The translations under genes and the position numbers were made by a program. The notes below the pieces were generated by a model. The model ran no database searches and was not told the origin of the DNA. It worked only from the letters and a program-made list of their open reading frames with translations. Of a stretch of 64,000 nucleotides of DNA, positions 1 through 64,000 are shown piece after piece; positions within the stretch are counted from its first letter, which is position 1, and each line of letters starts with the position of its first letter. The DNA is taken from contig CAZVGK010000010.1 of NCBI GenBank assembly GCA_964626665.1, forward strand, positions 22,850 to 86,849, in the 5' to 3' direction. Origin of the DNA: an uncultured Gemmatimonadota bacterium. Lineage in GTDB: Bacteria; SM23-81; DAOVCL01.

Positions 1-170
1 ATACTGGGTTAGGGAGCTTAGATAAGCTCTATAATGCCGTAACCGTTTTTACTTGCTGCCGATCCCAGAAGGCAAAGACGGTTATGGGGAGGGGAATGAG
101 CACTGAAGATACATCCTTATTAAAAAAGCAAAGGCGTAGATGATTGCACTGCAAAAAGGCTGAAGGTTGG

Positions 171-244
171 GTAGCCGCAACCTTCAGGTTGCGTAAGTAG
201 TTGGTTTATCGAGCTCCTTTTCGCAGGCTAAAGCCTGCGGCTAC
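171..244. repeat. GTAG-type REP/REPIN-like doublet
   Basis: GTAGCCGCAACCTTCAGGTTGCG ... CGCAGGCTAAAGCCTGCGGCTAC: two hairpins with inverted GTAG/CTAC ends. Related copies at 21327-21348, 52987-53039 and a deleted copy near 19965. Confidence 0.75.
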
Positions 245-309
245 CGATTTTAGTTTTTGTAGTAGAATAGATGGCATTGAAAATTGAAAAGGGAATAACC
301 TTAAAGATT

Positions 310-1140
310 ATGGAATATAAGGTAATAACTCCGAATGATTCTGAATATCCGAAAAGGCTCGTTGAAAGGTTAGGAGACAAATCTCCTGAGAAGATATATT
401 ATAGCGGCCCATTAGAATTCCTTGACCGTTTCACTATGGCAGTGATTTCTGCTGATTCGATAACTGGGCAGGCACTGAATGAGACAAATCAGGTTCTGTT
501 CACTGTAAGGGAATATGAGATGAATTATATTGGTGGTTGGCATTCGGTAATGGAAACCGAGATTTTCCGGTTGGGGCTATTCAGAAGAAATACTACGGTA
601 ACTCTCTTTACTGCAAAAGGGTTGCAGGTTGAGACATTTGAATTTTTTCTGAAGGATAGGTTTTATCCCCCCTTGCACGAATTTCCGGAAAGGGATGAGT
701 ATTTCAGACGGGTCAAAACTGGTGAATTATTGATACTTTCTCTTAGTGACCCGGATGAGACGAGGCAGTTGCGAAAGAATATAATGGAGAGAAACTGGAT
801 ATCTTGTGCTCTTGCCGATATTGTTTTTATCCCCTATGGTCCCAAAGGCTCAAAGACTTACACAATGGCGAAGAGAATTTCTTCCACGAATATACCGGCC
901 TTTACACTTGATAGTGGCGAATGCAAGGACCTTCTTCAACTTGGCATTCCTGGATTTAAGCGAAAAACAGTGAAAGCCTTCCTTGAGGGCAACGGGGCAA
1001 AATTAGCAGTTCCACCGGATGAGATAAGGAAGTCTGTTGAAGCATATAAAAATCCAACGAGTCAGCAACTATCATTTATAAAGGAGCCCACCCAGACGGA
1101 ACTAGAGTTTAAGAAAAACAGCAAGGATAGTGAGCCATAA
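310..1140 (+). CDS. DprA/Smf-like (SLOG superfamily) protein, divergent
   Basis: N-terminal 'SEYPKRL..RLG..SPEKIYYSG' and 'RNWISCALADIVFIP...GSKT' resemble DprA motifs. Start placed at ATG 310; ORF track starts at 271. Confidence 0.6.
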   Translation: MEYKVITPNDSEYPKRLVERLGDKSPEKIYYSGPLEFLDRFTMAVISADSITGQALNETNQVLFTVREYEMNYIGGWHSVMETEIFRLGLFRRNTTVTLFTAKGLQVETFEFFLKDRFYPPLHEFPERDEYFRRVKTGELLILSLSDPDETRQLRKNIMERNWISCALADIVFIPYGPKGSKTYTMAKRISSTNIPAFTLDSGECKDLLQLGIPGFKRKTVKAFLEGNGAKLAVPPDEIRKSVEAYKNPTSQQLSFIKEPTQTELEFKKNSKDSEP

Positions 1141-1221
1141 GTATTGTTAGGGCTTATTGCTCTATAACCATCCTTGCCTGCCATCGACTTCAGAAAGTAA
1201 GGACAATTAGGGGGAAGGAGA

Positions 1222-3243
1222 ATGGAAAAAGACCTCTTTGAGAAAAAAGAAGCGCAGATGGTTAGCAAACACAACATTCTCGAAAACTATCTTGAGCCGT
1301 GGATAATAATCTTTTCCTCTGCGGGACAAAAATGGGCAAAGAAACTATATTATGTGGATGCCTTTGCTGGAACGGGAAGATTTGCTACCGGAGAAGAGGG
1401 TTCTCCAGTAATTGGAGCAAGACTTTTGAGGCATTACTGGAAACCGCAAATATACTACTGTTGTATATGCATAGAAAAGGAAAGCAAACGAGTAAAGGAA
1501 CTTGAAAGTGAATTAAATCAATTTCGAGATAAAGTGGATATAAAAATTTACCCCGGTGAATTTGATGATAAAACGGATGAAGTGATTAACGAAATTGGTA
1601 ATCATCCTGCCTTTTTCTTGATTGATCCTGAAGGGTTTTCAGGGATGAGCTTTTTGTCTATTGAAAAAATTCTTGAGTTACCGCATAAAGAAGTTCTAAT
1701 TAACTTTCAATATAATGCAGTACAACGCTGGTTGAAAGCAAAAAAGGTGGGAAAAACAATTACTGATTTATTTGGAACTGACAAGTGGATAGAGATTCCC
1801 CGAAAGGGACTCCAGAAAAGCGAAAAGGAAAGAGCATTAGTCGAACTTTATAAATCCCAGTTGAGAGCAAAGGGATATTATGTCTGGTACTTCAGGAATA
1901 AAATCCCAGCAAAGAATAGAACATTCTACTATCTTGTTTACGCTACCAGGAACCTCACAGGTTTTAAGATAATGAAGGGAGTGATTTTTAAGGAAGAAAG
2001 TAGAAGATATTTTGAGCCAAATTTATTTGAGGAAGTAGATTTTACGGAGTTTCAAAACGAATTGTTAAGAAAGTATAAAGGAACTAAGGTTTTGTATAAA
2101 GAAGTTTTGGTGTATGTTTTACAGGAAACGAACTATCTGGCAGGGGACCTGGATTTAGTTATAAAAAATGTGAGAATTAAAAAGGAATATAACCCAAAAG
2201 AAAGGAATAACTTCTGGCTTGTTTTCCCTATGTCTTACGGAGCATTGAATACTCGTAAATTCCATATTCGGGAGAGTGATATTTCTTTTGTATCTCCTAA
2301 AACTATTACAAGAGGGCCAAGAATCTTATACAATGAGGAAGATTTAGTAAGGCAGGTTGCTGATGGCTCCATCATTAAACGATTTGATAAAACTCCTTAT
2401 CCAGTTAAGCCCACGGATGTTGTTTGTCCTCATTTCCTTGAGTTGAAATGGGCTTATGGGTGTCCGTTTAATTGTAGCTGGTGTTACTTGAAGGGCACTT
2501 TTCGTTTTAGGCCGGAGGGGATAAAACCTGCTTATAAACCTATGGAAAAGGTAAAATTGCATACGGAGACATTTCTTCAGAAAGTGAAGATTCCAGAGAT
2601 TCTTAATACTGGTGAGATAGCCGATTCCTTAATGAAAGAGAATGGTGATAGTCCATTCTCTAAATTCATCATCCCCATCTTTGAAACTCAGAACATGCAC
2701 AAGGTTTTGTTTGTTACCAAATCATCGAATATAAAGAACTTTTTAGAGATGCCCTCTCATAGGCAGGTTATAGTGAGTTTCAGTCTTAATGCTTTCCCGG
2801 TAGCAGAGAGGTGGGAGAAAGGGGCTCCCCCTGTTCCAAAACGAATCGAGGCGGCGAAGAAAGTCGCCGACGCAGGCTATGAAGTCAGGATAAGAATTGA
2901 CCCAATGATACCAGTGGAAAACTGGAAGGAATATTATATCCAACTGATAGACGAGATATTCACGAGATTTGTTCCTGAAAGAATTACCTTGGGTTCTTTA
3001 AGAGGGCTTCAGAGCACAATCAACGGCACTAATGACACCAGTTGGGTTAAATATCTAAAAGAAAGCTCAAACTGGGGGAGAAAAATAGATTTTACCACAA
3101 GATGTAGAATCTACAAAACCATTATTGGGTATCTGAGTGACAAATACAATTATTCCCATATAGCCTTGTGCAAGGAAACAAAGGCGATGTGGGAGAAATT
3201 AGGGATGGATTGGACCCAGATTAGATGTAATTGCGTATGGTAG
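1222..3243 (+). CDS. Fusion of three-Cys-motif partner protein (TcmP-like, methyltransferase fold) with spore photoproduct lyase-like radical SAM domain
   Basis: N-half: 'KH.IL..YL..W', 'YVDAFAGTG', 'EGSP', 'FFLIDPEG', 'EVLINF'. C-half: 'GCPFNCSWCYL' (CxxxCxxC), 'TGEIADSL', 'VTKS', 'SFSLN', 'RIDPMIP', 'LCKE'. Confidence 0.8.
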   Translation: MEKDLFEKKEAQMVSKHNILENYLEPWIIIFSSAGQKWAKKLYYVDAFAGTGRFATGEEGSPVIGARLLRHYWKPQIYYCCICIEKESKRVKELESELNQFRDKVDIKIYPGEFDDKTDEVINEIGNHPAFFLIDPEGFSGMSFLSIEKILELPHKEVLINFQYNAVQRWLKAKKVGKTITDLFGTDKWIEIPRKGLQKSEKERALVELYKSQLRAKGYYVWYFRNKIPAKNRTFYYLVYATRNLTGFKIMKGVIFKEESRRYFEPNLFEEVDFTEFQNELLRKYKGTKVLYKEVLVYVLQETNYLAGDLDLVIKNVRIKKEYNPKERNNFWLVFPMSYGALNTRKFHIRESDISFVSPKTITRGPRILYNEEDLVRQVADGSIIKRFDKTPYPVKPTDVVCPHFLELKWAYGCPFNCSWCYLKGTFRFRPEGIKPAYKPMEKVKLHTETFLQKVKIPEILNTGEIADSLMKENGDSPFSKFIIPIFETQNMHKVLFVTKSSNIKNFLEMPSHRQVIVSFSLNAFPVAERWEKGAPPVPKRIEAAKKVADAGYEVRIRIDPMIPVENWKEYYIQLIDEIFTRFVPERITLGSLRGLQSTINGTNDTSWVKYLKESSNWGRKIDFTTRCRIYKTIIGYLSDKYNYSHIALCKETKAMWEKLGMDWTQIRCNCVW

Positions 3244-3408
3244 AATAATGGAGTTTCTGAATTAAAGGATTCGTCTTATGCTAAAAAACACCGAATGACA
3301 CCGAAAAAAATAGCACTTCATTCTTGAGTGAAACTTTTGTTTTGGATTTGTTCAGTGATTTTCGGTGTTTAATGTCCAACCCGGGATTATTAGAGATGGT
3401 AAAAGCTG

Positions 3409-3747
3409 ATGGGTAAAAATACGAAAAATATACCGGATTTGGAGAGGCTGATCAATTTTATATCCTCGAAATATCTTCCAGAGAAGATCATTCTCTTTGG
3501 CTCTTACGGAACCCCATCAAGACGAGATAATTCCGATATAGACCTGCTGATCATAAAAAAGACAGATAAGAAGTTTGTAGATAGAGTAGTAGAACTGATG
3601 CAGCTCATCAGGAGTCAATTTGGGGTTGAATATCCTGTTGAGCCTCTTGTTTATACTCCAGCCGAATTTAGAGGAGCCGAAATGACAAGCAGTCTATTTA
3701 TTCGGACAGTTTTGTCGAAAGGGGTTATTTTGTATGAAAAAAAATAA
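3409..3747 (+). CDS. Minimal nucleotidyltransferase (MNT antitoxin)
   Basis: 'IILFGS......SDIDLLII' motif; overlaps the downstream HEPN gene. Confidence 0.9.
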   Translation: MGKNTKNIPDLERLINFISSKYLPEKIILFGSYGTPSRRDNSDIDLLIIKKTDKKFVDRVVELMQLIRSQFGVEYPVEPLVYTPAEFRGAEMTSSLFIRTVLSKGVILYEKK

Positions 3748-4141
3748 ACCTGCAGCGGAGATTTGGCTGAGAAAAGCTAAGGAGGATCTTGCCTTTGCGG
3801 AGGCTGGTTGGAAGGAGAGCAAGATAGCATCAGTTACCTGCGTGCTTTGCCAGCAGGCGGTAGAGAAGGCCTTGAAATCTCTTCTGGAATTAGAAAATAT
3901 CAGCATAGAAAGAACCCCGTCTCTTAAGACTCACAGATTGGTGGATATAATTGAGGAATGTAGAGGATATTATCCTCAGGTAGAGATGTTCACCGATGAT
4001 TGTGACAAATTAACGGTCTATTATTTTGATAGGTATCCAGCTGATATTCCCTTGAATTTGACCGAAGAAGATGCCGCATTTGCCCTGGAGACAGCGGAGA
4101 AGATCCTAAGTTCTGTAGAGGGGATAATATCAAAAGCCTGA
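3734..4141 (+). CDS. HEPN domain protein (MNT-HEPN pair)
   Basis: 'WLRKAKEDL..A', 'CQQAVEKALKS', 'KTHRL', 'RYP'. Confidence 0.9.
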   Translation: MKKNKPAAEIWLRKAKEDLAFAEAGWKESKIASVTCVLCQQAVEKALKSLLELENISIERTPSLKTHRLVDIIEECRGYYPQVEMFTDDCDKLTVYYFDRYPADIPLNLTEEDAAFALETAEKILSSVEGIISKA

Positions 4142-4229
4142 AGGGATTGAGGAATCCTTCGCATGATGATGACATCCCCAAAGAGCGATTGGGGATATAT
4201 CCAGAAGATTGTGATGTGAGGAGGTGTTT

Positions 4230-4772
4230 ATGAAAGTTGGCCTCTTAAGCGACAGCCACGGTGAGTTGGAGAACCTGCGTCGGGCCGCCAAAGTTCTGGC
4301 CGATCAGGTGGAACTCATCGTCCACCTGGGGGACGATTGGGATGATTGCCGGGTGCTTGAGGAGATGGGTCTGAAATTCATCAGGGTGCCCGGGGTCTTC
4401 AGCAGTTACTATCAGGCCCCTCAGATCGCCAACCGCAGGATAGAGAAGTTCAACCACTGGAAGGTTCTTCTCTCCCATACCTCTACCTCCCATAAGAACG
4501 ATCTTCCTCAGGATATGAAACCAGAGGTTGTTGTGGCCAGAAGGGAGGTAGATGTTGTCCTCTATGGCCATACCCATATCCCTAAAATTGAGAAATCACA
4601 GGGGATCTTATGGGTCAACCCCGGCCATCTGAAACCGGAGGATAGGAAGGGATACTCTCCCAGCTATGCCATCTTAGATTTTGGGCCCCAAGAGGTTTGG
4701 GTTAGAATCTTTGGCCTGGAGAAGGGGGAGATCTTGGCCGAGAGTGAAATTAGGGACACTTCCCATTTTTAA
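4230..4772 (+). CDS. Metallophosphoesterase, YfcE/MJ0936 family
   Basis: 'SDSHG', 'HLGD', 'GHTH', 'NPG' motifs; RBS GGAGGTG before ATG 4230. Confidence 0.9.
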   Translation: MKVGLLSDSHGELENLRRAAKVLADQVELIVHLGDDWDDCRVLEEMGLKFIRVPGVFSSYYQAPQIANRRIEKFNHWKVLLSHTSTSHKNDLPQDMKPEVVVARREVDVVLYGHTHIPKIEKSQGILWVNPGHLKPEDRKGYSPSYAILDFGPQEVWVRIFGLEKGEILAESEIRDTSHF

Positions 4773-4998
4773 AAATAAACTTTAGATTAAGGTTGCATAA
4801 GTGCACACCCTCTATCAGACACTGGAAATCACTGAAACAATGAGAAACTCTGAGGAAGAATGTGCATTATAATTTTTGATTGGTTCGGTGTTATTCGGTA
4901 TTTTCTTGAATAATTTGGAATAAAGGTCCTGTAAATCCTATTATCCGGTCAGAAAAGCCCGCTTGCAGGGCGCTTAGTAGAGTTTAACCCCGGTTTGG

Positions 4999-5589
4999 CT
5001 ACCAGCCGAGTTCTACCTTGAGGGCGGCCCAGCTCTTTGCCCCATTTCTTTCCACGGGTTCATCCCTCCAGAAGCTTAGCCTCCAGAGGTTATCGTCCCC
5101 TAAGCTCAGCCTGAAACAGGCCAGGCCAGAGGCGGGATGGGATAAGGGGGCATTGGCAGATCCCTCCACCACCAGATAGTAGCGTCGATATAGGGTTGCC
5201 TTCTTGGGGTAAGTCTCATCGGGGAGCAGGCTGTCTTCTTCCAGGGAGAGAAAGATGGAGACGGAATCCGGAATCACCTGGGAGAATATTCCCTGGGTGA
5301 CCTTTACCTCCTTGGTCTTGTCCCAGTCCTGAAAAAGAGATGGGGAGCGGAGAGACTCCTCTGGTGCAGAGAAGGTAAAGGATTTCGCCAAGCAGTTGGC
5401 AAAGTTGACTAAGGATTCATCTCTGTAGGCCCTGGTCAGGTTGTTTATCACCTCTTGGGGTCTGGTGGGGACCTCCCATCTACCTGCCTTTCCCTTTGGC
5501 TCTCCGCTTTTCCGTAAGGAAAAGGGGTTCTTGCAGGCTGTTCCCCAGATGAGGAGAAGTATAAAAAGTAAGAAGACCTTTTTATTCAT
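4999..5589 (-). CDS. Hypothetical lipoprotein, possibly NTF2-like fold
   Basis: Signal peptide with lipobox-like 'GTAC'; start abuts the stop of the upstream gene. Confidence 0.65.
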   Translation of the reverse strand: MNKKVFLLFILLLIWGTACKNPFSLRKSGEPKGKAGRWEVPTRPQEVINNLTRAYRDESLVNFANCLAKSFTFSAPEESLRSPSLFQDWDKTKEVKVTQGIFSQVIPDSVSIFLSLEEDSLLPDETYPKKATLYRRYYLVVEGSANAPLSHPASGLACFRLSLGDDNLWRLSFWRDEPVERNGAKSWAALKVELGW

Positions 5590-7331
5590 TAGTAGAACAG
5601 GTTAATGTTTAAATTGAGGTAATCGAAGCTCTCCCCACCAAGAATGACCCTGCGGCTGCCCCGGAACAGGATCAGACCCCCTCTGCCCAGGGAGAGGCTT
5701 CCCTCTAAGGATAAGCGTAGTCTTTTCTCCTTTGCCGAAAGACCCCACCCACCTCCTAAGGGGGAGACCTCTGGGGTCCATTCCCTCTCTACCCTGTAGC
5801 TCAGGCCTGGGGCAAACCGCAGGCCCTTGTTGGGTAGATAACCGAAGGAGAAGCCCCATTGATTGGTTGTTCTCTTCCAGCTTAACCTTTCCACCCACTC
5901 GTCCTCCCACTTTAGTTTTCCATAATCCTCCCACCTATGGAGGTAGTTTAGTTTCCCATTGAGCCTACTGCTCAGCCTCCAGGAGAGCTCGCTCTTCGCC
6001 TCCAAGCCCCGCAAGAGATTATCCATCTGTTGGCTCTGGGCCCAGTCATAAGTCTGGTATCGGGCGTTTAGCCTGAATTTCTGCCAGAGGGATAACCATT
6101 TGCCTATCCTCCAGATCGTTGCCGGAGCCAGGGAGTAGTTAGTGATGGAGTTGTTGTCTGCCGATTTCTCCCCCTGGATATAAACCTGTCTCTTTATCTC
6201 CATCTCCCCCCTGACTTTGAGGTGGAGGTAGGGAGTCAAACGGTGGAATATATGCCCTCGCAGAAACCTGTTGGCCTCATCCCGATTGTCATAGTTAGTC
6301 TGGACCAGTGGTTTTATTGACCTCAACCCGGCGAAGCCCTCAAACTTTAGGGAATCAGCAGGGGATGGAATCCAACTGACCATCCCTCCTAACTCTCCGC
6401 TCTCCAGTTTCTCATCTCTGAGATCCTCCTCGTAATCGTCCTGCCCTCGTAGGTATCTGTAGAAGAGGGAGAGCCGATAGCGATTTCCCCAGGGGTGCTC
6501 AAGAGTGAGGGAGAATCCATCCCTGAGTTCCTTTACCACCTTGGCCCATTTTTCCTTCATCCAGCGGCGATGGGTGATCGCCTGGGAACGGAAGAGGAAG
6601 AGGTCTCCCCGAAAACCCTTAATCAGGCTAATCCGGGAGTTAAACCTTGCCTCTCTTACCCTTTCCCTTCTCCCTCCGGTGGAGTCTAAATTATCCCCCA
6701 AAAAGTAGTTCCTCTCCTGGGTGGAATCCAGAAGGGAAACCCCGTTCTTGACCCCCCAGCTCTTCAGTCTTATTTGGAAGCCAAGGTTACTCCCTTTCTT
6801 GGGGACCAGGCTCAGGGCCTCTTTCCTCTGGCTAAACTTGAGGTTTGCTGTAATCTTTTGATCTAAGGGGAGTTTTATCCTTCCCTGCAAGCCATAAAGC
6901 AAACCGGATAGCGAGGACCCTTCGTCCCTTCTCAAGGAGATCCCGCCCCCTTGCAGGGAAAGAAAGAGATTGGGACCCTGTTGCAGCTCTATCCCTGACC
7001 CCACTTTGGCCTCCCTTCTTCCTTGGCCCCTCACTTCCATTTCTGTCCCGACAAAGAAGGGGTTCCAAGAGAGGTTATTCCTTAGGGGCATAAAAAGGTT
7101 AAACCCTAAGAACCGATTCCTCTCCCTCCTCTCCAAGCCAGGGAGAGAGAAGAGGGAAGAGGTAGTGAGGCCCTTGAGGTTGACCCTCAGCCCGGGTAGG
7201 CTATCTTGATAAAGGATTGTGTTTCCCCACCTTTTCGTTCGACCATTTAGGTCATAGTCGAAGCGGTACTCTAAGGCTGAGGCGGTTATGGGTAAGCTAA
7301 GCAAAAAGATGGCTATAAATTTAAGTTTCAT
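5589..7331 (-). CDS. Putative outer-membrane beta-barrel protein
   Basis: Signal peptide, alternating amphipathic strands, aromatic C-terminus 'LNINLFY'. Confidence 0.6.
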   Translation of the reverse strand: MKLKFIAIFLLSLPITASALEYRFDYDLNGRTKRWGNTILYQDSLPGLRVNLKGLTTSSLFSLPGLERRERNRFLGFNLFMPLRNNLSWNPFFVGTEMEVRGQGRREAKVGSGIELQQGPNLFLSLQGGGISLRRDEGSSLSGLLYGLQGRIKLPLDQKITANLKFSQRKEALSLVPKKGSNLGFQIRLKSWGVKNGVSLLDSTQERNYFLGDNLDSTGGRRERVREARFNSRISLIKGFRGDLFLFRSQAITHRRWMKEKWAKVVKELRDGFSLTLEHPWGNRYRLSLFYRYLRGQDDYEEDLRDEKLESGELGGMVSWIPSPADSLKFEGFAGLRSIKPLVQTNYDNRDEANRFLRGHIFHRLTPYLHLKVRGEMEIKRQVYIQGEKSADNNSITNYSLAPATIWRIGKWLSLWQKFRLNARYQTYDWAQSQQMDNLLRGLEAKSELSWRLSSRLNGKLNYLHRWEDYGKLKWEDEWVERLSWKRTTNQWGFSFGYLPNKGLRFAPGLSYRVEREWTPEVSPLGGGWGLSAKEKRLRLSLEGSLSLGRGGLILFRGSRRVILGGESFDYLNLNINLFY

Positions 7332-7356
7332 CTTTGTGGATATATATATTCCCAGA

Positions 7357-7510
7357 GTAACAGTTCACCACGGACTCTCACGGAATGGACCACCAGCAAT
7401 GGTCAATTAGCAATTAACAATTAGCAAGTTAAAATGAAATAAAGCCAGAAAATCTGAGGTGTAAAGTTCCATTGATAATTGTCAATTGTTAATTGGTCAT
7501 TTCGTATCTG
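7357..7510. repeat. Composite repeat element (AACAGTTCACCACGGA end plus inverted CAATTAR heptamer arrays), copy 1
   Basis: ~150 bp homologous to 9151-9330. Confidence 0.8.
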
Positions 7511-7520
7511 CTCAGGGTTA

Positions 7521-8354
7521 TCAGCTCTGAATTTTATGCAGATAATCCCAGAGAACCATACTCAAACGGGAGAAATCCTCCAGGCTGAGAACCTCCCCCC
7601 TCAGGGAAGGGTCAATCCCGGCCCGGGAGAAGACCTCATCCTCCTTCCCCGGGGGAAGGAGCTCCTTTAAAGCATTTTTGATAGTTTTTCTCCTCTTTCC
7701 AAATGCCCCCTTGACTAACTTCCTGAAGAAGAGCTCATCTGGAAGGGGAACGGCTGGTTTTTCCCGCACCATTAACCTTAAGACAGTAGCTTCCACTTTG
7801 GGCCTGGGCCGGAAGGAGGAAGGGGAGAGGTCAAACAGCTTAGTGGGGCGGAAGTATAGTTGGGAGATAACCGATAGGGAGCTATAGTCCTTCCCTCCCG
7901 GAGGTGAAGTAACCCTCTTGGCCACTTCCTTCTGTAGGGTTAAGACAATTTGCTTGATCCTCTCCCTCTGAGTAATCAGCTTCTCTATAACCGGAGAGGT
8001 AAGATGATAGGGTATGTTTCCCACAAGCTTCAGATTTCTCCCCCAAGGGGAGAGATCAAATTTTAAGAAGTCCTCACAGAAGATGAGAAGCTTCTCAGAC
8101 TTTAGGTATTCCTCGAGGATCTGATAGAGACGATGGTCTATCTCTACCCCGATCACCTGAGCTCCATACTTAAGGAGTTCTCTGGTGAGGAGACCACTCC
8201 CCGGTCCGATCTCCACTACCACATCCTGGGGGACAAGTTGCAGGTTTTGCGCAATTTTTTGGGCGGCTGCCCGGTTGATGAGGAAATTCTGGCCTAAACT
8301 CCTTTTGGGGAGAAACCTTAGTCCCAGTGAGGGGAGCAGAATTCCCCTCCTCAT
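7521..8354 (-). CDS. rsmA: 16S rRNA m6,6A dimethyltransferase
   Basis: 'KRSLGQNFL', 'VEIGPGSG', 'VGNIPYHLT', 'LQKEVA', 'RRKT'. Confidence 0.97.
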   Translation of the reverse strand: MRRGILLPSLGLRFLPKRSLGQNFLINRAAAQKIAQNLQLVPQDVVVEIGPGSGLLTRELLKYGAQVIGVEIDHRLYQILEEYLKSEKLLIFCEDFLKFDLSPWGRNLKLVGNIPYHLTSPVIEKLITQRERIKQIVLTLQKEVAKRVTSPPGGKDYSSLSVISQLYFRPTKLFDLSPSSFRPRPKVEATVLRLMVREKPAVPLPDELFFRKLVKGAFGKRRKTIKNALKELLPPGKEDEVFSRAGIDPSLRGEVLSLEDFSRLSMVLWDYLHKIQS

Positions 8355-9133
8355 TTGGCCTTTACCTCCGAAAGAGCAAAGAGCCTAATTGCTGCTTGGG
8401 TGGTAGTGGTGACTAAGGTCTCTAGATCCATCCCTTTAGCCAGGGCGATCCTTTCAGCCACCAGTCTTACCCATTTCGGCTCGTTCCTCTCCCCTCGATG
8501 GGGAACCGGGGCCAGGTAGGGACTGTCCGTCTCCAATAGAAGCCTCTCCAAGGGGACTGACTTGGCTACCTCCAGGGCCTGGGATTTGGGAAAGGTAATC
8601 AGTCCGGTAAAGGAGATGTGCAGACCCATAGCCAGTGCCTTTTCCGCCTGTTCTCTGGTCCCCTCAAAGCAGTGGAGAACCCCTTTCCGCCCTCTGTTCT
8701 CCTCCTGGAGAACCCTTAGGGCCTCCTCAACAGCTCCTCTGGTATGCACCACTATGGGGAGATTCAACTCCTGGGCCAATTCTACCTGGGCCCTAAATGC
8801 CACCACCTGATCTGATTTTGGGGAGAGGTTTCTGTAGAAGTCCAACCCTATCTCCCCAATGGCCTTCACTTGAGGGCTCCGGGCAAGTTCCCTCAATTTA
8901 AGCAGGTCGCCCGGCTTAAACCCTTTGGCCTCATGGGGGTGAATACCTACGGCGGCAAAGAGGCCGGCAAACTTTTGGGCAAGCTCGATAGCCATCCGGC
9001 TGGAGGGAAAGTCTATTCCAGGGACGAGGATATGGCCTATTCCCACATCCTTTGCCCTTTGGATAACCTCTTCCCTGTCGGGATCGAACTCGGGGAGGTT
9101 AAGATGGGCGTGGGTATCTATGAAGGGTATCAT
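8351..9133 (-). CDS. tatD: TatD family hydrolase
   Basis: 'IDTHAHL', 'GIHPH', 'IGEIGLD', 'HCF', 'LETDSPYLAP'. Confidence 0.96.
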   Translation of the reverse strand: MIPFIDTHAHLNLPEFDPDREEVIQRAKDVGIGHILVPGIDFPSSRMAIELAQKFAGLFAAVGIHPHEAKGFKPGDLLKLRELARSPQVKAIGEIGLDFYRNLSPKSDQVVAFRAQVELAQELNLPIVVHTRGAVEEALRVLQEENRGRKGVLHCFEGTREQAEKALAMGLHISFTGLITFPKSQALEVAKSVPLERLLLETDSPYLAPVPHRGERNEPKWVRLVAERIALAKGMDLETLVTTTTQAAIRLFALSEVKAK

Positions 9134-9150
9134 CTTTCACCTCAAAAAGA

Positions 9151-9330
9151 TAACAGTCCACCACGGAATCTCACGGAGTGGACCAACATCAATGGTCAAT
9201 TAACAATTAGCAAGTTAAAATGAAATGAAGTCAGAAAATCCTGAGGTGCATGCCATTTTTCATTGATAATTGTTCATTAATCATTGACCATTTCTTCTTC
9301 TGTCCGTGGTTATAAGTTGTGAACTATCTG
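9151..9330. repeat. Composite repeat element, copy 2
   Basis: TAACAGTCCACCACGGAATCTCACGGA ... TCCGTGGT ... GTGAACTAT; homologous to 7357-7510. Confidence 0.8.
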
Positions 9331-9555
9331 CAAAAAAAGTAAATTTGCCCCTCCTGTCAAGCTAAATAAAATGAACCGAGGGCGGGGAATAGCTGAACGG
9401 TCAGGTGCTCCAATGGTCTCCTCCCCTTTGAGTTCTATCAAATGAGGCACCAAAAAGGGGAAGCTACCGGAATCCTCCAGTGACTTCCCCTTTATGGAGT
9501 GAGGTTTTCAGATGTTTTAGATTCCAAACTTGGCCGTCTGCGGCGGGGTTTTTTT

Positions 9556-9610
9556 GACAGGATAACAGGATTTACATGATTTTTATCCCTTTCATCCTGT
9601 CAATCCTGTC
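9556..9610. repeat. GACAGGAT inverted 9-mer element
   Basis: GACAGGATAACAGGATTTACATGA...ATCCTGTCAATCCTGTC; relatives near 19388, 20117-20175 and 22160-22350. Confidence 0.75.
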
Positions 9611-9763
9611 CAAGAAGTGGGAATTCCTCTACATTCAAGCTGATAGCCGACCGCTGACCTCAATCTACGATCCACGAGCAACGAACCCTGGCTGTGGACT
9701 TCCCCATTTTCCATTTTCTTACTTCCTGAATCAGGTGTTTGCTAACCGACCTTTGCTTCCTGC

Positions 9764-9943
9764 TCAGGATCTTTTTGCTTTTACGGATTCAATTCGTTTC
9801 GCCTGAAGCAAGATGAACTTCCGACCGCTCTTAACCTCTTGATCTTTGAGATCACGGTATATGCTATCTATGTCATAATCAAATTGCTTGGCGTAGGCGT
9901 CCCGTATGGCCCGCACCTCTTCAACAATTGGGTCTCGCCACAT
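9764..9943 (-). CDS. Small 59-aa partner of the PIN protein (probable antitoxin), absent from ORF track
   Basis: Hand translation MWRDPIVEEVRAIRDAYAKQFDYDIDSIYRDLKDQEVKSGRKFILLQAKRIESVKAKRS*; RBS GGAGG inside the end of the PIN gene. Confidence 0.8.
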   Translation of the reverse strand: MWRDPIVEEVRAIRDAYAKQFDYDIDSIYRDLKDQEVKSGRKFILLQAKRIESVKAKRS

Positions 9944-9947
9944 AAGA

Positions 9948-10418
9948 TTATTCCTCCATTAGCTCTTCGGGTGTACAAATCACCGGAGGCTCGTACCCCA
10001 TTGAGCAGCAGACTGCCTCAATCATATGCCTCATCGCTGCATTAGCAATGTGCGTACAGTTCCAAGTTAGGAGATAATCCATACCGTTCACGACAGCAAT
10101 TCCGATATGAAGGGCATCCACCGCCGCTTTCTCCGGTAAGGGGCCTTGGATGATTAACTGCTTTGCAAGTGCCTGGGCTTCAGGACTCAATTCCAAGACT
10201 TGGATACCTTCCAGAGACTGTAGACGTAACGCCGCTGCTTTTGGATCACCTCCACCCGCTTCCTTGATGACAATTTGTGAGATGTACAGATCAAACCTAT
10301 TACGCCCCTGCCACCATTCTCGTGTAATTTTCTGGTGTGCAGCTACGACGAGATCACTACTCGGCCAACCAGTGAGATAGCCTGCTATGGTTGTTTCAAT
10401 ATAGACCTTCGGTTTCAT
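9948..10418 (-). CDS. PIN-domain (VapC-like) protein
   Basis: 'KVYIETT', 'DALHIG.A...GMDYLLTWNCTHIAN', 'ICTPEEL'. Confidence 0.9.
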   Translation of the reverse strand: MKPKVYIETTIAGYLTGWPSSDLVVAAHQKITREWWQGRNRFDLYISQIVIKEAGGGDPKAAALRLQSLEGIQVLELSPEAQALAKQLIIQGPLPEKAAVDALHIGIAVVNGMDYLLTWNCTHIANAAMRHMIEAVCCSMGYEPPVICTPEELMEE

Positions 10419-10977
10419 ATCCTATAGCCCAAGATAAAAATATGAGGTATCGATTTACCAACCTCTACTATCCGATCTAACTGCATTCTAAAATCAGTAT
10501 AAGGAAACATCTCGATGCCTGTCAAGCTATTTTTGTCCCTTTACCATATTATTTGCCAGCTTAACAAAAACCGCCGAGGCTTTGGCCCCGGCGGTCCCAG
10601 AGCGATTAGACCCCTTAACAGCTTCCTCCCCTTGACGGGGGAGGACAGGAATAACTCGCATATGCAAATGGCTCAAATCTCAATCAACGATTCTTGTAAC
10701 AGTCACTAGGGATTAGTTTTTAGGGATGAAGAAAAAAAACATGAAACCGACCCCTGACTACTGATCCCTGACTTCCAGCTCCGGCCCTGAAAGGAAGAAA
10801 CAAGTAGGCAGAACCCTGCTCTGCCACCCACTGTCTACGTATCGGAAATTCTAAAATTTCCGATACGGTCATCAGGGGGGTTGGGGGAAAGGATGTGTTT
10901 TCCCCCATAGGGGCGATAGCCCCTTGGAAGTTAGTGAACGAATGAGCTAACTTTCATCTCAAGGCAAATTTGAGGCA

Positions 10978-11235
10978 CTATGGTTTCTCTAAAACCTGGT
11001 GTGTCCCCACCCTTCTCAGGATATATATGTCTTCTACCTTTTGAAAGGTGAAACGATAGCTCCTTGTGACTTTGGCTTCCCAAATTTCTCTGGGGTCCTT
11101 CATTTTTTTACAACCTAATGAGGGATAGGAGGGATCTCTTAACAAAAACCCCAACTGCTTATCCACTCGTTTTTGGATTGGTTGGGGTAGTTTCTGGTAA
11201 TCTCTTTTAAAAGAGGCAGTAAAATAGAATTTCAT
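10978..11235 (-). CDS. RelE/ParE-like toxin
   Basis: 'FTASFKRDYQKL', 'YRFTF', 'RRVGTH'; 4-bp overlap with the AbrB gene. Confidence 0.85.
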   Translation of the reverse strand: MKFYFTASFKRDYQKLPQPIQKRVDKQLGFLLRDPSYPSLGCKKMKDPREIWEAKVTRSYRFTFQKVEDIYILRRVGTHQVLEKP

Positions 11236-11513
11236 GCTTGGCTCTTAAGGTCTTTAAGTAAATCCTTGATGCTATCATAGGGGCCACTTATCCGGCCTTC
11301 TTTAATATCCTTGTCTGCCTCTCTCTCCTTTGCCTGCCACTCTTTAGAGAAAAACCATGTTTGCTCTCTGGGAACCAATTTTTGCGGTAGCAAAAAGATC
11401 CCATCCCCCTTTTCCTCTACTCGGAGAATATCCCCTACATTTAAGTTGAGTTTCCGATAGATTTCCAAGGGGATGGTGACCTGATGTTTTGGTCCAAGCT
11501 TAACTATTGGCAT
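11232..11513 (-). CDS. AbrB/MazE family antitoxin
   Basis: 'KLGPKHQVTIP.EI..KLNL.VGD', C-terminal 'QTWFFSKEWQAKEREAD'. Confidence 0.88.
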   Translation of the reverse strand: MPIVKLGPKHQVTIPLEIYRKLNLNVGDILRVEEKGDGIFLLPQKLVPREQTWFFSKEWQAKEREADKDIKEGRISGPYDSIKDLLKDLKSQA

Positions 11514-11542
11514 GACTTGCCTCCTTAAGGTGAAATTATTTC

Positions 11543-11580
11543 CTTACTGTAAGAATAATATGAGAAATTAAGGTTGTCAA
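11543..11580 (-). promoter_or_regulatory. Sigma70 promoter with palindromic operator for the AbrB-RelE operon
   Basis: TTGACA-17-TATTCT on minus strand; palindrome CTTACAGTAAG overlaps the -10. Confidence 0.7.
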
Positions 11581-12363
11581 GTGAAATATGGAAGACGGAG
11601 TGGCCTCGGTGATGTAATTGGACATTACGCAATTCCTTGGAAAATCCGGTGACCCCCCTTTCCTCATCAATGGAGGTAGACTCCTTATTCCATGCTGACA
11701 GGGCTCCTGCCCTGACAGCCTTCTATCATGATACACGAACCACGCCCCACGGCTCTGGGCTTCCCCAGTTTCTGATTTTCCAGTTTCTGATTTTCGTCTC
11801 TCGTCTCTCGTCTCTCGTCTCTCATTTCTATTTGAGCAGCATCGTCCTCTTGGGATAGGGCAAGCTTAAAATTTTATGAATGCCCCCTCTTTCCCGCCCT
11901 CCGCTTTGCCTTCGAGAGAGACTCCCATTGGTCGGTGTAAGTGAAAGCATATTGGGTTGCAACAGAAAAATAGGAAGTGTCCCGAATTTAAAATGGATTG
12001 AGAGCGATCTCAGGGGATCGCTACAAATAAGAAGGGAGTTAGAGGCCCTAAAAACGAGAATATTGAGCAAGGGCTAAATTAGTAATTAGAGGTTTGACCC
12101 CAATCTTTGACTATGCTAAAATATCCCCCTTTTTCGAGGAGGGTGTCAACAAAAAACTTCCCACTTATCCCAAAGTAGGAGGTCCCGTAAAGTAGACAAT
12201 TGAAACTGTATTTATTTGGCGAAGACGAAGTGGGTTTCCCTTAAAGCCTATGATGGCGCCACAATTATGCAAGTCCTTATGCCTCGGGAATTAGTATAGG
12301 GCCTAACCTTATTTTATAGCTCGCTTCCATACATCTCAATACAATCCCTATATTCCTCCGTAA

Positions 12364-13881
12364 TCACTTTTCCTTAACCCAGTTTACTCCTCCATCTTTA
12401 GTGATAAAAAGCCCTTGTGAAGTTCCAACATAAACCTCGTTGCCGCTTTCTGGGTTGATAGCTAAGCAGAAAATCTGACCCCAGTTCAGGCCATCTATTA
12501 TAACATTTGACCAGTTCATCCCATTATCGGTCGTTTTGTAAAGTTCTTCCTCTGTCGCAAGCCATAATGTCGTTGCCAATTTTGGGTCAATTACAAAATC
12601 TTGAACATTTTTGTTCAGGTTGGATAACAGAGTGAAATTGCGACCGTTGTCTATGCTAATATAAATTCCTCCCAGCAGAGTCACTGCTATTATCGCCTTG
12701 TCTGCTGTGGGCGAGATCCTGAGGTATTTCACCCTTGCTGGACTACCGTCGATTTTCTCAGACTTTTGGCTGTTCAAGAGAAACCGATATACCGCCTTGT
12801 CGGTCGAGAAAAATGCACTATTGCCCTTGGACACTGCGTCATACACAACTTTGTCCTGAATCTTCACTTCCGGCCAGGTAATCCCACCATCCAGACTTGC
12901 CACAAAGACTCCCTTGCCCTCTCCAACTTCTCCTGCGGGGACTCCTGTGGCAGCGATAACTATCCTATCAGGATCGTTAACATCGAATTTAACCGCATTA
13001 AAATGAAGAGTATAAGAACACCCAGCCCAATCTTGAACACGTAAGCCCATTAACTCCGTTTCTTCCCAAGTCATACCCCCGGAATTTGAAAAAAGCAAGA
13101 ACTTCTTATTTCTCATAGATGCAAAAGATACAAAAAGTTCTTGTGTGTCATTAGGGTTAACCACTAAAAGAGAAATATTGTCCTTTGTCTGTCTGATAGG
13201 AATTCTTACATACTCTTCGGCAAGTTTTTTATATATACAACCTGTTGAGCCTAAAAAATATAGTTTTGGATTCCTAATGGAAAAATGTATCGCATAAATA
13301 GTCACTCCTTCGATTGAAGCCTTTTCAACTGCTTTCTCGAGCGCTCCACCCACAGCAATAGGGTAAACTTGCGCATCAGTCTTTCCCACATAGGTTAATG
13401 GTTCAAGGTTGTGAAAATGTAGTACATACCCCCCTTTAGCAAGCGGCGCTAAAGGTTTAAGGATGAAAGCGTTGGGCATGTTTTCGATAATGCTGATAGT
13501 AAATTGGACCGCTGTATCCGGCAGCCACATATCAACTCTGAAGGGGTCCTTCCTTATCATTACATCCTGAAACCTATCGACATACTTGAGACAGCTTATT
13601 CTCCACTGGGTTGGAGGTTGGGGCTGCCCATAGATTATAAAATAGGCACTATCTGAAACTATCACCGATTCGTTGACTTCTTTCAACCCAATAAGGCCTA
13701 TGGTCATATAGCCAACTAGGTTTTTTTGGACAACCTCTTGTACTTTCAGCTCCCTTAGCTTTCCCCCATCAACCAAAAAAACACCAAAGTGGTCTGGCTT
13801 GGGCATGTCTGCATAAGATTGTGCGAAATAGAGCCACAGAAGTATTGTAAATGTTATTAAGCGCCACAAATTTTTATACAT
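12364..13881 (-). CDS. Secreted protein with C-terminal BNR/Asp-box beta-propeller
   Basis: Signal peptide; repeats SNSGGMTW, SLDGGITW, SIDNGRNF, TTDNGMNW, TKDGGVNW. Confidence 0.75.
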   Translation of the reverse strand: MYKNLWRLITFTILLWLYFAQSYADMPKPDHFGVFLVDGGKLRELKVQEVVQKNLVGYMTIGLIGLKEVNESVIVSDSAYFIIYGQPQPPTQWRISCLKYVDRFQDVMIRKDPFRVDMWLPDTAVQFTISIIENMPNAFILKPLAPLAKGGYVLHFHNLEPLTYVGKTDAQVYPIAVGGALEKAVEKASIEGVTIYAIHFSIRNPKLYFLGSTGCIYKKLAEEYVRIPIRQTKDNISLLVVNPNDTQELFVSFASMRNKKFLLFSNSGGMTWEETELMGLRVQDWAGCSYTLHFNAVKFDVNDPDRIVIAATGVPAGEVGEGKGVFVASLDGGITWPEVKIQDKVVYDAVSKGNSAFFSTDKAVYRFLLNSQKSEKIDGSPARVKYLRISPTADKAIIAVTLLGGIYISIDNGRNFTLLSNLNKNVQDFVIDPKLATTLWLATEEELYKTTDNGMNWSNVIIDGLNWGQIFCLAINPESGNEVYVGTSQGLFITKDGGVNWVKEK

Positions 13882-13941
13882 AGTAAATCCTGGGGCGGAG
13901 CAACCTATCGGGAAACTCCGCCCCTTTGCTATGAGCCTCGC

Positions 13942-14622
13942 TTACTCTGTTTTGGTCTGGAGTTTCTTCCTGAAGTTGAACTCAAAACGAGATTTCTCCG
14001 TTGGGTTTCCAGCCGCATCGGTCTTCGTAGTGAGGTCGTAGATTGCAATCTTGAAGATCTCGGCTACCTCCTCCATTTTCATATTGAATGCAATATATCC
14101 AGTCCATGTCATATCAGGAAGCACTTCAGTGTTGGGAGTAAGGTACCTGAGTCTCCTCATATAGCGATGTAATGCTTCACTCTGACCAGCTATTACCTCT
14201 TGTTTAGTAAGTGCATTATACACATTTCCCATATCATCCATAAGTTTGATTACACTCCCTGTGAATCTCAGAACGTGCCCAGTCCGATTAGTCACAGTAA
14301 CTCTGGCCTGAACGTAAGGTACACCTCCTTCTGGGGTGGACTCCTGCAAGAGATATACTGGTACCTCTTTTTCCGTCGGGCCGAAAAGCCCTTTCTCCGT
14401 CACTTTAATCTTGGGACGAAGTTCAGGGAATTTGTTCAGGGTCGTTTCATCAAGCGGATTAACCTCAAACTTGACCCCACTCTTTTCCTGCACATTGCCA
14501 TACTCACCAGCAGGAACAAACTGCATTAACTGCACTGTTTTGGTGGTAGATGCACATCCTACAATACCCACCAGAGCAAGTAGGCAGCAAACAGCGGCGA
14601 TCTTAAATATACTCCTGTCCAC
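13942..14622 (-). CDS. Hypothetical lipoprotein
   Basis: GTG start after AGGAGGT; lipobox 'IVGC'. Confidence 0.7.
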   Translation of the reverse strand: MDRSIFKIAAVCCLLALVGIVGCASTTKTVQLMQFVPAGEYGNVQEKSGVKFEVNPLDETTLNKFPELRPKIKVTEKGLFGPTEKEVPVYLLQESTPEGGVPYVQARVTVTNRTGHVLRFTGSVIKLMDDMGNVYNALTKQEVIAGQSEALHRYMRRLRYLTPNTEVLPDMTWTGYIAFNMKMEEVAEIFKIAIYDLTTKTDAAGNPTEKSRFEFNFRKKLQTKTE

Positions 14623-14967
14623 TTTACCTCCTTCAGACGTTCTTAGGTTCTTCATTATGTGAAGTGTTCCCGGGCACACCTCAAAGCCCATATCCGCCAT
14701 TCCCAAAATCTATCTTATTTCACACCTCCTTGGTTAGGGATTTATCGGTTACTGTCACACTTAGAAATGGCAAAAGGTGTTCGATTCACCTCCTTTCTAC
14801 AAGAATAACCCCCAGGCATTTTTCGCTAACAAAAACAAGTTCATACACACTTTTCAATTACAAATAAGTATGATACGAGGCGTCTGTCAAGCAAAAAATT
14901 TCGACTTTCTGATTGGCAGAAACTCTAGAAAATTACCCCTCCAGCAGTCTGAAAACTGCAGGTAAGA

Positions 14968-17900
14968 TTATCTCAGCAAGATCATCTTCCTTGTAGCAGT
15001 AAAATCCCCTGCCTTTAATCTGCAAAAGTAGATCCCACTGACCACAGCATTGCCTGATTGGCTACTTGAGTCCCAGCGGACCATCTTATATCCCGCCGTC
15101 TGTTTCTCATCCACCAAGGTAATCACCCTTTGGCCGAGGATGTTATAGATGGTAAGCTCCACATAGTAATCCTTGGGAAGAGCATATCTGATCGTCGTCA
15201 CCGGATTAAAGGGGTTGGGGTAGTTTTGACTCAGAGAGAAGGTTAGTGGTAATCCAGACAAATGTGCGGAAGGCACCGCAACAGGAGGATCCAGCACAAT
15301 TGTGCTATCTATGCTGCCATCATTACCCACATCAATCTCAAGGACAACCTGACTACCACTTAAAGAGTCCCAATTCTGTGGGGTGAACTTATGAGTGGTG
15401 CTTTCACCAAGAGAGAAATTAAAATAGAAAGTGGAGTCAACATGAGCCCCTATTTTTTGTTCGATCTTAAGATCATAGGTTTTGGGTCCACCCCAATTGA
15501 TGTAAGAGAAAGAGGCAAGGTCAGGACTGACCACAAAGTTCACGCTATCGCCAATCGAGATGGAAGTATTGAGCACACTAAAAATGCGCTCACCAGATGT
15601 GTCGGGTAATGCCTTAATTAAGCAGGAAGAGTAACTTTTTATCGAATCAGAGGTAGTGTAACTTGCTGTGCTGATGCTGTCAATATAGGAAACGTAGTCA
15701 ACCGTAGTGGTATCAACGGATGCCTCCTTGATTTGGAACAGACTCTGATTGGTAAACTTGCCATACTCATAGTGGCCCGCTGTATCAACGCCAGTTATCT
15801 TGGTCGTATAATCAATATCTGATGGCAGCCAAAAGCATTTTGCATAGGTGTGAACCTCTACAATAGAATCCTGACTCACAAAAGGTACAGCGCTTGCACC
15901 AGGAATTTCTTCTACAATCTCGCCATCTCCAAATCCAAGGTGTCTTCCCAATTCATCCGTAAAGAGAATATGGGAAGGACCCAAAATATACGCAGTTACA
16001 TGATCTGGCGAATCTAAATTCAAATCATCAGACTTATCCGCCGCTTTCACTTTAGAATAGGGTATAAGTTTCAAGGTCTTGCCGTGCCAGTCGAGATCCC
16101 CAGGCTTTGCGTAGTCCCATTCGTTGTCTGTAAGGTTTATGATGACTTTTTGCTCAGACCCATTTGGATATGGATAATTAGGGTCATATACAGATATTTC
16201 GCCCGTGTTGCCATTCTGTGTCGCCGCCAAAACGATTACTGCGTGCCCCGCACTTAGTACTTTTCCAGTTTTATCAAACCACCAAACGAAGCCTTTATAC
16301 TTGAAGTCAAACATCTCTAAAATGAAGGGGTCGTAATTGCCATAATTCAATTCTTCTTTCACAAAATCGAATACACTAGCAGGTCCTGGCAGGCCTTCCT
16401 GCCAGAACCGTCCTACTTGGTACCAGTGATATTTCTCGATTAGATGGTCTAATTCTGGAATAAGATCTAGCTCATAGGTGGAATTAGCTTCTTGCCCGAC
16501 CAAGGACTCATCAGTGACATCAAGATATTCTGTAAAGAAGAAAACACTAGTCAGACACATGCCAAAGCAGTTACCCAGCGCGTTATTATCCTTAAATTTC
16601 TCGAAGAATTCCTGAATTCTCCTTGGAGCTTCCTCTTTGGTAGAATATGGAAAACCAAAGGCATCCTTAAATTGATCCCAATCATCATCAGGGTTTGGAT
16701 CACTGTAATTCTCGAAGCTATACCCGTCTCGATTCAGCACAAACTCGCCAAATCCCAGAGTGAACATGTGTTCATCCGAGTCCCAAATATAGTCATCGAT
16801 AGCTTCAGCATAAGCTCGAGCCACAACGGTTCGACAGCCTATCCGAGGTGTTTCCCAAGAGAACGATCCATCATCAGGAGTACCCTCAGTAATTGACATC
16901 CAGTTAGAGCCGTCAGTTGTGTAGTCCAGTCTTATATGGTCTATACCGGTACCTTCAGTAGTCCAGGTGATGAAGTAAGTATAGCCACCAACCCAGACTT
17001 CTCCACTTTCGGGCGAGATAAGGGTAATGTTGGCCGTTGGTAACTGAAAATCCACAGTCGTGGTTTCGTCCTCTACAACAATAACGTCTGCCTCAGTCTC
17101 CGTTACATAACCCAACTTTGATGCCCGAACACTGTAAGTTCCTGTGTTGACCTCAAGGCTATAGGTTCCCTCTTCTGAGGTTGTTGTAGTATCAACGAGT
17201 GTCTCGCCTTGCAGAACTTCAATCAACACATCTGGTATAGGAGGTGCTGGAGGGAGACGAACTTCTGTAACAGTGCCAGCGATAGTACCTAAACCTAATC
17301 CTACTCTATCAAAATAGATTTCCCAATTTCCATCCCTGTTGTCCTGCCACACGATGAGCCATCCCTTTTCACCAATAATCGAGATGTCTGGGCTCTTGGA
17401 GTCTTCCAGGCCATCGGTTATGGGGATATTTTCCCCAACCACAATATCAGGGTCATCTACCTCCTGCAGGTAAATGTCCCAGTTGCCATTACGGTTGTCC
17501 TGCCAGACGGTAAAGCTATGTGAGCTGGTATCCACTACAATTTTGGGATAGTAGGAGTGACCTGCCGATCCGATCGAGATTGCATCGTTGACGTCCCTGA
17601 GCCATTTAATCTGAGCGTTCTCCTGGAAGGCAACCCAGAAGGCTGTGGTGTCGGCATAAATAGACGGCCATACGGCATCATCGGAATCATAGATATAACC
17701 GTGATGAGTTATGCTTCCAGTGGTGTCTATTCTGCACCAAGTTAACCGGTAATCAAACCAGCCAGCATCCCGGCGATAGACCACATTGCTAAATCCATAA
17801 TTATCGACACAAACATCGGCCTCTATATCTATGGGGTAAACGGTGTCCCAGATGTCTAAATTCCCACCTATCTTCTCCCCACTGCTGTCCATTCGGCAGA

Positions 17901-18384
17901 AGTAAAGAGTTCGTGTGCTTATTTGAAGTTTCTTCCAAACAATGCTGCTGATCCCAATTGGTGAGGTTGAAATTGCTGGAGCCTCTTCGGTGCTTCCAAC
18001 CGATTTTGGGCCTGCCACAACATTGCCAGATTGATTTAGCTTACAGAAGTATACAGAGCCCCCTTCACGCCAGGTAAGGTAGCTGTTGCCCAATGAGTCA
18101 ATGGAAATGTCGGGATTAGTAGAGGAACCAGAGGTGTTGGAAACATTTGTGTCATCAACAAGTTTGTTTCCATTATTGTCCGCCTTACAGAAATAAATTT
18201 CCCAGTTTCCATCCCTATTATCCTGCCAGGCAACATAAGAGATACCGTTTTCGTCGGTGGCAATGGTCGGATTTTCTGAGCTGGCAGAGTTGTCTGTCAG
18301 GCGGATATTGGTAGCCTGAACCACTTGATAGCAAAAAACTACAAAAAGAAAGGAAAGAAATAGAGCAAAACCTTTTTTGAACAT
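14968..18384 (-). CDS. Large secreted multidomain protein: WQDNRDGNWEIY repeats, carboxypeptidase-regulatory-like domain, Ig-like domain, putative papain-like domain, C-terminal FlgD/T9SS-A-like domain
   Basis: Signal peptide; three 'WQDNR.GNW.IY' repeats; 'GNCFGMC', 'GHAVIV', 'VYDPN'; 'LSQNYPNPFNP...GIYFCRL'. Confidence 0.8.
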   Translation of the reverse strand: MFKKGFALFLSFLFVVFCYQVVQATNIRLTDNSASSENPTIATDENGISYVAWQDNRDGNWEIYFCKADNNGNKLVDDTNVSNTSGSSTNPDISIDSLGNSYLTWREGGSVYFCKLNQSGNVVAGPKSVGSTEEAPAISTSPIGISSIVWKKLQISTRTLYFCRMDSSGEKIGGNLDIWDTVYPIDIEADVCVDNYGFSNVVYRRDAGWFDYRLTWCRIDTTGSITHHGYIYDSDDAVWPSIYADTTAFWVAFQENAQIKWLRDVNDAISIGSAGHSYYPKIVVDTSSHSFTVWQDNRNGNWDIYLQEVDDPDIVVGENIPITDGLEDSKSPDISIIGEKGWLIVWQDNRDGNWEIYFDRVGLGLGTIAGTVTEVRLPPAPPIPDVLIEVLQGETLVDTTTTSEEGTYSLEVNTGTYSVRASKLGYVTETEADVIVVEDETTTVDFQLPTANITLISPESGEVWVGGYTYFITWTTEGTGIDHIRLDYTTDGSNWMSITEGTPDDGSFSWETPRIGCRTVVARAYAEAIDDYIWDSDEHMFTLGFGEFVLNRDGYSFENYSDPNPDDDWDQFKDAFGFPYSTKEEAPRRIQEFFEKFKDNNALGNCFGMCLTSVFFFTEYLDVTDESLVGQEANSTYELDLIPELDHLIEKYHWYQVGRFWQEGLPGPASVFDFVKEELNYGNYDPFILEMFDFKYKGFVWWFDKTGKVLSAGHAVIVLAATQNGNTGEISVYDPNYPYPNGSEQKVIINLTDNEWDYAKPGDLDWHGKTLKLIPYSKVKAADKSDDLNLDSPDHVTAYILGPSHILFTDELGRHLGFGDGEIVEEIPGASAVPFVSQDSIVEVHTYAKCFWLPSDIDYTTKITGVDTAGHYEYGKFTNQSLFQIKEASVDTTTVDYVSYIDSISTASYTTSDSIKSYSSCLIKALPDTSGERIFSVLNTSISIGDSVNFVVSPDLASFSYINWGGPKTYDLKIEQKIGAHVDSTFYFNFSLGESTTHKFTPQNWDSLSGSQVVLEIDVGNDGSIDSTIVLDPPVAVPSAHLSGLPLTFSLSQNYPNPFNPVTTIRYALPKDYYVELTIYNILGQRVITLVDEKQTAGYKMVRWDSSSQSGNAVVSGIYFCRLKAGDFTATRKMILLR

Positions 18385-18601
18385 GTTAACCTCCCAGTTT
18401 GAAGGTTAGAAACCAATTTTCTGCCTAACTATCTTCCACAATAAGCCTCACCTCCTTTATCCTGGGAAAATCTACCCCATCTCCCTGATCGAGCTTGCCC
18501 AGCATAATCCTGCCCTGCTGGATCTTGAGACCCTGAGCCTCTATACCCAGAGCGGGAATGAAGATGCTCGGCCTCTCTTTGCTTTGGGAATTTGAGATTT
18601 T

Positions 18602-19027
18602 CTATCTTTGTTTCACCAGTTTTAAAATCTCTTCCGTCTGCCAAACCTTGACCACTTTCTGTTGTTGAAAGTGCTTATCATTTGTCCAAACGCCATCGTT
18701 AGGAATGGCTAAAGCCAAAGCCAAAGCGATAAAGGGGACATCATTTTCATCTATATGCCCGATTATCCTATGAGCTTCTTTTAGGAAGGGTTGGATCTTT
18801 TCCGCTGTGACAATACTTATGTTTTCAACAAGCAGATTCAACAAAACATTAATCTCAGCTCTACTGAGACCGCTTTTCTCCACTATTGTAGGGATGTGTT
18901 TACGAATCTCCTCCAGGGAATATTCGGGAAGAAAGAACTCAAACAAGGGGTGTAGAAGTAAACTCCTTGTAGACGAATCTTTAATTAGAGAGGCCACCAG
19001 AATATTTGTATCTAACACAAGCCGCAT
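18602..19027 (-). CDS. PIN-domain toxin (VapC-like)
   Basis: 'LVLDTNIL', 'DENDVPFIALAL', 'WTNDKHF'. Confidence 0.9.
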   Translation of the reverse strand: MRLVLDTNILVASLIKDSSTRSLLLHPLFEFFLPEYSLEEIRKHIPTIVEKSGLSRAEINVLLNLLVENISIVTAEKIQPFLKEAHRIIGHIDENDVPFIALALALAIPNDGVWTNDKHFQQQKVVKVWQTEEILKLVKQR

Positions 19028-19251
19028 CAGAGCTCCTTGTACTTTTTAGCAATTCCCTCTTTTATTCTGGTGCCAATGTCCTCAGCGGTGCTCTCGGTGA
19101 GTTCGCTTTTCGTAGCGATCTCTTCGGATAGTTCTATCTTCTTTGCATATTCCCAGATTGACCTACGAGCTATCTCATCCCAACTGACTTCACTATGAAG
19201 CCTCATAACCCTTTTTAACTCCTCTGGCACCGATATTACAAGCTTTGGCAT
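19027..19251 (-). CDS. Ribbon-helix-helix antitoxin (VapB-like)
   Basis: 'ISVPEELKR.M..HSEVSWDEIAR'; TGATG overlap with the PIN gene; TTGACA-17-TAATTT upstream (19313-19341). Confidence 0.8.
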   Translation of the reverse strand: MPKLVISVPEELKRVMRLHSEVSWDEIARRSIWEYAKKIELSEEIATKSELTESTAEDIGTRIKEGIAKKYKEL

Positions 19252-19379
19252 TTCAGGTCACTCCTTGTTTAACCCCTTAGATAGCCTTTTATCATTTCGT
19301 GGAGTCCATCTTAAATTAACCATAATGATTAGAGATGTCAAGGCCTTTAGGTTTGGTAGCTTGATAATATAGAAATCCC

Positions 19380-20383
19380 AATTTTTAGACAGGACTGACA
19401 GGATAGATAAAAATCCTGTTATTCCATCAGAGAAGCCCGGCAGCAGGCGGCTAAGGTTTTGGCTCCGATTTTTTAGTCTGGTGGGTTTTCAGTCCTCCGC
19501 ACAAAGCCACGGGAGAAAAACGGAAGCTTACTCACCCACCACAAAACTTCAATTAAGAATTAAGAATGTAGAATTAAGAATGAAAAAGGTCTTGAACACG
19601 AATCCCCCGAATAAACGAATCTACACGAATAGATTTATTTACCACGGAACTACAAAGCTTACCACGGAAACTCACGGGAAAAAGCAATTAAGAATTAAGA
19701 ATGGAGAATTAAGAATGAACAAGGTATTCTGCTATCTCAATTGAATTTAACCGCAGATGAACGCAGATTTTCACAGATTATACAAGAATCTTCAAGAATA
19801 TAGGCTTTCACCTTTTAGGTGAAAGAGGGGCTAAACTCAATTTTTATGAGTTTTTTATTTTGACTATCTTGTGATAATCTTGTGAAATCTCGTGGTTTCC
19901 TAACGCATAATTCGGGTTCAATAGTTCTGTTGAGAATAGAGCAGTGCTGATTTATCAAGCAACTTTTCGCAGGCTACCGATTCTAGAGTGTTTGCAGTAG
20001 ATTCATTTGTGGCTTTGTGCAGAGAACTTTTCATTCGTCCTTCTCGTGGCTTCCAAATAATATAATTGAAGATGGGGCCTCAATCTTACCTGAGAAATTT
20101 TATTTTTTCCATTTTAGACAGGATTGACGGGATGAACAGGATAAATAAAAATCATGTAAGTCCTGTTATCCCGTCAGGGAAGTTCAGCCATAGGCGACTA
20201 AGTCCATCAAATTTCGGATCATCATGTCAACTAATTTTAGAATAGTGCAGGTTAAAAACAAAACCCCCTTGCCGTTGAGGCAAGAGGGTAACTGTCAGGA
20301 TTAGGCGGGACTATAAGAGGGTGGCAGAATCAGGGTTTTGCCACCTCAGTTTTCCCGTCAGGGCAGGAGCCCTACCAGCACGA
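19380..20383. repeat. ~1-kb non-coding patchwork of short repeat elements
   Basis: AGAATTA heptamer arrays (19550, 19685); CACGAAT, CACGGAA and CGCAGAT 9-mers; GACAGGAT elements; GTGGCAGAA and CGTCAGGGCAGGAG hairpins. Confidence 0.75.
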
Positions 20384-21244
20384 CTACCGGATAATGTCAT
20401 GAACAATCGTCAAGAGGGAATCGGCTTGGGTGGCATATGTCCTTCTCTGATCTCTGATCCCTTCCAGTAGGGGGACAGCCCTATCCGCATCCCCCTGTAA
20501 TAGATATGCTTGGGCCAGATACCAGCGGCTTTTGGCATTGAGAGAGTATTGGGTCAAGCCATCTGCTTTGGTCAATGCTTCGATTGCCCGTTCGGCTTGG
20601 CGATCAAGATAATAGCATATCCCCAGGTATAACCACCACGATCCGTTATCCGGAGCTTTTTCCACCGCATTTTTCAGATTGGCAATGGCGTCTTTGTAAT
20701 CCTCTACTAAGTAATCATTCATCCCCTCGTGGAATAGATGCTCCGCCTCGGTTACCATTTCACCTCGCAGTTTTTGAGGTCGGTAGGGCAGCTTTTCAAA
20801 GGAGAGATAGGTTAGGTAGGGGTTATCAGGATGGTGGAAAAGGGGCAGTATTGCGAATAGAAGTAACGCAGTTACCACTACTACGGCAGGTGCCAAAATC
20901 CGGGGTTTACTGAATGCCTTAAGCCCTTGTAGAATCTTCTCCCAAACGTTTTTTGGGGAAGTCTTTTGAATCCGGTCGGGTCGAGACAGAGCCAACAGCC
21001 GTTCCCTGAGGGACTCAAGACTGATTCCCTCGACGTGTAATCCTTGGGCGATCTCTGCCTTATGTCTTCGCATAGTGGAAATAGTTGGAAGCATCTCTTC
21101 AAGCTCGTGACGGCAGAAATCGCACTCCATAAGGTGTTCCTCAAAGCGATCACGTTCCTCATCCCCCAATTGTCCCATCTCATACTGGGTAATGAACGCT
21201 CCCACTTGGGGATCTATACATTCGTTCATTTTGTTACTTTTCAT
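20384..21244 (-). CDS. Anti-sigma factor: zf-HC2 domain, TM helix, periplasmic TPR domain
   Basis: 'FEEHLMECDFC' (HxxxCxxC), hydrophobic 'ILAPAVVVVTALLLFAILPLF', C-terminal TPRs. Confidence 0.85.
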   Translation of the reverse strand: MKSNKMNECIDPQVGAFITQYEMGQLGDEERDRFEEHLMECDFCRHELEEMLPTISTMRRHKAEIAQGLHVEGISLESLRERLLALSRPDRIQKTSPKNVWEKILQGLKAFSKPRILAPAVVVVTALLLFAILPLFHHPDNPYLTYLSFEKLPYRPQKLRGEMVTEAEHLFHEGMNDYLVEDYKDAIANLKNAVEKAPDNGSWWLYLGICYYLDRQAERAIEALTKADGLTQYSLNAKSRWYLAQAYLLQGDADRAVPLLEGIRDQRRTYATQADSLLTIVHDIIR

Positions 21245-21493
21245 CCTTAAAATGCGTCTATGTTTTTCTTTGCTCCAAGCGCTAAAGGATTCCGTCAGGG
21301 CAGGAGCCCTGACGGCACAGGGCGCTGCAGGCTAAAGCCTGCGGCTACCTACTGGAACCGGTTTGAGGGAAGCAGACCTAAGAGTCCTTCCTTACGGAAT
21401 GTTTTTCCTCTCTTGTCGTCAGGTGAGGACACCTGACGGCTCGTGGAGGGTACTTTGTGCCTTAGTGCCTTCGTGGCATATGAATTATTCAGG

Positions 21494-22126
21494 TTAGATC
21501 TGATCTTTTACTAATTTTCTCAGTCTCCGGCGACAATCGAATACCCTTTTGTCAAAAGTCGATCGGTGTAAGTCTGGTTCCACCTCCCGGGAAAGATGCC
21601 ACACCTCTCCAATGGTTTGGTCTTCCAAAATGGCGAGAAAGAAAGTCTGGCAAAAGAGTGAGAGTTTCTTTATAACCTTACGGATATAATCTGCTAAGTC
21701 TTTGGTTTCCAAATCATCGGTGAAGTTTCCCCCCGCTTGGGCTATGTTGCCACCCGTCTCTTCTCCAGATACCTCTTCAATGGGAACCTGCCCTTCGCTT
21801 GATCCTACTGCTATCACTCTTTTATGGGTCCTCAGCGCGTCCCCGATCTTGTGTCGCAGGACCTCCAGGGTGTAGAGGTGGGGATTGGACTTGATCTGAT
21901 CCAGCTTTTGTAGGAACACAACCAGCGTATCCTGTAGGATATCTTCAAGCTCCTCGGAAGACCATCCCCATAATCTATATTGCAGAATGGGACCTAATCT
22001 TACCTTGATTTTTCCACAGAGATCATTTCGAGACCCCCGATCTCCATCTTGTGCCCTCTTCAAGAGCCCATCCCAGTCAATGAGTTCCACATCAGCCAAT
22101 GGTTTTTCTTCACTAGCCGTCTTCAT
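21494..22126 (-). CDS. ECF-type RNA polymerase sigma factor
   Basis: 'EDILQDTLV' region 2 motif; 'RVFDCRRRLRKL' region 4; adjacent anti-sigma. Confidence 0.8.
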   Translation of the reverse strand: MKTASEEKPLADVELIDWDGLLKRAQDGDRGSRNDLCGKIKVRLGPILQYRLWGWSSEELEDILQDTLVVFLQKLDQIKSNPHLYTLEVLRHKIGDALRTHKRVIAVGSSEGQVPIEEVSGEETGGNIAQAGGNFTDDLETKDLADYIRKVIKKLSLFCQTFFLAILEDQTIGEVWHLSREVEPDLHRSTFDKRVFDCRRRLRKLVKDQI

Positions 22127-22366
22127 AACGCAAGGACTTAAAATTTATGTGACTTCTTTGACAGGATAACAGGATTTTCACGATTTAAACTACTCAAGAA
22201 AACGCCGAATGACACCGAAACCACCGAGTAAAGAACACAAACCCAATTTAACAGGCATTTTTAGGTGGGATTCCCCTTTTGATTTCTTGTCATACTGGTG
22301 ATTAATGCATAGTGTAGCTTATTTATCCTGTTTATCCTGTCAATCCTGTCCAAATTTGCCTCTCCG

Positions 22367-25300
22367 TTACTCAATCCTCCAATCCCCTAAGGCGATGAAG
22401 GCTCCCCAGCTATAGGGATGGTCGGATTGACCCTTCTTTCTCAGCTCTTTTATTCGATCCACTGCCATCTTTTGCATTAGCTGCGATATGTTCCCCCTCT
22501 TGGCACCGTAGAGCTTCCCCATCAACTCAGCGGTGGCCTGGTCCGATACGGGCCAAAGTGCACTGATCACCGTGCGTGTACCGGCCATCTGGAAGGCACG
22601 TCTCAATCCATACACACCCTCTCCTGATTTTACCTCCCCCAAACCAGTCTCGCAGGCGGAAAGCACCACCAGCTCGGTTCCCTCCAGGTTCATCCCAGCT
22701 ACCTCTTCTGCAGTCAATACCCCATCCTCACAACCGAGGCTGTCTGCTCCCTTCCCATGAAGGTTAGAACCGGCCAAAAACAGACCAGAGTGAAGCAGGG
22801 GGTTCTCCCCCACAAAGGTTTCCAATGGATCGATACTTCTCCGCTGGGGCCTCTGTAAATACTCCGGAGAGATGAAATAACCATGGGTGGCCAGATGGAT
22901 TATCCTTGAGCCAGGAGCATCGGCCTTGAAGGTTTCCTCACTGGCTTGTGCACCCAGATAGACCTTCTCTGATTCTTTGCTTTCTTCTTTCCATTTCTTC
23001 GCTATCAATTCAACCTCTTGTCGGGTTTGGGGCAGACGGGAAACTCTCGTATCGCTCAGTTTTTTACAGCCGGAGCGGACATTGCGAACAATGGGGAAAA
23101 CGGAGGCAAGGAGGGTATCAGCAGGAGCTTGTATCGGTTTTGTTGATAGGCGTGCCGAAGCCGGGGCATCGTAATCCGGGTCACCCAATGCCAACAGCCC
23201 AAATCCACGGGGAGGCCTCTCCTTCAGTCTGAGCAGATCACGTCCCGAGGAAAGATAGTGGATAGGATATTTCTCGATTAAGTATTTCCCTGTAGCATCC
23301 ATTAAACCGGCAAAGGAGACCAGATTCAAGGCGCCATCCGGGGCGATGAAAACGATCTTTGCCCCACTCAGCCTCCCTTCGATGGGCTTCCAAACCAGAC
23401 TGTATATCTCATCTGATATTCTCTTAAAGTCCCTTTCATCGATCATCTTCGGGAACTGGAAGTGGGATCGATACCAAGAAACAGATGAATCTATCTTTGC
23501 TGCCTGCCCCAGGTCAAGGGTGAATACTTCATTCTCGCTGTTCAGCACTACGGCAAGGTAATGGGACTCCGTCTTTCCTCTGGGCTTGCTGTAGCTGTAT
23601 TTCATATATTCAACCAAGGCAGAGCCGGTTGGAAGACATCGGGAGACTTTTCTGGAATCTACCTCCCAGACCTCCAGTTCCCTTCTAAAGCTGGCGCTCC
23701 TCCGGGCCAACTCCGACTCCAACCGCTCCTTCTCTGCATTTGCTTGGGCAAGTTTATCTTTATAACCTTCGGGATGTTCCTCGTCTGGACCCTTAACCCA
23801 CAGCTTCGCTAAAGTGAAGCGGGCAAGCCTCAGCGAATCTGCCAATGACATAAGGCTGCTATCCGTCTCTTGGAAAAGGGCCCTTTGACGGGCGAAGATC
23901 CCATCTGAGACCTGTCCCTTGGAGGAGAGGGCTACATTAGCTATCTCCCTCGAACAGCTTGAGCCCGTATCAGGGGAATCACACAGGATGGATAGGTAAG
24001 TTCCGGCCTCATCCCTCATAAATTTTGAGTAGAGGAGGACGTTTTTTTCGGAGAGGACCTCAAAGCCGTCCCGGAAATTTTTGCGGCGGATACCATAGGC
24101 TCTCTTTGCCAATCTTCTCGCATCAAACCATCTTCTCTGATCCTTGTAAAGAACTGTCGATCCACTCAGACACGCTGCCACCTCTGGGTGATCAGGACCG
24201 AAGGTTTTCTCAAGGATCCCCAGCGCCCGGTTGCAAAGCGTGTCAGCCTCGGCGTATTTGCTCTGATTGACATATAGAACTGCCAAGTTGGTTAGACCCC
24301 TAGCTACTCTCAGATGATCAGGGCCAAGGGCTTTCTCCCAGATCTTCAGCGCCCGTTTATAAAGCACCTCAGCCTCGGCGTATCTACCTTGATCGTTATA
24401 TAGAGTCCCCAGGCTGAATAGGCTTCCAGCCACTAACGGGTGATCAGCCCCGTGGGTCTCCTCCCGAATCTTCAGCGCCCGCTTATAAAGCGGCTCAGCC
24501 TCGGCGTATCTGTCCTGATTGACATATAAATTCCCCAGGTTGTTTAGGCTTATAGCCACGCTCGGATGATCAGGGCCGTCGGACTTCTCCTTAATCGCAA
24601 GTGCCTGCTTGTAAAGCAACTCAGCAGCAGCATATCTACCCCAGCTGTGATATAGTCTCCCTAAGTCACTTAGGCTTCCACCCACGTACGGATGATCAGG
24701 GCCAAGGGCCTTCTCCCAAATCTTCAGCGCCCGCTTATAAAGCGGCTCAGCCTCGGCGTATCTACCCTCATTGACATATAGAGCCCCCAGGTTGTGTAGG
24801 CTTACAGCCACCTTCGGATGATCAGGGCCAAGGGCTTTCTCCCAGATCTTCAGCGCCCGTTTATGAATCGGTTCAATATCGGCATATCTGCCCTGATCGC
24901 TATATAGAAGCGCCAAGTTGTTCAGACCCACAGCCACCTTCGGATGATCAGGGCCAAGGGCCTTTTCCCAAATCTTCAGCCCCCGTTTGTAAAGCGGCTC
25001 AGCCTCGGCGTATCTGCCCTGCTTAGCCTGTAGAATCGCCAGACTGTTCAAACTCCCAGCCAGATATGGGTGGTTAGGGTCGAGAGTTTTCTCCCGAATA
25101 TCTAGCGCTCCTTCATGAAGCGATTCAGCCTCGGCGTATCTACCCTGATCCTCATATAGATTCGCCAGGTTGTATAGGATTATAGCCACCTCCGGGTGAT
25201 TAGTGCTGAAGGTTTTCTCCCGAATATCTAGTGCTCGTTTATAAAGCGGTTCAGCCTCGGCGTATCTACCTTGCGTTCTGAACAATATCCCCAGGCCGTT

Positions 25301-25648
25301 CAGGACTGTAGCCACCTTAGGGTGATCAGGACCCAGGGCTTTCTCACAGATCTCCAGCGCTCGTCTCCAAAACGACTCGGCATCGGCGTACCCGGCCTGA
25401 TAGTAATGGAGTTTTCCCAAGCTGTGCAACACAGATGCCACAGTCGTATCTGACTTCCCAAATTGTACTTCGGCCTTTTGGAGGGCAGCTTCAGCTATCA
25501 CAACCGCTGAGTCCAGATTCCCAGCTTCCGAAAGCGAGTCCGCCTGGCCCATCAAATCCTTCCAGGTCTGCCCAGAAGCAGAATAGCCGGATAAAAGGAG
25601 AATGAGAACGCCCAAGCCGAATATGACGACCAACAATCTCTTCATCAT
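22367..25648 (-). CDS. Secreted TPR-CHAT (caspase-like) protease
   Basis: Signal peptide; about 10 42-aa TPRs ('GRYAEAEPLYKRAL.I.EKALGPDHP'); catalytic 'IHLATHG' and 'VVLSACETG'; 'HPYSWGAF'. Confidence 0.95.
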   Translation of the reverse strand: MMKRLLVVIFGLGVLILLLSGYSASGQTWKDLMGQADSLSEAGNLDSAVVIAEAALQKAEVQFGKSDTTVASVLHSLGKLHYYQAGYADAESFWRRALEICEKALGPDHPKVATVLNGLGILFRTQGRYAEAEPLYKRALDIREKTFSTNHPEVAIILYNLANLYEDQGRYAEAESLHEGALDIREKTLDPNHPYLAGSLNSLAILQAKQGRYAEAEPLYKRGLKIWEKALGPDHPKVAVGLNNLALLYSDQGRYADIEPIHKRALKIWEKALGPDHPKVAVSLHNLGALYVNEGRYAEAEPLYKRALKIWEKALGPDHPYVGGSLSDLGRLYHSWGRYAAAELLYKQALAIKEKSDGPDHPSVAISLNNLGNLYVNQDRYAEAEPLYKRALKIREETHGADHPLVAGSLFSLGTLYNDQGRYAEAEVLYKRALKIWEKALGPDHLRVARGLTNLAVLYVNQSKYAEADTLCNRALGILEKTFGPDHPEVAACLSGSTVLYKDQRRWFDARRLAKRAYGIRRKNFRDGFEVLSEKNVLLYSKFMRDEAGTYLSILCDSPDTGSSCSREIANVALSSKGQVSDGIFARQRALFQETDSSLMSLADSLRLARFTLAKLWVKGPDEEHPEGYKDKLAQANAEKERLESELARRSASFRRELEVWEVDSRKVSRCLPTGSALVEYMKYSYSKPRGKTESHYLAVVLNSENEVFTLDLGQAAKIDSSVSWYRSHFQFPKMIDERDFKRISDEIYSLVWKPIEGRLSGAKIVFIAPDGALNLVSFAGLMDATGKYLIEKYPIHYLSSGRDLLRLKERPPRGFGLLALGDPDYDAPASARLSTKPIQAPADTLLASVFPIVRNVRSGCKKLSDTRVSRLPQTRQEVELIAKKWKEESKESEKVYLGAQASEETFKADAPGSRIIHLATHGYFISPEYLQRPQRRSIDPLETFVGENPLLHSGLFLAGSNLHGKGADSLGCEDGVLTAEEVAGMNLEGTELVVLSACETGLGEVKSGEGVYGLRRAFQMAGTRTVISALWPVSDQATAELMGKLYGAKRGNISQLMQKMAVDRIKELRKKGQSDHPYSWGAFIALGDWRIE

Positions 25649-25714
25649 ATTCCCTCCTTCTCAAGGAAACATTTACTGATCACAACTTATACCTGCTGAT
25701 TAATATGGTGACAC

Positions 25715-25887
25715 TTCACCACGGAATCTCACGGAATTACATAGCGCGGCAAAGCCGCAACCAAACAAGGGCCACAGATTACACGGATTTCACTGAATTT
25801 CTGGAACACGAATGACACGAATAAACGAATCTACACGAATAGATAAGAAAATCATAACGATTCACCACGGAATCTCACGGAATTACA
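25715..25887. repeat. Nested repeat cluster bounded by a perfect 27-bp direct repeat
   Basis: TTCACCACGGAATCTCACGGAATTACA at 25715-25741 and 25861-25887, enclosing GCGGCAAAGCCGCAACC and CACAGATTACACGGAT / CACGAAT arrays. Confidence 0.85.
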
Positions 25888-26309
25888 CTGAGATCCTTTG
25901 TCAATGAATTCTTTGTGAAGCAACTTGCTTGGTTCTAATCCCCCGCTCGTGTGCATGTTATCATCTACAAAATGATTTCTCTCGTCAGGGCAGGAGCCCT
26001 GACGGCACAGGAAATTTTATGGCTTCATACTTTCTTCCTGTGTATAGGGGAAATATAACTTGGTTGGGATGGGGAGTCAAGCTTCAAATTTCCTTCGAAG
26101 CATGGAAACAAGACCACTGATGTATGCTGAGGAGATCGGACAGACCTGAAGGTCTGTCCCTACAGAACTATATCAATTGAGCGGTCAGATCCCCTGATCT
26201 GATCAGAGGGAGGGTGGCAGAACAGGGTTCTACCACCTCGGTATCAACTATGCTTAGCTTTGGAATGATTAAAAGAAATAGGAGATGTTCCAAAGAGCCA
26301 TCTTTCCCC

Positions 26310-26338
26310 TTGACAGGTGAGGGTAGCTTCATTAAATT
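26310..26338 (+). promoter_or_regulatory. Sigma70 promoter
   Basis: TTGACA-17-TAAATT upstream of the 66-aa gene and the vor operon. Confidence 0.7.
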
Positions 26339-26395
26339 AAGTAGGCAAATTAGTTATGTGGATAGTGAAAAATCTTTTTGAAGTGAGGTAGAGGA

Positions 26396-26596
26396 ATGGC
26401 CAAGAAAGATAGAAGTTTTGCTGCCAAGATGGCCAGGAGCACAGCGGTAAAGGGGGAGATCTGTCCGGTGTGTGGAGGGGCAATTCAGCCCGTGATTTAC
26501 ATCAAATCTGAGAGGTCACCTCTAACAGGGGCGTGGAGGTTCAAACGGAGCACGGTGAAGGTTTGTAAATGTAACCATAAGGAGATATATGGATAG
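26396..26596 (+). CDS. Small basic zinc-ribbon protein resembling DUF4295 / ribosomal protein bL38
   Basis: 'MAKK' start, 'KSERSPLTGAWRFK' motif, CPVC and CKC cysteines; RBS GAGG. Confidence 0.6.
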   Translation: MAKKDRSFAAKMARSTAVKGEICPVCGGAIQPVIYIKSERSPLTGAWRFKRSTVKVCKCNHKEIYG

Positions 26597-26805
26597 AAAA
26601 TGAAGAATTAAGAATGGAGAATTAAGAATTAAAAATGAGGGAAACTGTTGGTCTTGGGTGGTTTGGGCGAGGGGGGTGGAGTTGAGCTAAGGGAGATTAG
26701 GTTTGAACTCAACCAAGGTTTGTGCCTTGGTTTTTTTTGTGAAAAAAATAACTTGCCAACCCCAAAATTTTCTTTAGATTGATAGGGAAATGGAAAGGAG
26801 CCTCT

Positions 26806-27069
26806 ATGGTAGAGCAGGTTATTGAGGGGACGCTTCCTCGGATAGAGATTTTGGAGGAGGAGTGTAAGGGTTGTGGGCTGTGTATCCAAGATTGTCCCGT
26901 AAAAGTGATTGAGGTCTCTCCCTCCCTGAACAGTCACGGGTATCATCCGGCTCGTTACAAGGGGGAAGGGTGTATTGGGTGTGGTATCTGTTTTTATGTC
27001 TGTCCTGAACCAGGGGCGATAACGGTTTATATGAAGGGGTATAAACCGCCAAAGAAAGAGGAGGAATAG
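26806..27069 (+). CDS. 2x[4Fe-4S] ferredoxin, delta subunit of 2-oxoacid:ferredoxin oxidoreductase
   Basis: Two CxxCxxCxxxCP motifs; AAGGAG before ATG 26806. Confidence 0.92.
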
Positions 27070-28137
27070 ATGGCCAGGGAGTTGATCAAGGGGAACGAGG
27101 CAGTGGTAAAGGGGGCCATCTTAGCCGGGTGCCGGGCCTATTTCGGTTATCCAATTACCCCGGCCAGTGAGATCGCCCATGCTGCTGCTCGGTATCTCCC
27201 CTTGGTGGGGGGGACATTTATTCAGGGAGAAAGTGAGGTGGCCTCCATTCAGATGGTCTATGGAGCAGCCTCGGCAGGCCAAAGGGCGTTGACGGCATCC
27301 TCCGGCCCGGGAATCAGCTTGAAACAGGAGGGGGTCTCCTATATGGCTGGCTCTGAGCTTCCCTGTGTGATTGTTGATGTGATGAGGGGAGGGCCCGGTT
27401 TGGGGAATATTGCCCCTGAACAGGGTGATTATCATCAAGTGGTCAAAGGCGGTGGCCATGGGAACTACAAGACAATCGTCTTGGCCCCAAACTCCGCTCA
27501 GGAGATGTGTGATCTCACTATGTTGGCCTTCGATCTTGCTGACAAATATAGAAATCCGGCTGTTGTTTTGGCAGATGGCTTTGTGGGACAGATGATGGAG
27601 CCTGTGGAGTTTCCCAAGCCAAAACCGATCAAAGGGGAGAAACCTTGGGTTGTCAATGGGACTAAAGAGATGAGCAAGAACCTGATCACCTCCATCTATC
27701 TTTCCCCTGAGGAGTTAGAGGAGCATGTAATGAAGTTGGCCCGCAAATATGCGGAGGTGGAGGAAAAGGAGCAGCGGTTTGAGGCCTACCAATTAGAGGG
27801 GGCAGAGATTGTCACCATAGGCTATGGCATAGTCTCTCGGATACTCCATACTGTTGTGGATAGGGCAAGGAAGGAAGGGATGAAGATAGGGTTACTGCGG
27901 CCGATTACCCTTTGGCCTTTTCCCAGGAAGAAGATGAAGGAACTAGCCGAGAGCGTGAAGAGTTTCCTGGTGGTGGAGATGAGCACTGGCCAAATGGTTG
28001 ACGATGTGAGGTTGGCCACCGAGGAAAGGAAGCCCGTGCACTTTTATGGAAGGAGTGGGGGAATGGTTCCCTCCGTGGATGAGATTTGGCAAAAGATTAA
28101 AGAGATCACAAATGTAACCGCAGATGAATCTGGATAG
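27070..28137 (+). CDS. vorB: 2-oxoisovalerate:ferredoxin oxidoreductase alpha-type subunit
   Basis: 'KGNEA', 'FGYPITP.SE', '[12 protein letters not shown]', 'RGGPGLGNI', 'KGGGHG'. Confidence 0.9.
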
Positions 28138-28408
28138 GCAAAGCCGCAACCGAATAATTCACCGCAGAGTCGCAAAGAACGCAAAGTTTAAAGATTATTA
28201 ACCAATCGTTTTATTTCATTTCTCTTTTGCTTTTTATCTCCTCTGCGCTTTTTGCGGTAAAAAAACTTTGCCCAAAAAACAAGATCTTGCAAAATTGTAG
28301 CACAGAAAAACAGGGTTCAGTCTTCAGGGATTGGGAATAGCCAGCATAGGTTTCATTCTAAATTCTAAATTCTAAATTCTTAATTGCTTTTTTCCGTGGT
28401 GAACCATT
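28117..28408. repeat. Nested repeat element inside the vor operon
   Basis: CCGCAGATGAA, GGCAAAGCCGCAACC, CGCAGAG/CGCAAAG 9-mers with an inverted copy, TTCTAAA heptamers, TCCGTGGTGAAC end. 28261-28404 is a reverse-complement homolog of 38606-38730. Confidence 0.8.
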
Positions 28409-28429
28409 AAAAGATGAGAGAAAACTGAG

Positions 28430-29857
28430 ATGAGTGGGAGAATACTAAAGAAGGCGGATTCTTTTTACGATGTTTATGAAAGGAAACCAGGGGCAGACAA
28501 GCTTACAACGCATTACTGCCCTGGTTGTGGCCATGGCACCCTGCACAAGATCATTGCCGAGGCCATAGACGATTTTGGCATAAGGGATAGGACTATCATC
28601 ATCAGCCCTGTCGGCTGTAGCGTCTTCGCTTATTATTACTTTGACTGTGGCAATGTGCAGGTGGCTCATGGGAGGGCACCGGCGGTGGCCACCGGTTTGA
28701 AGAGGGCCAATCCAGAGAGCATTGTGATCAGCTACCAAGGGGATGGGGATATCGCCGCCATCGGGGGGAACAACATCCTCCAGGCGGCCAACCGGGGGGA
28801 GAATATAACAGTCATCTTTGTGAACAATGCCATCTACGGAATGACAGGTGGGCAGATGGCCCCCACTACTCTGGTGGGGCAGAGGACTATGACCACCCCC
28901 AGAGGCCGCGATCCCCACAACGAGGGTTATCCCTTAAGGCTTTCTGAGCTACTTGCCACCCTGGAGTCACCGGTCTATATTGAGAGGGTAGCCCTCACCG
29001 ATGCTAAGAATGTGATGAAGGCCAGGAAGGCAGTGCGCAAGGCCATTCAGTGTCAGATGGAGAACAAGGGTTTCTCTATGGTGGAGGCCCTCTCCCCCTG
29101 TCCCAGTGGCTGGAGGGTCACTCCTGTAGAGGCCAGGGATTGGATAAAGGAGAGGATGTTGCCCTATTTTAAGCTTGGCATCTACAAGGATATCATCCAG
29201 GAGAGGGAATCCTATGTCCCTTCCAAGGAGGAGTTCACTCCCAGTCAGATAGAGGAGATATTGGGAAGAGCTGAGGCAGGAGTGAAAGAGGAGGGGTGGG
29301 TGGAACGGCCCGAGCCCAAGTATCGCAACCCGAGGATCAAGATAGCCGGCTTTGGAGGGCAGGGGGTCTTGCTCTTGGGGGAGGCCTTGGCCGAAAGTGG
29401 CATGAAGGCTGGCTATCAAGTGACTTGGCTACCATCTTATGGCCCGGAGATGAGGGGAGGGACAGCTAATTGTCAGGTGATTATCAATGATGATCGCATA
29501 GGCTCCCCCCTGGTTTCCACCCCTGATGTGTTGATCGCGATGAACAGGCCTTCCTTGGAGAGGTTTGAGCCAGAGGTGCGGGAAGGGGGACTGATCATCT
29601 ACAATAGCTCCCTCATAGACATCGAGCCACGAAGGGAAGATGTGGAGGTTATCGCTATCCCGGCCACGGAGATCGCCGATAAATTGGGAAATACCAGGGT
29701 GGCCAATATGGTAATCCTGGGAAGCTATGTGGCCAAGACAGGGATTCTCACCAAGGAGGCCATAACCTCTGCCTTCCCCGTTTTCATTAAGAGGAGTGAC
29801 CTTATTCCTTTAAATGAGGAGGCTTTGCAGAAGGGGATGGACTGGGTGAAGGGTTAA
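28430..29857 (+). CDS. vorA: 2-oxoacid:ferredoxin oxidoreductase beta-gamma fusion subunit
   Basis: 'HYCPGCGHG', TPP motif 'YQGDGD...NN', 'YGMTGGQ', gamma domain 'AGFGGQG', 'SYGPEMRGGT'. Confidence 0.9.
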   Translation: MSGRILKKADSFYDVYERKPGADKLTTHYCPGCGHGTLHKIIAEAIDDFGIRDRTIIISPVGCSVFAYYYFDCGNVQVAHGRAPAVATGLKRANPESIVISYQGDGDIAAIGGNNILQAANRGENITVIFVNNAIYGMTGGQMAPTTLVGQRTMTTPRGRDPHNEGYPLRLSELLATLESPVYIERVALTDAKNVMKARKAVRKAIQCQMENKGFSMVEALSPCPSGWRVTPVEARDWIKERMLPYFKLGIYKDIIQERESYVPSKEEFTPSQIEEILGRAEAGVKEEGWVERPEPKYRNPRIKIAGFGGQGVLLLGEALAESGMKAGYQVTWLPSYGPEMRGGTANCQVIINDDRIGSPLVSTPDVLIAMNRPSLERFEPEVREGGLIIYNSSLIDIEPRREDVEVIAIPATEIADKLGNTRVANMVILGSYVAKTGILTKEAITSAFPVFIKRSDLIPLNEEALQKGMDWVKG

Positions 29858-29863
29858 CTTTTT

Positions 29864-29896
29864 GGGGCGATGCCCGCAGGCATCGCCCCCTTTTTG
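29864..29896 (+). terminator. Intrinsic terminator after the vor operon
   Basis: GGGGCGATGCC-CGCA-GGCATCGCCCC followed by a T run. Confidence 0.85.
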
Positions 29897-30592
29897 TTAT
29901 AGTAGCCCCAACCAAAACCTGACAGAATTGTTGCTATCTCGGTGATAGGCTTCCTATAGCACGAAAATTGGGACCTTTCCTTATTTGACATTTATCTTCT
30001 CTACTTTTTCTTTAGAAGAAAAAGTAGCAAAAAGAAGCGTGCTTTTCGCCAATCTTTTCCCAGGCCTCTTGCAAACTTAGTGGGTAGGGAAACTCCCTTC
30101 TCCTTCGCTCTCCGATCCCCATAAATGGGGAGCGAAGAATTGCCCACCCCTTGATAGGCTCTGGATACTCTTTTGCCAAATCCTGCGGCGAAAAGCACAA
30201 TCCCCCCACCTGGAGAGAGTATCCCTGATAGGTCGGGATGCCAAACATAGATTATACGAGCAATGGATGGTTGCTCCGCATGTTAAAGTCCAGAAGCGGA
30301 TCACTTTTTTTCCCAAAAGTGAAGGTGGGCCTTCAGCCTCCACACAAAGCCACGGGAGAAATGCGGAAACATCCAGCCCACCAGAAAAGTCAATTAAGAA
30401 TTGAGAATTGAGAATGAAAGAAACTCCCCTAAGTGGCAGAATCGGGGTTCTGCCACCTCTTCTTTGCAATAATTTCCTCTCCCTTCGATGGCGAGGGGGA
30501 AAACCAAAAAATTACTCACCCTCTCCTTAGTCCTCCCCCATCAAGGGGGGAGGAAATCGTTTATGCGCGTCGCTCGCCGGGGATTATCCCCG

Positions 30593-31744
30593 CTAATCCA
30601 TCTGTTTTCTTAAGAAGGTAGGAACCTCCAGATCGTCGAGGCTGAATGAGCCGAAGGACTCCTTTTTTAACTCTTTCCCTTCCTGCGGGGGTTTTCTCCT
30701 TAAGAAGGTGGGCCTCTCTAAGTAGTTGAGCTTGGAGCTATGGAAATCCACTACCTTAGGCTCTGGTTTGGCAGGGAAGTGGGCCTGGTTCAAACCGGTG
30801 GCGATGACCGTTACCCTGACCTCCTCGGTGACATCCTCCTCAATGACGGCCCCAAATATTATGTTGGCCTCGGGGCCAGCCGCTTCATGAATGACCGAGG
30901 TGGCCTCGCTCACCTCATTTAGAGAGAGATCCAGGCCTCCGGTTATGTTTATAAGCAACCCTTTGGCCCCGGAGATGGAGGCCTCATCCAGGAGAGGGCA
31001 GGAGATGGCCGCCTGGGCTGCCTCCCTTGATCTTCCCTCCCCGCTGCCCGAGCCTGTTCCCATCAGGGCGTCCCCCATCTCGGCCATAACCATCTTTACA
31101 TCGGCAAAGTCAAGGTTAATCAGGCCAGGAACGGTGATCAAATCGGAGATCCCTTTGGTAGCCCGCAGGAGGACCTCATCGGCTAACTTGAAGGCATCCA
31201 AAAGGGAGGTCTCCTTGGATACCAAGGTGATCAACCTCTGATTAGGGATGACGATCAGGGTGTCTACCTTTTCCTTTAGCTCCTCAATCCCCCTCTCCGC
31301 CCTCTCCATTCTCTTCTTCCCCTCGAATTGGAACGGTTTGGTGACTACCCCTACCGTGAGGGAACCCAACTGTTTGGAGATTTCGGCGATAACCGGACTG
31401 GCCCCGGTTCCCGTTCCTCCCCCTATACCGGCGGTGATGAATACCATATCCGCCCCGGAGAGGGCTTCCTCCACCAGCTCCCGTTCCTCCTCGATGGCCT
31501 TCCTCCCTATCTCCGGATCTGAACCAGCCCCTAAGCCCTTGGTTAGCTTGGCCCCGAGTTGAATCCTATGCGGGGCCTTTGTCCTCTCCAAGACCTGGAG
31601 ATCTGTGTTTGCAGTGATGAATTCTACCCCTTGCAGATCGGAGTCTATCATCCTGTTTACGGCATTTCCTCCCGCTCCTCCTACCCCAATCACCTTCATC
31701 TTGGCTCCGCCGCTGCTTACTTCTTCATCAAATTGGAAATTCAT
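30593..31744 (-). CDS. ftsZ: Cell division protein FtsZ
   Basis: '[10 protein letters not shown]', 'GGGTGTG', 'NLDFADV', C-terminal 'LEVPTFLRK'. Confidence 0.99.
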
Positions 31745-31935
31745 CTTTTCTTCTCCCCTCCTTTAAGATGTTTTGGCTTTCAATTTAAATATGTTATACT
31801 ATCGGTGTTGATCCCTTCACCAAGGATGGGATCTGTCTTCATCTGGTTTCTCACTCCAGAGCTGGGAGCGAGGAATCGCCTTCCCCTGGTTGTCTCCGGA
31901 TACTATTTTGTTAAACCTTGCTTAGGATCTTGAGC

Positions 31936-33171
31936 TCAGAAGAAGTCCTTAAACCAGCCCTTCATAACCTTCAGGATCTTTTCGAAGATACCGTTATTGG
32001 CCAGGGATAACTTTTTCTTTCCCTGAGGGGGTTGGAGGGCATATTTTATCAATCCCAGCCCGGTGGCATGGATGGGGCTGGAGACCAAATCGGTCAACCC
32101 TCCGGGAGTGATGGGGATCCCCACCTTTGCCGGCATATCAAAGACCTGTTCGGCCAGTTCGGCCATTCCCTCCATCATTGAGGCCCCTCCGGTGAGGACC
32201 ACCCCGGCAGCAAGGAGGTCAGCGAAATCGCTTCTTTTCATCTCCCTCAAGGCCATCATGAAAATCTCCTCCACCCGAGGCTCTATTATCTGGGCCAGGA
32301 TCCTCCTGGAGACCGGCCTTGGTTCCCTTCCCCCTACTCCGGGCACCTTTATCTGTTCATCTGGCTCCACCATTGAGGGAAGGGCACAGCCATAATTTAC
32401 CTTTATCCTCTCCGCCTCTTTTAGGGGGCTCCTCAGCCCTATGGCTATATCCTTGGTGATGTTCTCTCCTCCCCAGCCAACTACTGCCGTGTGCCTGATG
32501 CTGCCGTCATAGAACATAGCTATGTCCGTCGTGCCGCCGCCAATGTCCAGGAGGACAACTCCCAACTTCTTTTCGTCCGGGGTGAGAACTGTATAGCTGG
32601 AGGCCAGGGGCTGCAGGACTAAATCATTGACCTTCAGATCTGCCCTTCTTATGCTGCGGCAGATGTTCTGTGCGGAGGTTACCGCCCCGGTTACTATGTG
32701 CACCTCCACTTCTAATCTTACTCCCATCATCCCCACCGGGTCCTTTATCCCCGGTTGATCATCAACCCAGAACTCCAGGGGAAGGACATGGAGGACCTCC
32801 CTGTCCATAGGGATGGCCACCGCCTTGGCGGCCTCTATTACCCTATCCACATCCCTTTTAGTTACCTCCTTGTGGGGCTCGGAGATGGCGATGACCCCCT
32901 TGCTGTTCAGGCTCCTGATGTGATCTCCGGCAATTCCAGCATACACCGCACTTGCCTTGAGCCCAGCCATAAGCTCGGCATCCTGCACCGCCCTTTTAAT
33001 GGACTCTACAGTTTTCTCCAAATTGACCACCACCCCCTTCTTCAACCCCTCCGAAGGGGAGGTGCCCACCCCAATTACATTAAACTCCCCTTGCCCAAGA
33101 TCCTTGGCTATAATTGCTTCTACCTTTGTTGTTCCAATGTCCAGGCCGACAACCGTTTCCTCTTCTTCCAT
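31936..33171 (-). CDS. ftsA: Cell division protein FtsA
   Basis: 'GLDIGTTK', 'DIGGGTTD', 'VLTGG', C-terminal amphipathic 'WFKDFF'. Confidence 0.98.
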   Translation of the reverse strand: MEEEETVVGLDIGTTKVEAIIAKDLGQGEFNVIGVGTSPSEGLKKGVVVNLEKTVESIKRAVQDAELMAGLKASAVYAGIAGDHIRSLNSKGVIAISEPHKEVTKRDVDRVIEAAKAVAIPMDREVLHVLPLEFWVDDQPGIKDPVGMMGVRLEVEVHIVTGAVTSAQNICRSIRRADLKVNDLVLQPLASSYTVLTPDEKKLGVVLLDIGGGTTDIAMFYDGSIRHTAVVGWGGENITKDIAIGLRSPLKEAERIKVNYGCALPSMVEPDEQIKVPGVGGREPRPVSRRILAQIIEPRVEEIFMMALREMKRSDFADLLAAGVVLTGGASMMEGMAELAEQVFDMPAKVGIPITPGGLTDLVSSPIHATGLGLIKYALQPPQGKKKLSLANNGIFEKILKVMKGWFKDFF

Positions 33172-33861
33172 CTATAGTTTTCTCCCTTTGCTGACCACCG
33201 CCTGATCTCTAAACTGGAGATCTATGAACCCTGGGTTATCCCCAGCCTCCTTTAAAAGGGGTAAAAGTTCCCGCAGATGGGAGACCTTTTCCCTGAAGTT
33301 TCCTTCCCCAAATGCAACCTGGCATCCGTTCTGCAGCCAGAGGGTAATCCCCTTCTCCCACTTTATCTGGGAGACCATATCCAAGAGGGTGGGATCCTCC
33401 CTCTTCATCTGGAGGACAAGCTCCTCAGCGTATCTTTTCCCTATTTCATCCCCCCCGCTGAAGATGGGAAGATCAAGCGGAGAAGGGGGATCAACTATGA
33501 AACCATTCCCTTGCACCAAAAGGTTTCCCTCCCTGTTTACCAAGAAGAGAGGTTGTTTCTCCTCTATTCTGATCTCTATCAGGTGAGGGAGCCTCTTTAT
33601 CACCTTCGCCCCCTGCACGATGGGGTTGGCCTCCAACTCCTTTATAAGCTGGCAGCCATTAAACCTGAAGATGTTCACCCCTTTGGCTGGTTGGGCAAGC
33701 TGCAGGACCTCCTTCTGGTCTAAAAGTCTGTTCCCCTTCACCCTGATTCGCTCGATGCAAAAGTAGGGGGAACACCAGGCCCAATCCCTAAGCAGCCAAC
33801 CAAGAAGAAGGATGAAACCAAGGCTGAGAATGCCTTTTATCATTAATCCCCCTCTGCTCAT
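33172..33861 (-). CDS. ftsQ: Cell division protein FtsQ/DivIB
   Basis: TM helix, POTRA domain, 'IDLQFRDQAVV'; dcw position. Confidence 0.9.
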   Translation of the reverse strand: MSRGGLMIKGILSLGFILLLGWLLRDWAWCSPYFCIERIRVKGNRLLDQKEVLQLAQPAKGVNIFRFNGCQLIKELEANPIVQGAKVIKRLPHLIEIRIEEKQPLFLVNREGNLLVQGNGFIVDPPSPLDLPIFSGGDEIGKRYAEELVLQMKREDPTLLDMVSQIKWEKGITLWLQNGCQVAFGEGNFREKVSHLRELLPLLKEAGDNPGFIDLQFRDQAVVSKGRKL

Positions 33862-34757
33862 TCTTCCTCTCCCACGATCTCCACCTCCAACTCCAAGGTT
33901 ACCCCGAAGGCCCGGCTCACCTTCTCCTTGATCTGGTCAATAAGCCTGAGAACCTGAGAGGCGGTGGCCCCTCCCAAGTTTACGATGAAATTGGCATGGA
34001 TAGGGGAGACCATAGCTTCTCCCACCCTCATCCCCTTTCCTCCAGCCTTCTCGATGAGCTCCCCGGCCGGGGCTAAGGGTGGGTTCTTGAAGATGCAGCC
34101 AGCGCTTTTTTGGGAGAGGGGTTGGGTCCTGGCCTTGGTCTTTAGGTTCTTGGAGATTAACCTCTTGATCTCCTCCCTATTCCCTTTCTGTAATTTAAGC
34201 CAGACCTGGGTGATCAGGAACCCAGCAGGTAGGTGGGATGATCTGTAGCCAAAGCCGAGTCCACCCCCCTTCAATTCCCGCCACTTTTTGTTTAGGTTTA
34301 TCCCTCTGATTTTAAGCACCAGGTCTCCTATTCTTCCACCAAAGGCCCCGGCATTAGTCTTGATCATTCCCCCGATGCTTCCCGGGATGCCCGCGGCAAA
34401 TTCCATTCCACTGAGGCCTTGCTCGAGACAGTAGTCCAGGAGATCCTTTCCCCCTGTCCCGGCAACGACCTCTATCCCCTCTGGGGTAGGGTGGATACCC
34501 GTAAACCTGTCGGTTAACCTGATCACCACCCCGGGGAAACCCCCATCCTTCACTAAGAGGTTTGTCCCCTTTCCCAGCACCAGAACCTCTTTTCCCTCCT
34601 GGCGGACAAATTCAAGGATATTCTCCACATCCTCCTCATCGGCCGGTTCGATTAGGGTGTCTATCCACCCTCCCAGGCCGAAGGAAGTGTAGGAGGAGAG
34701 GGAGGCCCCGCTGATGATGCTTCCCCTTAATCGCTCGCTCAGTTCCCCTAATTCCAT
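33858..34757 (-). CDS. murB: UDP-N-acetylenolpyruvoylglucosamine reductase
   Basis: 'LGKGTNLLV', 'GIPGSIGG..TNAGA', 'SAGCIFKNP', 'HANFIVN'. Confidence 0.97.
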   Translation of the reverse strand: MELGELSERLRGSIISGASLSSYTSFGLGGWIDTLIEPADEEDVENILEFVRQEGKEVLVLGKGTNLLVKDGGFPGVVIRLTDRFTGIHPTPEGIEVVAGTGGKDLLDYCLEQGLSGMEFAAGIPGSIGGMIKTNAGAFGGRIGDLVLKIRGINLNKKWRELKGGGLGFGYRSSHLPAGFLITQVWLKLQKGNREEIKRLISKNLKTKARTQPLSQKSAGCIFKNPPLAPAGELIEKAGGKGMRVGEAMVSPIHANFIVNLGGATASQVLRLIDQIKEKVSRAFGVTLELEVEIVGEEE

Positions 34758-34844
34758 CGTTTACAGTGATAAATACTTGGACCGTCTATGCCTTGCTCCG
34801 TGCAGAGGGGGTAATACCTGACCCCTGCTCCCCGGAGGCTGATC

Positions 34845-36224
34845 TTACTTGAGCAACGTCAGAAGCTTCTCTCCCACAGTCCAGATGTCCCCGGCCCCCA
34901 TAGTGACGACCATATCCCCCTGGCGGACAAGTTTGCTGAGGAAAAGGGGGAGGTCCTCCTTCCGCGGGACCCAGTGGACGGCGGGATGGCCATATTCCTC
35001 TGCGGCCTGGGCCACCAACTCCCCGGACACCCCGGGGATCGGTTCCTCCCGGGCCGGATAGATCTCGGTGACCACCAGCAGGTCCGAGGAACTTAGAGCC
35101 TTCCCAAAGTGGCGGCAGAAGTCCCTGGTGCGGGTGTAGAGATGGGGTTGGAAAACAGCCACTATCCTCCTCTCCCATCCCGCTCTGGCTGCCTGCAGGG
35201 TGGCTTCTATCTCCGTGGGATGGTGGGCGTAGTCGTCAACTACCATTACCCCCTGGTTCTCCCCCTTGATCTCAAACCTGCGGTGCACCCCCCGAAATCC
35301 CTGCAGGGAGGAAGCTATCTGCGGGAAGGGGATCTCCAGCTCCAGGCCCAGGGTAATGGCAGCCAAGGCGTTCTTTACATTGTGTTCCCCGGGGACCTGT
35401 AGCTTCACCTCCCCCAAGGTCTCTTCCCCCCTGAGGACCACAAAGCGGCTCTCCGTCCCCTGGAAGCGGAGGCCATCCCCGCGGATGTCCGCCCCCTTCG
35501 TCAGGCCATAGGTGATGAGTTCCCTCTCCACCTGGGGGATGATGGCCTGGAGGCTGGGTTCATCCAGGCAGAGGATCACCGAACCATAGAAGGGGACCTT
35601 GTTGGCAAATTCCACGAAGGCGGATTTCAGATCACCCAAACTGGTGTAACAGTCCATATGTTCCGCCTCTAAGGTGGTGATGATGGCAATTGTAGGGATG
35701 AGCCTGAGGAAGGAGCGGTCGAACTCGTCGGCCTCAGCCACCAGGTAATTCCCCTTGCCTAAGAGAGCGTTCGTGCCCAAGGCTATCACCCTTCCCCCTA
35801 CCACGATGGTGGGATCGAAGCCCCCGCTGGTCATCACCTCACCGATCATCGAGGTGGTCGTTGTCTTGCCATGGGTGCCAGCGATGGCAATGCCAAACTT
35901 CATTCTCATCAGCTCCCCTAACATCTCCGCCCTTCTAATCAGGGGTATCCTTAGGGAGCGGGCTGCCGCCGCCTCGGGGTTTGACTCCTTGATGGCCGAG
36001 GAAATGACGACCACATCTGCCCCCTCTACATTCTGTCCCCGATGCTCATAGTCTATCTTTGCCCCTAAACGAGAGAGCCTCTGGGTAAGGGGGGAGGTCC
36101 TTAGGTCGGAACCCGTTACCTGGTATCCCATATCAAGCAGAATCTCGGCAATTCCGCTCATCCCAATCCCCCCGATTCCCACTAAGTGAAGCCTCTTAAC
36201 CTTTCTGAATGGCCTATTTAACAT
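34845..36224 (-). CDS. murC: UDP-N-acetylmuramate-L-alanine ligase
   Basis: 'GIGGIGMSG', 'GTHGKTTT', 'EADE', 'DDYAHHPTE', 'FQPH'. Confidence 0.98.
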   Translation of the reverse strand: MLNRPFRKVKRLHLVGIGGIGMSGIAEILLDMGYQVTGSDLRTSPLTQRLSRLGAKIDYEHRGQNVEGADVVVISSAIKESNPEAAAARSLRIPLIRRAEMLGELMRMKFGIAIAGTHGKTTTTSMIGEVMTSGGFDPTIVVGGRVIALGTNALLGKGNYLVAEADEFDRSFLRLIPTIAIITTLEAEHMDCYTSLGDLKSAFVEFANKVPFYGSVILCLDEPSLQAIIPQVERELITYGLTKGADIRGDGLRFQGTESRFVVLRGEETLGEVKLQVPGEHNVKNALAAITLGLELEIPFPQIASSLQGFRGVHRRFEIKGENQGVMVVDDYAHHPTEIEATLQAARAGWERRIVAVFQPHLYTRTRDFCRHFGKALSSSDLLVVTEIYPAREEPIPGVSGELVAQAAEEYGHPAVHWVPRKEDLPLFLSKLVRQGDMVVTMGAGDIWTVGEKLLTLLK

Positions 36225-37290
36225 GGGCCAACCTTATAATGGAGGTTGTGAGGGCCTCAGCGGCTTGGGGTTGGCCGAGCCGAGCTGAGGCGGTGGCCAT
36301 CCTTTGTAACCTCTCCCCATCCCGCAGAAGGGGGATGGCCGCAGCTATGAGGGATTTGCCGTTTAGGTCAGCATCGGCTATGACCAAAGCTGCTCCCCTC
36401 TGCTGGAAGGCTTGCGCATTCAACCTCTGATGGCCCCCGGTGGCAAAAGGATAGGGGATGAGAATTGAAGGCTTTCCCAGGAGGGTGAGCTCGGCGATGG
36501 TGGAGCCACCTGCCCTGCTGATCACCAGGTCCGCAGCGGAATAGACCAGGCCCATATCCTCAAAGAATGAGGCCACCTTTACCCCTGGTTGGGCCATTTT
36601 GCTCGCCCATTGCTGATCCCCTTTGCCCGTCTGCCAGATAAGATTTATTCCTTCCTGGAGAAGGGTTTTTAGGCCGTCCCTCAGGGCCAGGTTCAGGGAG
36701 TGGGCCCCCTGACTTCCCCCCAAAAGGAGGATTACCTTTCCCTTTTCCACCAAACCCAGCATCTTGCGAGCCGTGGCCTTCTCCCATCTCCGCAACCTGC
36801 GCACCGGGTTCCCCGGCACAGTAACCAGCTTCCCCCTCAAATAGGCCTTGGATGCGGGGAAGCTCAGGCAGACCTCCACAGCAAGAGGAGCCAGCAACCT
36901 GTTGGCCAATCCAGGTAAGAGGTTCTGCTCCTGGAGGAGGATGGGGATCCCCTTGGCTTTGGCTGCCAGGACAACGGGGAGACTAACATATCCGCCAGTC
37001 CCCACCACCACCTGGGGGTGGAACCTCCGAAAGAGGAGGAAGGACTCCCACACTCCCTTCGCCACGATAAGGGGAAGGATAAAGTTGGCCAAGGAGAAAC
37101 CTCTTTTAAAGCCCGCTGAGCTAATTTCCTCCACTGCAAACCCCTTTTCCCTTAAAATCTTGGCCTCCATTCCGCCCTTTCTTCCAGCGAAGAGGATCTT
37201 CACTCCCTTCTCCCGCAGCTTCTCTGCCAGGGCCAGGGCAGGGAAGAGGTGGCCACCTGTCCCCCCGGCGGCGATTATCGTCCTCACCAC
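36214..37290 (-). CDS. murG: Lipid II GlcNAc transferase
   Basis: 'GGTGGH', 'GTGGYVS', 'GGSQGA', 'SRAGG', 'HQRLNA'. Confidence 0.98.
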   Translation of the reverse strand: MVRTIIAAGGTGGHLFPALALAEKLREKGVKILFAGRKGGMEAKILREKGFAVEEISSAGFKRGFSLANFILPLIVAKGVWESFLLFRRFHPQVVVGTGGYVSLPVVLAAKAKGIPILLQEQNLLPGLANRLLAPLAVEVCLSFPASKAYLRGKLVTVPGNPVRRLRRWEKATARKMLGLVEKGKVILLLGGSQGAHSLNLALRDGLKTLLQEGINLIWQTGKGDQQWASKMAQPGVKVASFFEDMGLVYSAADLVISRAGGSTIAELTLLGKPSILIPYPFATGGHQRLNAQAFQQRGAALVIADADLNGKSLIAAAIPLLRDGERLQRMATASARLGQPQAAEALTTSIIRLAHVK

Positions 37291-37300
37291 GCCTCCCTGA

Positions 37301-37474
37301 GTAACAGCTCACCACGGAATCTCACGGAATGACACACCTCTTTTCTCTACCGTTAGAACTCCTCTCCTGACGGCTTGAAAATAGAAATTGGAAAATTGCA
37401 ATTCCCTCTGCCATCATCTGACGGCAGATCGATGTCCGAAGGCATCTCCTGCAACCCTCCCTGGTGAACTATTG
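37301..37474. mobile_element. MITE-like element between ftsW and murG
   Basis: Left end TAACAGCTCACCAC, right end GGTGAACTATTG (inverted); the right end contains the ftsW stop. Confidence 0.65.
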
Positions 37475-38581
37475 CTCCCCCTTAAACCGGGGGAACCCTC
37501 CCCTTCCTTCCCTTTTGGAAAGTTGCAGGAGGATCCCACTCCCCAACAGGTAGAAGAGGAGGGAGGAACCGCCATAGCTGATAAAGGGAAGGGGAAGACC
37601 CGTGGTAGGCAAGCGACCACAGGCTACCCCCACATTGAGAAGGAACCCCAGGCCGATCATGGCCAACAGCCCCAGCCCCAGGAATGAACCGTACAGATCT
37701 GGGGCCTGGAGGGAAGAACGTATCCCCCGCAACAGGAAGAAGAGAAAGAGGAGGAAAATGGTCACAATCCCCAAGAAGCCCAACTCCTCCCCCAGAGAGG
37801 AGAGGATAAAATCTGTGTGGGGTTGGGGAAGGAAGAAAAGCTTCTCCCTTCCCTCTCCTATCCCCGTCCCCAAGAGTCCACCAGAGCCCAGGGAGATGAG
37901 GGATTGATGTAGCTGATAGCCCAACTTTTTTGTGTCCTCCAAGGGGTGGAGAAATGCCCAGATCCTGTCTGTTCTGTAATGGACCTTCTGGATGAAGAAG
38001 AAGAGGATGGGTAGGGAGGAGAGGCCAATGAACAGAAGATGGCGCATCCTCACCCCACCCAAGAACAGCATTATCCCGGCCAGGCAGAGGATGACAAAGG
38101 CTGTGCTGAAATCCGGTTCTAAGGCCACAAGGACAAATGTTATACTTACCACTAGGAGGGGGGGGAGCAGTCCCCGGTTGAACTTCTTTATTACCTCCCT
38201 CTTTCTCTCCAGGAAATCTGCCAGGTAGAGGATAATGGAGAACTTAGCCAACTCAGAGGGTTGAAAGGAGATAAACCCCAACCTCAGCCACCTCCCTTTT
38301 TTGAGAATTATCATTAAGGCCAAGAGGGTGAAGCTAACCAACAGAAACCAAGGGGTGGGCTTCCTGAGCCAACGGTAGTCCAGGCGCAAGGTGAACATCA
38401 GGGCGCAGAGGCCGATAAATAGCTTGAAGATGTGACGCCGGAGGAAGTAAGTGGAGTCATAACCAAACCTCTTCTGTTGAGTGAGGGGGGAACTGGAACT
38501 GTAGACGACGATGGTCCCGATGGCCAAGAGCAGGGCCAAGGAGATAACCAATCCCAGATCAACTTTCCCCTCCTTGAACAT
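37469..38581 (-). CDS. ftsW: Peptidoglycan glycosyltransferase FtsW
   Basis: 'RW....SFQPSELAK', 'LEPDF', 'LPQPHTDFI', 'PTTGLPLPFISYGGS'. Confidence 0.97.
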   Translation of the reverse strand: MFKEGKVDLGLVISLALLLAIGTIVVYSSSSPLTQQKRFGYDSTYFLRRHIFKLFIGLCALMFTLRLDYRWLRKPTPWFLLVSFTLLALMIILKKGRWLRLGFISFQPSELAKFSIILYLADFLERKREVIKKFNRGLLPPLLVVSITFVLVALEPDFSTAFVILCLAGIMLFLGGVRMRHLLFIGLSSLPILFFFIQKVHYRTDRIWAFLHPLEDTKKLGYQLHQSLISLGSGGLLGTGIGEGREKLFFLPQPHTDFILSSLGEELGFLGIVTIFLLFLFFLLRGIRSSLQAPDLYGSFLGLGLLAMIGLGFLLNVGVACGRLPTTGLPLPFISYGGSSLLFYLLGSGILLQLSKREGRGGFPRFKGEQ

Positions 38582-38600
38582 TTAGGTCTCCTTACATTAT

Positions 38601-38929
38601 TAACAGTTCACCACGGAATCTCACGGAGAAAAGCAATTATGAATTGAGAATTAAGAATGAGGTTCATGCTGATCCCCGTTTTTCTGTACTATAATTTTGC
38701 AAGCCCTCATTTTTTTTAACAAAGTTTTTCAGGCTACCTTAAGTGGATAACTTCTACCGCACTTTAGTGCGGGTTCAGGGCCTTTAGACCCCTTGGGTTT
38801 GAGTCCAGTCAACGGGCTAAAGCCCTGTCAACCCTCGGCTAAAGCCGGGTAGAAGAACACTTGACGTTAAGTAGTTTTTTTCTGTCTATGAAATCCGTGT
38901 AATCCGTGGTTATCTGTGGTGAACTATTG
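38601..38929. mobile_element. MITE-like element between murD and ftsW with a nested CTTCTAC...GTAGAAG REP-like unit
   Basis: Ends TAACAGTTCACCACGGA / TCTGTGGTGAACTATTG; inner hairpin unit at 38751-38855. Confidence 0.7.
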
Positions 38930-40297
38930 GTTTAGTCTCACATCTTGAATTTGCAGCTTTCTTACCTCTTCCTTGAATACCCTTCCCCTCTCCTCGAAGT
39001 CCGTGAACATATCGTAACTAGCACAGGCAGGGGAGAGGAGAACGGTTTCCCCTGGTTTGGCCAGTTTGTAAGCAGCCTTTACCGCCTGGGAGAGTGTAGC
39101 CACTTTGGTGATCGGGGCCAGGCCTTGCCAGCTGGTGGCCAGCTTTTCCTGGGTTTCCCCTAAAAGAATTAGACCCCTCACCCTTTCCTTGATCAGCTCT
39201 CCCAAGCTGTGGAAGTCAGAGCCTTTGTCCCTTCCCCCGGCAATAAGGATAATGGAGGAAGGGAAGCTCAGGAGCGCATAGCGGGTGGCATCAACATTGG
39301 TCCCCTTGGAGTCGTTGATGAACCTCACCCCTCCAATGGTGTCCACCACCTCCAGCCTATGCTCCAGGCCTGGAAATGAGATTAGATGGGGAACGATCTT
39401 CTCCTTTTTTAGGCCCCAACCAAGGCAGGCGGCCACTGTGGCTAAGTAGTTGGAGAGGTTGTGCGGGCCGGGAAGGGGGAGCTCCCTGAGGCTAACAACC
39501 TTCTCCTGATGGCCGGAGAGCGAACTCACCACCCAGCCATCCTTCACCCCTACCTCTGAACCAATCCCCTCCTGCCGGGAGAAGGTAATCACTCTGGGTT
39601 TTAACCCCTTGCTGAGAGGGGAGACTAAGGGGTCATCCCGGTTGAGGATGGCCAGATCATCCTCCCCTTGCTGGGCGAATATCCTTTGCTTTGCTTGGGC
39701 ATACTCCGCAAAACTTGCGTATCTGTCCAAATGATCTGGGGTGATGTTCAGGAGGATGGCCAACTGAGGGGAGAAATCCCTTACGGTATCCAATTGAAAG
39801 CTGGATATCTCCGCCACTATGATCCCCTTCTCCGAGACCCCCCTCACCACCCCGGAGAGTGGCTGCCCAATGTTCCCAGCGACCTCTGCCTCATGGCCGG
39901 AGGATCTGAGGATGTGGCCCAAAAGCGATGTGGTGGTTGACTTTCCGTTGGATCCGGTAACCGCCCAGAGGGGGGCTCTGGCGAACCACCAGGCCACCTC
40001 CACCTCAGATAGGATTTCAATGTCCCTCCTGCGCGCTTCCTGTAGTAGTGGCAGGGAGAGAGGGACACCAGGGGAGAGAACGATGAGCTCCGTCCCTTTC
40101 AGGGCCCTTTCAGTATGTCCTTCAGTCTCCAGTTCAATTCCTTGCAACCTCTCGACGCCTGGGGGGGAATTTATGTCTGAGCCAAACACCTGGGCTCCGG
40201 TCTCCTTTAGAAGCCTGGCCACAGCCTGGCCACTGCGAGAAAGCCCCACTATGGTGACCCTTTTCCCTTTAAGTCCCTTTATCCTCTGGCCCTGCAA
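38924..40297 (-). CDS. murD: UDP-N-acetylmuramoyl-L-alanine-D-glutamate ligase
   Basis: 'VTGSNGKSTT', 'SSFQL', 'DHLDRY', 'NDSKGTN', 'LLSPACAS'; TTG start after AAGGAG. Confidence 0.98.
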   Translation of the reverse strand: MQGQRIKGLKGKRVTIVGLSRSGQAVARLLKETGAQVFGSDINSPPGVERLQGIELETEGHTERALKGTELIVLSPGVPLSLPLLQEARRRDIEILSEVEVAWWFARAPLWAVTGSNGKSTTTSLLGHILRSSGHEAEVAGNIGQPLSGVVRGVSEKGIIVAEISSFQLDTVRDFSPQLAILLNITPDHLDRYASFAEYAQAKQRIFAQQGEDDLAILNRDDPLVSPLSKGLKPRVITFSRQEGIGSEVGVKDGWVVSSLSGHQEKVVSLRELPLPGPHNLSNYLATVAACLGWGLKKEKIVPHLISFPGLEHRLEVVDTIGGVRFINDSKGTNVDATRYALLSFPSSIILIAGGRDKGSDFHSLGELIKERVRGLILLGETQEKLATSWQGLAPITKVATLSQAVKAAYKLAKPGETVLLSPACASYDMFTDFEERGRVFKEEVRKLQIQDVRLNQ

Positions 40298-40366
40298 CTT
40301 GCTCCTTGTGCTGGCAGGTTCCCTGCCCTAAAGGTGAATATGGAAATTCGGATTCTCCCACTGTCC

Positions 40367-41995
40367 CTATTCCTTCCGGATGATCACATCTTTTCCTTTG
40401 AGGATCAATGGTTTGCCGATTGTTAGTGTGGGAGCAGAGAAGGTGTTGTCAGACCCAGCCTTGAATATCAGTGTCGCATTATCAGGAACCTCGGCGATTG
40501 CCTCTTCAATATCTTCATACGGATCATCCGGACTGCCATCGCCGGGATTGGAGTCGCCGACAAACTTCACCACATTTAACGGAGCTATACGGGTGACATG
40601 GTGCTGTTTTAGGTTAAAAAATTCTGGGACATTGTCACAGGAGTACCAGCCATCCCAAAATCCGCCCCACCCTAAGTTCATCTTGAACTGCCTGTCCGGA
40701 TCGGTTGTCTTATTATAACCGAATACAACCCAGGCGTGTCCTCCCCCACCCAAGGTGTCCGCCCGATAACCAGAGAACTCCATAGGCCGCAGCCATTGAA
40801 TTTCCTCGGTCATCGTATTTATGTTCCTTGTTCCATAGGTGGCATCGTAGTCGTACCTGAAGTGATCCTCGAGAGCATCGTCGACATCTGATGGATATGC
40901 CCCAGAACTCTTAATCCCATAATTCATTCCAACGGCAATACCGGCGTGATAGCACAGCTTGGCCACCTCGGCATCTCCATTATCAGGTGGATCTGAATGC
41001 GTATCCTCTATGATACTCCAGTTGTAGTTTGTGGCCCCAAAATTGGCATTACAGTTAGTTGAAGCTTGCGTGAGCCTGTTCCAGAGGGTTTCGAGGGCAT
41101 TTAAATAATCCGCATCGTCACTTATATTTTGTGCCCCCCCATAGAGGGAATTATCCCAGTAGCCGTTCATCCGCAGTTTGTCCCCACCCGCCGCGGTCCA
41201 TTCGAGCCGTCCCCCGCCGGCCCAATTTGGTGGAATTTTTGGGTCCTTTGCCAGCGGTTCCTCATCCCAGTTGTTTCTCCATCGGTAATAATAGACCGTG
41301 CCACCAGTGCTTTGTCCAGTGTTCGGCCATTTCCAGTAGTACATTATCTGGGACATAGCCGTGGCGACGCAGCCGACCACGCAGTGTTCATCGACTCCAG
41401 GGGTAAGTTCGGGGCATTGGTCATTGTATGGCGAGCCCTGGGACCATTGGGAGGTTAGATCGAGCTCCATCATTATAGGTTCAGCCTTGGCCTTGTTTTC
41501 CTCTATTCTTAGTGGAATGCGACCGGCAATAAGATCCTGCCAGGATGAGGCCCTCTCAGCCAAAGCTTTTTGATACTGGAGCAGCTTAGGGTCCCCTCCC
41601 ATCAATCCCTCACGCAGATGTTTTAGCCTGGTCTCGATCTCCCAGAGGATATATTGATAGTCTGGATTCTGAGGGTCATATCTCCCGTAGGGACTGTAGA
41701 AGTAGACAGGGAGAACCAGATTATCAGGGCCACAAAGACAGAAACCACCACCGGAGAGATGAGCGATGTAAGCAATGGTTTCTCCTTTAACTTTATGGGG
41801 TTCCATCCTCTCGATGACGGCATCAGGTCTCGCATCAGCAGTGACATAACGCACCCAGGTTTGGACGGCAGCTCGGACTTCTTCTGGCGACAACTGTTTT
41901 GCCTGGAGTAACCCAGGTAATAAGATCAAGGAGGCAAGCAGCAGAGATACCAAAGGCCAGGCCCTCTTGCAGGCTTTGTCTTTAATCGGCTTCAT
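40367..41995 (-). CDS. Secreted C10 (streptopain-like) cysteine peptidase with pro-domain
   Basis: 'WSQGSPYN..CP', 'VGCVATAMSQIMYYWKWP', 'GHAWVVFGY', 'MNLGWGG'. Confidence 0.93.
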   Translation of the reverse strand: MKPIKDKACKRAWPLVSLLLASLILLPGLLQAKQLSPEEVRAAVQTWVRYVTADARPDAVIERMEPHKVKGETIAYIAHLSGGGFCLCGPDNLVLPVYFYSPYGRYDPQNPDYQYILWEIETRLKHLREGLMGGDPKLLQYQKALAERASSWQDLIAGRIPLRIEENKAKAEPIMMELDLTSQWSQGSPYNDQCPELTPGVDEHCVVGCVATAMSQIMYYWKWPNTGQSTGGTVYYYRWRNNWDEEPLAKDPKIPPNWAGGGRLEWTAAGGDKLRMNGYWDNSLYGGAQNISDDADYLNALETLWNRLTQASTNCNANFGATNYNWSIIEDTHSDPPDNGDAEVAKLCYHAGIAVGMNYGIKSSGAYPSDVDDALEDHFRYDYDATYGTRNINTMTEEIQWLRPMEFSGYRADTLGGGGHAWVVFGYNKTTDPDRQFKMNLGWGGFWDGWYSCDNVPEFFNLKQHHVTRIAPLNVVKFVGDSNPGDGSPDDPYEDIEEAIAEVPDNATLIFKAGSDNTFSAPTLTIGKPLILKGKDVIIRKE

Positions 41996-42010
41996 CAGAA
42001 GGCCTCCTTT

Positions 42011-43756
42011 CTATTGCAGGCTGACCAGAACAAGAACCAGGCCTTGCCCTTGATCAAGTGAATTCATTGCCTTGCCAAGGATGGCACCTTGAGCCTGGGC
42101 ATAGTCAGTGACCTTCATAGCGTGGCCCGGAGTTGCTGATGTGGTCAGCAAATCTCCAGGTTGAATGGAGCCATTTGAAACATCGGTCCAACAATAGACC
42201 CGCCCGGTCAGTGCTACTGGGTGTGCTCCATCAGCTTTGGAACCTCTCTGTCCCATTAGCATTCCAGGTTCAATGCCTCCCGCGCCACTAATCACACCCG
42301 CTACCTTGCGATCATAGGCTTTTTTGCTGACTATCAATTTCCCCGGGTGTTCAGGATCAATGCACACCACCATTCCAGGTTTGGCATCTACCTTATCTTG
42401 CTTGATATCGAACTGCTCGGATAAATCGCTTCCTCCAGTAAGTTGGAGCACGGAGCACACAATCTTCCCATCGTTTTCTACCTTGAAGACGGGATCCCAA
42501 CCGCCGGTCCAGCTATCGCAGCGGAGTATGTCACCACCGCCATGTTGTCTTAAAAGTAGAGTTAGGTCACTTGAGGTGTTGTCCACACTCAGGCCAATGC
42601 CATCAGGATCGTCATTTTCTATCCTCGCAGTAGCACCGGATACGCCACTGCCTGAAGACTTCACATAGAGTCTGTGGCTTCCTGTACTTGAAGTTCCGAT
42701 GCCGACCTTGCCCTGCACCAACATCCCATTGCTCGGAGCAGTGGATGAGCCTGAATATGTTGATCCGACTACCATTGCTCCTTCTACATCGAGCCTATTT
42801 TTAGGGTTTGTCGTCCCAAGGCCGATGTTGCCGGTATCTTTTACATAAAGCCTTGTTGACCCTTCATCAGTTTTTAATGCCAATCCACCGCTGTCCCTTG
42901 CTCGGATGTAATCATCTACCCGAAGGCCACCAACAACTTCCAATTTATCGTTCGGCGAGTTTGTCCCGATGCCGACTTTGCCATCAAAGTAACCAGCTAT
43001 TGCCTCCTCCGAAAGGCTAGTGTCGGCCTCTGCAGAAATTCCAATATAACCCTTTCCAGATATTCCAACTGACCCTTCACCGTATACGCCACAGAGCAAG
43101 CCAGTTCCCCAGACTCCAGTGCCAAATCCTCCATGACCTTTGATTGTCCCGTTAACTTCCAACTTAGCCTCCGGGCTCGTCGTCCCGATGCCTACATTGC
43201 CGCTCTTGGAGAAGTAACAATCATTCCCAGAGCAAATCCAGCAACCGGAGCCTTCACCTCCACTTGAGCGAAAAGAATAGGGGACACTTGCTAATTTCTT
43301 CCTCGGTAAGAGCACTCCCCGTCCAATGGCCGTCCCCAACCAAAGTCCCTGGCCAGTAAAGATCGTATCGGGAAGGGAATTGACACTTCCCAAAAACAGG
43401 TTGAAAAAACCGCCTATTACTGGCACCTGGGAGTGGGTTTCACTCCAGAGGAGATTTCCACCGTTGGCTTGGTCGTAGATGGCGAAACCTATCTCCAGGG
43501 TATCGGTGACCGCTGAACTATCGCTGGAGTTTGCCAAGTAACCCTGGTAATTTATTTGTTGGGGAACACTTTTGGTGCCAAGAGGGGGGCTGACCGAATA
43601 TCTATCACCTTCCGGTGACTGAACCCCGTTTTTCGGAGTCCTCAAACCTGTGCCTGTTGCGGCTATCCTCTCCTTGCTTCCACCTAATACTGAGACTGCT
43701 ACAAAAGCAAGGAGACCAACTATTGCCAAAATGGCAATTATTCCCTTAACCTTCAT
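42011..43756 (-). CDS. Secreted fibre-like protein with GxVGIGT repeats and putative C-terminal intramolecular-chaperone domain
   Basis: Signal peptide, 'PQQINYQGYL', four G(N/K)(V/I)G(I/L)GT repeats, 'GGSDLSEQF...GVISG...VALTGRV...GDLL'. Confidence 0.75.
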   Translation of the reverse strand: MKVKGIIAILAIVGLLAFVAVSVLGGSKERIAATGTGLRTPKNGVQSPEGDRYSVSPPLGTKSVPQQINYQGYLANSSDSSAVTDTLEIGFAIYDQANGGNLLWSETHSQVPVIGGFFNLFLGSVNSLPDTIFTGQGLWLGTAIGRGVLLPRKKLASVPYSFRSSGGEGSGCWICSGNDCYFSKSGNVGIGTTSPEAKLEVNGTIKGHGGFGTGVWGTGLLCGVYGEGSVGISGKGYIGISAEADTSLSEEAIAGYFDGKVGIGTNSPNDKLEVVGGLRVDDYIRARDSGGLALKTDEGSTRLYVKDTGNIGLGTTNPKNRLDVEGAMVVGSTYSGSSTAPSNGMLVQGKVGIGTSSTGSHRLYVKSSGSGVSGATARIENDDPDGIGLSVDNTSSDLTLLLRQHGGGDILRCDSWTGGWDPVFKVENDGKIVCSVLQLTGGSDLSEQFDIKQDKVDAKPGMVVCIDPEHPGKLIVSKKAYDRKVAGVISGAGGIEPGMLMGQRGSKADGAHPVALTGRVYCWTDVSNGSIQPGDLLTTSATPGHAMKVTDYAQAQGAILGKAMNSLDQGQGLVLVLVSLQ

Positions 43757-43810
43757 TGTGTGTGACCTCCTTTGGATTGGAAAATCGTGCGAAATAAAGG
43801 TCTCCTCTCT

Positions 43811-44389
43811 CTATTTCAGCAACAATAGTTTCTTGCTCGAAGAATACTTGCCCACTTCGAGCCGATAAAGGTAGACTCCACTTGCCAACTCCCTTCCATA
43901 ATCATCCCTTGCATCCCAGACCACTGAATAATACCCAGGAGCTTGTTCTTTATCCACCAGGGTTCTTACCAACTGTCCCAGCACATTGTAAACCTTTAAG
44001 GTGACAGCCATCCGCGGACCTTCTTCTGCCGACAATTGGTAGCGAACGATGGTGGTTGGGTTAAACGGATTTGGATAATTCTGGGATAAACCATACTCCT
44101 TGGGTAAAGGTATTTCTGGGTGCGAACCGCTGCTTACTCCACTTGACCGCCAAGGCGGCACCCCCGGATGCCAAAACCCAACAGCCTCGATGTAAGTAGC
44201 ATTAGAGCTTATTCCTATGACTGTCTGTCCGAGAGTGGTTCCAAGTAGATATTTACTATTCTCGGCTTCTCCGCCAGATGAGGATAGAGCATCCGAAAAG
44301 ATAATATAACCAGCCTCAGAGGTAACACCAAAAATGCAAAGAAGCAAAGCAGCAAAGAGTATAAAAGCGACCTTGAATGGTTGCATCAA
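43811..44389 (-). CDS. Small secreted protein with FlgD/T9SS-A-like C-terminal domain
   Basis: Signal peptide, 'TLGQ..IG', 'GFW', 'LSQNYPNPFNP...SGVYLYRL'. Confidence 0.85.
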   Translation of the reverse strand: MMQPFKVAFILFAALLLCIFGVTSEAGYIIFSDALSSSGGEAENSKYLLGTTLGQTVIGISSNATYIEAVGFWHPGVPPWRSSGVSSGSHPEIPLPKEYGLSQNYPNPFNPTTIVRYQLSAEEGPRMAVTLKVYNVLGQLVRTLVDKEQAPGYYSVVWDARDDYGRELASGVYLYRLEVGKYSSSKKLLLLK

Positions 44390-44512
44390 TTACCCCCTTT
44401 ATTTGGTTTGTTTCCCAAATACGCCCTAAAAACTAATCATTTTTAACTGTGGCAACACCTCCTCCCTATATTAGGCAATGGGATCGGACCATCTACTCTG
44501 AAGATTCATTTA

Positions 44513-45598
44513 TTACCTCATTTTCAGGGTGCTCAAGCTCAAAAGGGCTAAGATTATGCCAATTATCCAGAGCCTGACCACGACCTTTGGTTCCTTCCAA
44601 CCCAAAAGCTCGAAATGATGATGGAGGGGGGCCATCTTGAATATTCTGCGGCCACGGGTCCTGAAGGAGGCAACCTGCAGGATCACCGAGGCGGCCTCCG
44701 CAACAAAGATGCCCCCCAAGATAAAAAGCAAGATCTCCTGTTTGGCCAGGACGGAGATGGTTCCTAAGGCTCCCCCTAAGGCCAGGGCTCCCGTGTCGCC
44801 CATAAAGACCTGAGCGGGGAAGGCATTAAACCAGAGAAAGCCTAAGGATGCACCCACCATTGCCCCGGAGTAGACGGCCAACTCCCCGCAACCGGGGAGG
44901 TAGAAGATCTTCAGGTAGCTGGAGAAGTCCACCCTTCCCGTAACATAGGTAACTATGGCCAGGGTAAGGGCACATATCCCCACCAGTCCAATGGCCAGGC
45001 CATCCAATCCATCCGTGAGGTTTATGGCATTTGATGCCCCCACCACAACGACAGTTACAAAGGGGATGTAGAAGAGGCCGAAGTTAATGACCACATCCTT
45101 AAAGAAGGGAAGGCTGGTAGAGGTGGCATAACCAGGGTGAGGGGGAAGGAGGAAGAGGAGAACCCCCAAACCCAGGCCCCATATCGTCTGTCCCGCCAGT
45201 TTGTACCTTCCCACCAAGCCCTTTTCCTTTCCTCTCTTTGCCTTTAGGTAGTCGTCAAAGAGCCCGATCCCCCCCATCCAGAGGGTAGTAAGGATCAAGA
45301 GTATGGTGTATTCGTTGTTGAGCCGGGCCCAAAGGATGGTGGAGAAGAGGAGCGAGGTCAGGATCATAATCCCGCCCATAGTGGGCGTTCCCTCCTTGAC
45401 CAGATGGGAGCTTGGCCCATCTTCACTGATCTTCTCCATAATCTCCCTTCTCTTGAGCCAGCGGATGATGTCTGGGCCCAGGAGGAAGCTAATCAGCAGG
45501 GCGGTGAAGGCGGCCCCTGCCGTGCGAAATGTTATGTAACGAAACAGGTTAAAGCCGATGAAGTATTTGCTTAAAGGGACTAAGAGATGGTAGAGCAT
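44513..45598 (-). CDS. mraY: Phospho-MurNAc-pentapeptide transferase
   Basis: 'KEGTPTMGG', 'NAINLTDGLDGLA', 'FMGDTG', 'MAPLHHHFE'. Confidence 0.99.
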   Translation of the reverse strand: MLYHLLVPLSKYFIGFNLFRYITFRTAGAAFTALLISFLLGPDIIRWLKRREIMEKISEDGPSSHLVKEGTPTMGGIMILTSLLFSTILWARLNNEYTILLILTTLWMGGIGLFDDYLKAKRGKEKGLVGRYKLAGQTIWGLGLGVLLFLLPPHPGYATSTSLPFFKDVVINFGLFYIPFVTVVVVGASNAINLTDGLDGLAIGLVGICALTLAIVTYVTGRVDFSSYLKIFYLPGCGELAVYSGAMVGASLGFLWFNAFPAQVFMGDTGALALGGALGTISVLAKQEILLFILGGIFVAEAASVILQVASFRTRGRRIFKMAPLHHHFELLGWKEPKVVVRLWIIGIILALLSLSTLKMR

Positions 45599-45783
45599 TG
45601 GCTTCCTCTGTTCTACAATTTGGCAAGAGCTTGTTTTTTAATACGGTTTTTCAGGTTACCTCTTTCCGTTTTGAATGAAGAAATTAGAAAATGGAAAATA
45701 GAAAAAGAACTACACTCTGAGCGACTCAGTGGTGACTATTCACCGTCAGTTTTTGCTTTTTCGCCTTCTCGGCTTTTGGCTTT

Positions 45784-47172
45784 TTACTCCTGCCGAACGG
45801 TGCGGAAGTCCTTTATCCCCTCCACCACCGTCTCCATCTTCATCTTTCGGGAGCCCTTTACCAGAACCGTGTCACCGTAAAGAATCATCTCCCGCAGATA
45901 CCTTAACGCCTCCTCTTTGGTGGCCGCACCATAGGTCCATTTCTCGGGGTAACCCATCCTCTTTGCCCCCTCGATGATCTTTTGTGCCCTTTCCCCCACG
46001 GTAACTAGATAGTCTATGTCCAGTCCGGCCAGGTGTTTTCCCACATCAGTGTGATACTGGTCACTCTCCTCACCCAGCTCCAACATATCCCCTAAAACAG
46101 CGAATTTCCTCCCCTTCTCCCCCTCTAAGGCAGTCAGCGCGCTTTTCATCGATGCGGGGTTGGCATTGTAGGCATCGTTGATGATGGTCACCCCGTTTAT
46201 TATATTTCTCTCCATTCTCAGGGGAGGAAGCTGAAACGATTCGAGAACCTCTTTCATCTCCTTCCAATCCAAACCTAAGGTCCGGCCAACCGATATGGCG
46301 GCTAATGCGTTGTAAACATTGTAAGTTCCCATAAGGTTTAACTTAAAGGTTTCCCCGCGCACCTCAAATTCTATCCCCCCTTCCACCTTCCTTACCCTCT
46401 GGCCCCAGAAGTCAGAGCTGCGTTCTAAACTAAAGGTGACCGTTCTCTCCGCGGGAAGGGAGCTCTGGAAACGCAGGTAGAGGTCGTCGGTGTTGAGGAA
46501 GCCAATTCCAGTGGGGGGGAGGCTTTCGAAGAGCTCCAGCTTGGCCTGGGCCACCTGGCTGAGGGTGCCCAGGTTTTTTAGATGGGTGGGTCCTATGTTG
46601 GTAATCAATCCTAAATTGGGGAGACAGATCTGAGAGAGGGCCTTTATCTCGCCCAAACCAGAGGTGCCCATCTCTATTACCGCCATCCTGTGTTGGGCCC
46701 TCAGGTGGAGAAGGGTTAGAGGTAAACCAATTAGGTTGTTGAAGCTCCTCTCTGACCTGAGGGTTGGGTAATAATGGGAGAAGAGATCGGCTACCATCTC
46801 CTTGGTGGTCGTCTTGCCGTTTGAACCGGTGATGGCCAGAATCGTTGGGGAGAACCTCTTCCTATAGTTTAGGGCCAATCTCCCCAGGGCGCTCAGTGTA
46901 TCCTCCACCACTAAGAGTGGCCCGGAGACCTCGTTCCCCCCTCCTGGCCAGCGGGAGCGGGAGACAACCGCCGCCGCCCCTCCCTTTTTAAGGGCTTCCC
47001 GGACAAAGGAGTGGCTATCGAAATTTGGCCCGGGAAGGGCAAAGAAGAGCGCACCAGGAGAGATGGTGCGGGAGTCCGTGGAGACCTCTATATCCCTAAT
47101 TTTGCTGCTCAGGTCTCCCACCACCTCTGCCCCCATCCATGCGGCGATGTTTAGGAGGGAGACTTTTTCCAT
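45784..47172 (-). CDS. murF: UDP-MurNAc-tripeptide D-Ala-D-Ala ligase
   Basis: 'ITGSNGKTTTKE', 'NNLIGLP', 'NDAYNANP', 'GDMLELG', 'VKGSR'. Confidence 0.98.
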   Translation of the reverse strand: MEKVSLLNIAAWMGAEVVGDLSSKIRDIEVSTDSRTISPGALFFALPGPNFDSHSFVREALKKGGAAAVVSRSRWPGGGNEVSGPLLVVEDTLSALGRLALNYRKRFSPTILAITGSNGKTTTKEMVADLFSHYYPTLRSERSFNNLIGLPLTLLHLRAQHRMAVIEMGTSGLGEIKALSQICLPNLGLITNIGPTHLKNLGTLSQVAQAKLELFESLPPTGIGFLNTDDLYLRFQSSLPAERTVTFSLERSSDFWGQRVRKVEGGIEFEVRGETFKLNLMGTYNVYNALAAISVGRTLGLDWKEMKEVLESFQLPPLRMERNIINGVTIINDAYNANPASMKSALTALEGEKGRKFAVLGDMLELGEESDQYHTDVGKHLAGLDIDYLVTVGERAQKIIEGAKRMGYPEKWTYGAATKEEALRYLREMILYGDTVLVKGSRKMKMETVVEGIKDFRTVRQE

Positions 47173-48602
47173 AAGCGAGTAAGTTCCTCCTCTACCACTT
47201 GACGATCATCAAAGGGAATGATTTTATCCCCAATAAATTGCCTAGTTTCATGTCCTTTTCCGGCCACAATCACCCAGTCCCCCTTTTTGGCCAATCTCAG
47301 GGCCCTTCTTATGGCCTCCCTCCTCTCTTCGATGATCTCAAACTCACCTTGCACCCCCTGGGCAATCTCCCCGATAATCTGCTGGGGGTCCTCCCCGCGC
47401 GGATTGTCTGAGGTAAGGATAAGCCTATCGGCTAATCTTGATCCTACCTGGCCCATCAGAGGCCTCTTCCCCCGATCCCTGTCACCACCACAGCCAAAGG
47501 TAAGGATAAGCCTTCCTGCGGCTATCTCCCTTAAGGAGCCCAGGAGTGATTGTAGGGCATCCGGGGTGTGGGCATAGTCTATCAGGACTTTAAATCCATT
47601 TCCCTCCACCACTTCCGTTCTTCCCTTTACCCCTGAAAGTTCCTCCACCCCCTCCCTGATGGCCTCCGGTTCGCTTCCCCCAGCCAGGGTGGCTCCCACT
47701 GCGGCCAAGATATTGGAGAGGTTTGCCCTCCCCAATAGCCTGCTTCTTATGGGGAGCTCTCCCTGAGGGGTGGAGAGCAGCGCTTCCGTTCCCGTGGGCA
47801 AAAGCTTATAGCTTTTGGCCCAGATATCCGCCTTTCTCTTTAGAGAGTAAGTGAGAACCTGCGCCTTGGTCTGCTTTTTGATGAGATCAGATTTGGGATC
47901 ATCGCGGTTTAGGAGGGCAATTGCCTCGGGCTTCAATCCCTGAAACAGGGTTAGCTTGGCCTGGAAATAGGAGTCCATATCCTTATGGAAATCAAGGTGG
48001 TCCCGCGAGAGATTGGTGAAAACCGCTAAGTCATAGTCCGTTTCCAAGATCCTCTTCAAGGAGAGGGCATGGGAGGAAACCTCCATTACCACCTTCTCTG
48101 TTCCCCCTTCCACCATCTGCCGCAGCATCCTCTGCAGATCAAGGGATTGCGGGGTGGTGAGCTCACCACGCTTGAACTCCCCATCTATCTGATAGCCAAT
48201 GGTTCCCAGCAGTCCGCTGGGTTTGCCCTCCTGCTCCCAGATGGACCTGATCAGATAGGAGGTAGTCGTCTTCCCGTTGGTGCCGGTAATCCCCACCAGC
48301 CAAAGGTCTTGGGAAGGGTATCCATACCACTTACTGGCCAATAAGGCCAAGGCCTCCCGGGTGTTCGGCACTATGATTTGGGGGAAATCTCCCACTTTCC
48401 TCTCCACAACAGCCCCTAGTGCCCCTTTCTCCATAGCCTTCCCCACCCAGAGATGGCCATCGGATTTTGTCCCGCTCAGGGCCACAAATAGGTCCCCTGG
48501 TTTAAGGAGATGGGAATTATAGGAAAGGCCCCGGCACTCTTTTTGGAACTGGCCGAGGACTTCCCTCTGGGGCAGAGCCTCTATGAGCTTCTGGGTTCTC
48601 AT
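47151..48602 (-). CDS. murE: UDP-MurNAc-dipeptide meso-DAP ligase
   Basis: 'GITGTNGKTT', 'MEVSSH', 'DYAHTPD', DAP-type 'DNPR'; ATGA overlap with the ftsI stop. Confidence 0.98.
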   Translation of the reverse strand: MRTQKLIEALPQREVLGQFQKECRGLSYNSHLLKPGDLFVALSGTKSDGHLWVGKAMEKGALGAVVERKVGDFPQIIVPNTREALALLASKWYGYPSQDLWLVGITGTNGKTTTSYLIRSIWEQEGKPSGLLGTIGYQIDGEFKRGELTTPQSLDLQRMLRQMVEGGTEKVVMEVSSHALSLKRILETDYDLAVFTNLSRDHLDFHKDMDSYFQAKLTLFQGLKPEAIALLNRDDPKSDLIKKQTKAQVLTYSLKRKADIWAKSYKLLPTGTEALLSTPQGELPIRSRLLGRANLSNILAAVGATLAGGSEPEAIREGVEELSGVKGRTEVVEGNGFKVLIDYAHTPDALQSLLGSLREIAAGRLILTFGCGGDRDRGKRPLMGQVGSRLADRLILTSDNPRGEDPQQIIGEIAQGVQGEFEIIEERREAIRRALRLAKKGDWVIVAGKGHETRQFIGDKIIPFDDRQVVEEELTRLWKKSPS

Positions 48603-50455
48603 TGGGACGAACAGAGTAGATGACATCTCAACCCTTGAGCCAGGAGTTTGCCTGGCCGGGGTTCCTGTGCAGTTATTATCCCCTCTCCCTTTACCTCTAT
48701 CCGCAGATTGTGGCCAGAGAGCAGGGAGAGTGCCCTCCTTAAACTCATCCCTCGGAGATCAGGCATCAGCCTAGAGGGGGTGGGGGAGAGGGTCAGCTTA
48801 ACCTTTGTCCCCTTGTGAACCAGACTACCCGGAGCCGGGGTTTGGGAGGTGATGGTTTGGCCTGTTCCCTCTTTCTTCCCTATAAGTACCCTCCTCCCAA
48901 GGATCTCCCTACCCTGAGAGATGCTTAAGTTCTGCAGGTTGGGGACTACCACATAGGAGTAGGTTTTGTCCTCCCCTTGGATGATGTGCCTCTCTGGTAG
49001 CCCTTCCCGGGAGAGTATCCTCTCCATTATCCGGCGGAAGACCGGCGCTGCTCCCTTGCTGCCTGGGCGATCCCGTTTGGGTTCATCCAAAACCACCAGG
49101 CCGGCCCATTTGGGCTTTGCCGCGGGAAGATAACCGACAAAGGAGGAAATTAAATTGCCCTGTGAATATCCTCCCTTATCCGGGTCAGGCTTCTGAGCGG
49201 TCCCTGTCTTCCCTGCCACTCTTATCCCCTCTATCTTAGCCCCTTTTCCGGTTCCCCTCTCCACCACGCCAACAAGGAGGTTGGTGATCAGATGGGCAGT
49301 AGAGGGGGAGATGGCCCGCCGAATGGGGGAGGGGGGATACTCCCTGATTGGCTTTCCCTCTTGGTTGAGGATAGCCTTAAGGAAGTGGGGTTGCATAAGG
49401 AGGCCGTCGTTGGCCACACAAGAATAAGCGTTGAGCAACTGCAGGGGGGTGACAGAGACCTCCTGCCCTATGGATATTGAGGCCAAGGAGAGGCCAGACC
49501 ACTCCTCTGGAGGTTTCAAGGTTCCTTTAGGTTCTCCAGGGAAGTCAACTCCTGTGGGCGAGCCGAAGCCCAAAGAACGGGCATATCTGTAAAGATTGTC
49601 CCTACCCACCTTCTTGGCCACCTTTATCACCCCTACATTGCTTGATTTCTCGATTACCTTTCTGAAGGTCAGCCAGCCGAATTTTCCGTTATCCCTAATA
49701 GGAATGCCGAAAATCTTTATGGATCCGTTTTCGCACCAAATCGAATCCGTGGGTGATATTATCCTCTCCTCCAAGGCCGCTGCCATCATGATTAACTTAA
49801 AGGTGGATCCTGGCTCAAATTGATCGGTTATCGCCCTGTTTCGTCTCTGTGGAGGTTTGGATCTTCGAGGGAGGTTGGGGTCATATGAGGGGAGGTTGGC
49901 AATAGCCAATATATCGCCTGTGGCCGGAGAGATGATGATGGCCGATCCCCCTTTGGCCCCTGTCCTCTCCACTCCCCTCTCCAATTCCTCCTGACAGATG
50001 CGTTGGTAGTCCGCATCAATGGTTAAGCAAAGGTTTTCTCCTCCCTGGGAAGGGGTGGGCAGGCCAGGGGGGGAGAATCTGTTCCCTTTCGCATCGGTGA
50101 GCAAGACCAGCCCAGGGCCATCCCCTCTCAGGTATTGGTCATAATAGAGCTCCTCTCCCTCCATTCCCTCATCGTCGAGGTTGGAAAAGCCTACCACATG
50201 GCAGAGGGAGGGCCCTAAGGGATACCATCTTCCCTGATCAAGGTTGGTGGCCAGGAGGTGAAAGTTCCTGTCGAATATCTTTCCCCTTTCCCCTCCTTCC
50301 CTCAGCCTGATTACCTGCTGACAGAGGGCCTTACTTAGATATTTGTGATGATGCAGGATCTGGATGGAAAAGAGGGTAGAGAGGAGGAATAGCCATAATG
50401 CCCCCCCCATTGCTCCCAAGATGATCAACCTTTTTTTATGCTGTTTGCCGAGCAT
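48599..50455 (-). CDS. ftsI: Division penicillin-binding protein (PBP3) with two PASTA domains
   Basis: STFK, SSN and KTG motifs; 'VPNL' and 'MPDL' PASTA repeats; start at ATG 50455. Confidence 0.95.
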   Translation of the reverse strand: MLGKQHKKRLIILGAMGGALWLFLLSTLFSIQILHHHKYLSKALCQQVIRLREGGERGKIFDRNFHLLATNLDQGRWYPLGPSLCHVVGFSNLDDEGMEGEELYYDQYLRGDGPGLVLLTDAKGNRFSPPGLPTPSQGGENLCLTIDADYQRICQEELERGVERTGAKGGSAIIISPATGDILAIANLPSYDPNLPRRSKPPQRRNRAITDQFEPGSTFKLIMMAAALEERIISPTDSIWCENGSIKIFGIPIRDNGKFGWLTFRKVIEKSSNVGVIKVAKKVGRDNLYRYARSLGFGSPTGVDFPGEPKGTLKPPEEWSGLSLASISIGQEVSVTPLQLLNAYSCVANDGLLMQPHFLKAILNQEGKPIREYPPSPIRRAISPSTAHLITNLLVGVVERGTGKGAKIEGIRVAGKTGTAQKPDPDKGGYSQGNLISSFVGYLPAAKPKWAGLVVLDEPKRDRPGSKGAAPVFRRIMERILSREGLPERHIIQGEDKTYSYVVVPNLQNLSISQGREILGRRVLIGKKEGTGQTITSQTPAPGSLVHKGTKVKLTLSPTPSRLMPDLRGMSLRRALSLLSGHNLRIEVKGEGIITAQEPRPGKLLAQGLRCHLLCSSQ

Positions 50456-50520
50456 CTTCCTTCTTGGACATTGTGCCCCCTTAAAATGGTATGATTGAGG
50501 GGCCTTCCACAATCTTTGCT

Positions 50521-50811
50521 AACATAGTGCAGCAAAGCCGCAACCAAAGAATCATCGTGTCGTTATCGTAGCTCGTTACTCGTTCCCCCTGAACCCTACG
50601 CTTCTACCCCCGCTAAAGCGGGGGGTAACTTCTTCTGGGCTTTAGCCCGTTAACCGCGCTGAAGTAAGGTAGAAATGTTTTACTCATCACCCCCCGAAAA
50701 AACTTTGCACAAAACTCGTTACTCATGAAGTCCTCGATGTTTAGGCTTTTTCGTCATTTGAAATTAGGATTTCGTCATTAACTTAAGACCCGCGCTAAAG
50801 TGCGGTAGAAG
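50521..50811. repeat. Nested repeat cluster between ftsL and ftsI
   Basis: GCAAAGCCGCAACCAAA...AAAACTTTGC frame with CTTCTAC/GTAGAA hairpin units and TCGT heptamers. Confidence 0.7.
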
Positions 50812-50907
50812 TCTGTTCCTCAAGGTGGCCCGAGAATTTTTGTAAAAGAGCAAAAGCAGTGGAGGGACGGAATCTATCCCCTGCAAGCCATAGATGACCT
50901 TTAAGAC

Positions 50908-51228
50908 TTATCTGCTTTTCTTGTTGGCCGTTCCCCTTTGCCCCTCCTTTGAGGGAGAGCTGATCAAGAAGGTGACATTTTTTGGGGGGGGATAGGAAAA
51001 CCCCCACCCTTGAGCTATTTTCTCCAACCTTTGTGGATGGGATAGTTGAACCCATCTAATCAAGAGCTGTTTGTTCTTCTCCTCTATTTGTTTCCTGGTC
51101 TCTTTCAAAGAGTGAATCCTTTGGCTGAGCTGGGTGATGTAAAGCTTCTGCCAGAGATGGGCTAGGACCAGAAGAGTTATGATGAAAAGGGCGAAAATAA
51201 ACCCCCTTCCTCCTTTGCTCCCCTTCAT
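50908..51228 (-). CDS. ftsL: Cell division protein FtsL
   Basis: TM helix, coiled coil, 'LSHPQRLEKIA'; position between rsmH and ftsI. Confidence 0.9.
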   Translation of the reverse strand: MKGSKGGRGFIFALFIITLLVLAHLWQKLYITQLSQRIHSLKETRKQIEEKNKQLLIRWVQLSHPQRLEKIAQGWGFSYPPPKNVTFLISSPSKEGQRGTANKKSR

Positions 51229-52115
51229 AATTTGTTCGGTGGGTTTTTCTCTATCCCCCTTAGCTTCGCTCCCCTGGCCCGGGGGTTAGCCTTGATCTCC
51301 TCGGGAGAGGGGCGGATTACCTTTCTGGTCAGTATCTTTCCCTGTGGTAATCCTTTGAAGGTTTCCTTTACCATTCTGTCTTCCAGAGAATGATAGGAGA
51401 TGGCACAGATCCTTCCCTCTACTTTAAGGATCTTCCAAGCCTTTTTTAGGCCATTCCTTAACTGATTGAGCTCGTCATTGACCTCTATTCTTATTGCCTG
51501 GAAGCTGCGGGAGAGTCCTTTTATCCTGTGGGGGGGAGGGAAAATAGGCGCTATAATGCTGGCCAATTGCCTGGTTGAGGAAATCCTCTTTCTCCTTCTC
51601 TCTTGGTCTATCCTCCGAGCTATCCTTTTGGCCCTTGGTTCCTCCCCATATTCCCTGAGGAGGAGGGCAAGTTTTTCCTGGGAATATTCGTTGATCACTT
51701 CTTCGGCGGTTACCCCTGCTGTTTGGTCTATTCTCATATCCAGAGGGCCATCAATTAGGTAGCTAAATCCCCTATGAGGAGAGTTGATCTGGTGCCAGGA
51801 AAGGCCTAAGTCAAAGAGAAATCCCTGGAAGCTTACTTCCTTAACCATTTGGGGAAGCCTCTCCAGTTGCCCAAACCTAAGCTGCAGAAGGGTTAGCCTG
51901 GAGGAGTATCCTCGTAACGCCTGATGGGAGTAATTGAGGGCCTCTTGGTCGGCGTCAATTCCGATTAGCCTCCCTTTGGTTTGCTTCAAAATCCCTCGGG
52001 CATGGCCGCCACCACCTATGGTGCAATCTACATAGGTTCCTCTCTTATCGGTTAAGAGGAGATCCAGAACCTCATCCTGGAGAACAGGCTGGTGATAAGT
52101 GGCGGTTTCATCCAC
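51225..52115 (-). CDS. rsmH: 16S rRNA m4C1402 methyltransferase
   Basis: 'HQPVL', 'DCTIGGGGH', 'GPLDMR', 'FQAIRIEVN', 'SYHSLEDR'; GTG start overlaps the mraZ stop. Confidence 0.98.
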   Translation of the reverse strand: MDETATYHQPVLQDEVLDLLLTDKRGTYVDCTIGGGGHARGILKQTKGRLIGIDADQEALNYSHQALRGYSSRLTLLQLRFGQLERLPQMVKEVSFQGFLFDLGLSWHQINSPHRGFSYLIDGPLDMRIDQTAGVTAEEVINEYSQEKLALLLREYGEEPRAKRIARRIDQERRRKRISSTRQLASIIAPIFPPPHRIKGLSRSFQAIRIEVNDELNQLRNGLKKAWKILKVEGRICAISYHSLEDRMVKETFKGLPQGKILTRKVIRPSPEEIKANPRARGAKLRGIEKNPPNKL

Positions 52116-52590
52116 CTTGAGCAGGGTTTTTAGCAATATTTATGGCTTGAAAGAATGTATGGTCCATCTCCTTTTCCACCTGGTTCCTGTTGTCCGTCTT
52201 ATTTCTTGCATCTTTTCTCACCTCAGGATCCCATATCTCAATCCTTGCTCCCACCCCTATCAAGAGGACATCTTTGTTAAGTTTACCCATCTCAATGAGT
52301 CCCTTGCTCAGGCTTGTTCTTCCCTGCCTATCATACTTTGATTCGATCATGAACTCGTTTAGGTAGCTTTTCAGTTCGCTATTTTCTAAATTCTCTGGTA
52401 TGGCTTCAAAGCTTTCCTCAATTTTTATCCACTCGTCTAAGGGGTAGGCATACAGACATCCCCTGGTTCCGCGGGTAATAACAAATGTTTCCTCTGCCTC
52501 TGGGGAAATGTTCCTTCTGAATTTGGCCGGAATGATTATCCTTCCCTTCTCGTCAAGTTTGGATTCGCTTCTTCCTCTAAATCTGGACAT
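52108..52590 (-). CDS. mraZ: Transcriptional regulator MraZ
   Basis: 'LDEKGRIIIPAKFR', 'DRQGR', 'IEIWD'; start at ATG 52590. Confidence 0.96.
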   Translation of the reverse strand: MSRFRGRSESKLDEKGRIIIPAKFRRNISPEAEETFVITRGTRGCLYAYPLDEWIKIEESFEAIPENLENSELKSYLNEFMIESKYDRQGRTSLSKGLIEMGKLNKDVLLIGVGARIEIWDPEVRKDARNKTDNRNQVEKEMDHTFFQAINIAKNPAQGG

Positions 52591-52597
52591 AAAAAAT

Positions 52598-52668
52598 TCC
52601 CCCTTTTTTTCCACAATACACCACTCTTCACCACAGGCTATATTACAACTACCATTCTCCCCTGTCAA
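52598..52668 (-). promoter_or_regulatory. dcw promoter and MraZ operator
   Basis: TTGACA-17-TAATAT, followed by GTGG boxes at 10-bp spacing (52611, 52621, 52631). Confidence 0.85.
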
Positions 52669-53574
52669 GGGGAAAATCAGATTTTTTTCAGAAATTTCCC
52701 TTTATGCCCGATCCATTCATAAACTAATAGTAACCTGCTGAAATTTAGTATCTTATGGATAATCCTGTAGGGACAAACCAAACGCTCCTTGTGGATGTTA
52801 TCATCCACAAGGAGCTGGGAGGCATCTCCCCTGGGCGGAGCCTCGGGCAAGCCTGATGCCAATCATTATCGAGGTCCGGAGACCTCTCCCACATTTAACC
52901 CCAAATTCAAAAAGGCCAGCTCCCCTCTCGAGGATACTGGCCTTTATTAGGTATTCCTTACACTTCCTCCCTTCCCTGGCAGGAGGGTAGTTGCAACCTC
53001 GTAGGTTGCGAAAACACGCAGACTGAAGTCTGCGGCTACCTCAAAAGTACCATCTTACGGATAGCGGTGAACTCCTTGGCCTCAAGGACTTTTGTATGGT
53101 CGGATTCATCCGGCCCGCTTTACGAGTTTGATAGGTCGAATCCATACATTAGTTTTATCTGAGAGGTTAGTCTTAGCCTAGACCATACCAGGTTTAAGGG
53201 GAGAGCCGGGTTGCAAAGAATCGTTGGGTGCGATCAAAGGTAAGCCAGTTTTTTTGTTTAAGGACCATCACATACAAGGATTGAGAAGGAACAACAGGGA
53301 TTGAAAGGCAACTTAAGAGAGGGGTGGTTCTCCCTCCTTATGGCTTTCTGTGTGAGTTTAAGGTCCACTGGGCTGAAAAATCAGGGCCAAAGACCCGTTG
53401 GGGGAAAGGGATAAATCCTAATGATAACCCAACATTGGCTTTTTAGATAGATTAGGTAGAGAGGAAGGGGCACGATATCACTGGTCATATCAATGAGGTC
53501 AGGCTGAAAAGTAGAAAGTAAGGACACAGATTAAGGCAAGCCCAAAATGCTTGACACTTTCTGCCCCACCGTAC

Positions 53575-53811
53575 CTTATTTCCGAGATGGCAGTTGGCCG
53601 TTGGCGTTCATGGCTCAGGTCTCCAACATCTCCGGAGGGTTGGTGAAGACCTTGGTGGATGAGGACTAACCGCCTGGGTTATATGCTGTTAGGTGGGATG
53701 GTAAGAGCTCGCACGGCAAAATGTGGGGAGCGGGTTCTATTTTTGTAGGTTACAAGTGATAGGTGACAGGTTAGAGGTAAAGAAGCGAAGGAAGTAGTGC
53801 TGTTGAGATAG
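53575..53811 (+). pseudogene. Degenerate FlgD/T9SS-A-like C-terminal domain
   Basis: DNA similarity to 56700-56899 (TGGGATGGTAAG...TCTATTTTTGTAGGTTA...GTGATAGGTGA) with stops and an indel. Confidence 0.75.
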
Positions 53812-54202
53812 AATTCGCTTTATTCCTAGGTCGTTTTATGCGGCCTTCAGTGGGTTTGTAAATTGGTGTCTCCATTTTCTGAGCGACTGAGCCGTATGTC
53901 GGGGACCAACCTTTGGTTCATTGGCTCAAGAGCAGAATTGAGCACCCCGGGCAGCGAAACTGGCCGTACGGGGTGCAATCATATTTGGAGGGATATTGAA
54001 CTTGACATCTGGGCAAGAAAATGGTAGATTTGAAGATAAAGAAGGGCAAAATTTTTCATAAGAGCCAATATCCAGCTCACCAAGGGAGGTGTTTAAAATA
54101 AAAAAGTTTCGAAGCGTCCCAAAAAGTTGACATATCTTGGGGGGGGACCGTTCCGAGGTTGTGTGATTCTCATTTTTGATGCAAAGCATCAGTAGTAGTG
54201 CT

Positions 54203-54288
54203 TGTGGGAATGTGGATAACTGCTTTGCAGTTATCCAAGTGGTTGTGGGAAAGTACGATACTTTTCCACAACCACGGCATTTCCACAA
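54203..54288. repeat. Palindromic GTGGGAATGTGGATAAC...CATTTCCAC element
   Basis: Nested stems GGATAACTGC/GCAGTTATCC and GTGGTTGTGG.AAAG/CTTT.CCACAACCAC. Confidence 0.6.
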
Positions 54289-54457
54289 GGTGAAGATCTT
54301 CAGGATCAGCGGCCATAGTCCCATTATCCAACTTTGCGACAAACTCTAGAGTGGTATGTCAACTTTCTGGGACGCTTCCAAAAGTTTAATAGCTTCGTGA
54401 CCGTTTCCCTCTTTTTTTTTAGGGATCTTTTTCTTCACCAGCCTTGTCGTAGCCCAG

Positions 54458-56899
54458 ATGATCGCCGATATCACCGAGGATGTGGAGACGGAGTTCGGCA
54501 CCTATCATCCCCAGATAGTGGAGGTCACGCCTGTGGCCCACCACTATGTCATAGAACCGGGGTTTGCCAATGTAGTGAATTTTGCCGATTTCAGCTTTTC
54601 AGCGGTCGAGGAATCTCTTCTGCTGAAGAATGCCTTCGTGGCTAAACCCTCAAGCTATATGGAAGTCTATGACATCTACAATGAGTGCACTGAAATGGGA
54701 ACCCCTATCTTTGTTACCACCGATGCCTTGCTTCATATCTACCACCGGTTTTACGACCGCCTCCTAAGGACTGCCGAGGAGCGCCAGTTTTACGGCGATT
54801 TGACAGAGCTTACCGAGGCACTTTACGAGAATTCGGACTCCCTCTATCAGGCCGCCGGGGATTCTGTGGTCAGAGATGCCTTGCGGCTGAACGTGGCCTA
54901 CCTGGGGGTGGCCCGCGCCCTCATAGATAGCCAATATCAACCACCGGCCTACATACAGGACTTGGTCAGTGCCGAATCCGACCTGATTGAAACCCACGAG
55001 GGTTTCTCCTATTCACCCATCTTTTGCTACTCGGAAGACTATAGCCAATATCTGCCCAGAGGTCATTACACTCGATCGGATTCGCTCAGATCATACTTCC
55101 AGGCGATGATGTGGCTGGGGAGGATGACCTTCATTATCGAAAGTCCACCCTTTCCGATCCCCTGTGACGTGGACAGCCTCATTCATGAATCCACCAGGAA
55201 GGCCATCCTGTTGGTTTATTCCCTGCAGAACACAACCGTGGGGGGTGAACCTGCCCTGGATGTTTGGGAGAGAATCTACCTTCCGACTGTATTTTTTGTG
55301 GGGAGGACAGATGACCTAAACATCTACCAATACCTCCCGATTATGAAGCAAATATACGGTGAGGGCTTTGCCTCCCTCCCGGTAGATACCTTTGCCGACG
55401 ACTCCTTGGTAAACCAGTTTCTGGACTCTGCCAGGGAGCTTCCTGACCCAAGGATCCCCACAAGGGCGGCAAAGGGGTTTAGGCTTATGGGACAGAGGTT
55501 CATTCCCGATTCCTATATCCTCTCTCAGTTGACCACAAAAGTGGACCGACCTATGCCTAAGGGGTTGGATGTGATGTCTGTCCTGGGATCGGAAAGGGCC
55601 TACGGGATTATGGATAGTATATACCATGAGCCCGATTGTTATCCGCTCTATGCCCCGGTAATGGATTCGCTCAAGGCCGAGTTCGCTGCCCTTCCGGACG
55701 CAACTTGGGCGCAGGATCTCTACTACAACTGGCTATATTCCCTTATGCCCCTGCTCTTTGCCAAAGGCGGTGGTTATCCCACCTTTATGCGGAATCAGGC
55801 CTGGACCGACAGGGAGCTCTATGCGGCCCTTGGTTCATGGACTGAACTGAGGCATGACACCATCCTCTACGGCAAGCAGAGCCTTTACGAGGGGGCGTAC
55901 CGGAGGTATGAGTTTAACTGTTATGTTGAGCCGAACCCCTATCTCTTTGCCAGACTGGCCTCTCTGGTGAATCTGATGGGACAGGGATTAGATGAACTTG
56001 GTTTGCTATTTGATGACTTTGGAGAGAGGCTCTCAGACTTAGAGCTTCTTCTTCTTTGCCTGAAAGCAATGGCCGAAAAGGAGTTGGTCAATCAGACCCT
56101 GACCACCGAGGAGTATGAACTCTTGGCCAATATAGGGGTAATTCTGGAGAGCTTGGTCGATTTCGGTCAACCCTATCCAATGCGCATCACAGCAGGGCCA
56201 CACTACTCGGATGATGATCAGATGCCTCTGGTGGCCGATGTGCACACCTATGGAGAAGGGGAACAATGCCTGGAAGAAGGCATTGGATATCCGTTCAACC
56301 TCTTTGTGATCGTGGAGATCAATGGAGAGCTCAAGGTCACCAGGGGAGCTGGATTCTCCTATTTCGAGTTCATCCAGCCTATCTCCGAGAGGTTGACCGA
56401 TGAGGCCTGGAGGGAGATTCTCCAAACGGATTCTCCAGATCCACTGGTTTGGTCGGCAAGTTTTGTCGATTTAGACCAGGGTTTCACCGTCCCCTCCCCC
56501 ATCCACTACCCCTTGTCTGACAACCATCTCATCCCTGACATCGATACCACTGGTATAGTGGAAGATAACGGCCAAGGATCAACGCTTCCCCTTAGCTTTG
56601 AGATATACCAGAACTACCCCAACCCATTTAATGCTAATACCGTTATTCGTTATTCGATTCCAGATAGGGATAGAGAAATGAGCCTGCACCACACCACCCT
56701 CAAGATCTACAACATAACAGGCCAGGAGGTGAGGACCCTGGTTGCTGGGAATCAACTACCGGGACTGCATACAGTTATCTGGGATGGTAAGGGTGCGCAC
56801 GGCCAAGATGTGGGGAACGGGGTCTATTTTTGTAGGTTAGAGGTGATAGGTGATGGGTTGAAGGTTGAAAGAACAAGGAAGATGGTCTTGTTGCGGTAA
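54458..56899 (+). CDS. DUF3160-family protein with FlgD/T9SS-A-like C-terminal domain; N-terminus apparently disrupted
   Basis: 'PIFVTTD..LH.YH', 'DYSQY.PRGHYT', 'YFQAMMW.GR', 'FRLMGQRF..DS', 'SWTELRHDTILY.KQS', 'YVEPNP'. Confidence 0.88.
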   Translation: MIADITEDVETEFGTYHPQIVEVTPVAHHYVIEPGFANVVNFADFSFSAVEESLLLKNAFVAKPSSYMEVYDIYNECTEMGTPIFVTTDALLHIYHRFYDRLLRTAEERQFYGDLTELTEALYENSDSLYQAAGDSVVRDALRLNVAYLGVARALIDSQYQPPAYIQDLVSAESDLIETHEGFSYSPIFCYSEDYSQYLPRGHYTRSDSLRSYFQAMMWLGRMTFIIESPPFPIPCDVDSLIHESTRKAILLVYSLQNTTVGGEPALDVWERIYLPTVFFVGRTDDLNIYQYLPIMKQIYGEGFASLPVDTFADDSLVNQFLDSARELPDPRIPTRAAKGFRLMGQRFIPDSYILSQLTTKVDRPMPKGLDVMSVLGSERAYGIMDSIYHEPDCYPLYAPVMDSLKAEFAALPDATWAQDLYYNWLYSLMPLLFAKGGGYPTFMRNQAWTDRELYAALGSWTELRHDTILYGKQSLYEGAYRRYEFNCYVEPNPYLFARLASLVNLMGQGLDELGLLFDDFGERLSDLELLLLCLKAMAEKELVNQTLTTEEYELLANIGVILESLVDFGQPYPMRITAGPHYSDDDQMPLVADVHTYGEGEQCLEEGIGYPFNLFVIVEINGELKVTRGAGFSYFEFIQPISERLTDEAWREILQTDSPDPLVWSASFVDLDQGFTVPSPIHYPLSDNHLIPDIDTTGIVEDNGQGSTLPLSFEIYQNYPNPFNANTVIRYSIPDRDREMSLHHTTLKIYNITGQEVRTLVAGNQLPGLHTVIWDGKGAHGQDVGNGVYFCRLEVIGDGLKVERTRKMVLLR

Positions 56900-56926
56900 G
56901 GACAACAGCGGATCTCTGATTATAGG

Positions 56927-56968
56927 CAAAAGAGGGGAGGCGAAAACAAGTTTCACCTCCCCTCTTTG
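56927..56968. terminator. Bidirectional intrinsic terminator
   Basis: AAAAGAGGGGAGGCGAAA-ACAAG-TTTCACCTCCCCTCTTT between convergent genes. Confidence 0.8.
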
Positions 56969-57024
56969 TATCTTTGGAGAGTGGGCGATATCCCCATTCC
57001 CTCAGGATGACCTAAACGTTCAAG

Positions 57025-57285
57025 CTAAAGGGAAGCTTTCCTTATCAGATTTTCGATGAAGAGGCGACTTTTCTTTGCTTTGATTTCCCTTTCCCTTTTT
57101 ACTGCTTCTTTCCGGCTACTATATTCCTCCAGATAAACTAAATGCCATGGACCTTGACCCTTTGTGAACTTAGAGCGGTTCTGGTTATGCCACCTCAAGC
57201 GGTCTTCAGGGTGGGAGATCTGCCCTACGTAGAATCTAGCGGTCTTTTCACTCTGGAGGATATAAAGATAAAAGCTTGTGCCCAT
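57025..57285 (-). CDS. Stand-alone GIY-YIG nuclease
   Basis: 'FYLYIL......FYVG', 'RLRWHN', 'EAVKREREIK'; ATG lies 8 nt after tRNA-Val. Confidence 0.9.
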   Translation of the reverse strand: MGTSFYLYILQSEKTARFYVGQISHPEDRLRWHNQNRSKFTKGQGPWHLVYLEEYSSRKEAVKREREIKAKKSRLFIENLIRKASL

Positions 57286-57293
57286 TAGGGAAG

Positions 57294-57367
57294 TGGGCGA
57301 TACTGGATTTGAACCAGTGACCTCTTGCATGTCAAGCAAGCACTCTAACCATCTGAGCTAATCGCCC
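57294..57367 (-). tRNA. tRNA-Val(GAC)
   Basis: GGGCGATTAGCTCAG...CTTGC-TTGACAT-GCAAG...GGTTCAAATCC...ATCGCCCA; CCA not encoded. Confidence 0.97.
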
Positions 57368-57842
57368 TCTTGGAACAGCCTCCAGTGGTCAGTTTCCAGA
57401 GGTCAGGGAAAATCCGTGACAACCGACAAACATCTAACTGCTGATCCCTGACTGTCATGAGAGGGAAGAGCAATGGAGCTGAGGCCCAGACTCCGCCGCC
57501 CTCGGTCAATAGCCTCCTACATTCTTAATTTTACATTCGAGCTTCGCTCGTCTCTCAATATGCAAGGATTTTGCTAAAAACGGCAACGAGCTTCAACCAT
57601 TGGAGGAGATTAAGATCTAGGTTGACAGTTTGGATGTTTGTAACTTGTTTAAAATCAACGATTTTGCTGGGCGATATGAAAAGCCGCGCCTTTGGCATAA
57701 TAATTGCAAATTGTCTATCTTTGAAGACGGCCTCCGCACAAAGCTTACCACCCCCAGATTCCCTGCTGCATCAGGCGCTACTGTGGACTAGCCCCTATCG
57801 TTTGAGTCCAAACTACGCCTGGTCACCAGCAGGGAATTTTTT

Positions 57843-57929
57843 TGCCGAGGGCCGGGCTCGAACCGGCACGTCCAAAAATGGACAGCGGATTTTAAGTCCG
57901 CTGCGTCTACCAAATTCCGCCACCCCGGC
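57843..57929 (-). tRNA. tRNA-Leu(TAA)
   Basis: GCCGGGGTGGCGGAA...GCGGA-CTTAAAA-TCCGC, long variable arm, GGTTCGAGCCC; CCA not encoded. Confidence 0.97.
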
Positions 57930-58004
57930 CTATTATAATTTCAACGATTTAGTCCATCTCTTCTTCACTATCAGAATTGCTACTGCCCATTTTCTGCCCA
58001 TAAA

Positions 58005-58244
58005 TTAGGTCTCCATTGTCGCCCTTTTAAATCTCTTCTCAAACTTCCGCACTGCTTCTGCCTTGTGACTGTGACTGAGGTGAGCGTATCTTAGCGTCAT
58101 CCTATAGGTCTGGTGTCTCATAAATTCCCTCACATTGGCAAGACCTACCTCGGACATAATCAGATGGCGGTTGAAGGTATGTCACAAGGAATGAAAAGTG
58201 CAGTGCTTAGTACCCCTTTTCTCAAGAGCCTTAGCAAGATTTTT
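58005..58244 (-). pseudogene. Tyrosine recombinase (phage-integrase type) C-terminal remnant
   Basis: Hand translation ...TFHSL*HTFNRHLIMSEVGLANVREFMRHQTYRMTLRYAHLS...; the HxLR Arg codon is TGA at 58182-58184. Confidence 0.85.
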
Positions 58245-58454
58245 GGGGACACCATACTAATTTATGTTTTTGGCTTTCTGCCCGGTTTTTTGTAGCTGCA
58301 TAGTCTTCATCTAAGAAGAGGGTTTGCTGCCTTCTGTTGCCCCGTTGCGTAATATGGCGGGGTAAGCCCGGCGCAAGGCCCCTTGCTATTCTTGCCATAT
58401 GGGTTAATTTAGTTGTGTGCCATGTTTATGTCAAGAAATAAGTATGGTGTCCCC
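58245..58454 (-). mobile_element. Internally deleted RAYT (Y1 HUH transposase) element with terminal inverted repeats
   Basis: GGGGACACCATACTAATTT / AAATAAGTATGGTGTCCCC ends. Interior reads MARIAR..APGLPRHITQR/GNRRQQTLFLDEDY (two frameshifts), then KKPGRKPKT*. Confidence 0.8.
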
Positions 58455-58527
58455 GGAATTCCCCCGGAATTCTCCCCCATCATTATATTCGTGTTCAATT
58501 CAAATTGTCCATATCCGCTCCTTTCGA

Positions 58528-59967
58528 TCACGCAACCAAAAGGAAATACCGCACGGGTATTAAAAGAATATCATCTTCTAAGCTTATGTCGTGCTCGCGA
58601 GTCAATATGACTCCGAGCGGACTCCCGGATTTCTTCATAAAGTGCTTTAGTCCTCTTTTCTGGAGATTCTTTTGGCGATACTTGACTTCGATTGGTAGAT
58701 ACTTGCTGGCAGCATGTGTAACAATGAAGTCAACCTCGACCTGCCGTTTCCGGTAATAAGCCACCTCAAGAGCTCCTGGCCAGCTAACGAGATGGTTCGC
58801 AACGATATTCTCGATATACAATCCCAAAAGACCATGATCAGTAGCAAAATCGTCCCATGTTTTCATGACCGCGTTGCGTAGGGCCAAATCTATGAGATAA
58901 CATTTTACGTTTCCCTGCCGCGGGCGGATTGGATCACGTCTGAACTTCTGCACACGCATAATCAAATCGGTCATCTCAAGAAGGGGAAAGTTGTCAGAGA
59001 CCATCTTGCGACTGACACCAGCCTCCGATGCAATCTTTTGGGCATTGATCTCTATACCCGGATGTGCCAGCAAGTACACAAAGAATCTCAGTACGTTCTC
59101 CGGCTTGCGATATTCTGTCGCCAGCGCCAAATCCTCGTAAAGGACCTTTCTTACCTGATTGTCCCACAGATACTCTTGCTTCAGAATTACATCTTCGAAT
59201 TGCCACGTTTCTGGGAATCCGCCCTCACGGCAGAAGTTAAGCACAGCCTTGTCCAATCCCTGCTTAAAATCGCGTATATCTCGGTCGAACCTTTTCATCC
59301 GATTGCAAACAGCATTGCCGTTGCTATCCAGTAGCAGCGTGCGGATATCCATATAGTTCCTCAATACGTCCGAGAAAGTTGGCTCATTTAGAAATTGATA
59401 CAGACAAAACTCACGAAACGAAAAGGGCAGCAAATGGTAATCTTTGATTCGTCCAAGAAGGCTCTCCTGCGTTTTTCGGAAAATCGGTGACGAAGCGCTT
59501 CCAGAAATGAGAAACCGGATCGGATATTTCAGGTCGTAGTACTTCTTGAGGAAAAGCTCCCACCGTGGAAGCTTCTGGATTTCGTCCAACAGAAAGAAGC
59601 GTTCTTGGGCCTTGAGCGGATCGCCGCTCACCGCCTCTACCATCCGGTCTAATATCCGCTCTTGGAGTTCCGGCGAGGAGACAACCGCAGGATCATCAAA
59701 GGAAAAATATGTGATCTGCTTTGGTGATACTCTTTCCTCGTCGATCAGGTGGCAAACCAACTGGTGAAGGAGAGTGGTTTTACCGACGCGACGCGGGCCG
59801 GTGATCGATATAATCTGGGGAACCAATTCAAGGTCCGACCGGAGCTGTTTTAGGATAGGACGCTCGAACGCAGGCAACTTACTGCGCCAAGTTCCTTCTG
59901 GCTCCGAATGCCAGGGATTGTATGGATTCAGTAGCCTTGCCAGGTCTAAATCATCTATGTTCATCAC
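58528..59967 (-). CDS. AAA ATPase with DUF4143 / PD-(D/E)xK C-terminal domain
   Basis: 'NPW', Walker A 'GPRRVGKTT', Walker B 'LLDEIQ', 'GGFPE', 'EVDFI....PIEVKY'. Confidence 0.92.
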   Translation of the reverse strand: MMNIDDLDLARLLNPYNPWHSEPEGTWRSKLPAFERPILKQLRSDLELVPQIISITGPRRVGKTTLLHQLVCHLIDEERVSPKQITYFSFDDPAVVSSPELQERILDRMVEAVSGDPLKAQERFFLLDEIQKLPRWELFLKKYYDLKYPIRFLISGSASSPIFRKTQESLLGRIKDYHLLPFSFREFCLYQFLNEPTFSDVLRNYMDIRTLLLDSNGNAVCNRMKRFDRDIRDFKQGLDKAVLNFCREGGFPETWQFEDVILKQEYLWDNQVRKVLYEDLALATEYRKPENVLRFFVYLLAHPGIEINAQKIASEAGVSRKMVSDNFPLLEMTDLIMRVQKFRRDPIRPRQGNVKCYLIDLALRNAVMKTWDDFATDHGLLGLYIENIVANHLVSWPGALEVAYYRKRQVEVDFIVTHAASKYLPIEVKYRQKNLQKRGLKHFMKKSGSPLGVILTREHDISLEDDILLIPVRYFLLVA

Positions 59968-60220
59968 AAGTTCTTATCACGCAGGACAATACAATTAAAT
60001 TCCAGATATGGTCATTATGAGTACCATATTTTGAGAAATGTCATAATTAACGATATTCATCCGACTTATCCCTGTTCAAACAATGTTCCTTCATCCTTCA
60101 CAACTACCCCCCCCAAATGCCTATCCCCTCCCCCGCCTGCGGATGGTGGGCGGGTTTTGGACAAGGTGGTTATGGGGTCGGGTTAGTTCAAGGATGAAGG
60201 TATCTATGCATTTTGGTGTA

Positions 60221-60293
60221 GCCTAATGCTCCACATAACCGGCTGGCAATGGAGCGCAGCTGAATCCCCGTCCAGTGCAGCGCGTTGTTAAGC
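60221..60293 (-). other. Integron attC site (degenerate R')
   Basis: GCTTAAC-AACGCGCTGCACTGGACGGGGATTC...-ATTAGGC; R'' overlaps the TIGR02391 stop codon. Confidence 0.75.
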
Positions 60294-61100
60294 ACCTGTT
60301 TTCACTGCCTCGTCAAGTCTTCGATGCAACAGAGACGCAACGGTCATCATGTCGAGAGCGTCGTGCTCGGTTATATTCCATGCAATCCGTGGTGCGTGTG
60401 CTGGTGGATTGCGGAAGGTACCGAAGAAGCCTTTCATTAAGTTCATGAGTCTCTTGTGTTCGCTTCGCTCGGAGTCTGTCGAGAGTGGGTTGAAAGCAAG
60501 AACTGGATATTGCTTCTTGCCGATTCCGAAGGCTTCATCAACAAGGTTACCTCCATCGGATGTAAACCCTGTCTTGTCTCTTATCTTTTGAGCAACGCTC
60601 TTAGCTGCCTCGAGCACGGCATGGAAGTAGTTGCCCTCAACAAGCTCAGCACGGCAGAACTTAAGAACATCAGGGTGAACGCCACGGTCGAAGAGCTTGC
60701 GACGGAGCTGATCCGCTGCAGCCTTAGCGTCTGATATCGTCCGTGCTTGTTTGCACCGCTCAAGTTTCCCTTCGTCATTCAGTTTGAACGCTTCGAAGGC
60801 GAGAACACGGTTTAGTTCAGCTTGCTTGCCTTCAAAGTATCCGGGCGACTGAACATGCAGAACAGGGTTCATGACACGCTGTATGAAACCACAGACGTTA
60901 TTAGCACAACCGTCCGCACGTTGCCTTGTGACGAGTGCTTCGTACAACCGGATGCGCTTTGTCATTCCGGGATTCGGATCATCAATCCCACATTCCCGCA
61001 GATATCTGCCGATCTCACTTCCCGTCAATCCGGTGTTCGTGTCTCCCAAGACATTGCACACCTGTTCAAGATTAGCTTCGTTGAACAATGGTATCTTCAT
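60288..61100 (-). CDS. TIGR02391-family protein, cassette-borne
   Basis: 'GLTGSEI', 'VHPDVLKFCRAEL...NYFHAVLEAAKS', 'FRNPPAH'; ATG follows GTTAGGC by 7 nt. Confidence 0.88.
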   Translation of the reverse strand: MKIPLFNEANLEQVCNVLGDTNTGLTGSEIGRYLRECGIDDPNPGMTKRIRLYEALVTRQRADGCANNVCGFIQRVMNPVLHVQSPGYFEGKQAELNRVLAFEAFKLNDEGKLERCKQARTISDAKAAADQLRRKLFDRGVHPDVLKFCRAELVEGNYFHAVLEAAKSVAQKIRDKTGFTSDGGNLVDEAFGIGKKQYPVLAFNPLSTDSERSEHKRLMNLMKGFFGTFRNPPAHAPRIAWNITEHDALDMMTVASLLHRRLDEAVKTGA

Positions 61101-61107
61101 TTATCTC

Positions 61108-61181
61108 GCCTAACGGTGCTGGTGAGAGGCTGGCATGGAGCGCCAGCGTAATGCCAGTCCTACTCCACCAGCTGGTTATCT
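61108..61181 (-). other. Integron attC site
   Basis: AGATAAC-CAGCTGGTGGAGTAGGACTGGCAT...ATGCCAGCCTCTCACCAGCACC-GTTAGGC, imperfect palindrome. Confidence 0.88.
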
Positions 61182-61210
61182 GCTAATTTTCATGGCCAAT
61201 AATTCGCCAC

Positions 61211-62155
61211 TTAATTCTCATCCTCGAATATTCTAGGATACAAGGAAAGCCACAATTCATTAGGGTTTGGCTCAATCAAACGAAGAACCTTTCGTTCTCT
61301 GAGTGCGTTTGATTCTTTTATCTTGGCTCGCCATACAACTGGTCTGTCAAGCAATGCAGAGAGAAAACTCTTTTCATTTGATTTTAATGTTCCTTGGAAC
61401 CACTGAAAGGCTTGCGACCAGTCCTCAATTAATTCTCTTAGTTCGTCGTTGCTCAATCTAAAGAGATAAAGAAATTGGTCTATCAATCCAGATTCATCAA
61501 GAGAATCCCGAAATTCCTCCATTGTTTGATTGGGCGACTTTCCGCGAAGAACCGGCTCTGGAAATGGGTTACATGACCGTCTGACTGGTTCATAGGATTG
61601 AAAAAAGGCTTTCCAGATTTTTGACAATGTAACGGTCGATGTTGTAAAGATAACAGAGGCAATAATGCTTGCGGCTATCGCATCAAAATTCGAACTAAAC
61701 CACTCGAAAGGCCACCAAGCTTTGACCCCTCCTCCGTCAACTAATGAACCATCAATTCTTCTGCCTTCCGCATACCAATTAATCAATGATGCCTTTGCTT
61801 TATATATTCTGTTATCATTGTCAGAACCGAGACATAGCAAAAGACAATAAACAAACAGAGCTGATTTTCCACCAAACTTTATATAATGCTCTTCAAATCT
61901 TGAGATTGCTGATTCAATTTTGTCTTCAATTGTAGCTCTAAATCTATGATCTTCCTCTAAAAGTGACATAATCTTAGAATAAGCATCTTCTTGAGAAAGA
62001 TTACTAATGTGTGGAGCTATACTTAAGATTAATCGATTTGCAGCACCTCTTCTTGCACTATGATCAACTTCTACTGGAGGCGAAGAGCTATTCCAAAAAT
62101 AATCAACAACTCCGTCCGCTAAAACCGAAATATCTAAATCCGCCTTTTTGCTCAT
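61211..62155 (-). CDS. Hypothetical cassette protein, AT-rich, possible TM segment
   Basis: 314-aa ORF bounded by GTTATCT (62194) and AGATAAC (61181). Confidence 0.75.
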   Translation of the reverse strand: MSKKADLDISVLADGVVDYFWNSSSPPVEVDHSARRGAANRLILSIAPHISNLSQEDAYSKIMSLLEEDHRFRATIEDKIESAISRFEEHYIKFGGKSALFVYCLLLCLGSDNDNRIYKAKASLINWYAEGRRIDGSLVDGGGVKAWWPFEWFSSNFDAIAASIIASVIFTTSTVTLSKIWKAFFQSYEPVRRSCNPFPEPVLRGKSPNQTMEEFRDSLDESGLIDQFLYLFRLSNDELRELIEDWSQAFQWFQGTLKSNEKSFLSALLDRPVVWRAKIKESNALRERKVLRLIEPNPNELWLSLYPRIFEDEN

Positions 62156-62466
62156 ATCTCTTAGCCTCGATGTTTATTTGAAACTACAGATAACTATCGC
62201 TTATGTTAGTCGCATAAGGACCTTATCGATGACGACATTTGTTGCATAACGGGGAGCGGGATAACCCCTCCCTCGGTTGGCTCTGCCATAGGCGGCCCGA
62301 CTTATGATTAGCCTACCTAGAGACCGTATAAATCAGCAGAATATCCAATATCTTAAGTCAAACCCCCTCGGCAAATGCGTCCCCCCTCACTCGCCTGCGG
62401 AAGGTGGGCGAGGTGGTTATGGGTTCGGGTTAGTTTAAGAAAGAAATTGCTAATTCATTCTATGAG

Positions 62467-62538
62467 GCGTAACAACAGGATTACTTGCGGCTATGAAGCG
62501 GCAGCGGGATAGCCGTCCACTGCATCCATTTGTTGGGA
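62467..62538 (-). other. Integron attC site
   Basis: TCCCAAC-AAATGGATGCAGTGGACGGCTAT...ATAGCCGCAAGTAATCCTGTT-GTTACGC. Confidence 0.85.
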
Positions 62539-62574
62539 GATCGATTCATCGGCATCGATGACACATAGAGGTGG

Positions 62575-63054
62575 TCAAGAGAAATACCGTCGGTGGAGTT
62601 CCTCACCGTCAAGTAGTTCCTTGAACTTCGCGAAATCGCTGTTGCACATATCCAAGACGATACACCAGTCCGCCCTCGGCGTCCACTTCGAGCTTCCCAT
62701 TCTCTGCTCGACAAAGAATCTGATTGCCTCAGCCATGCTTTGCCCTGTTGTCTCGCTGTCGCTCCTACGCCACCGCTCCTCGAAACCGTGGCCAACCTCG
62801 TGAGCGATGGCTCTGGCCTGGTGAAGATCAGGGTTCATGTCAACATGACCTTGGGACTCGCTCTCTCCAGTCCACACAGTGAACTCCCCTTTTCCGAGCA
62901 CAACCCGACTTATGCGCTTGTAGGGATGTCCCGCTTTTTCAAGGTCGTCGAGGACTTGATACGAGGTTTTGATCGCGCGGTGGAGTTCCTGAAGCCACTG
63001 GGCCGGGACCTCTTTCCCGCTCTCGTTGACGATGTCGGGCCTATTGATGGTCAT
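62575..63054 (-). CDS. Cassette protein with HEXXH zincin-like motif
   Basis: 'AIAHEVGHGFEE' and downstream 'SMAEAI'; ATG 63054 after GAGGAG. Confidence 0.7.
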   Translation of the reverse strand: MTINRPDIVNESGKEVPAQWLQELHRAIKTSYQVLDDLEKAGHPYKRISRVVLGKGEFTVWTGESESQGHVDMNPDLHQARAIAHEVGHGFEERWRRSDSETTGQSMAEAIRFFVEQRMGSSKWTPRADWCIVLDMCNSDFAKFKELLDGEELHRRYFS

Positions 63055-63076
63055 CTTCTCCTCTCGCAACTCTCCC

Positions 63077-63958
63077 CTATATTAGTCGCATAAGAACCTT
63101 ATAGCCATGTTCTCGATTTACCTCTTTTACGGTTTTGATATTTTTGCTCCACATTGAAAAGCCGCTAAAAAAGATTTTTATTTGGTTTGAAAAAGGTAAT
63201 GTCGAAAGCGATTCTAAATTTAATAGCGAGCTGTAAGGATTATAGTCTACCAAAATCAATATGAATTGGAATAGGTTAAGATCATTAGAAACTTTTAAAG
63301 TCTTCATAGCCTCAAGGCGATTTGGGTCTTGCATGTAAATCCCTAATTGCAGTTTTTGTCGGAACATTGTTTCGAGTTCCTGAGATAGCCTTGCCATATT
63401 TTTCTGAATTTGCTCATAATACCTTAATAACTGCTTGTGTGCTTCTCTTATATCTGTATTAAGAGCAAACTTTACTTCCATTAAACACGGCATTATTGTT
63501 TGGTTCTTTCTTCTTAGATTTCTGTCCCAGTAGACACCCAATAAATCAAATCGTTCATTATCTATAGCATATTGTCTGTCCACAATAAAATATTCGCTAT
63601 TATTTCTTTTCTCTTGGTTATTTGCTCGGATAATCAATTGCTCATATTCCACTTCTAAAGAAGATTTTTTATTTTTGAGAATGTTATCTTTGATAATAGG
63701 AACAGCCTTCAGAAATAGATCAGTATCAACCCTATTCTTAATGAAATTAGGAATATTAGTACCCAATAGGAATTTTTGATGGATATCTACTTTGTATTGA
63801 AAATTTGGAGCTTCGGAAAGTTTTAAAAGGGAATTCCCTTTGAAATATATGTTCAGATAATTATCTCGAATCTGTAAATCGAGATCCTTATCATTGATGA
63901 CTTCCTGAGTTATGGGGGACAAAAATCCATTCTTGAGACTATCTACAGACCTCGTCAA
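63077..63958 (-). CDS. Hypothetical PD-(D/E)xK-like nuclease
   Basis: 'LQIRDNYLNIYFKG', 'EYEQ', 'RFDLLG', 'LMEVKF', 'HKQL..Y'; start uncertain. Confidence 0.65.
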   Translation of the reverse strand: MTRSVDSLKNGFLSPITQEVINDKDLDLQIRDNYLNIYFKGNSLLKLSEAPNFQYKVDIHQKFLLGTNIPNFIKNRVDTDLFLKAVPIIKDNILKNKKSSLEVEYEQLIIRANNQEKRNNSEYFIVDRQYAIDNERFDLLGVYWDRNLRRKNQTIMPCLMEVKFALNTDIREAHKQLLRYYEQIQKNMARLSQELETMFRQKLQLGIYMQDPNRLEAMKTLKVSNDLNLFQFILILVDYNPYSSLLNLESLSTLPFSNQIKIFFSGFSMWSKNIKTVKEVNREHGYKVLMRLI

Positions 63959-64000
63959 ATTAGCTCAAAATTGTGCCACTTTTTTGGACACTTTGCTGAT

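Follow-up and report, generated by a model that had tools for sequence, protein, structure and literature searches.

Within a 64,000-nucleotide stretch of DNA from an uncultured Gemmatimonadota bacterium (the window), a DprA-like gene precedes a gene in which a TcmP methyltransferase domain is joined to a radical SAM domain resembling spore photoproduct lyase (SPL). An initial annotation, made from the letters alone, read the two genes as a single module for nucleic-acid modification, repair or anti-phage defence, in which a SLOG protein is coupled to a SAM-dependent transferase and to radical chemistry. The locus thus raises the question of whether the fusion is a genuine enzyme, what it could do, and whether the DprA-like gene belongs with it.

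The locus and its fusion gene

The locus comprises two open reading frames of the same strand, 271-1140 (+, 289 aa) and 1222-3243 (+, 673 aa). The second is uninterrupted and carries both initially annotated motif sets, which match TIGR04474 and PF20903 and include a CX3CX2C motif, and the 81-bp spacing noted between the genes (1141-1221) is also found. The features of the region are the following.

168..250, no strand: dispersed REP-like palindromic repeat with two hairpins, between the ResIII gene outside the window and the DprA-like gene
310..1140, + strand: DprA-like gene (SLOG-type Rossmann domain, PF02481), 276 aa from M14; accessory paralogue
1141..1221, + strand: 81-bp spacer with a purine-rich ribosome-binding stretch directly 5' of the fusion-gene ATG
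1222..2286, + strand: N-terminal TcmP domain of the fusion, aa 1-355 (TIGR04474)
2287..3243, + strand: C-terminal SPL-like radical SAM domain of the fusion, aa 356-673 (PF20903)
2461..2484, + strand: radical SAM cluster motif CX3CX2C (C414, C418, C421), aligning with the SPL cluster cysteines
3285..3375, no strand: REP-like palindromic repeat of a second dispersed family, 3' of the fusion gene
3409..3747, + strand: MNT-type nucleotidyltransferase, antitoxin-like half of an MNT-HEPN pair (PF18765, 40.6 bits; PF01909, 35.7 bits)
3734..4141, + strand: HEPN-domain protein (PF05168, 65.3 bits), overlapping the MNT gene by 14 nt

The first frame is open from 271, and its true start is probably M14 (position 310), where the alignment places the start of 16 of 18 homologues; this is also the start initially chosen. 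A terminator scan of positions 1-4400 returned a single site, and none in the 1141-1221 spacer. The gene beyond the upstream edge of the window encodes an 832-aa restriction-type protein (ResIII), and the order on the contig is N6_N4 methyltransferase, GHKL ATPase, D12 methyltransferase, AlbA_2, ResIII, DprA-like, fusion and MNT-HEPN. The AT-rich surroundings and the MNT-HEPN neighbours reported earlier are both real: GC content is 0.35-0.42 over positions 1-4000 vs. 0.47-0.53 over 4500-9000, and the Pfam matches are those listed above. The MNT-HEPN pair is a separate module adjoining the fusion gene.

Both palindromic elements are repeated in the genome. The upstream one (inverted repeat arms 170-196 and 219-245) has near-full copies on four contigs and partial copies on many others; Logan contigs end at this repeat and their depth is elevated there. 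The downstream one (arms 3286-3309 and 3347-3370) has short exact copies on more than 20 contigs, and Logan-contig depth is doubled over it.

The initial annotation had envisaged that the fusion might be confined to one assembly or lack sequence spanning it. In Logan contigs of three runs, a 7213-base piece spans 220-4400 with zero differences, and a 2496-base piece from a fourth run (220-2715) crosses the domain junction. This continuity is non-independent evidence, since these four runs may be source samples; independent support comes from the fused homologues of other samples. A search returned 580 homologues, with a query coverage of at least 95% in 118 of the 120 listed. A relative is encoded in 131 of about 185,579 species genomes, and a library clustered at 50% identity holds 266 representatives of the family at E<=1e-30. 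The fusion is a genuine, widely conserved enzyme containing both of the domains initially assigned to it, and not an assembly artefact.

Its two parts are not always fused. At 81 loci, they are fused in 30 cases and encoded by separate but adjacent genes in 25; the radical SAM gene stands without a detected TcmP in 18, and the remaining eight lie at contig ends. TcmP and radical SAM are therefore together at 55 of the 73 judgeable loci, and in two archaeal loci their order is reversed. When fusion is mapped on a quick radical SAM domain tree, at least 12 changes of the "fused" label fall on well-supported branches. The TcmP-less loci comprise 17 plain radical SAM genes and one longer radical SAM reading frame. 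A genome-wide search for TIGR04474 in five of the corresponding genomes, of unknown completeness, found it in none, which implies that the radical SAM part can work without TcmP. Mean column identity is 67% for the radical SAM domain (45 sequences from bacteria and archaea) and 26% for the TcmP domain, an asymmetry in sequence conservation that fits the pairing of a catalytic part that is constant with a targeting part that varies.

The two domains of the fusion protein

The three families named in the initial annotation, TIGR04474, SPL and DNA_processg_A, are all matched above their cut-offs. TIGR04474 scores 173.3 bits on the fusion (cut-off 53), with aa 15-255 covering profile positions 5-259 of 263. 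The N-terminal part consists of an RlmJ-like class I SAM-methyltransferase fold (approximately aa 1-265) followed by a three-helix linker. Its predicted model (pLDDT 85.6) superimposes on RlmJ (6qe5_A) with a Z score of 17.9 and an rmsd of 3.1 A over 210 residues. RlmJ/DUF519 entries fill the top ten places of the fold search, unrelated methyltransferases follow from Z 14.2, and TYW2 is found among the weaker matches. The helical insertion and the N-terminal K-H typical of the RlmJ/DUF519 fold are present. Across 35 sequences, D46, G52, S61, D135, P136 and Y236 are invariant. The linker of two relatives matches the GMT-wHTH family (PF22560), for which a Pfam search of the fusion protein of the window gave no match.

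The C-terminal part matches PF20903 (SPL) over aa 410-582 with 67 bits (cut-off 27). It belongs to the radical SAM superfamily, with its CX3CX2C motif and partial TIM-barrel fold, and PF04055 scores 21.6 bits, under the cut-off of 29.5. C414, C418 and C421 are invariant in 19/19 fused homologues and in 45/45 radical SAM domain sequences. A profile search of the PDB retrieved SPL as the only match (E 7e-14). The predicted model (pLDDT 77.9) aligns with SPL 4rh0 over 233 residues (Z 18.0, rmsd 2.9 A; Foldseek E 3.5e-11); all of its fold matches are radical SAM enzymes, at Z 11-18, the next one after SPL being at Z 13.0. Hence, the RlmJ and SPL matches stand 3.5 to 5 Z units over the next unrelated ones. 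The SPL equivalog models are missed (TIGR04070, 76.9 vs. 400 bits; TIGR03886, 39.6 vs. 437.55 bits). Another SPL-like paralogue is present in each of the seven genomes of the phylum that were examined.

Genomic neighbours and the DprA-like gene

Restriction-modification (RM) genes are the commonest functional neighbours of the radical SAM family. An RM or defence-type gene lies at most three genes away in at least 24 of 80 loci and directly upstream in 20, nine of which have an Eco57I/type IIG enzyme; many of the gaps between RM gene and family member measure between -7 and +25 nt. Such neighbours occur at only about 30% of loci, and housekeeping genes, for example mtnA/mtnP, recA-recX-alaS or mnmA, surround many loci. 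Five of the 80 are in or beside cinA-ligT-recA-recX-alaS clusters, at differing positions and in two lineages. RadC-type genes recur nearby, and tRNA-related neighbours include MnmA (three loci), a MiaB-like gene (one) and AlaRS (six). Finally, three viral contigs each carry two radical SAM copies and a TcmP gene adjoining apparent phage structural genes.

The DprA-like protein matches DNA_processg_A (PF02481) over aa 12-207 with 37.1 bits (cut-off 29.6). It is not a DprA equivalog, because TIGR00732 gives 33.4 bits against a cut-off of 191.15, and a PDB profile search reached DprA chains at E 0.08 only. Canonical DprA (262-275 bits) is encoded elsewhere in all seven genomes of the phylum, including a 270-bit copy on contig C16, while the accessory copy (34 bits) is found in just one of them. 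Homologues at 60-90% identity number 458. The matches to PADLOC models of the defence proteins PsyrA (35.9 bits) and ShosA (20.6 bits) are confined to aa 12-84, a weak likeness over the first ~70 residues alone. When the toxin partner PsyrT or ShosT was sought upstream with PADLOC, the 832-aa neighbour matched REase_III and PbeA only, weakly (26-40 bits); a PsyrTA or ShosTA pair was accordingly rejected.

Does this gene form, with the fusion, one dedicated system of three activities, in which the SLOG protein would bind single-stranded DNA or a nucleotide signal? The two genes share a strand and are separated by an 81-bp spacer in which no terminator-like site was found, and the pair recurs at loci L083, L084 and L085. 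A further locus, L063, whose genomic setting differs, has a DprA-like gene and a stand-alone radical SAM gene separated by about 2 kb. DprA-like proteins are, moreover, partners in PsyrTA/ShosTA defence pairs, as indicated by the weak PADLOC matches and by the title of PDB entry 9vzo ("DprA-like antitoxin protein ShosA"). However, the neighbourhood survey goes against the linkage, which the initial annotation had made dependent on the SLOG gene accompanying SPL-like homologues. Of 81 loci centred on the radical SAM gene, 2 have a DprA-like neighbour; of 80 centred on the DprA-like gene, 4 have a fusion or a radical SAM gene as neighbour. These four are all relatives at least 86% identical, one being the same contig, and every co-occurring DprA-like copy is at least 76% identical to that of the window; a search of the radical SAM loci with a family profile added no DprA-like neighbours. 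In addition, L083 has no TcmP domain, and two unrelated reading frames separate the genes in L063. The regular partner is another one. In 61 of 80 loci, the DprA-like gene is found 3' of a type IIG restriction-methylase gene (~1089 aa), with overlapping stop and start, and the DprA-like family is normally part of a type IIG restriction-methylase operon. A dedicated system is thus improbable. The co-occurrence in two distinct genomic settings, that of the window and that of L063, means that a loose link between DprA-like and radical SAM genes may exist.

The DprA-like gene would rather adjoin the fusion because both are accessories of restriction loci. A full-length fusion is found in one of the seven genomes of the phylum and is missing from both congeners. 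The best explanation that we can offer, which together with the mechanism proposed below has about an even chance of being right as a whole, is that the DprA-like gene and the fusion, although adjacent, are separable accessory genes at the 3' end of an RM/defence island of low GC content that was acquired horizontally and is missing from congeners. The fusion would be the fused form of a conserved two-part enzyme made up of a variable TcmP module, with a helical, wHTH-like linker after its methyltransferase fold, and an extremely conserved SPL-like radical SAM module that bears the [4Fe-4S]/SAM motif along with four other invariant Cys. The DprA-like gene should therefore not be annotated as a component of the TcmP-radical SAM system, and its pairing with the type IIG restriction-methylase is a separate lead. 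Of the module initially proposed, the modification, repair or defence role is reasonable in view of the conserved fusion, the identities of both domains, their recurrence together and the RM/defence surroundings; the DprA/SLOG protein as a third component is not retained.

Possible functions and known systems

The fusion is most likely an RM-associated, DNA-directed modification (or repair) enzyme pair, a prediction drawn from domains and neighbours. The TcmP part would select and flip a target base in DNA and would probably methylate it, adenine being suggested by the resemblance to RlmJ. The radical SAM part would cleave a second SAM into a 5'-deoxyadenosyl radical and then perform hydrogen-abstraction chemistry on the base selected by TcmP. 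The outcome could be that a non-canonical mark is placed on DNA or reversed, in concert with the restriction enzymes encoded nearby. One developed form of this proposal, which we put forward tentatively and hold to be less likely than not, is a previously unrecognised, radical-SAM-dependent DNA base hypermodification system of bacteria and archaea of anoxic sediments. In it, a fast-evolving RlmJ-like TcmP subunit would choose and methylate the target base, and its conversion into a new base would fall to a near-invariant radical SAM subunit of the SPL-like type, in which four Cys would form a second metal site (Cys4). For restriction enzymes of type IIG, type I and type III-like kinds, the mark might be a self label or a counter-label, and some phages would use the same TcmP/radical SAM pair. 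As a precedent, phage M6 gp53, an SPL-like radical SAM enzyme, is described as installing a DNA base hypermodification (PMC8989533).

The same enzyme could instead serve DNA repair, the SPL-like domain reversing a radical-repairable or methylation-derived lesion located by the TcmP domain; such lesions could be collateral from the neighbouring methyltransferases, or UV or anoxic damage. The nearest solved fold is indeed that of a repair enzyme, SPL, whose Y98 is retained as the invariant Y422, and both the recA-alaS clusters at five loci and the recurrent RadC-type genes fit this role. Other SplB-like radical SAM proteins are tied to SOS repair operons in the account of PMC3765255. Yet an invariant Glu aligns with SPL Cys140, both SPL equivalog models are missed by a wide gap, every genome of the phylum already holds another SPL-like paralogue, the distribution of the fusion is sporadic and island-borne, and recA-alaS may be a mere insertion site, so that we regard repair as unlikely.

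Since the closest fold of the N-terminal domain is that of an rRNA enzyme, the substrate may also be RNA, and the fusion would then modify tRNA or rRNA and have nothing to do with DNA or defence. The 23S rRNA m6A2030 methyltransferase RlmJ as nearest fold, TYW2 among the weaker matches and the tRNA-related neighbours point in this direction. Hypermodified tRNA bases, as in the wybutosine pathway, typically involve a methyltransferase fold paired with a radical SAM enzyme. We nevertheless give this reading little credence: the fusion is found in one genome of seven in its phylum and its relatives in 131 of about 185,579 species genomes, the fusion lies within a low-GC island, the commonest functional neighbours are RM genes, and the sole close solved relative of the C-terminal domain acts on DNA. 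An anti-phage effector that damages or marks invading nucleic acid, rather than marking the genome of its own cell, has an equally slim chance. It is suggested by a PADLOC match to component PDC-M30A of the candidate system PDC-M30 (PDLC04567, 86.3 bits, aa 13-304) and by the defence-island setting with MNT-HEPN, AlbA_2 and RM genes. In Gordonia phage Easley, TcmP and DUF5131 genes adjoin the immunity repressor and the integrase, a region of prophages that often holds defence genes. An expression table in PMC12445080 also lists a Sinorhizobium meliloti TcmP protein beside the Hna defence helicase. On the other hand, the PDC-M30A match covers the TcmP half alone, and no other PDC-M30 component was matched among the four window proteins scanned. 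The literature searched gives this candidate system by name in two survey papers only, without its composition, and the three viral contigs fit self-modification by phages at least as well.

DNA modification, the preferred role, would have consequences beyond this locus. As presented in PMC8989533, the radical SAM enzymes described as acting on DNA are only SPL and one phage isomerase. The TcmP-linked family is predicted to offer a third, cellular case. It is an attractive one, with a radical SAM domain strikingly conserved across bacterial phyla and archaea, repeated fusion to and separation from a methyltransferase-fold partner, and frequent wiring into restriction operons. If a new DNA base is made, the chemistry would be new for the epigenetics of prokaryotes and for the arms race between phages and hosts, and the TcmP family would gain a function; our literature search found no published experiment on this family and no published function for TcmP/DUF5131 or TcmP/SPL-like pairs.

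Among known systems, the TcmP domain is structurally closest to RlmJ (DUF519). Both share, by eye, the motif order KH, D-x-x-A-G-x-G, GSP, acidic motif II and (I)DP motif IV. Their sequence relation is non-significant (hhalign probability 6.7% over 24 columns of motif I; HMM E 0.8), and RlmJ is a stand-alone housekeeping enzyme, unlike the fused or accessory TcmP domain. Motif IV of RlmJ is D-P-P-Y, whereas it is D-P-E-G-F in the window and D-P-x-G-F/Y in the TcmP family; methyl transfer is therefore not assured.

SPL (SplB; TIGR04070, PDB 4fhc) shares with the radical SAM domain its overall fold, a CX3CX2C at the equivalent place, the Tyr after the last cluster Cys and the Asp of a T-S-D stretch (D468), at an identity of about 15-21%. 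SPL Cys140 (Geobacillus numbering) is the catalytic hydrogen donor. We located this position as the residue that differs between C140A and C140S SPL chains; in profile alignments to 4rh0, 4fhe and 4fhg, it corresponds to Glu465, invariant in 19/19 sequences. An invariant Trp420 stands in place of Tyr96, and four extra Cys (C402, C650, C669 and C671) are invariant, among them those of a C-terminal C-N-C tail past the SPL-alignable part. The domain is also linked to TcmP, and its hosts are non-spore-forming, uncultured bacteria and archaea. Given the Glu in place of Cys140 and the four additional Cys, the domain is not a true SPL.

The usual setting of TcmP, beside a separate DUF5131 gene as the initial annotation stated, was observed in both annotated records checked, Gordonia phage Easley gp39/gp38 and a Mycolicibacterium chubuense plasmid (partner PF07505, 341 and 325 bits). 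In these pairs ("three-Cys-motif", phage Gp37/Gp68), as in the window, a TIGR04474 member has a partner of the radical SAM superfamily in mobile or accessory DNA. In contrast, the partner in the window is SPL-like (PF20903), and such partners are often fused to TcmP. PF07505 was found in 0/7 genomes of the phylum, that of the window included, and hhalign of the radical SAM profile with one bona fide DUF5131 protein gave no relation (probability 0.07%); at RadicalSAM.org, DUF5131 and SPL are both placed within Megacluster-5 (PMC9477430). Finally, the thymidine hypermodification enzyme of phage M6, the radical SAM isomerase gp53, is likened to the family by its description in PMC8989533 as an SPL-like enzyme that acts on DNA and builds a base. 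Its partners are a kinase, an amino-acid transferase and a PLP enzyme, instead of a TcmP methyltransferase-fold protein.

Gene layout and authenticity of the fusion

Four genes lie on one strand within the first 4.4 kb of the window:

271-1140, + strand, ORF of the DprA-like gene (PF02481 DNA_processg_A, 37.1 bits, cut-off 29.6)
1222-3243, + strand, TcmP-radical SAM fusion, 673 aa, uninterrupted, 81 bp downstream of the DprA-like ORF
3409-3747, + strand, MNT gene, overlapping the HEPN gene
3734-4141, + strand, HEPN gene, overlapping the MNT gene

This layout agrees with the initial annotation in the DprA-like assignment, the 81-bp gap and the nearby MNT-HEPN pair. The start proposed there for the DprA-like gene, at position 310, is also that of 16 out of 18 aligned homologues, which begin at a Met at this position. 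The surroundings are indeed AT-rich (GC 0.35-0.42 at the window start vs. about 0.5 further on). A single ORF carries, as claimed, both a TcmP domain (TIGR04474, aa 15-255, 173.3 bits, cut-off 53) and a domain resembling spore photoproduct lyase (SPL; PF20903, aa 410-582, 67 bits, cut-off 27).

The fusion is neither unique to one assembly nor devoid of spanning sequence. A search of 5.8 billion proteins gave 580 homologues at E<=0.001. Of these, 120 were listed, and 118 of them have a query coverage of at least 95% at 44-94% identity; they come from many independent assemblies. Databases name some of them TcmP (NCBI) and others spore photoproduct lyase (JGI). Relatives are encoded by 131 stretches of one-genome-per-species contigs, the best 80 of which were surveyed, and a radical SAM domain profile retrieves 266 representatives at E<=1e-30 from a 50%-identity library. 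Finally, Logan contigs of three sequencing runs (X1, X9, and X16) contain positions 220-4400 in a single piece with zero differences, and those of a fourth (X17) span the domain junction; the four runs could be the source samples themselves. The homologues found elsewhere, the 131 relatives and the Logan contigs over the junction rule out an assembly artefact or chimera. The full-length fusion is present in one of seven genomes of the phylum. No fused form was found in cultured phages (none of 13 matching records covers at least 80% of the query) or in plasmids (0/96).

Two distinct short palindromic REP/MITE-like repeat families flank the DprA-like gene and the fusion, at 168-250 and 3285-3375. 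Both are dispersed over many contigs of the window's genome, and Logan assemblies break there. In all four runs, a Logan joint 245->3285 skips 3039 bases. It was considered as an empty site, but is taken instead as a repeat or graph artefact because its shorter side has 22 letters only and it is positioned in REP-like repeats.

Arrangements among relatives and the DprA-like gene

The window and 80 related loci (n=81) were classified by family profile. TcmP and radical SAM are fused in 30 loci. They are separate neighbouring genes in the order TcmP then radical SAM in 23, and in the reverse order in two, both archaeal. TcmP is undetected in 17 loci with a radical SAM gene and in one with a longer radical SAM ORF; the remaining eight are at a contig end and cannot be judged. 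An upstream 270-aa ORF, grouped with the family by BLAST, occurs in 2 of the 17. A quick maximum-likelihood tree built for the radical SAM domain mixes the phyla, places WOR-3, Aerophobetes, and Clostridia MAGs in the rows closest to the window, and requires at least 12 changes of the label "fused" on well-supported branches. No TIGR04474 match was detected genome-wide in five of five radical-SAM-alone genomes tested, the completeness of which is not known. Since arrangements vary, the fusion label shifts and TIGR04474 goes undetected in these five genomes, the radical SAM protein is the constant element and TcmP a frequent, repeatedly fused, but dispensable partner. There is only moderate support for the idea that a neighbouring DNA N6-methylase stands in for TcmP in TcmP-less loci; the 73 neighbours in 16 radical-SAM-alone loci give two hits each to N6_Mtase, N6_N4_Mtase, and Eco57I, and four to Methylase_S.

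Polbeta/NTP_transf_2 proteins account for 3 of the 73. In the window and in three other loci (L083, L028, and L073), the fusion or radical SAM gene is followed directly or closely by an MNT gene, with or without HEPN. Viral carriers are limited to three related contigs among 2.9 million. On these (L175:5947-9225 and likewise L176 and L177), two tandem SPL-like radical SAM paralogues (321 and ~370 aa) precede a TcmP gene that converges on them, and apparent phage structural genes lie nearby.

The initial annotation had proposed a module made up of a transferase, radical chemistry and a SLOG protein. The two coupled SAM-dependent folds stand, whereas the SLOG component finds no support. Single-sequence and profile searches from both sides discard SLOG linkage as a general rule. 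Starting from radical SAM, a DprA-like neighbour is seen in 2 of 81 loci, the window and L063; in L063, a pair of unrelated ORFs separates the two genes. The DprA-like protein itself has 458 homologues, mostly of about 276 aa and 60-90% identical, for which 80 metagenome loci (L082-L161) were picked as closest relatives. The fusion or a radical SAM gene is downstream in just four: the window's own contig (L082, fusion), L083 (radical SAM gene, TcmP domain missing), and L084 and L085, where a type IIG enzyme, the DprA-like gene and the fusion follow one another. In 61 of the 80, the gene directly upstream, its end overlapping the DprA-like start, encodes ~1089 aa (for example, L121:2756-6807), with 883 bits to the PADLOC type IIG restriction-methyltransferase model and Eco57I and N6_Mtase Pfam matches. 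In the window's genome, the upstream gene, just beyond the window edge, encodes an 832-aa ResIII protein, which was rejected as a relative of this usual partner (BLASTP E 3.7). A canonical DprA is located elsewhere in the same genome, and the DprA-like copy occurs in one of seven genomes of the phylum. As a candidate accessory protein of a restriction enzyme, the DprA-like protein may merit separate study; in H. pylori, DprA reportedly eases the restriction barrier.

Genomic neighbourhood and proposed function

The region upstream of the window (L001; G000:C10:2850-22849) is a defence island. It carries RadC, then an N6_N4 DNA methylase (661 aa), as well as a GHKL/HATPase_c_3 protein (557 aa), unknown ORFs of 245 and 259 aa, a D12 adenine methylase, an AlbA_2/HATPase_c_4 protein, and the 832-aa ResIII protein. 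L039 and L061 also have a member of the AlbA_2/HATPase_c_4 family just 5' of the radical SAM gene, L043 has one nearby, and L020 has a gene of the same cluster downstream. In the congener G001, the genes flanking the window's island are on different contigs.

A restriction-modification (RM) or defence-type gene is located at most three genes away in at least 24 of 80 related loci (18 for strict RM only) and immediately upstream in 20, with gaps usually small or negative. These 20 genes encode Eco57I/type IIG (nine), HsdS, ResIII, AlbA_2, and RadC-N (two each), HsdM, type ISP, and helicase proteins (one each). The counts are lower bounds, because annotation covered recurrent or tightly coupled neighbours only. 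Other settings include mtnA/mtnP flanks (Dehalococcoidia), mnmA, and, in five loci, cinA-ligT-recA-recX-alaS with the pair at differing positions. In this last setting, the unit (L013:1405-5365; L078, L080, and L081, around 4000-8500) occupies the recA/recX interval in one lineage and the recX/alaS interval in Ignavibacteria.

The nearest solved relatives of both SAM-dependent folds act on nucleic-acid bases. The radical SAM motif is intact and the two parts are coupled. The distribution is accessory and horizontally moving, and operon-like placement after restriction genes is frequent. In the mechanism that we propose, the variable TcmP part would pick the target and perhaps transfer a methyl group, and hydrogen abstraction from the presented base would fall to the conserved radical SAM part. 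The result may be a DNA mark working with restriction enzymes, or the reversal of such a mark. That the family consists of repair enzymes seems unlikely, and we give still less credence, in equal measure, to RNA modification enzymes and to direct anti-phage effectors. For the making of a DNA mark there is a precedent: gp53 of phage M6, an SPL-like isomerase, makes hypermodified thymidine (PMC8989533).

Comparison with SPL, RlmJ and DUF5131 pairs

The model of the C-terminal domain (pLDDT 77.9) is closest to SPL (Foldseek E 3.5e-11; Z 18.0, rmsd 2.9 Å over 233 residues; next enzyme Z 13.0), which is also its sole solved relative by sequence (E 7e-14). The cluster cysteines coincide in a profile alignment, and Tyr98 of SPL corresponds to the invariant Tyr422 of the fusion. 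In contrast, Tyr96 is replaced by an invariant Trp420, and an invariant Glu465 takes the place of the residue in which the C140A and C140S crystal chains differ. Across 45 sequences, seven cysteines never vary: the three of the cluster, C402, C650, C669, and C671, the last two in a tail past the SPL-aligned region. The domain also scores far below the SPL equivalog cut-offs. Because active-site residues are changed and equivalog models fail, the domain has an SPL-like fold without being an SPL. A different SPL-like radical SAM ORF (~368-399 aa; 24-32% identity to the C-terminal domain), presumably a housekeeping SplB-type gene, is found in all seven genomes of the phylum (G000:C9:76972-77763 and one in each of G001-G006).

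Conservation differs strongly between the two parts, with a mean column identity of 67% in the radical SAM domain vs. 26% in TcmP. The model of the N-terminal domain (pLDDT 85.6) adopts a class I methyltransferase fold, for which RlmJ/DUF519 is the nearest match (Z 17.9, rmsd 3.1 Å over 210 residues; generic methyltransferases, Z 14 or less). Read side by side, the two sequences share the same motif order; however, sequence statistics are not significant, and motif IV is D-P-E-G-F instead of D-P-P-Y in RlmJ. The linker has a PF22560 GMT-wHTH match in relatives.

Database curation already records the TcmP family and its tendency to occur with a radical-SAM-type protein, and PADLOC contains a TcmP-like candidate system. 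TcmP beside a separate DUF5131 gene, the arrangement named in the initial annotation, was confirmed on a mycobacterial plasmid and in the immunity region of a Gordonia phage; a haloarchaeal plasmid pairs TcmP with a generic radical SAM gene. The radical SAM domain of the fusion has no detectable relation to the one DUF5131 sequence compared, and only a weak one to the TcmP-adjacent radical SAM gene of a Halopiger plasmid (hhalign probability 6.7%). RadicalSAM.org places DUF5131 and SPL in the same megacluster (PMC9477430). No functional study of TcmP/TIGR04474, DUF5131/PF07505/Gp37/Gp68, PDC-M30 or the SPL-like family was found in the searchable literature. The kind of system is known but uncharacterised; what is new is the SPL-like partner, its fusion to TcmP, the altered active site, and the association with restriction loci.

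What the first reader, a model, noticed from the sequence alone, without database searches (positions are those of the whole stretch)
3289..50811. Genome-wide grammar of inverted short-period arrays (7-mer and 9/10-mer), often nested
Seen: unrelated sequences share one architecture of 2-4 tandem units, a spacer, then the inverted units. Examples: CACCGAATG (3289-3368), CACTG/TTCGGT (4818-4900), GACAGGAT (9556, 20117, 22160-22350), CGCAGAG (28162-28258), CACGGAATCT (7368, 9162, 25717, 37312, 38612), CAATTAR (7397/7470), AGAATTA (19550, 19685, 26600, 30391, 38635), CGTCTCT x4 (11794). The 22160 element holds a CACCGAA array inside it. From recollection (not verified), such arrays flank GxxExxY and four-helix-bundle genes; none is in this window. 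Inference: empty, non-autonomous members of a poorly described mobile system in which period and symmetry are conserved rather than sequence.
Basis: partly seen in the sequence, partly recalled or inferred. Interest (0 to 1): 0.8.

Follow-up and report, generated by a model that had tools for sequence, protein, structure and literature searches.

The report
Gene-less relics of hairpin-armed gene cassettes
The short repeat arrays between this bacterium's genes are the leftover arms of small selfish cassettes that elsewhere carry one of two tiny orphan genes, and each gene family has its own style of repeat.

Summary
The arrays are real, non-random and almost all intergenic. About half of the cited examples have the array-spacer-inverted-array build. 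The rest are lone arms or direct duplicates.

All belong to dispersed families (7-21 near-full copies, 80-94% identity). Several match the arms of gene-bearing cassettes elsewhere in this genome, which carry a four-helix-bundle (PF05635) or a GxxExxY (PF13366) gene. The window holds neither gene.

Congeners lack these inserts, or carry different ones, at the same gene junctions. One 505-bp four-helix-bundle cassette has at least 4 copies and perfect 8-bp target duplications.

The grammar has two dialects. In diverse genomes, four-helix-bundle arms had period 7 in 16 of 19 cases. GxxExxY arms had period 7 in 0 of 19 (periods 8-13), usually with a conserved CAC-N-GAG core.

G-U wobble showed no strand asymmetry, so nothing here supports RNA-level selection. 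I found no IS66, ISL3 or IS256 transposase. Five array-rich genomes lack GxxExxY altogether.

Verdict: gene-less, MITE-like relics of IVS-type cassettes. Earlier notes of this scan report the same cassettes on this genome and others. In the searched literature I found only the Coxiella 23S rRNA insert.

The parts
3286..3370 (.). CACCGAA foldback: two units, a 37-nt spacer, then inverted units
   Evidence: Arms 3286-3309/3347-3370, score 23, period 10. Sequence.
4815..4905 (.). CACTG/CACCGAA foldback, one member of a 7-copy family
   Evidence: 7 copies covering >=70% of its length at 79-85% identity. Alignment.
7355..7520 (.). Composite element between ksgA and the next gene: GTAAC terminus, CACGG units (7369-7389), CAATTAR arms (7398-7427/7472-7501)
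   Evidence: Score 35, period 7. 10-copy family. Absent in congener G001, which has a 2-nt spacer. ksgA is extended by 4 codons into the insert.
9150..9330 (.). Second copy of the CACGG/CAATTA composite, downstream of tatD
   Evidence: Arms 9189-9235/9240-9287. Termini aligned with the 10 copies.
9554..9603 (.). GACAGGAT compact foldback
   Evidence: Palindrome found. 21 copies covering >=70% of its length. Alignment.
11794..11823 (.). CGTCTC x4.3: lone 3' arm of a CGAGAGA-type four-helix-bundle cassette
   Evidence: TRF 100% match. No inverted partner. 91% over 32 nt to the 3' arm of the cassette at C5:63880.
19375..19435 (.). GACAGGA foldback, degenerate
   Evidence: Sequence. Family hits.
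19491..20028 (.). Mosaic bounded by a 20-nt inverted repeat. It holds AATTAAG arms (19551-19582 and 19686-19717, direct), a CACGAAT lone arm (19594-19634), CACGGAA units (19663-19684) and CGCAGAT/CACAGAT units (19752-19787) facing CTTGTGA units (19867-19894).
   Evidence: The 19740-19925 part is a 12-copy family. 19866-19899 matches the 3' arm of the GxxExxY cassette at C3:130822.
20105..20185 (.). GACAGGAT foldback
   Evidence: Arms 20118-20142/20161-20176, score 26. 15 copies.
22158..22343 (.). GACAGGAT arms enclosing a nested CACCGAA array (22203-22223)
   Evidence: Score 29, periods 8 and 9. Nested array. Sequence.
25700..25900 (.). Mosaic: CACGGAATCT x2 at 25720 and 25866 (direct), CACAGATTACACGGAT at 25773, and a lone CACGAAT 5' arm at 25803-25849
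   Evidence: 96% over 47 nt to the 5' arm of the broken GxxExxY cassette at C4:52225.
26599..26636 (+). AATTAAG lone 5' arm, upstream of the 2-oxoacid:ferredoxin oxidoreductase genes
   Evidence: TRF. 91% to the 5' arm of the four-helix-bundle cassette at C5:59103.
28145..28262 (.). CGCAGAG/CGCAAAG foldback between the oxidoreductase alpha and beta genes
   Evidence: 12 copies covering >=70% of its length; the best seven listed are 90.4-93.5% alike. Alignment. Its loop keeps 28 nt (96%) spanning the last 15 nt of the GxxExxY ORF at C15:61338. Congener G002 has an unrelated spacer of about 110 nt.
28355..28405 (-). ATTCTAA array (inverse of AATTAAG) followed by a TTCCGTGGTGAA terminus
   Evidence: TRF 95% match. 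88% to the C5:59103 arm.
30330..30420 (+). Left-end module with an AATTGAG array (30392-30415), downstream of ftsZ
   Evidence: 81% to 19481-19580 and to a copy on C15.
37305..37470 (.). CACGG-terminated element filling the murG-ftsW spacer. It supplies the ftsW stop codon.
   Evidence: The same spacer differs in all three congeners (178, 100 and 320 nt).
38600..38925 (.). CACGG-armed composite filling the ftsW-murD spacer: arms 38612-38632/38898-38918, a lone AATTAAG arm (38635-38658) and a cluster of REP-like hairpins (38745-38860)
   Evidence: Congener G002 has a 31-nt spacer that keeps only the 16-nt terminus. Metagenome contig depth over it is 10-90 times the flank depth.
45679..45709 (.). 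AGAAAAT array in the mraY-murF spacer; family link uncertain
   Evidence: TRF. Only one short other hit in the genome. It resembles the GAAAATG arms of cassettes in G001 and G002.
50527..50590 (.). GCAAAGCCGCAACC leader module followed by a TCGTTAC array, in the ftsI-ftsL spacer
   Evidence: The same leader precedes other arrays at 25745 and 28135.

Best explanation
The arrays are the arms, or what is left of them, of small selfish cassettes. These have the build known from ORF-bearing intervening sequences of 23S rRNA.

An intact cassette is a 0.4-0.5 kb unit. A 5' array of short units ends at the start codon of one small gene. An inverted array follows the stop codon.

There are two dialects:
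- Four-helix-bundle (PF05635) genes sit between arrays of period 7, with variable unit sequence.
- GxxExxY (PF13366, PD-(D/E)XK) genes sit between arrays of period 8-11, built on a C[AG]C-N-GA(G/A/T) core.

Cassettes lodge between the stop and start codons of neighbouring genes. They lose their gene by internal deletion. The resulting foldbacks multiply as MITE-like repeats, insert into one another and decay to lone arms. The window holds only such gene-less forms.

Shown here: the cassette-to-relic link, multicopy dispersal, differences between congeners, 8-bp target duplications for one gene-bearing family, and the two dialects.

Inferred: that the gene-less forms are moved in trans, that the arms are recognised at the DNA level by the cargo protein or another factor, and that hairpins in operon transcripts are cut by RNase III as in rRNA.
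For: 1. Cassette build:
- Of 24 PF05635 or GxxExxY matches in this genome, 19 were aligned arm to arm. 16 of them have inverted arms of score >=34 (flanks).
- 15 of 18 cassettes in relatives G001, G002 and G006 score >=24.
- In diverse genomes, 27 of 31 GxxExxY loci and 21 of 26 four-helix-bundle loci score >=30.

2. Unbiased ranking: among 3,142 ORFs, the 40 with the most complementary flanks include 7 PF05635 and 3 PF13366 genes.

3. Window pieces match cassette arms at 88-96% identity, and the CGCAGAG foldback keeps the 3' end of the ORF.

4. Dispersal:
- Families have 7-21 near-full copies.
- 27% of intergenic bases have >=3 other copies, against 0.6% of coding bases.
- The same families occur in congener G001 at 90-94% identity, while orthologous genes are 78-80% alike.

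5. Turnover at gene junctions:
- murD|ftsW is 342 nt here and 31 nt in G002.
- ftsW|murG differs in three congeners.
- The spacer is absent in four genomes of family f2.
- The ksgA junction is 189 nt here and 2 nt in G001.
- The cas1|cas2 junction holds unrelated four-helix-bundle cassettes here and in G001/G002.

6. Transposition:
- A 505-bp cassette has two full copies (98% alike) and end pieces on four contig ends, so at least 4 copies.
- Perfect 8-bp duplications flank C7, C11 and the C60/C59 pair.

7. Dialects:
- Period 7 in 16 of 19 four-helix-bundle arms, against 0 of 19 GxxExxY arms (Fisher 9e-8).
- Triple CRCRGAG arrays occur in 55 of 301 genomes, 37 of which carry GxxExxY (odds ratio 13.7).
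- One genome has 230 arrays and 2 genes.

8. The catalytic D, E and K are invariant in 26 of 26 GxxExxY proteins.

9. Published parallel: the Coxiella IVS has three GACAGAT heptamers before the S23p start codon, inside a 28-bp stem cut by RNase III (PMC4990558, passages read).
Against: - Arm mismatches show no strand bias for G-U. 150 are compatible with the sense strand and 140 with the antisense strand (binomial p 0.6). Transversions number 358. So selection on an RNA stem is not detectable.
- No target duplication is evident in the 8 copies of the window's CACGG/CAATTA family whose ends I compared by eye. Two show 6 of 8 matching bases.
- No IS66, ISL3 or IS256 transposase was found in this assembly. 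The enzyme behind the 8-bp duplications is unknown.
- Five genomes with 14-72 CACAGAG-type arrays have no GxxExxY homologue at E <=0.001. 18 of 55 array-bearing genomes lack it at E <=1e-25. So a resident gene is not needed for the arrays to be present.
- GxxExxY paralogues within three genomes are at most 71% alike, which gives no sign of recent copying there.
- Four cassettes sit at the same sites in congeners, so many insertions are old.
- Co-orientation with neighbours (28 of 30) is no higher than the genome background of 87%.
- No RNA data exist for this organism.
Confidence: 0.72

Rival explanations
1. The hairpins are host-selected RNA elements. They would be RNase III processing sites or 3'-end stabilisers that tune expression between the genes of an operon, as REP/BIME elements can. 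They would not be selfish DNA.
For: - They sit exactly between stop and start codons inside operons: dcw, the oxidoreductase genes, ksgA/tatD.
- The rRNA version is cut by RNase III (PMC4990558).
- Arms supply stop codons and short C-terminal tails.
Against: - No G-U strand asymmetry: 150 against 140.
- Presence differs between congeners at 4 of 4 junctions compared.
- Lone arms and nested mosaics would not fold.
- The recently copied cassette on C11 lies antisense to both neighbours.
- Copies run to dozens per genome.
Confidence: 0.12
2. They are REP/REPIN-type repeats spread by the genome's Y1 (IS200/RAYT-like) transposases.
For: - Four Y1_Tnp genes rank among the 40 ORFs with the most complementary flanks.
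- REP-like hairpins are mixed into the same spacers.
- Earlier notes e1-1212897 and e1-1212898 file other repeats of this genome as REP/RAYT.
Against: - The arms around the Y1 genes are non-periodic palindromes of different sequence (best lag match 0.36-0.56).
- The periodic arrays match the arms of four-helix-bundle and GxxExxY cassettes instead.
- Y1 enzymes make no target duplication (from my own knowledge of IS200/IS605), yet the 505-bp cassette has 8-bp ones.
Confidence: 0.06
3. The arrays are ordinary MITEs or mobile insertion cassettes of a conventional DDE insertion sequence (IS66-like ends: GTAA termini and 8-bp duplications). The small genes would be passive cargo, and the periodic arrays a by-product of slippage.
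For: - GTAAC...GTTAC termini and 8-bp duplications on the 505-bp cassette.
- GTAAC termini also on the window's CACGG/CAATTA family.
- Earlier notes e1-2076631 and e1-2377959 reached the same reading elsewhere.
- That IS66 ends start with GTAA and duplicate 8 bp is recalled, not tested.
Against: - No IS66, ISL3 or IS256 transposase in this assembly, and no IS66 in the two congeners. Multicopy IS are often unassembled, so this is weak.
- It does not explain why the period follows the cargo family.
- It does not explain why the CACAGAG core is kept across diverse genomes.
- Most GxxExxY cassettes show no recent copies.
Confidence: 0.1

Closest known systems
ORF-bearing intervening sequences of 23S rRNA (Coxiella burnetii, Leptospira; S23p ORF). 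PMC4990558: passages read.
   Same: - A small PF05635 gene sits in the loop of a long stem made by inverted ends.
- Tandem heptamers lie directly before the start codon.
- The number of heptamers varies between strains.
   Different: - These elements lie between protein-coding genes, not in rRNA helices.
- The window's copies have no gene.
- A second cargo family (GxxExxY) has its own arm type.
- They are multicopy, with target duplications in one family.
- RNase III cutting is untested here.
MITEs and mobile insertion cassettes (named from my own knowledge and from earlier notes)
   Same: - Short, transposase-less, bounded by inverted ends and multicopy.
- Derived from longer elements by internal deletion.
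- An 8-bp target duplication in the 505-bp family.
   Different: - No cognate transposase was found.
- The arms are internally periodic arrays rather than one binding site.
- Arm type follows the cargo gene.
REP/BIME and REPIN-RAYT systems
   Same: Hairpin-forming intergenic repeats, often clustered and nested between operon genes. Y1 transposases are present in this genome.
   Different: The arrays are periodic and match other cassettes. The genome's Y1 genes are flanked by different, non-periodic hairpins.
Cyanobacterial STRR heptamer repeats and TAACTGA-type repeats of large sulfur bacteria (recalled; one search, listed one paper, which I did not open)
   Same: Tandem heptamers scattered through intergenic DNA, of unknown function.
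   Different: I found no published link of those repeats to inverted arms or to these two gene families. The host here comes from a salt-marsh sediment metagenome.

Membership tests
ORF-bearing 23S rRNA intervening sequence | Inserted in helix 25 or 45 of the 23S rRNA gene | tested here: not met
   All window elements lie between protein-coding genes. Rfam finds only two tRNAs in the window.
ORF-bearing 23S rRNA intervening sequence | Inverted ends that can form a long stem | tested here: met
   for the window. for gene-bearing cassettes.
ORF-bearing 23S rRNA intervening sequence | PF05635 (S23p) ORF in the loop, with tandem heptamers before its start codon | tested here: not met
   No PF05635 match on the window's contig. 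The feature is met by cassettes elsewhere in the genome.
ORF-bearing 23S rRNA intervening sequence | Excision of the stem by RNase III | not testable with these tools
   No RNA run holds this DNA. G-U asymmetry, an indirect proxy, was absent.
MITE / mobile insertion cassette | Terminal inverted repeats and many dispersed copies | tested here: met
MITE / mobile insertion cassette | Target-site duplication of fixed length | tested here: inconclusive
   Perfect 8 bp at three copies of the 505-bp gene-bearing cassette. In the window's CACGG/CAATTA family none of the 8 copies whose ends I compared by eye is clear, and two show 6 of 8 bases. At 7332-7520 an imperfect 8-13 bp repeat flanks the insert.
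MITE / mobile insertion cassette | A cognate transposase with the same ends in the genome | tested here: not met
   No PF03050, PF01610 or PF00872 match. The one DDE_Tnp_1 gene has other ends. The assembly may miss multicopy IS.
REP/REPIN-RAYT | A Y1 transposase gene flanked by the same repeat unit | tested here: not met
   The Y1 genes on C21, C2 and C58 are flanked by non-periodic palindromes.
Gene-less derivative of a GxxExxY or four-helix-bundle cassette (the working class of this scan) | Arms alignable to those of a gene-bearing cassette, with remnants of the gene's ends | tested here: met
   Five window families match cassette arms at 88-96%. One keeps the last 15 nt of the ORF.

The most novel reading that the evidence does not exclude
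The two orphan proteins may be the recognition or cleavage subunits of a so far undescribed kind of foldback transposon.

- The GxxExxY PD-(D/E)XK nuclease would bind arrays of CAC-N-GAG sites spaced at 8-11 bp in both arms.
- The pentameric four-helix-bundle protein would bind heptamer arrays.
- Each would move its own cassette, and in trans the far more numerous gene-less foldbacks.

This would explain heptamer-type repeats in many bacterial phyla, and how protein-coding inserts reached 23S rRNA.
Probability: 0.2. Interest if true: 0.85.

Novelty: new variant of a known kind. Interest (0 to 1): 0.6.

Why it matters
PF05635 and PF13366 are large families of unknown function. In this sample they occur in 81 and 69 of 301 genomes. 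Only 3 papers in the searched library name any of their accession numbers.

Short tandem intergenic repeats, such as the cyanobacterial heptamers, have lacked an explanation for decades (this is recalled).

Tying the repeats to these genes gives bench-testable hypotheses for both. The dialects make the tie concrete: period 7 with one family, a conserved core at 8-11 bp with the other.

It also warns annotators. About a quarter of the intergenic DNA here is such debris, and it rewrites stop codons and gene tails inside essential operons.

Tried and rejected
- RNA evidence: no RNA holder was listed for window 36800-39400.
- Population polymorphism:
  - I laid contigs of 4 salt-marsh DNA runs on that stretch.
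  - Contigs break at the element (38630 and 38972).
  - The summed depth of all contigs laid over its modules is 10-90 times that of the flanks, and it includes other organisms.
  - No contig bridges an empty site, so nothing can be said on polymorphism within the population.
- G-U asymmetry, as a test for RNA-level selection, was negative.
- Co-orientation of cassettes with their neighbours is no different from background.
- My first hairpin counter merged whole palindromes into one arm. I debugged it and replaced it.
- Recent intragenomic copies of GxxExxY cassettes in three multi-copy genomes: none found.
- The G006 cassette with GGTGATC arms is unrelated in sequence to this genome's GGTAATC cassette. 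That gives no evidence of transfer.
- Terminator reading: the hairpins mostly lack a T-run by eye. I did not run the terminator scan.
- Considered and dropped: that AATTAAG at 26599 and its inverse at 28355 form one 1.7-kb cassette around the oxidoreductase genes. They are more simply two lone arms.
- I did not test the claim that a protein reads its repeat base by base.
Full report
**What the window is.** It is chromosomal DNA with ordinary genes (Pfam scan of 49 ORFs):
- the dcw cell-division cluster, mraZ to ftsZ, on the minus strand (30593-52668);
- a 2-oxoacid:ferredoxin oxidoreductase operon (26779-29857);
- ksgA and tatD (7521-9133);
- toxin-antitoxin pairs and secreted proteins.

Rfam finds only two tRNAs. 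The window is contig C10:22850-86849 of a 3.17-Mb, 63-contig assembly. The DNA runs that hold it are salt-marsh metagenomes. Earlier notes call the organism a Zixibacteria relative; I did not test that.

It is not chance.
- The 36 intergenic regions (12,663 nt) hold 12 hairpins of score >=22, against 2.4 +/- 1.5 in 60 dinucleotide shuffles. Four have periodic arms, against 0.03 in shuffles.
- 15 of 19 arrays of two or more C[AG]C-N1-2-GA units lie in the intergenic fifth of the window (p 5e-8).
- Genome-wide, TRF gives 675 period-7 arrays against 280 in one shuffle, and 114 against 14 for period 14.
- Of 696 non-coding arrays of period 7-11, 106 have an inverted partner within 700 nt, against 25 in a mismatched-flank control. 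Direct partners are 57 against 15.

So the inverted build is real but not universal. In the window it holds for roughly half of the cited examples. CGTCTCT x4, all five AGAATTA arrays and the 25720/25866 pair are lone or direct.

**What the arrays belong to.** This genome has 16 PF05635 and 8 GxxExxY matches, none on the window's contig.
- The flanks of 23 matches were printed and 19 were aligned arm to arm. In 16 of those 19 the two arms are complementary at score >=34.
- Almost every gene has a 5' array ending at its start codon and an inverted array after its stop. Each cassette has its own unit: GTCAGNN, GAGCAAG, GGTAATC, GAGTCAN, AATTAAG, TTGCAAA, CCTAAAT, CGAGAGA, CGCAAAG, CACAAGAT, CACGAAT.
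- As an unbiased check I ranked all 3,142 ORFs of >=60 aa by complementarity between their upstream and downstream flanks. The top 40 hold 7 PF05635 genes, 3 PF13366 genes, 4 Y1 transposases and 1 DDE transposase. Only 24 matches to the two families exist in the whole genome.
- The arms around the Y1 and DDE genes are not periodic. They are a separate class.

**The window's pieces are relics of such cassettes.**
- 25803-25849 is 96% identical over 47 nt to the 5' arm of the broken GxxExxY cassette at C4:52225.
- 19866-19899 matches the 3' arm of the cassette at C3:130822.
- The AATTAAG arrays match the 5' arm of the four-helix-bundle cassette at C5:59103 (91-94%).
- 11792-11823 matches the 3' arm of the cassette at C5:63880.
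- The loop of the CGCAGAG foldback keeps 28 nt (96%) that span the last 15 nt of the GxxExxY ORF at C15:61338. This is the signature of an internal deletion.

Each window element is a member of a dispersed family. Counting copies that cover >=70% of the query: GACAGGAT foldback 21, CGCAGAG 12, CAATTA composite 8, CACTG 7. In all, 27% of the window's intergenic bases have three or more other copies, against 0.6% of coding bases. Mosaics such as 19491-20028, 22158-22343 and 38600-38925 are elements inside elements, mixed with REP-like hairpins.

**Are they mobile?**
- Junctions compared with the two congeners and with family f2 differ.
  - murD|ftsW is 342 nt here. In G002 it is 31 nt and keeps only the 16-nt terminus.
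  - ftsW|murG holds three different fillings (178, 100 and 320 nt).
  - In four f2 genomes the genes abut or overlap.
  - The 189-nt insert at 7332-7520 is missing in G001, where 2 nt separate the genes. Here ksgA reads 4 codons into the insert.
  - The oxidoreductase alpha|beta spacer is 292 nt here. In G002 it is about 110 unrelated nt.
  - At cas1|cas2 this genome has a CGAGAGA-armed four-helix-bundle cassette, while G001 and G002 have an unrelated GAAAATG-armed one.
- The families are also dispersed in G001 at 90-94% identity, above the 78-80% of orthologous genes.
- A 505-bp cassette (GTAAC...GTTAC ends, GGTAATC arrays, PF05635 gene) has two full copies 98% alike and end pieces on four contig ends, so at least 4 copies. 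It has perfect 8-bp duplications: TTTAATTC on C7, AATTGAAA on C11 and AATTCTGG on C60/C59. The last pair is joined only by inference across contig ends.

Against easy generalisation:
- The window's CACGG/CAATTA family shows no clear duplication in the 8 copies whose ends I compared by eye.
- Four cassettes sit at the same sites in congeners.
- GxxExxY paralogues in three other genomes are at most 71% alike.

**Two dialects.** I took the best-scoring locus or loci from a sample of 301 genomes for each family. GxxExxY is present in 69 of 301 and PF05635 in 81 of 301. I measured the arms in 31 and 26 usable loci.
- Inverted arms of score >=30: 27 of 31 and 21 of 26.
- Among clearly periodic arms, four-helix-bundle arms have period 7 in 16 of 19, period 8 in 2 and period 9 in 1.
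- GxxExxY arms have period 7 in 0 of 19: period 8 in 10, period 9 in 3, period 10 in 4, and periods 11 and 13 in one each (Fisher 9e-8).
- Two or more C[AG]C-N1-2-GA motifs occur in 17 of 27 GxxExxY arms, against 4 of 21 four-helix-bundle arms.

So the window's CACGGAA, CACCGAA, CACGAAT, CACAGAT and CGCAGAG arrays are GxxExxY-type. GACAGGAT appears to be too: one GxxExxY locus, L154, has such arms. AATTAAG, CAATTAR and CGTCTCT are four-helix-bundle-type.

A triple CRCRGAG pattern occurs in 55 of 301 genomes. Forward and reverse counts are nearly equal, and the reversed control is near zero in most genomes. 37 of the 55 carry GxxExxY (odds ratio 13.7). Arrays far outnumber genes: 230 to 2, 118 to 1, 103 to 2. 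These genomes are kin to varying degrees, so the p-values overstate.

The catalytic D, E and K and the G-E-Y motif are invariant in 26 of 26 proteins. No solved structure matches GxxExxY by sequence. The four-helix-bundle protein matches two uncharacterised entries with five chains each, 2rld and 2gsc.

**What argues against the bolder steps.**
- Arm mismatches show no preference for G-U on the gene's sense strand (150 against 140) and many transversions (358). Nothing shows selection on an RNA stem.
- No IS66, ISL3 or IS256 transposase is in the assembly.
- Five genomes with 14-72 arrays have no GxxExxY homologue at all.
- Co-orientation with neighbours matches the background.

So the mover is unknown, and a resident cargo gene is not required for arrays to persist.

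**Known relatives and novelty.** The closest published thing is the ORF-bearing IVS of 23S rRNA. In Coxiella, three GACAGAT heptamers precede the S23p start codon, inside a 28-bp stem cut by RNase III (PMC4990558, passages read).

Searches for the family accessions returned 3 papers.
- One lists PF13366 as 'Unknown' with multiple transfers (PMC3424549, passage read).
- One likens PF05635 to Avd (PMC10053308, passages read).

A search for 'GxxExxY' found 3 papers, with one occurrence of the term in each of the two listed; I did not open them. Two searches combining heptamers, inverted repeats and these genes found only the Coxiella paper and one unrelated paper. I read no supplements.

Within this scan the cassette type has been reported many times, including on this genome. 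The 8-bp duplication with GTAAC ends also appears in earlier notes. A word search of the notes for the dialect rule found nothing.

Noticed in passing
L009:1380-3318 (own genome C5, about 59.0-60.9 kb): A CRISPR array with a 37-nt repeat ending ...CCATTAAAACAAGGATTGAAAC has normal spacers of about 36 nt at one end. After that, at least six units follow in which the spacer is replaced by a roughly 125-nt AATTAAG foldback. The last unit holds a complete four-helix-bundle cassette. Part of the array is masked as N.
   Followed up: partly
window 40367-44389: Three genes interrupt the dcw cluster between murD and mraY: a Peptidase_C10 protein, a 581-aa protein with no family, and a small protein with a Por_Secre_tail sorting domain.
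   Followed up: no
window 25741-25763, 28135-28152, 50527-50548: A shared leader module, (AGCGCG)GCAAAGCCGCAACCAAA, precedes arrays of different unit sequence. It also occurs in the ftsW-murG spacer of congener G001.
   Followed up: partly
window 11695-11725, 20350-20375, 25983-26006; 20318-20347, 26213-26240, 30434-30458: Two further small palindromic repeat families occur that are not periodic arrays: GTCAGGGCAGGAGCCCTGAC-type and GGTGGCAGAA...TTCTGCCACC-type.
   Followed up: no
own genome C21:25817-26482, C21:28857-29522, C2:27756-28364, C58:3346-4317: Four Y1 (IS200-like) transposase genes are flanked by non-periodic hairpins such as AAAATAGGGACACTTCCTATTTT. This is a REP/RAYT-like system separate from the arrays.
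   Followed up: partly
window 24221-25390: A 126-nt (and 378-nt) tandem repeat lies inside the 1,093-aa TPR-CHAT gene. It is a coding repeat of TPR units and has nothing to do with the arrays.
   Followed up: no
window 37466-37470 and 38924-38929; own genome C5 about 64.2 kb: Element ends supply stop codons and short C-terminal tails to host genes. ftsW gains one residue, ksgA gains four, and cas1 reads into the 5' arm.
   Followed up: partly
window 25700-25900 and 28137-28247, compared with genome G001: Repeat families are 90-94% identical between this genome and congener G001, while orthologous genes are 78-80% identical. This points to recent spread or to selection on the repeats.
   Followed up: partly

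Follow-up and report, generated by a model that had tools for sequence, protein, structure and literature searches.

The murD-ftsW-murG junctions

The window, that is the whole stretch of 64,000 nucleotides analysed here, comes from the 3.17-Mb genome of an uncultured sediment bacterium and carries murD, ftsW and murG one behind the other on the minus strand (Table 1). The gene set used here is a rough one that takes the longest ORFs (3223 in number, with 87.6% cover); its start codons are especially uncertain. Each of the two junctions is occupied by a repeated element: element B lies between murD and ftsW, and element A between ftsW and murG. The 3' end of murD reads ...CTA AAC CAA TAG and continues as TTCACCACAG; that of ftsW reads ...GGG GAG CAA TAG and continues as TTCACCAGG. 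The TAG of the element's R end (..AATAGTTCACC) thus doubles as the stop of both genes, and the sequence confirms the first-pass annotation, which had both genes ending in CAA TAG within the inverted end of an element. The opposite end had been placed just before the RBS of the next gene, and it does lie there: the L end of element B (TTAACAGTTCACCACGGAATCTCACGGA from 38600 onward) is separated from the ftsW RBS by 6 nt, and that of element A (GTAACAGCTCACCACGGAATCTCACGGA from 37301 onward) from the murG RBS by 3 nt.

Table 1. Positions in the window of the genes, signals and repeats discussed in the text
Feature	Position	Strand	Remarks
phosphoesterase tail	4749-4772		in copy of AATAGGGACACTTCC repeat
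murG	36214..37290	-	358 aa; TIGR01133, 313 bits
murG start and RBS	37288..37297	-	GTG 37288-37290; RBS GGGAGG 37292-37297
TGA overlapping murG GTG		-	reconstructed original ftsW stop
element A	37301..37475	.	175-bp MITE copy, ftsW-murG junction
element A, L end (GTAACAGCTCACCACGGAATCTCACGGAA)	37301..37329	+	well kept; E 1.2e-9
element A, R end (GCAATAGTTCACCAG)	37461..37475	-	degenerate, ~15 nt; holds ftsW stop; R profile E 1.6 only
ftsW	37469..38581	-	370 aa; TIGR02614, 353 bits
ftsW stop and last codon	37469-37474	-	TAG 37469-37471, CAA 37472-37474; inside element A
TAA directly 5' of ftsW ATG	38582-38584	-	reconstructed original murD stop
ftsW RBS AAGGAG	38588-38593	-	start ATG 38579-38581
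element B	38600..38930	.	331-bp composite MITE copy, murD-ftsW junction; GTAAY-type ends in inverted orientation
element B, L end (TTAACAGTTCACCACGGAATCTCACGGAG)	38600..38628	+	E 1.5e-9
repeat nested in element B	38683..38900 (right limit approximate)	.	hairpin-rich, REP-like; unrelated to element B
element B, R end (CCAATAGTTCACCACAGATAACCACGGATTACACGGA)	38894..38930	-	contains murD stop; nhmmer R profile E 1.3e-7
murD last codon and stop	38924-38929	-	CAA, TAG (stop 38924-38926); inside element B
murD	38924..40297	-	457 aa; TIGR01087, 437 bits; profile ends at residue 446/457
542-aa gene	40367-41995		stop in copy of AATAGGGACACTTCC repeat

Both elements are composite. The interior of element A is assembled from other small repeat modules. 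The nested repeat of element B has feet of the form TTCTAC...GTAGAA and loops that read CTTTAG/CTAAAG; a BLAST search gave well above 100 further genomic matches to query positions 102-328. No ORF of at least 80 aa lies entirely inside either element. Element A is spanned without differences by long contigs from two other sequencing runs. Among the contigs of four DNA runs there is no joint that excises element A or B exactly; contigs break within element B, and the many joints listed trace to other copies of the repeats.

Transcription probably passes through the elements. No intrinsic-terminator-like site was found on the gene strand within either of them, and a promoter and terminator scan returned two promoter-like and four terminator-like sites, which does not exceed what shuffles give. 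One promoter-like site (38624-38596, minus strand, 9/12) spans the L end of element B; it was given no weight.

A family of short elements with 8-bp target duplications

The ends of elements A and B belong to a family dispersed through the genome. The sequence AAYAGYTCACCAC, at no more than one mismatch, occurs 7 times in the window and 77 times in the genome; the mean in 100 shuffles was 0.20 and the maximum 2, so that none reached 7. Family ends give 149 matches in the genome at E<=0.01, 76 of them with the terminal bases aligned (47 L and 29 R). The termini read GTAAC or GTAAT, in full 5'-GTAAY AGTTCACCAC, and are followed by CACGGA-type subterminal repeats. GTAAYAGTTCACCAC is found at both ends in inverted orientation and constitutes terminal inverted repeats. 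Paired copies are mostly 93-399 bp long.

Ten end pairs were scored for an 8-bp duplication at the best of 16 small offsets. The score was 8/8 twice, 7/8 twice and 6/8 twice, with a mean of 5.9/8 against 4.30 (sd 0.30, max 5.29) in 500 re-pairings of the flanks. The best offset lay two bases outside AAYAG in both 8/8 pairs and in three of the other eight, and at this fixed offset seven distinct copies on metagenome contigs scored 8, 8, 6, 6, 3, 2 and 1. The duplicated 8-mers (CTCCTTTC, CCCTGATC, TTTTTTTC, CTCAATTA and others) have no common motif. The duplications of elements A and B themselves are decayed, with 3/8 each at the standard offset (partly by eye). Short, non-coding and present in many dispersed copies, with terminal inverted repeats and a duplication of fixed length, the family has the characters of a MITE.

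The family resembles a derivative of IS66/ISBst12, and its parent may have been an insertion sequence of that type. GTAA ends and an 8-bp target duplication are marks of IS66 that the family carries, the link consisting of end sequence and duplication length only. GTAA ends and 8-bp repeats are generally found in the ISBst12 group. For ISDge4 (IS66 family, ISBst12 group) the published ends are GTAACTGCTCAGCA and GTGACTACTCAGCA, and the direct repeat is 8 bp long; its end is identical to GTAACAGTTCACCA of the family at 11 of 14 bases, and both start with GTAAC (PMC12898284). The CACGGA subterminal repeats of the family may lack a counterpart in the ISBst12 group. The IS66-type transposase domain (PF03050, DDE_Tnp_IS66) was found in none of seven genomes of the phylum, the host and six relatives, while control genomes gave matches. 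No pair of family ends 700-5000 bp apart encloses a transposase-like gene, as judged by ORF length, and there was no full-length copy among 22 metagenome loci (ORFs listed for six of them). MAGs often lack IS copies. A TA-targeting MITE of the IS630/Tc1-mariner type was rejected: the duplications are 8 bp and not TA, and the bases adjoining the R end vary.

Junctions with and without the element

When element B and one 8-bp duplicate are removed, murD reads ...AGA CTA AAG GAG ACC TAA-ATG, so that its TAA abuts the ftsW start. The same removal at element A leaves ftsW with a TGA overlapping the murG GTG. These reconstructions bear out the proposal that an element end supplies the present stops of murD and ftsW and has replaced the original ones. 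Because the duplications of elements A and B have decayed, the reconstruction leans on the rule of the family and on the frame being kept, an outcome with odds of 1 in 3 by chance for each copy.

The reconstructed junctions are of the same kinds as those seen in relatives. Of the three genomes of the genus that were compared, one (G001) has GTC TAA ATG at the murD-ftsW junction, with the same abutment of TAA and ATG, and either never had the element or has lost it. The first-pass annotation had named identical C-terminal DNA in relatives without the element as an outcome that would refute it, and the comparison did not give that outcome: the C-terminal DNA of G001, which has no element there, is different. 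The other relative of the genus (G002) retains 15 nt of the R end (AATAGTTCACCACAG) at this junction, with upstream DNA the same as in the host; owing to a 1-nt indel relative to the host, its murD terminates at a TAA that precedes the element by 5 nt. MurD ends differently in each of the three species. Outside the genus, in another family of the phylum (G003-G006), the murD-ftsW spacer is 0-12 nt (TGA-ATG in G004), and ftsW and murG overlap by 11 nt, with the murG RBS within ftsW.

At the ftsW-murG junction G001 carries a related element of ~330 bp in the same position, and the elements of the three species (175 nt in the host, ~330 nt in G001 and ~150 nt in G002) have unrelated interiors; only their ends are alike. 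The ftsW genes end in GAG TAA (G001), GAG TAG (G002) and GAG CAA TAG (host), all of them aligned end-derived bases; throughout the genus, as far as these three species show, the position of the ftsW stop within the end-derived sequence is the same.

We favor, with a probability of about 0.7, the reading that old MITEs inserted into compact dcw junctions, that the stops were taken from the R end and that the insertions were tolerated rather than targeted. Both spacers would hold old copies of a non-autonomous DNA transposon that makes 8-bp target duplications. Before the insertions the dcw genes of this lineage abutted or overlapped, the TAA of murD touching the ftsW ATG and the TGA of ftsW overlapping the murG GTG, and an insert was therefore forced into the final codons of the upstream gene, a stretch in which the RBS of the downstream gene lies as well. 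The duplication would then leave one copy of the stop/RBS segment on each side: the downstream gene would retain its RBS and start, and the upstream frame would run into the element and close at the first stop that the R end offers in that frame; the R-end consensus, G-TAA-TAG, has two stops in a single frame. On this account MurD would have lost about 3 residues and gained 2, and FtsW would have lost 2-3 and gained 0-1.

The R end might go further than this and be adapted, with G-TAA-TAG, further stops in the other two frames within ~30 nt and the 8-bp duplication together, to close any interrupted frame. R ends have more stops than shuffles do: in 12 of 29, every one of the three frames is closed within 45 nt, where shuffles have a mean of 5.8 and a maximum of 12. 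This count is not independent, as the copies are related; L ends, with 6 of 47 against a mean of 10.4, are not stop-rich. These numbers leave room for selection of some kind on the R end sequence, and we regard adaptation of this sort as unlikely. If true, it could let the family colonise overlapping, translationally coupled junctions of essential operons, and an end-derived stop could become the permanent one of a gene, as in ftsW throughout the genus.

Alternative explanations

The inserts could have been kept as RNA structures that serve the processing or the stability of the operon transcript, with the placement of stop and RBS at the foot of a hairpin being functional; Correia and ERIC elements have been shown to act as RNA processing or stability sites. 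The folds themselves are consistent with this idea, since element A (-74.6 kcal/mol) and element B (-101.5 kcal/mol, closing on both ends) fold from end to end far beyond shuffles, none of which did as well (z -5.1 for each; -5.06 and -5.11 unrounded). The stop lies in the closing helix with the next RBS just outside, and each of the three species in the genus has kept an element at the ftsW-murG junction. However, any inverted-repeat element would fold in this way, and what the three species share at that junction is the ends alone, the interiors being unrelated and the lengths different. The murD-ftsW junction of G001 lacks an element altogether, and that of G002 retains only 15 nt. A scan of 36800-39400 on both strands against Rfam matched no family; the only hit, to FsrA, was below threshold (18.8 bits where the cut-off is 80; E 0.9). 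We consider a role of the inserts as RNA structures unlikely.

A second idea, put forward in the first-pass annotation, is that the element picks stop-codon regions as its targets and rebuilds TAA or TAG from its own end, which would be why essential operons tolerate it. IS630/mariner-type elements target TA and could rebuild TAA or TAG. Both dcw copies use the same R-end TAG, and TAG, TAA or TGA stands at the murD/ftsW offset in 17 of 29 R ends. Three of the 17 gene ends facing R ends (ftsW added) stop in the first 7 bases of the element, where by our own arithmetic ~0.6 would be expected if offsets were even over +/-30 nt. Against this, the duplications are 8 bp rather than TA, without a common motif. 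Among 16 genes that run into a well-defined R end, only one takes its stop from the TAG at that offset (2 of 17 with ftsW added), whereas 9 of the 16 end on a stop of their own that lies 12 to 336 nt further upstream; none of the 14 gene ends facing an L end uses its TAA. With both kinds of well-defined end taken together, the stop falls inside the element in 7 of 30 genes, at offsets of -1, +2, +13, +16 and +63 for R ends and +37 and +115 for L ends. More than half of the ends (42/76) face the start of a gene and not a stop, and of 33 paired elements 26 have genes of one strand on both sides, which is no preference when 80.7% of all junctions are between same-strand genes. Around stops, repeat cover increases gradually between about -30 and +30, and the stop itself is not marked by a spike. 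A stop-seeking mechanism, or targeting of stop codons by insertion, is not supported by these counts, and we regard the idea as quite unlikely. A possible orientation bias was also considered and dropped: single L ends face gene starts 30:14, but in paired elements located between same-strand genes it is the R end that faces upstream in 14 and the L end in 8, which is not significant.

Repeat-derived C-termini had been reported elsewhere in the window too. The phosphoesterase tail and the stop of the 542-aa gene lie in repeated DNA; the repeat is a different one, AATAGGGACACTTCC, which has 65 copies, 8 of which contain or adjoin the stop of a gene on the same strand. A third module, GCAAAGCCGC, with 73 copies, adjoins the stop of vorB (28114-28137).

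Same-strand junctions free of repeats have a median spacer of 10 nt, and therefore any insert that survives touches a stop or an RBS; 926 of these 1606 junctions have spacers of <=20 nt, and in 615 the genes overlap or abut (spacer <=0). About a quarter of same-strand junctions (545/2151) hold at least 30 nt of repeated DNA, and about 80 of 2402 longer genes stop within such DNA, where the repeat cover in the depth of genes would lead one to expect about 28. The repeat profile was built with 15-mers. Purifying selection, and not site choice, would be what leaves surviving copies hugging stops and RBSs.

That the CACGG-armed repeats are stripped small cassettes, with a four-helix-bundle gene of the 23S-rRNA-intervening-sequence type between inverted short-repeat arrays, and not a transposase-driven MITE, is very unlikely: most of the 16 PF05635 matches in the genome are flanked by inverted short-repeat arrays, and the arms of one cassette (AATTAAGAATTGAGAATG..., contig C5, 59103-59420) resemble the module that many copies, among them element B, have after the L end, but the likeness is limited to that inner module in a genome whose repeats are mosaics, none of 15 PF05635 flanks (260 nt on each side) holds a GTAAYAGTTCACCAC end or CACGGA arrays, and clean 8-bp duplications and GTAA termini are marks of DDE transposition.

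Comparison with known systems

Tolerated insertion of MITEs makes murD and ftsW a clean, reconstructable case of a very compact genome taking up mobile DNA within an essential operon. The target duplication would copy the shared stop/RBS segment, the element end would close the cut frame, and the MurD and FtsW tails would then drift. In practice, gene callers and alignments will give lineage-specific C-termini that are transposon ends.

MITEs that rewrite the 3' ends of genes have already been published, in Coxiella (QMITE) and as MITEAba12, and the murD and ftsW case is an instance of this known side effect. QMITE1 and QMITE2 of Coxiella burnetii reach 1-50 bp into functional genes from the 3' side; this is where every affected functional gene is hit, and protein length is hardly altered (PMC5896051). 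An indel between strains in enhC sets the stop just before the element in one case and takes the tail from the element in the other, just as in murD of G002 and of the host. The family, its ends and the host differ from those described there; here the genes are overlapping members of an operon, their original stops are open to reconstruction, and the end-derived stop of ftsW is conserved over three species.

The Chunjie MITE of Geobacter uraniireducens (Chen et al. 2008, as summarised in PMC3184786) is of similar size and has a stable RNA fold, as here; its ends are of 21 bp and its duplications of 9 bp, whereas the present family has GTAAY ends and 8-bp duplications. The consensus of MITEAba12 from Acinetobacter has stops in all six frames, and neighbouring coding sequences fuse with the element, the stop of one gene lying 31 bases into the MITE (PMC6382973). 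MITEAba12 is distinct from our family, being derived from ISAba12, with 9-bp duplications and its parent in the cell. Its fused gene is a truncated pseudogene (PMC6382973), in contrast to the essential genes with trimmed tails at the dcw junctions described here.

Element ends at the murD and ftsW stops

One element fills each of the two spacers between murD, ftsW and murG, which measure 342 nt (murD-ftsW) and 178 nt (ftsW-murG; see the table). Each element carries AAYAGTTCACCAC at both ends in inverted orientation, with CACGGA-type repeats next to it. Read in gene orientation, murD ends ...AGA CTA AAC CAA TAG TTCACCACAGATAACCACGG and ftsW ends ...GGG GAG CAA TAG TTCACCAGG; the opposite element ends stop 6 nt short of the ftsW ribosome binding site (RBS) and 3 nt short of that of murG. 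The end motif has 7 matches in the window against 0.2 expected, a count reached in 0 of 100 shuffles, and 77 matches genome-wide at up to one mismatch. The first-pass annotation was thus right that the element ends supply both stops, the TAG lying inside the inverted end in each case, and that the other end falls just before the next RBS.

By BLAST against the genome both elements are mosaics, element B carrying a nested repeat and the interior of element A being composed of other small modules. Element A has a decayed R end (E 1.6), which is absent from the 149 family sites at E<=0.01. The repeat nested in element B consists of small hairpins with CTTTAG/CTAAAG loops and TTCTAC...GTAGAA feet; it is far commoner than the MITE family, with matches to parts of it at well over 100 other genome sites. 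The RNA of both elements folds end-to-end (z -5.06 and -5.11); a scan of the gene strand found no terminator-like sites inside either, and neither matches an Rfam family. Two other public runs yielded long contigs that span 36900-38630 without difference, and element A is therefore not an assembly artefact.

Features discussed in the text (window positions unless a contig is named; C numbers are contigs of the source genome, G000; the window is C10:22850-86849)
Feature	Location	Strand	Remark
murG	36214-37290	-	TIGR01133, 313 bits; dcw cell-wall cluster
ftsW	37469-38581	-	TIGR02614, 353 bits; dcw cell-wall cluster
murD	38924-40297	-	TIGR01087, 437 bits; dcw cell-wall cluster
Element A	37301-37475		ftsW-murG junction
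Element B	38600-38930		murD-ftsW junction
Nested repeat	38683 to ~38900		within element B; unrelated hairpin repeat, very abundant
AATAGGGACACTTCC(C/T)ATTTT copy	4749-4772		phosphoesterase-like gene
AATAGGGACACTTCC(C/T)ATTTT copy	40357-40371		542-aa gene next to murD
vorB end	28114-28137		stop abuts GCGCGGCAAAGCCGCAACC-type module
Family copy	C19:13376-13502		between two genes
Solo R end	L003 (G002:C71), ~2866-2896		AATAGTTCACCACAG, 15 nt
PF05635 loci L043-L054	C2, C4, C5, C7, C11, C13, C3, C59, C60
PF05635 cassette	C5:59103-59420

The family and its target duplications

Profiles for the two end types, L (GTAACAGTTCACCACGGAATCTCACGGAA) and R (nnAATAGTTCACCAC[G/T]GATAACCACGGACT), give 304 merged sites in the source genome, 149 of them at E<=0.01. 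Terminal bases are aligned in 76 of the 149 (47 L, 29 R), and 33 facing end pairs lie 93-399 bp apart. An exact 15-mer occurs 7 times in the source genome and 11 times in its same-genus relative G001, and is absent from the remaining five of the seven genomes in the GTDB phylum; an exact L-end 21-mer occurs in 16 metagenome-assembled contigs labelled Zixiibacteriota (10), Latescibacterota (5) and KSB1 (1).

The flanks of ten well-ended pairs, aligned at whichever of 16 small offsets fits best, match at 8/8 positions in two pairs, 7/8 in two and 6/8 in two. Their mean is 5.9/8, whereas 500 re-pairings average 4.30 (sd 0.30) and reach 5.29 at most. Both 8/8 pairs and three of the other eight place the duplication two bases outside AAYAG, and seven distinct copies on metagenome contigs score 8, 8, 6, 6, 3, 2 and 1 at the same fixed offset. 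Since the flanks match two bases outside AAYAG, the true termini of the family are GTAAC or GTAAT (sometimes ACAAT), with 8-bp duplications. On contig C19, an ATGA start/stop overlap was apparently divided by the duplication of one family copy (TYAGATGA, gene strand): the upstream duplicate gives one gene its TGA, and the downstream duplicate gives the next its ATG.

The junctions in relatives and their reconstruction

Two genomes of the same genus, G001 (78% identical in MurD, 84% in FtsW) and G002 (75 and 79%), and four of another family (G003-G006, MurD ~50% identical) allow the junctions to be compared. At murD-ftsW, G001 has no element and its murD ends differently, ...GAA GTC TAA directly abutting ATG. 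G002 has upstream DNA as in the source genome, followed by the initial 15 nt of the R end (AATAGTTCACCACAG), 16 nt and ATG; owing to a 1-nt indel, its murD stops at a TAA that lies 5 nt ahead of the element (GAC TAA ACC AAT AG). The source genome has that TAA in another frame, and its murD terminates instead at the TAG of the element end. The R end at this G002 locus is solo, the remainder of the element being gone, and that of element A is likewise down to ~15 nt. The pattern suggests repeated losses of internal sequence in which the outermost bases, those overlapping the gene end, are spared.

At ftsW-murG, G001 carries a family member of ~330 bp in the corresponding position (GAG TAA TATTTCATCGCGGA ... 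CAGTGAACTGTTCC), and G002 has a ~150-nt spacer opening with a degenerate end (GAG TAG TGCTTCATTGGGAAC). The ftsW ends align without gaps as GAG TAA (G001), GAG TAG (G002) and GAG CAA TAG (source genome); the stop is bases 2-4 of the end in the first two species. On this alignment, a T-to-C change made CAA in the source genome, and the stop moved to TAG, the following in-frame triplet of the end. In G003-G006 the murD stop and ftsW start are 0-12 nt apart (TGA-ATG in G004), and ftsW and murG overlap by 11 nt with the murG RBS within ftsW.

When each element and one 8-bp duplicate are taken out, murD-ftsW reads ...GTG AGA CTA AAG GAG ACC TAA ATG, an in-frame TAA abutting ATG as in G001. The ftsW-murG junction reads ...GGG GAG GCG TGG TGA in the source genome and ...AGG GAG GAG GGG TGA in G001, in both with an in-frame TGA overlapping the murG GTG. 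The reconstructed ancestral junctions are well supported but not proven, since each in-frame outcome would arise by chance one time in three and the two old dcw copies have decayed duplications (3/8). Each insert would have entered the final 3-4 codons of the upstream gene, a stretch that doubles as the RBS region for the gene downstream; the duplication would have left a copy of the stop/RBS segment on either side, and the element end would have given the upstream gene its new stop.

Are stops the target?

It had also been proposed that insertion targets stop codons and rebuilds them. Reconstruction and relatives favour the rebuilding, but no evidence points to stops as a target. The duplicated 8-mers (CTCCTTTC, CCCTGATC, TTTTTTTC, CTCAATTA, CAAAAAGA, TCATCTRA...) share no common motif. 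In a crude set of genes (3223 ORFs covering 87.6%), the 47 L ends face a gene start in 30 cases, a stop in 14 and nothing within range in 3; the 29 R ends do so in 12, 16 and 1. Counted from the first A of AAYAG, stops are scattered both at R ends (-336, -122, -113, -98, -60, -23, -17, -12, -6, -6, -6, -1, +2, +13, +16, +63) and at L ends (-74, -49, -45, -34, -28, -27, -18, -13 four times, -6, +37, +115). Only murD among the 16 genes uses the TAG at +2 (2/17 once ftsW is added), and none of the 14 genes facing L ends uses the L-end TAA. The stop lies inside the element in 7 of 30 genes, some of these genes having the same tail (e.g. ..IIHH*). R ends are somewhat stop-rich, 12/29 being closed in all frames within 45 nt (shuffle mean 5.8, largest 12); L ends are not (6/47, shuffle mean 10.4).

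Of the 33 paired elements, 26 are found between same-strand genes; the share of such junctions overall is 80.7%. Among 2402 genes, cover by 15-mers with at least four copies is 28-39 from -150 to -30, 80 at the stop, ~250 at +30 and 260-298 beyond, a smooth rise with no spike. Compaction and selection predict the nearness of elements to stops and RBSs. The assembly (3,173,157 bp, 63 contigs, 48.9% G+C) combines extreme packing with a heavy repeat load: such 15-mers make up 4.8% of it, and at least 30 nt of repeated DNA occurs in 25% of same-strand (545/2151), 38% of convergent and 39% of divergent junctions. Where same-strand junctions are free of repeats, the median spacer is 10 nt; among these 1606 junctions, 926 have spacers no longer than 20 nt, and in 615 the genes abut or overlap (spacer <=0).

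Repeat-derived ends had been read in the phosphoesterase, 542-aa and vorB genes as well. Repeats do lie at those stops, but they differ from the GTAAY family end. The first two genes carry AATAGGGACACTTCC(C/T)ATTTT, which has 65 copies genome-wide (at most one mismatch) and supplies or abuts 8 same-strand stops, several using the TAG of its AATAG. The module at vorB has 73 copies (at most two mismatches); it also occurs inside some GTAAY-ended elements, including that at ftsW-murG in G001.

Likely parent and comparison with known systems

GTAA termini and 8-bp duplications mark the IS66 family. The ends of ISDge4 (ISBst12 group, IS66) are GTAACTGCTCAGCA and GTGACTACTCAGCA with an 8-bp repeat (PMC12898284); 11 of 14 bases agree with the family end GTAACAGTTCACCA. 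Membership of IS66 is unproven, because the IS66-type transposase PF03050 gave no match in the seven phylum genomes (control genomes did) and no full-length copy was found among end pairs of the source genome or metagenome loci. PF05635, the 23S rRNA intervening-sequence protein, has 16 matches in the source genome; none of 15 flanks examined carries a family end. Most of these genes sit between inverted arrays of cassette-specific repeats (GACTCAA, GGTAATCGGTGATCGG, AGCATAAG, AATTGCAAATTG...). The arms of the cassette on contig C5 resemble only the inner MITE module AATTAAGAATTGAGAATG, which adjoins the L end in many copies.

MITE-rewritten gene 3' ends are already in print as a phenomenon, since several such repeats have been published: MITEAba12 contains stop codons in each of the six frames and forms a fusion with an adjacent gene (PMC6382973), and a review lists repeats extending gene 3' ends and the operon-tolerated Chunjie MITE (PMC3184786). 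New are the family and its host lineage, together with the reconstruction for essential genes that overlap and an end-derived stop conserved across the genus. In Coxiella, QMITEs share 1-50 bp with functional genes at their 3' ends, and in enhC, as in murD here compared with G002, an indel decides whether the gene stops ahead of the element or takes its tail from it (PMC5896051).
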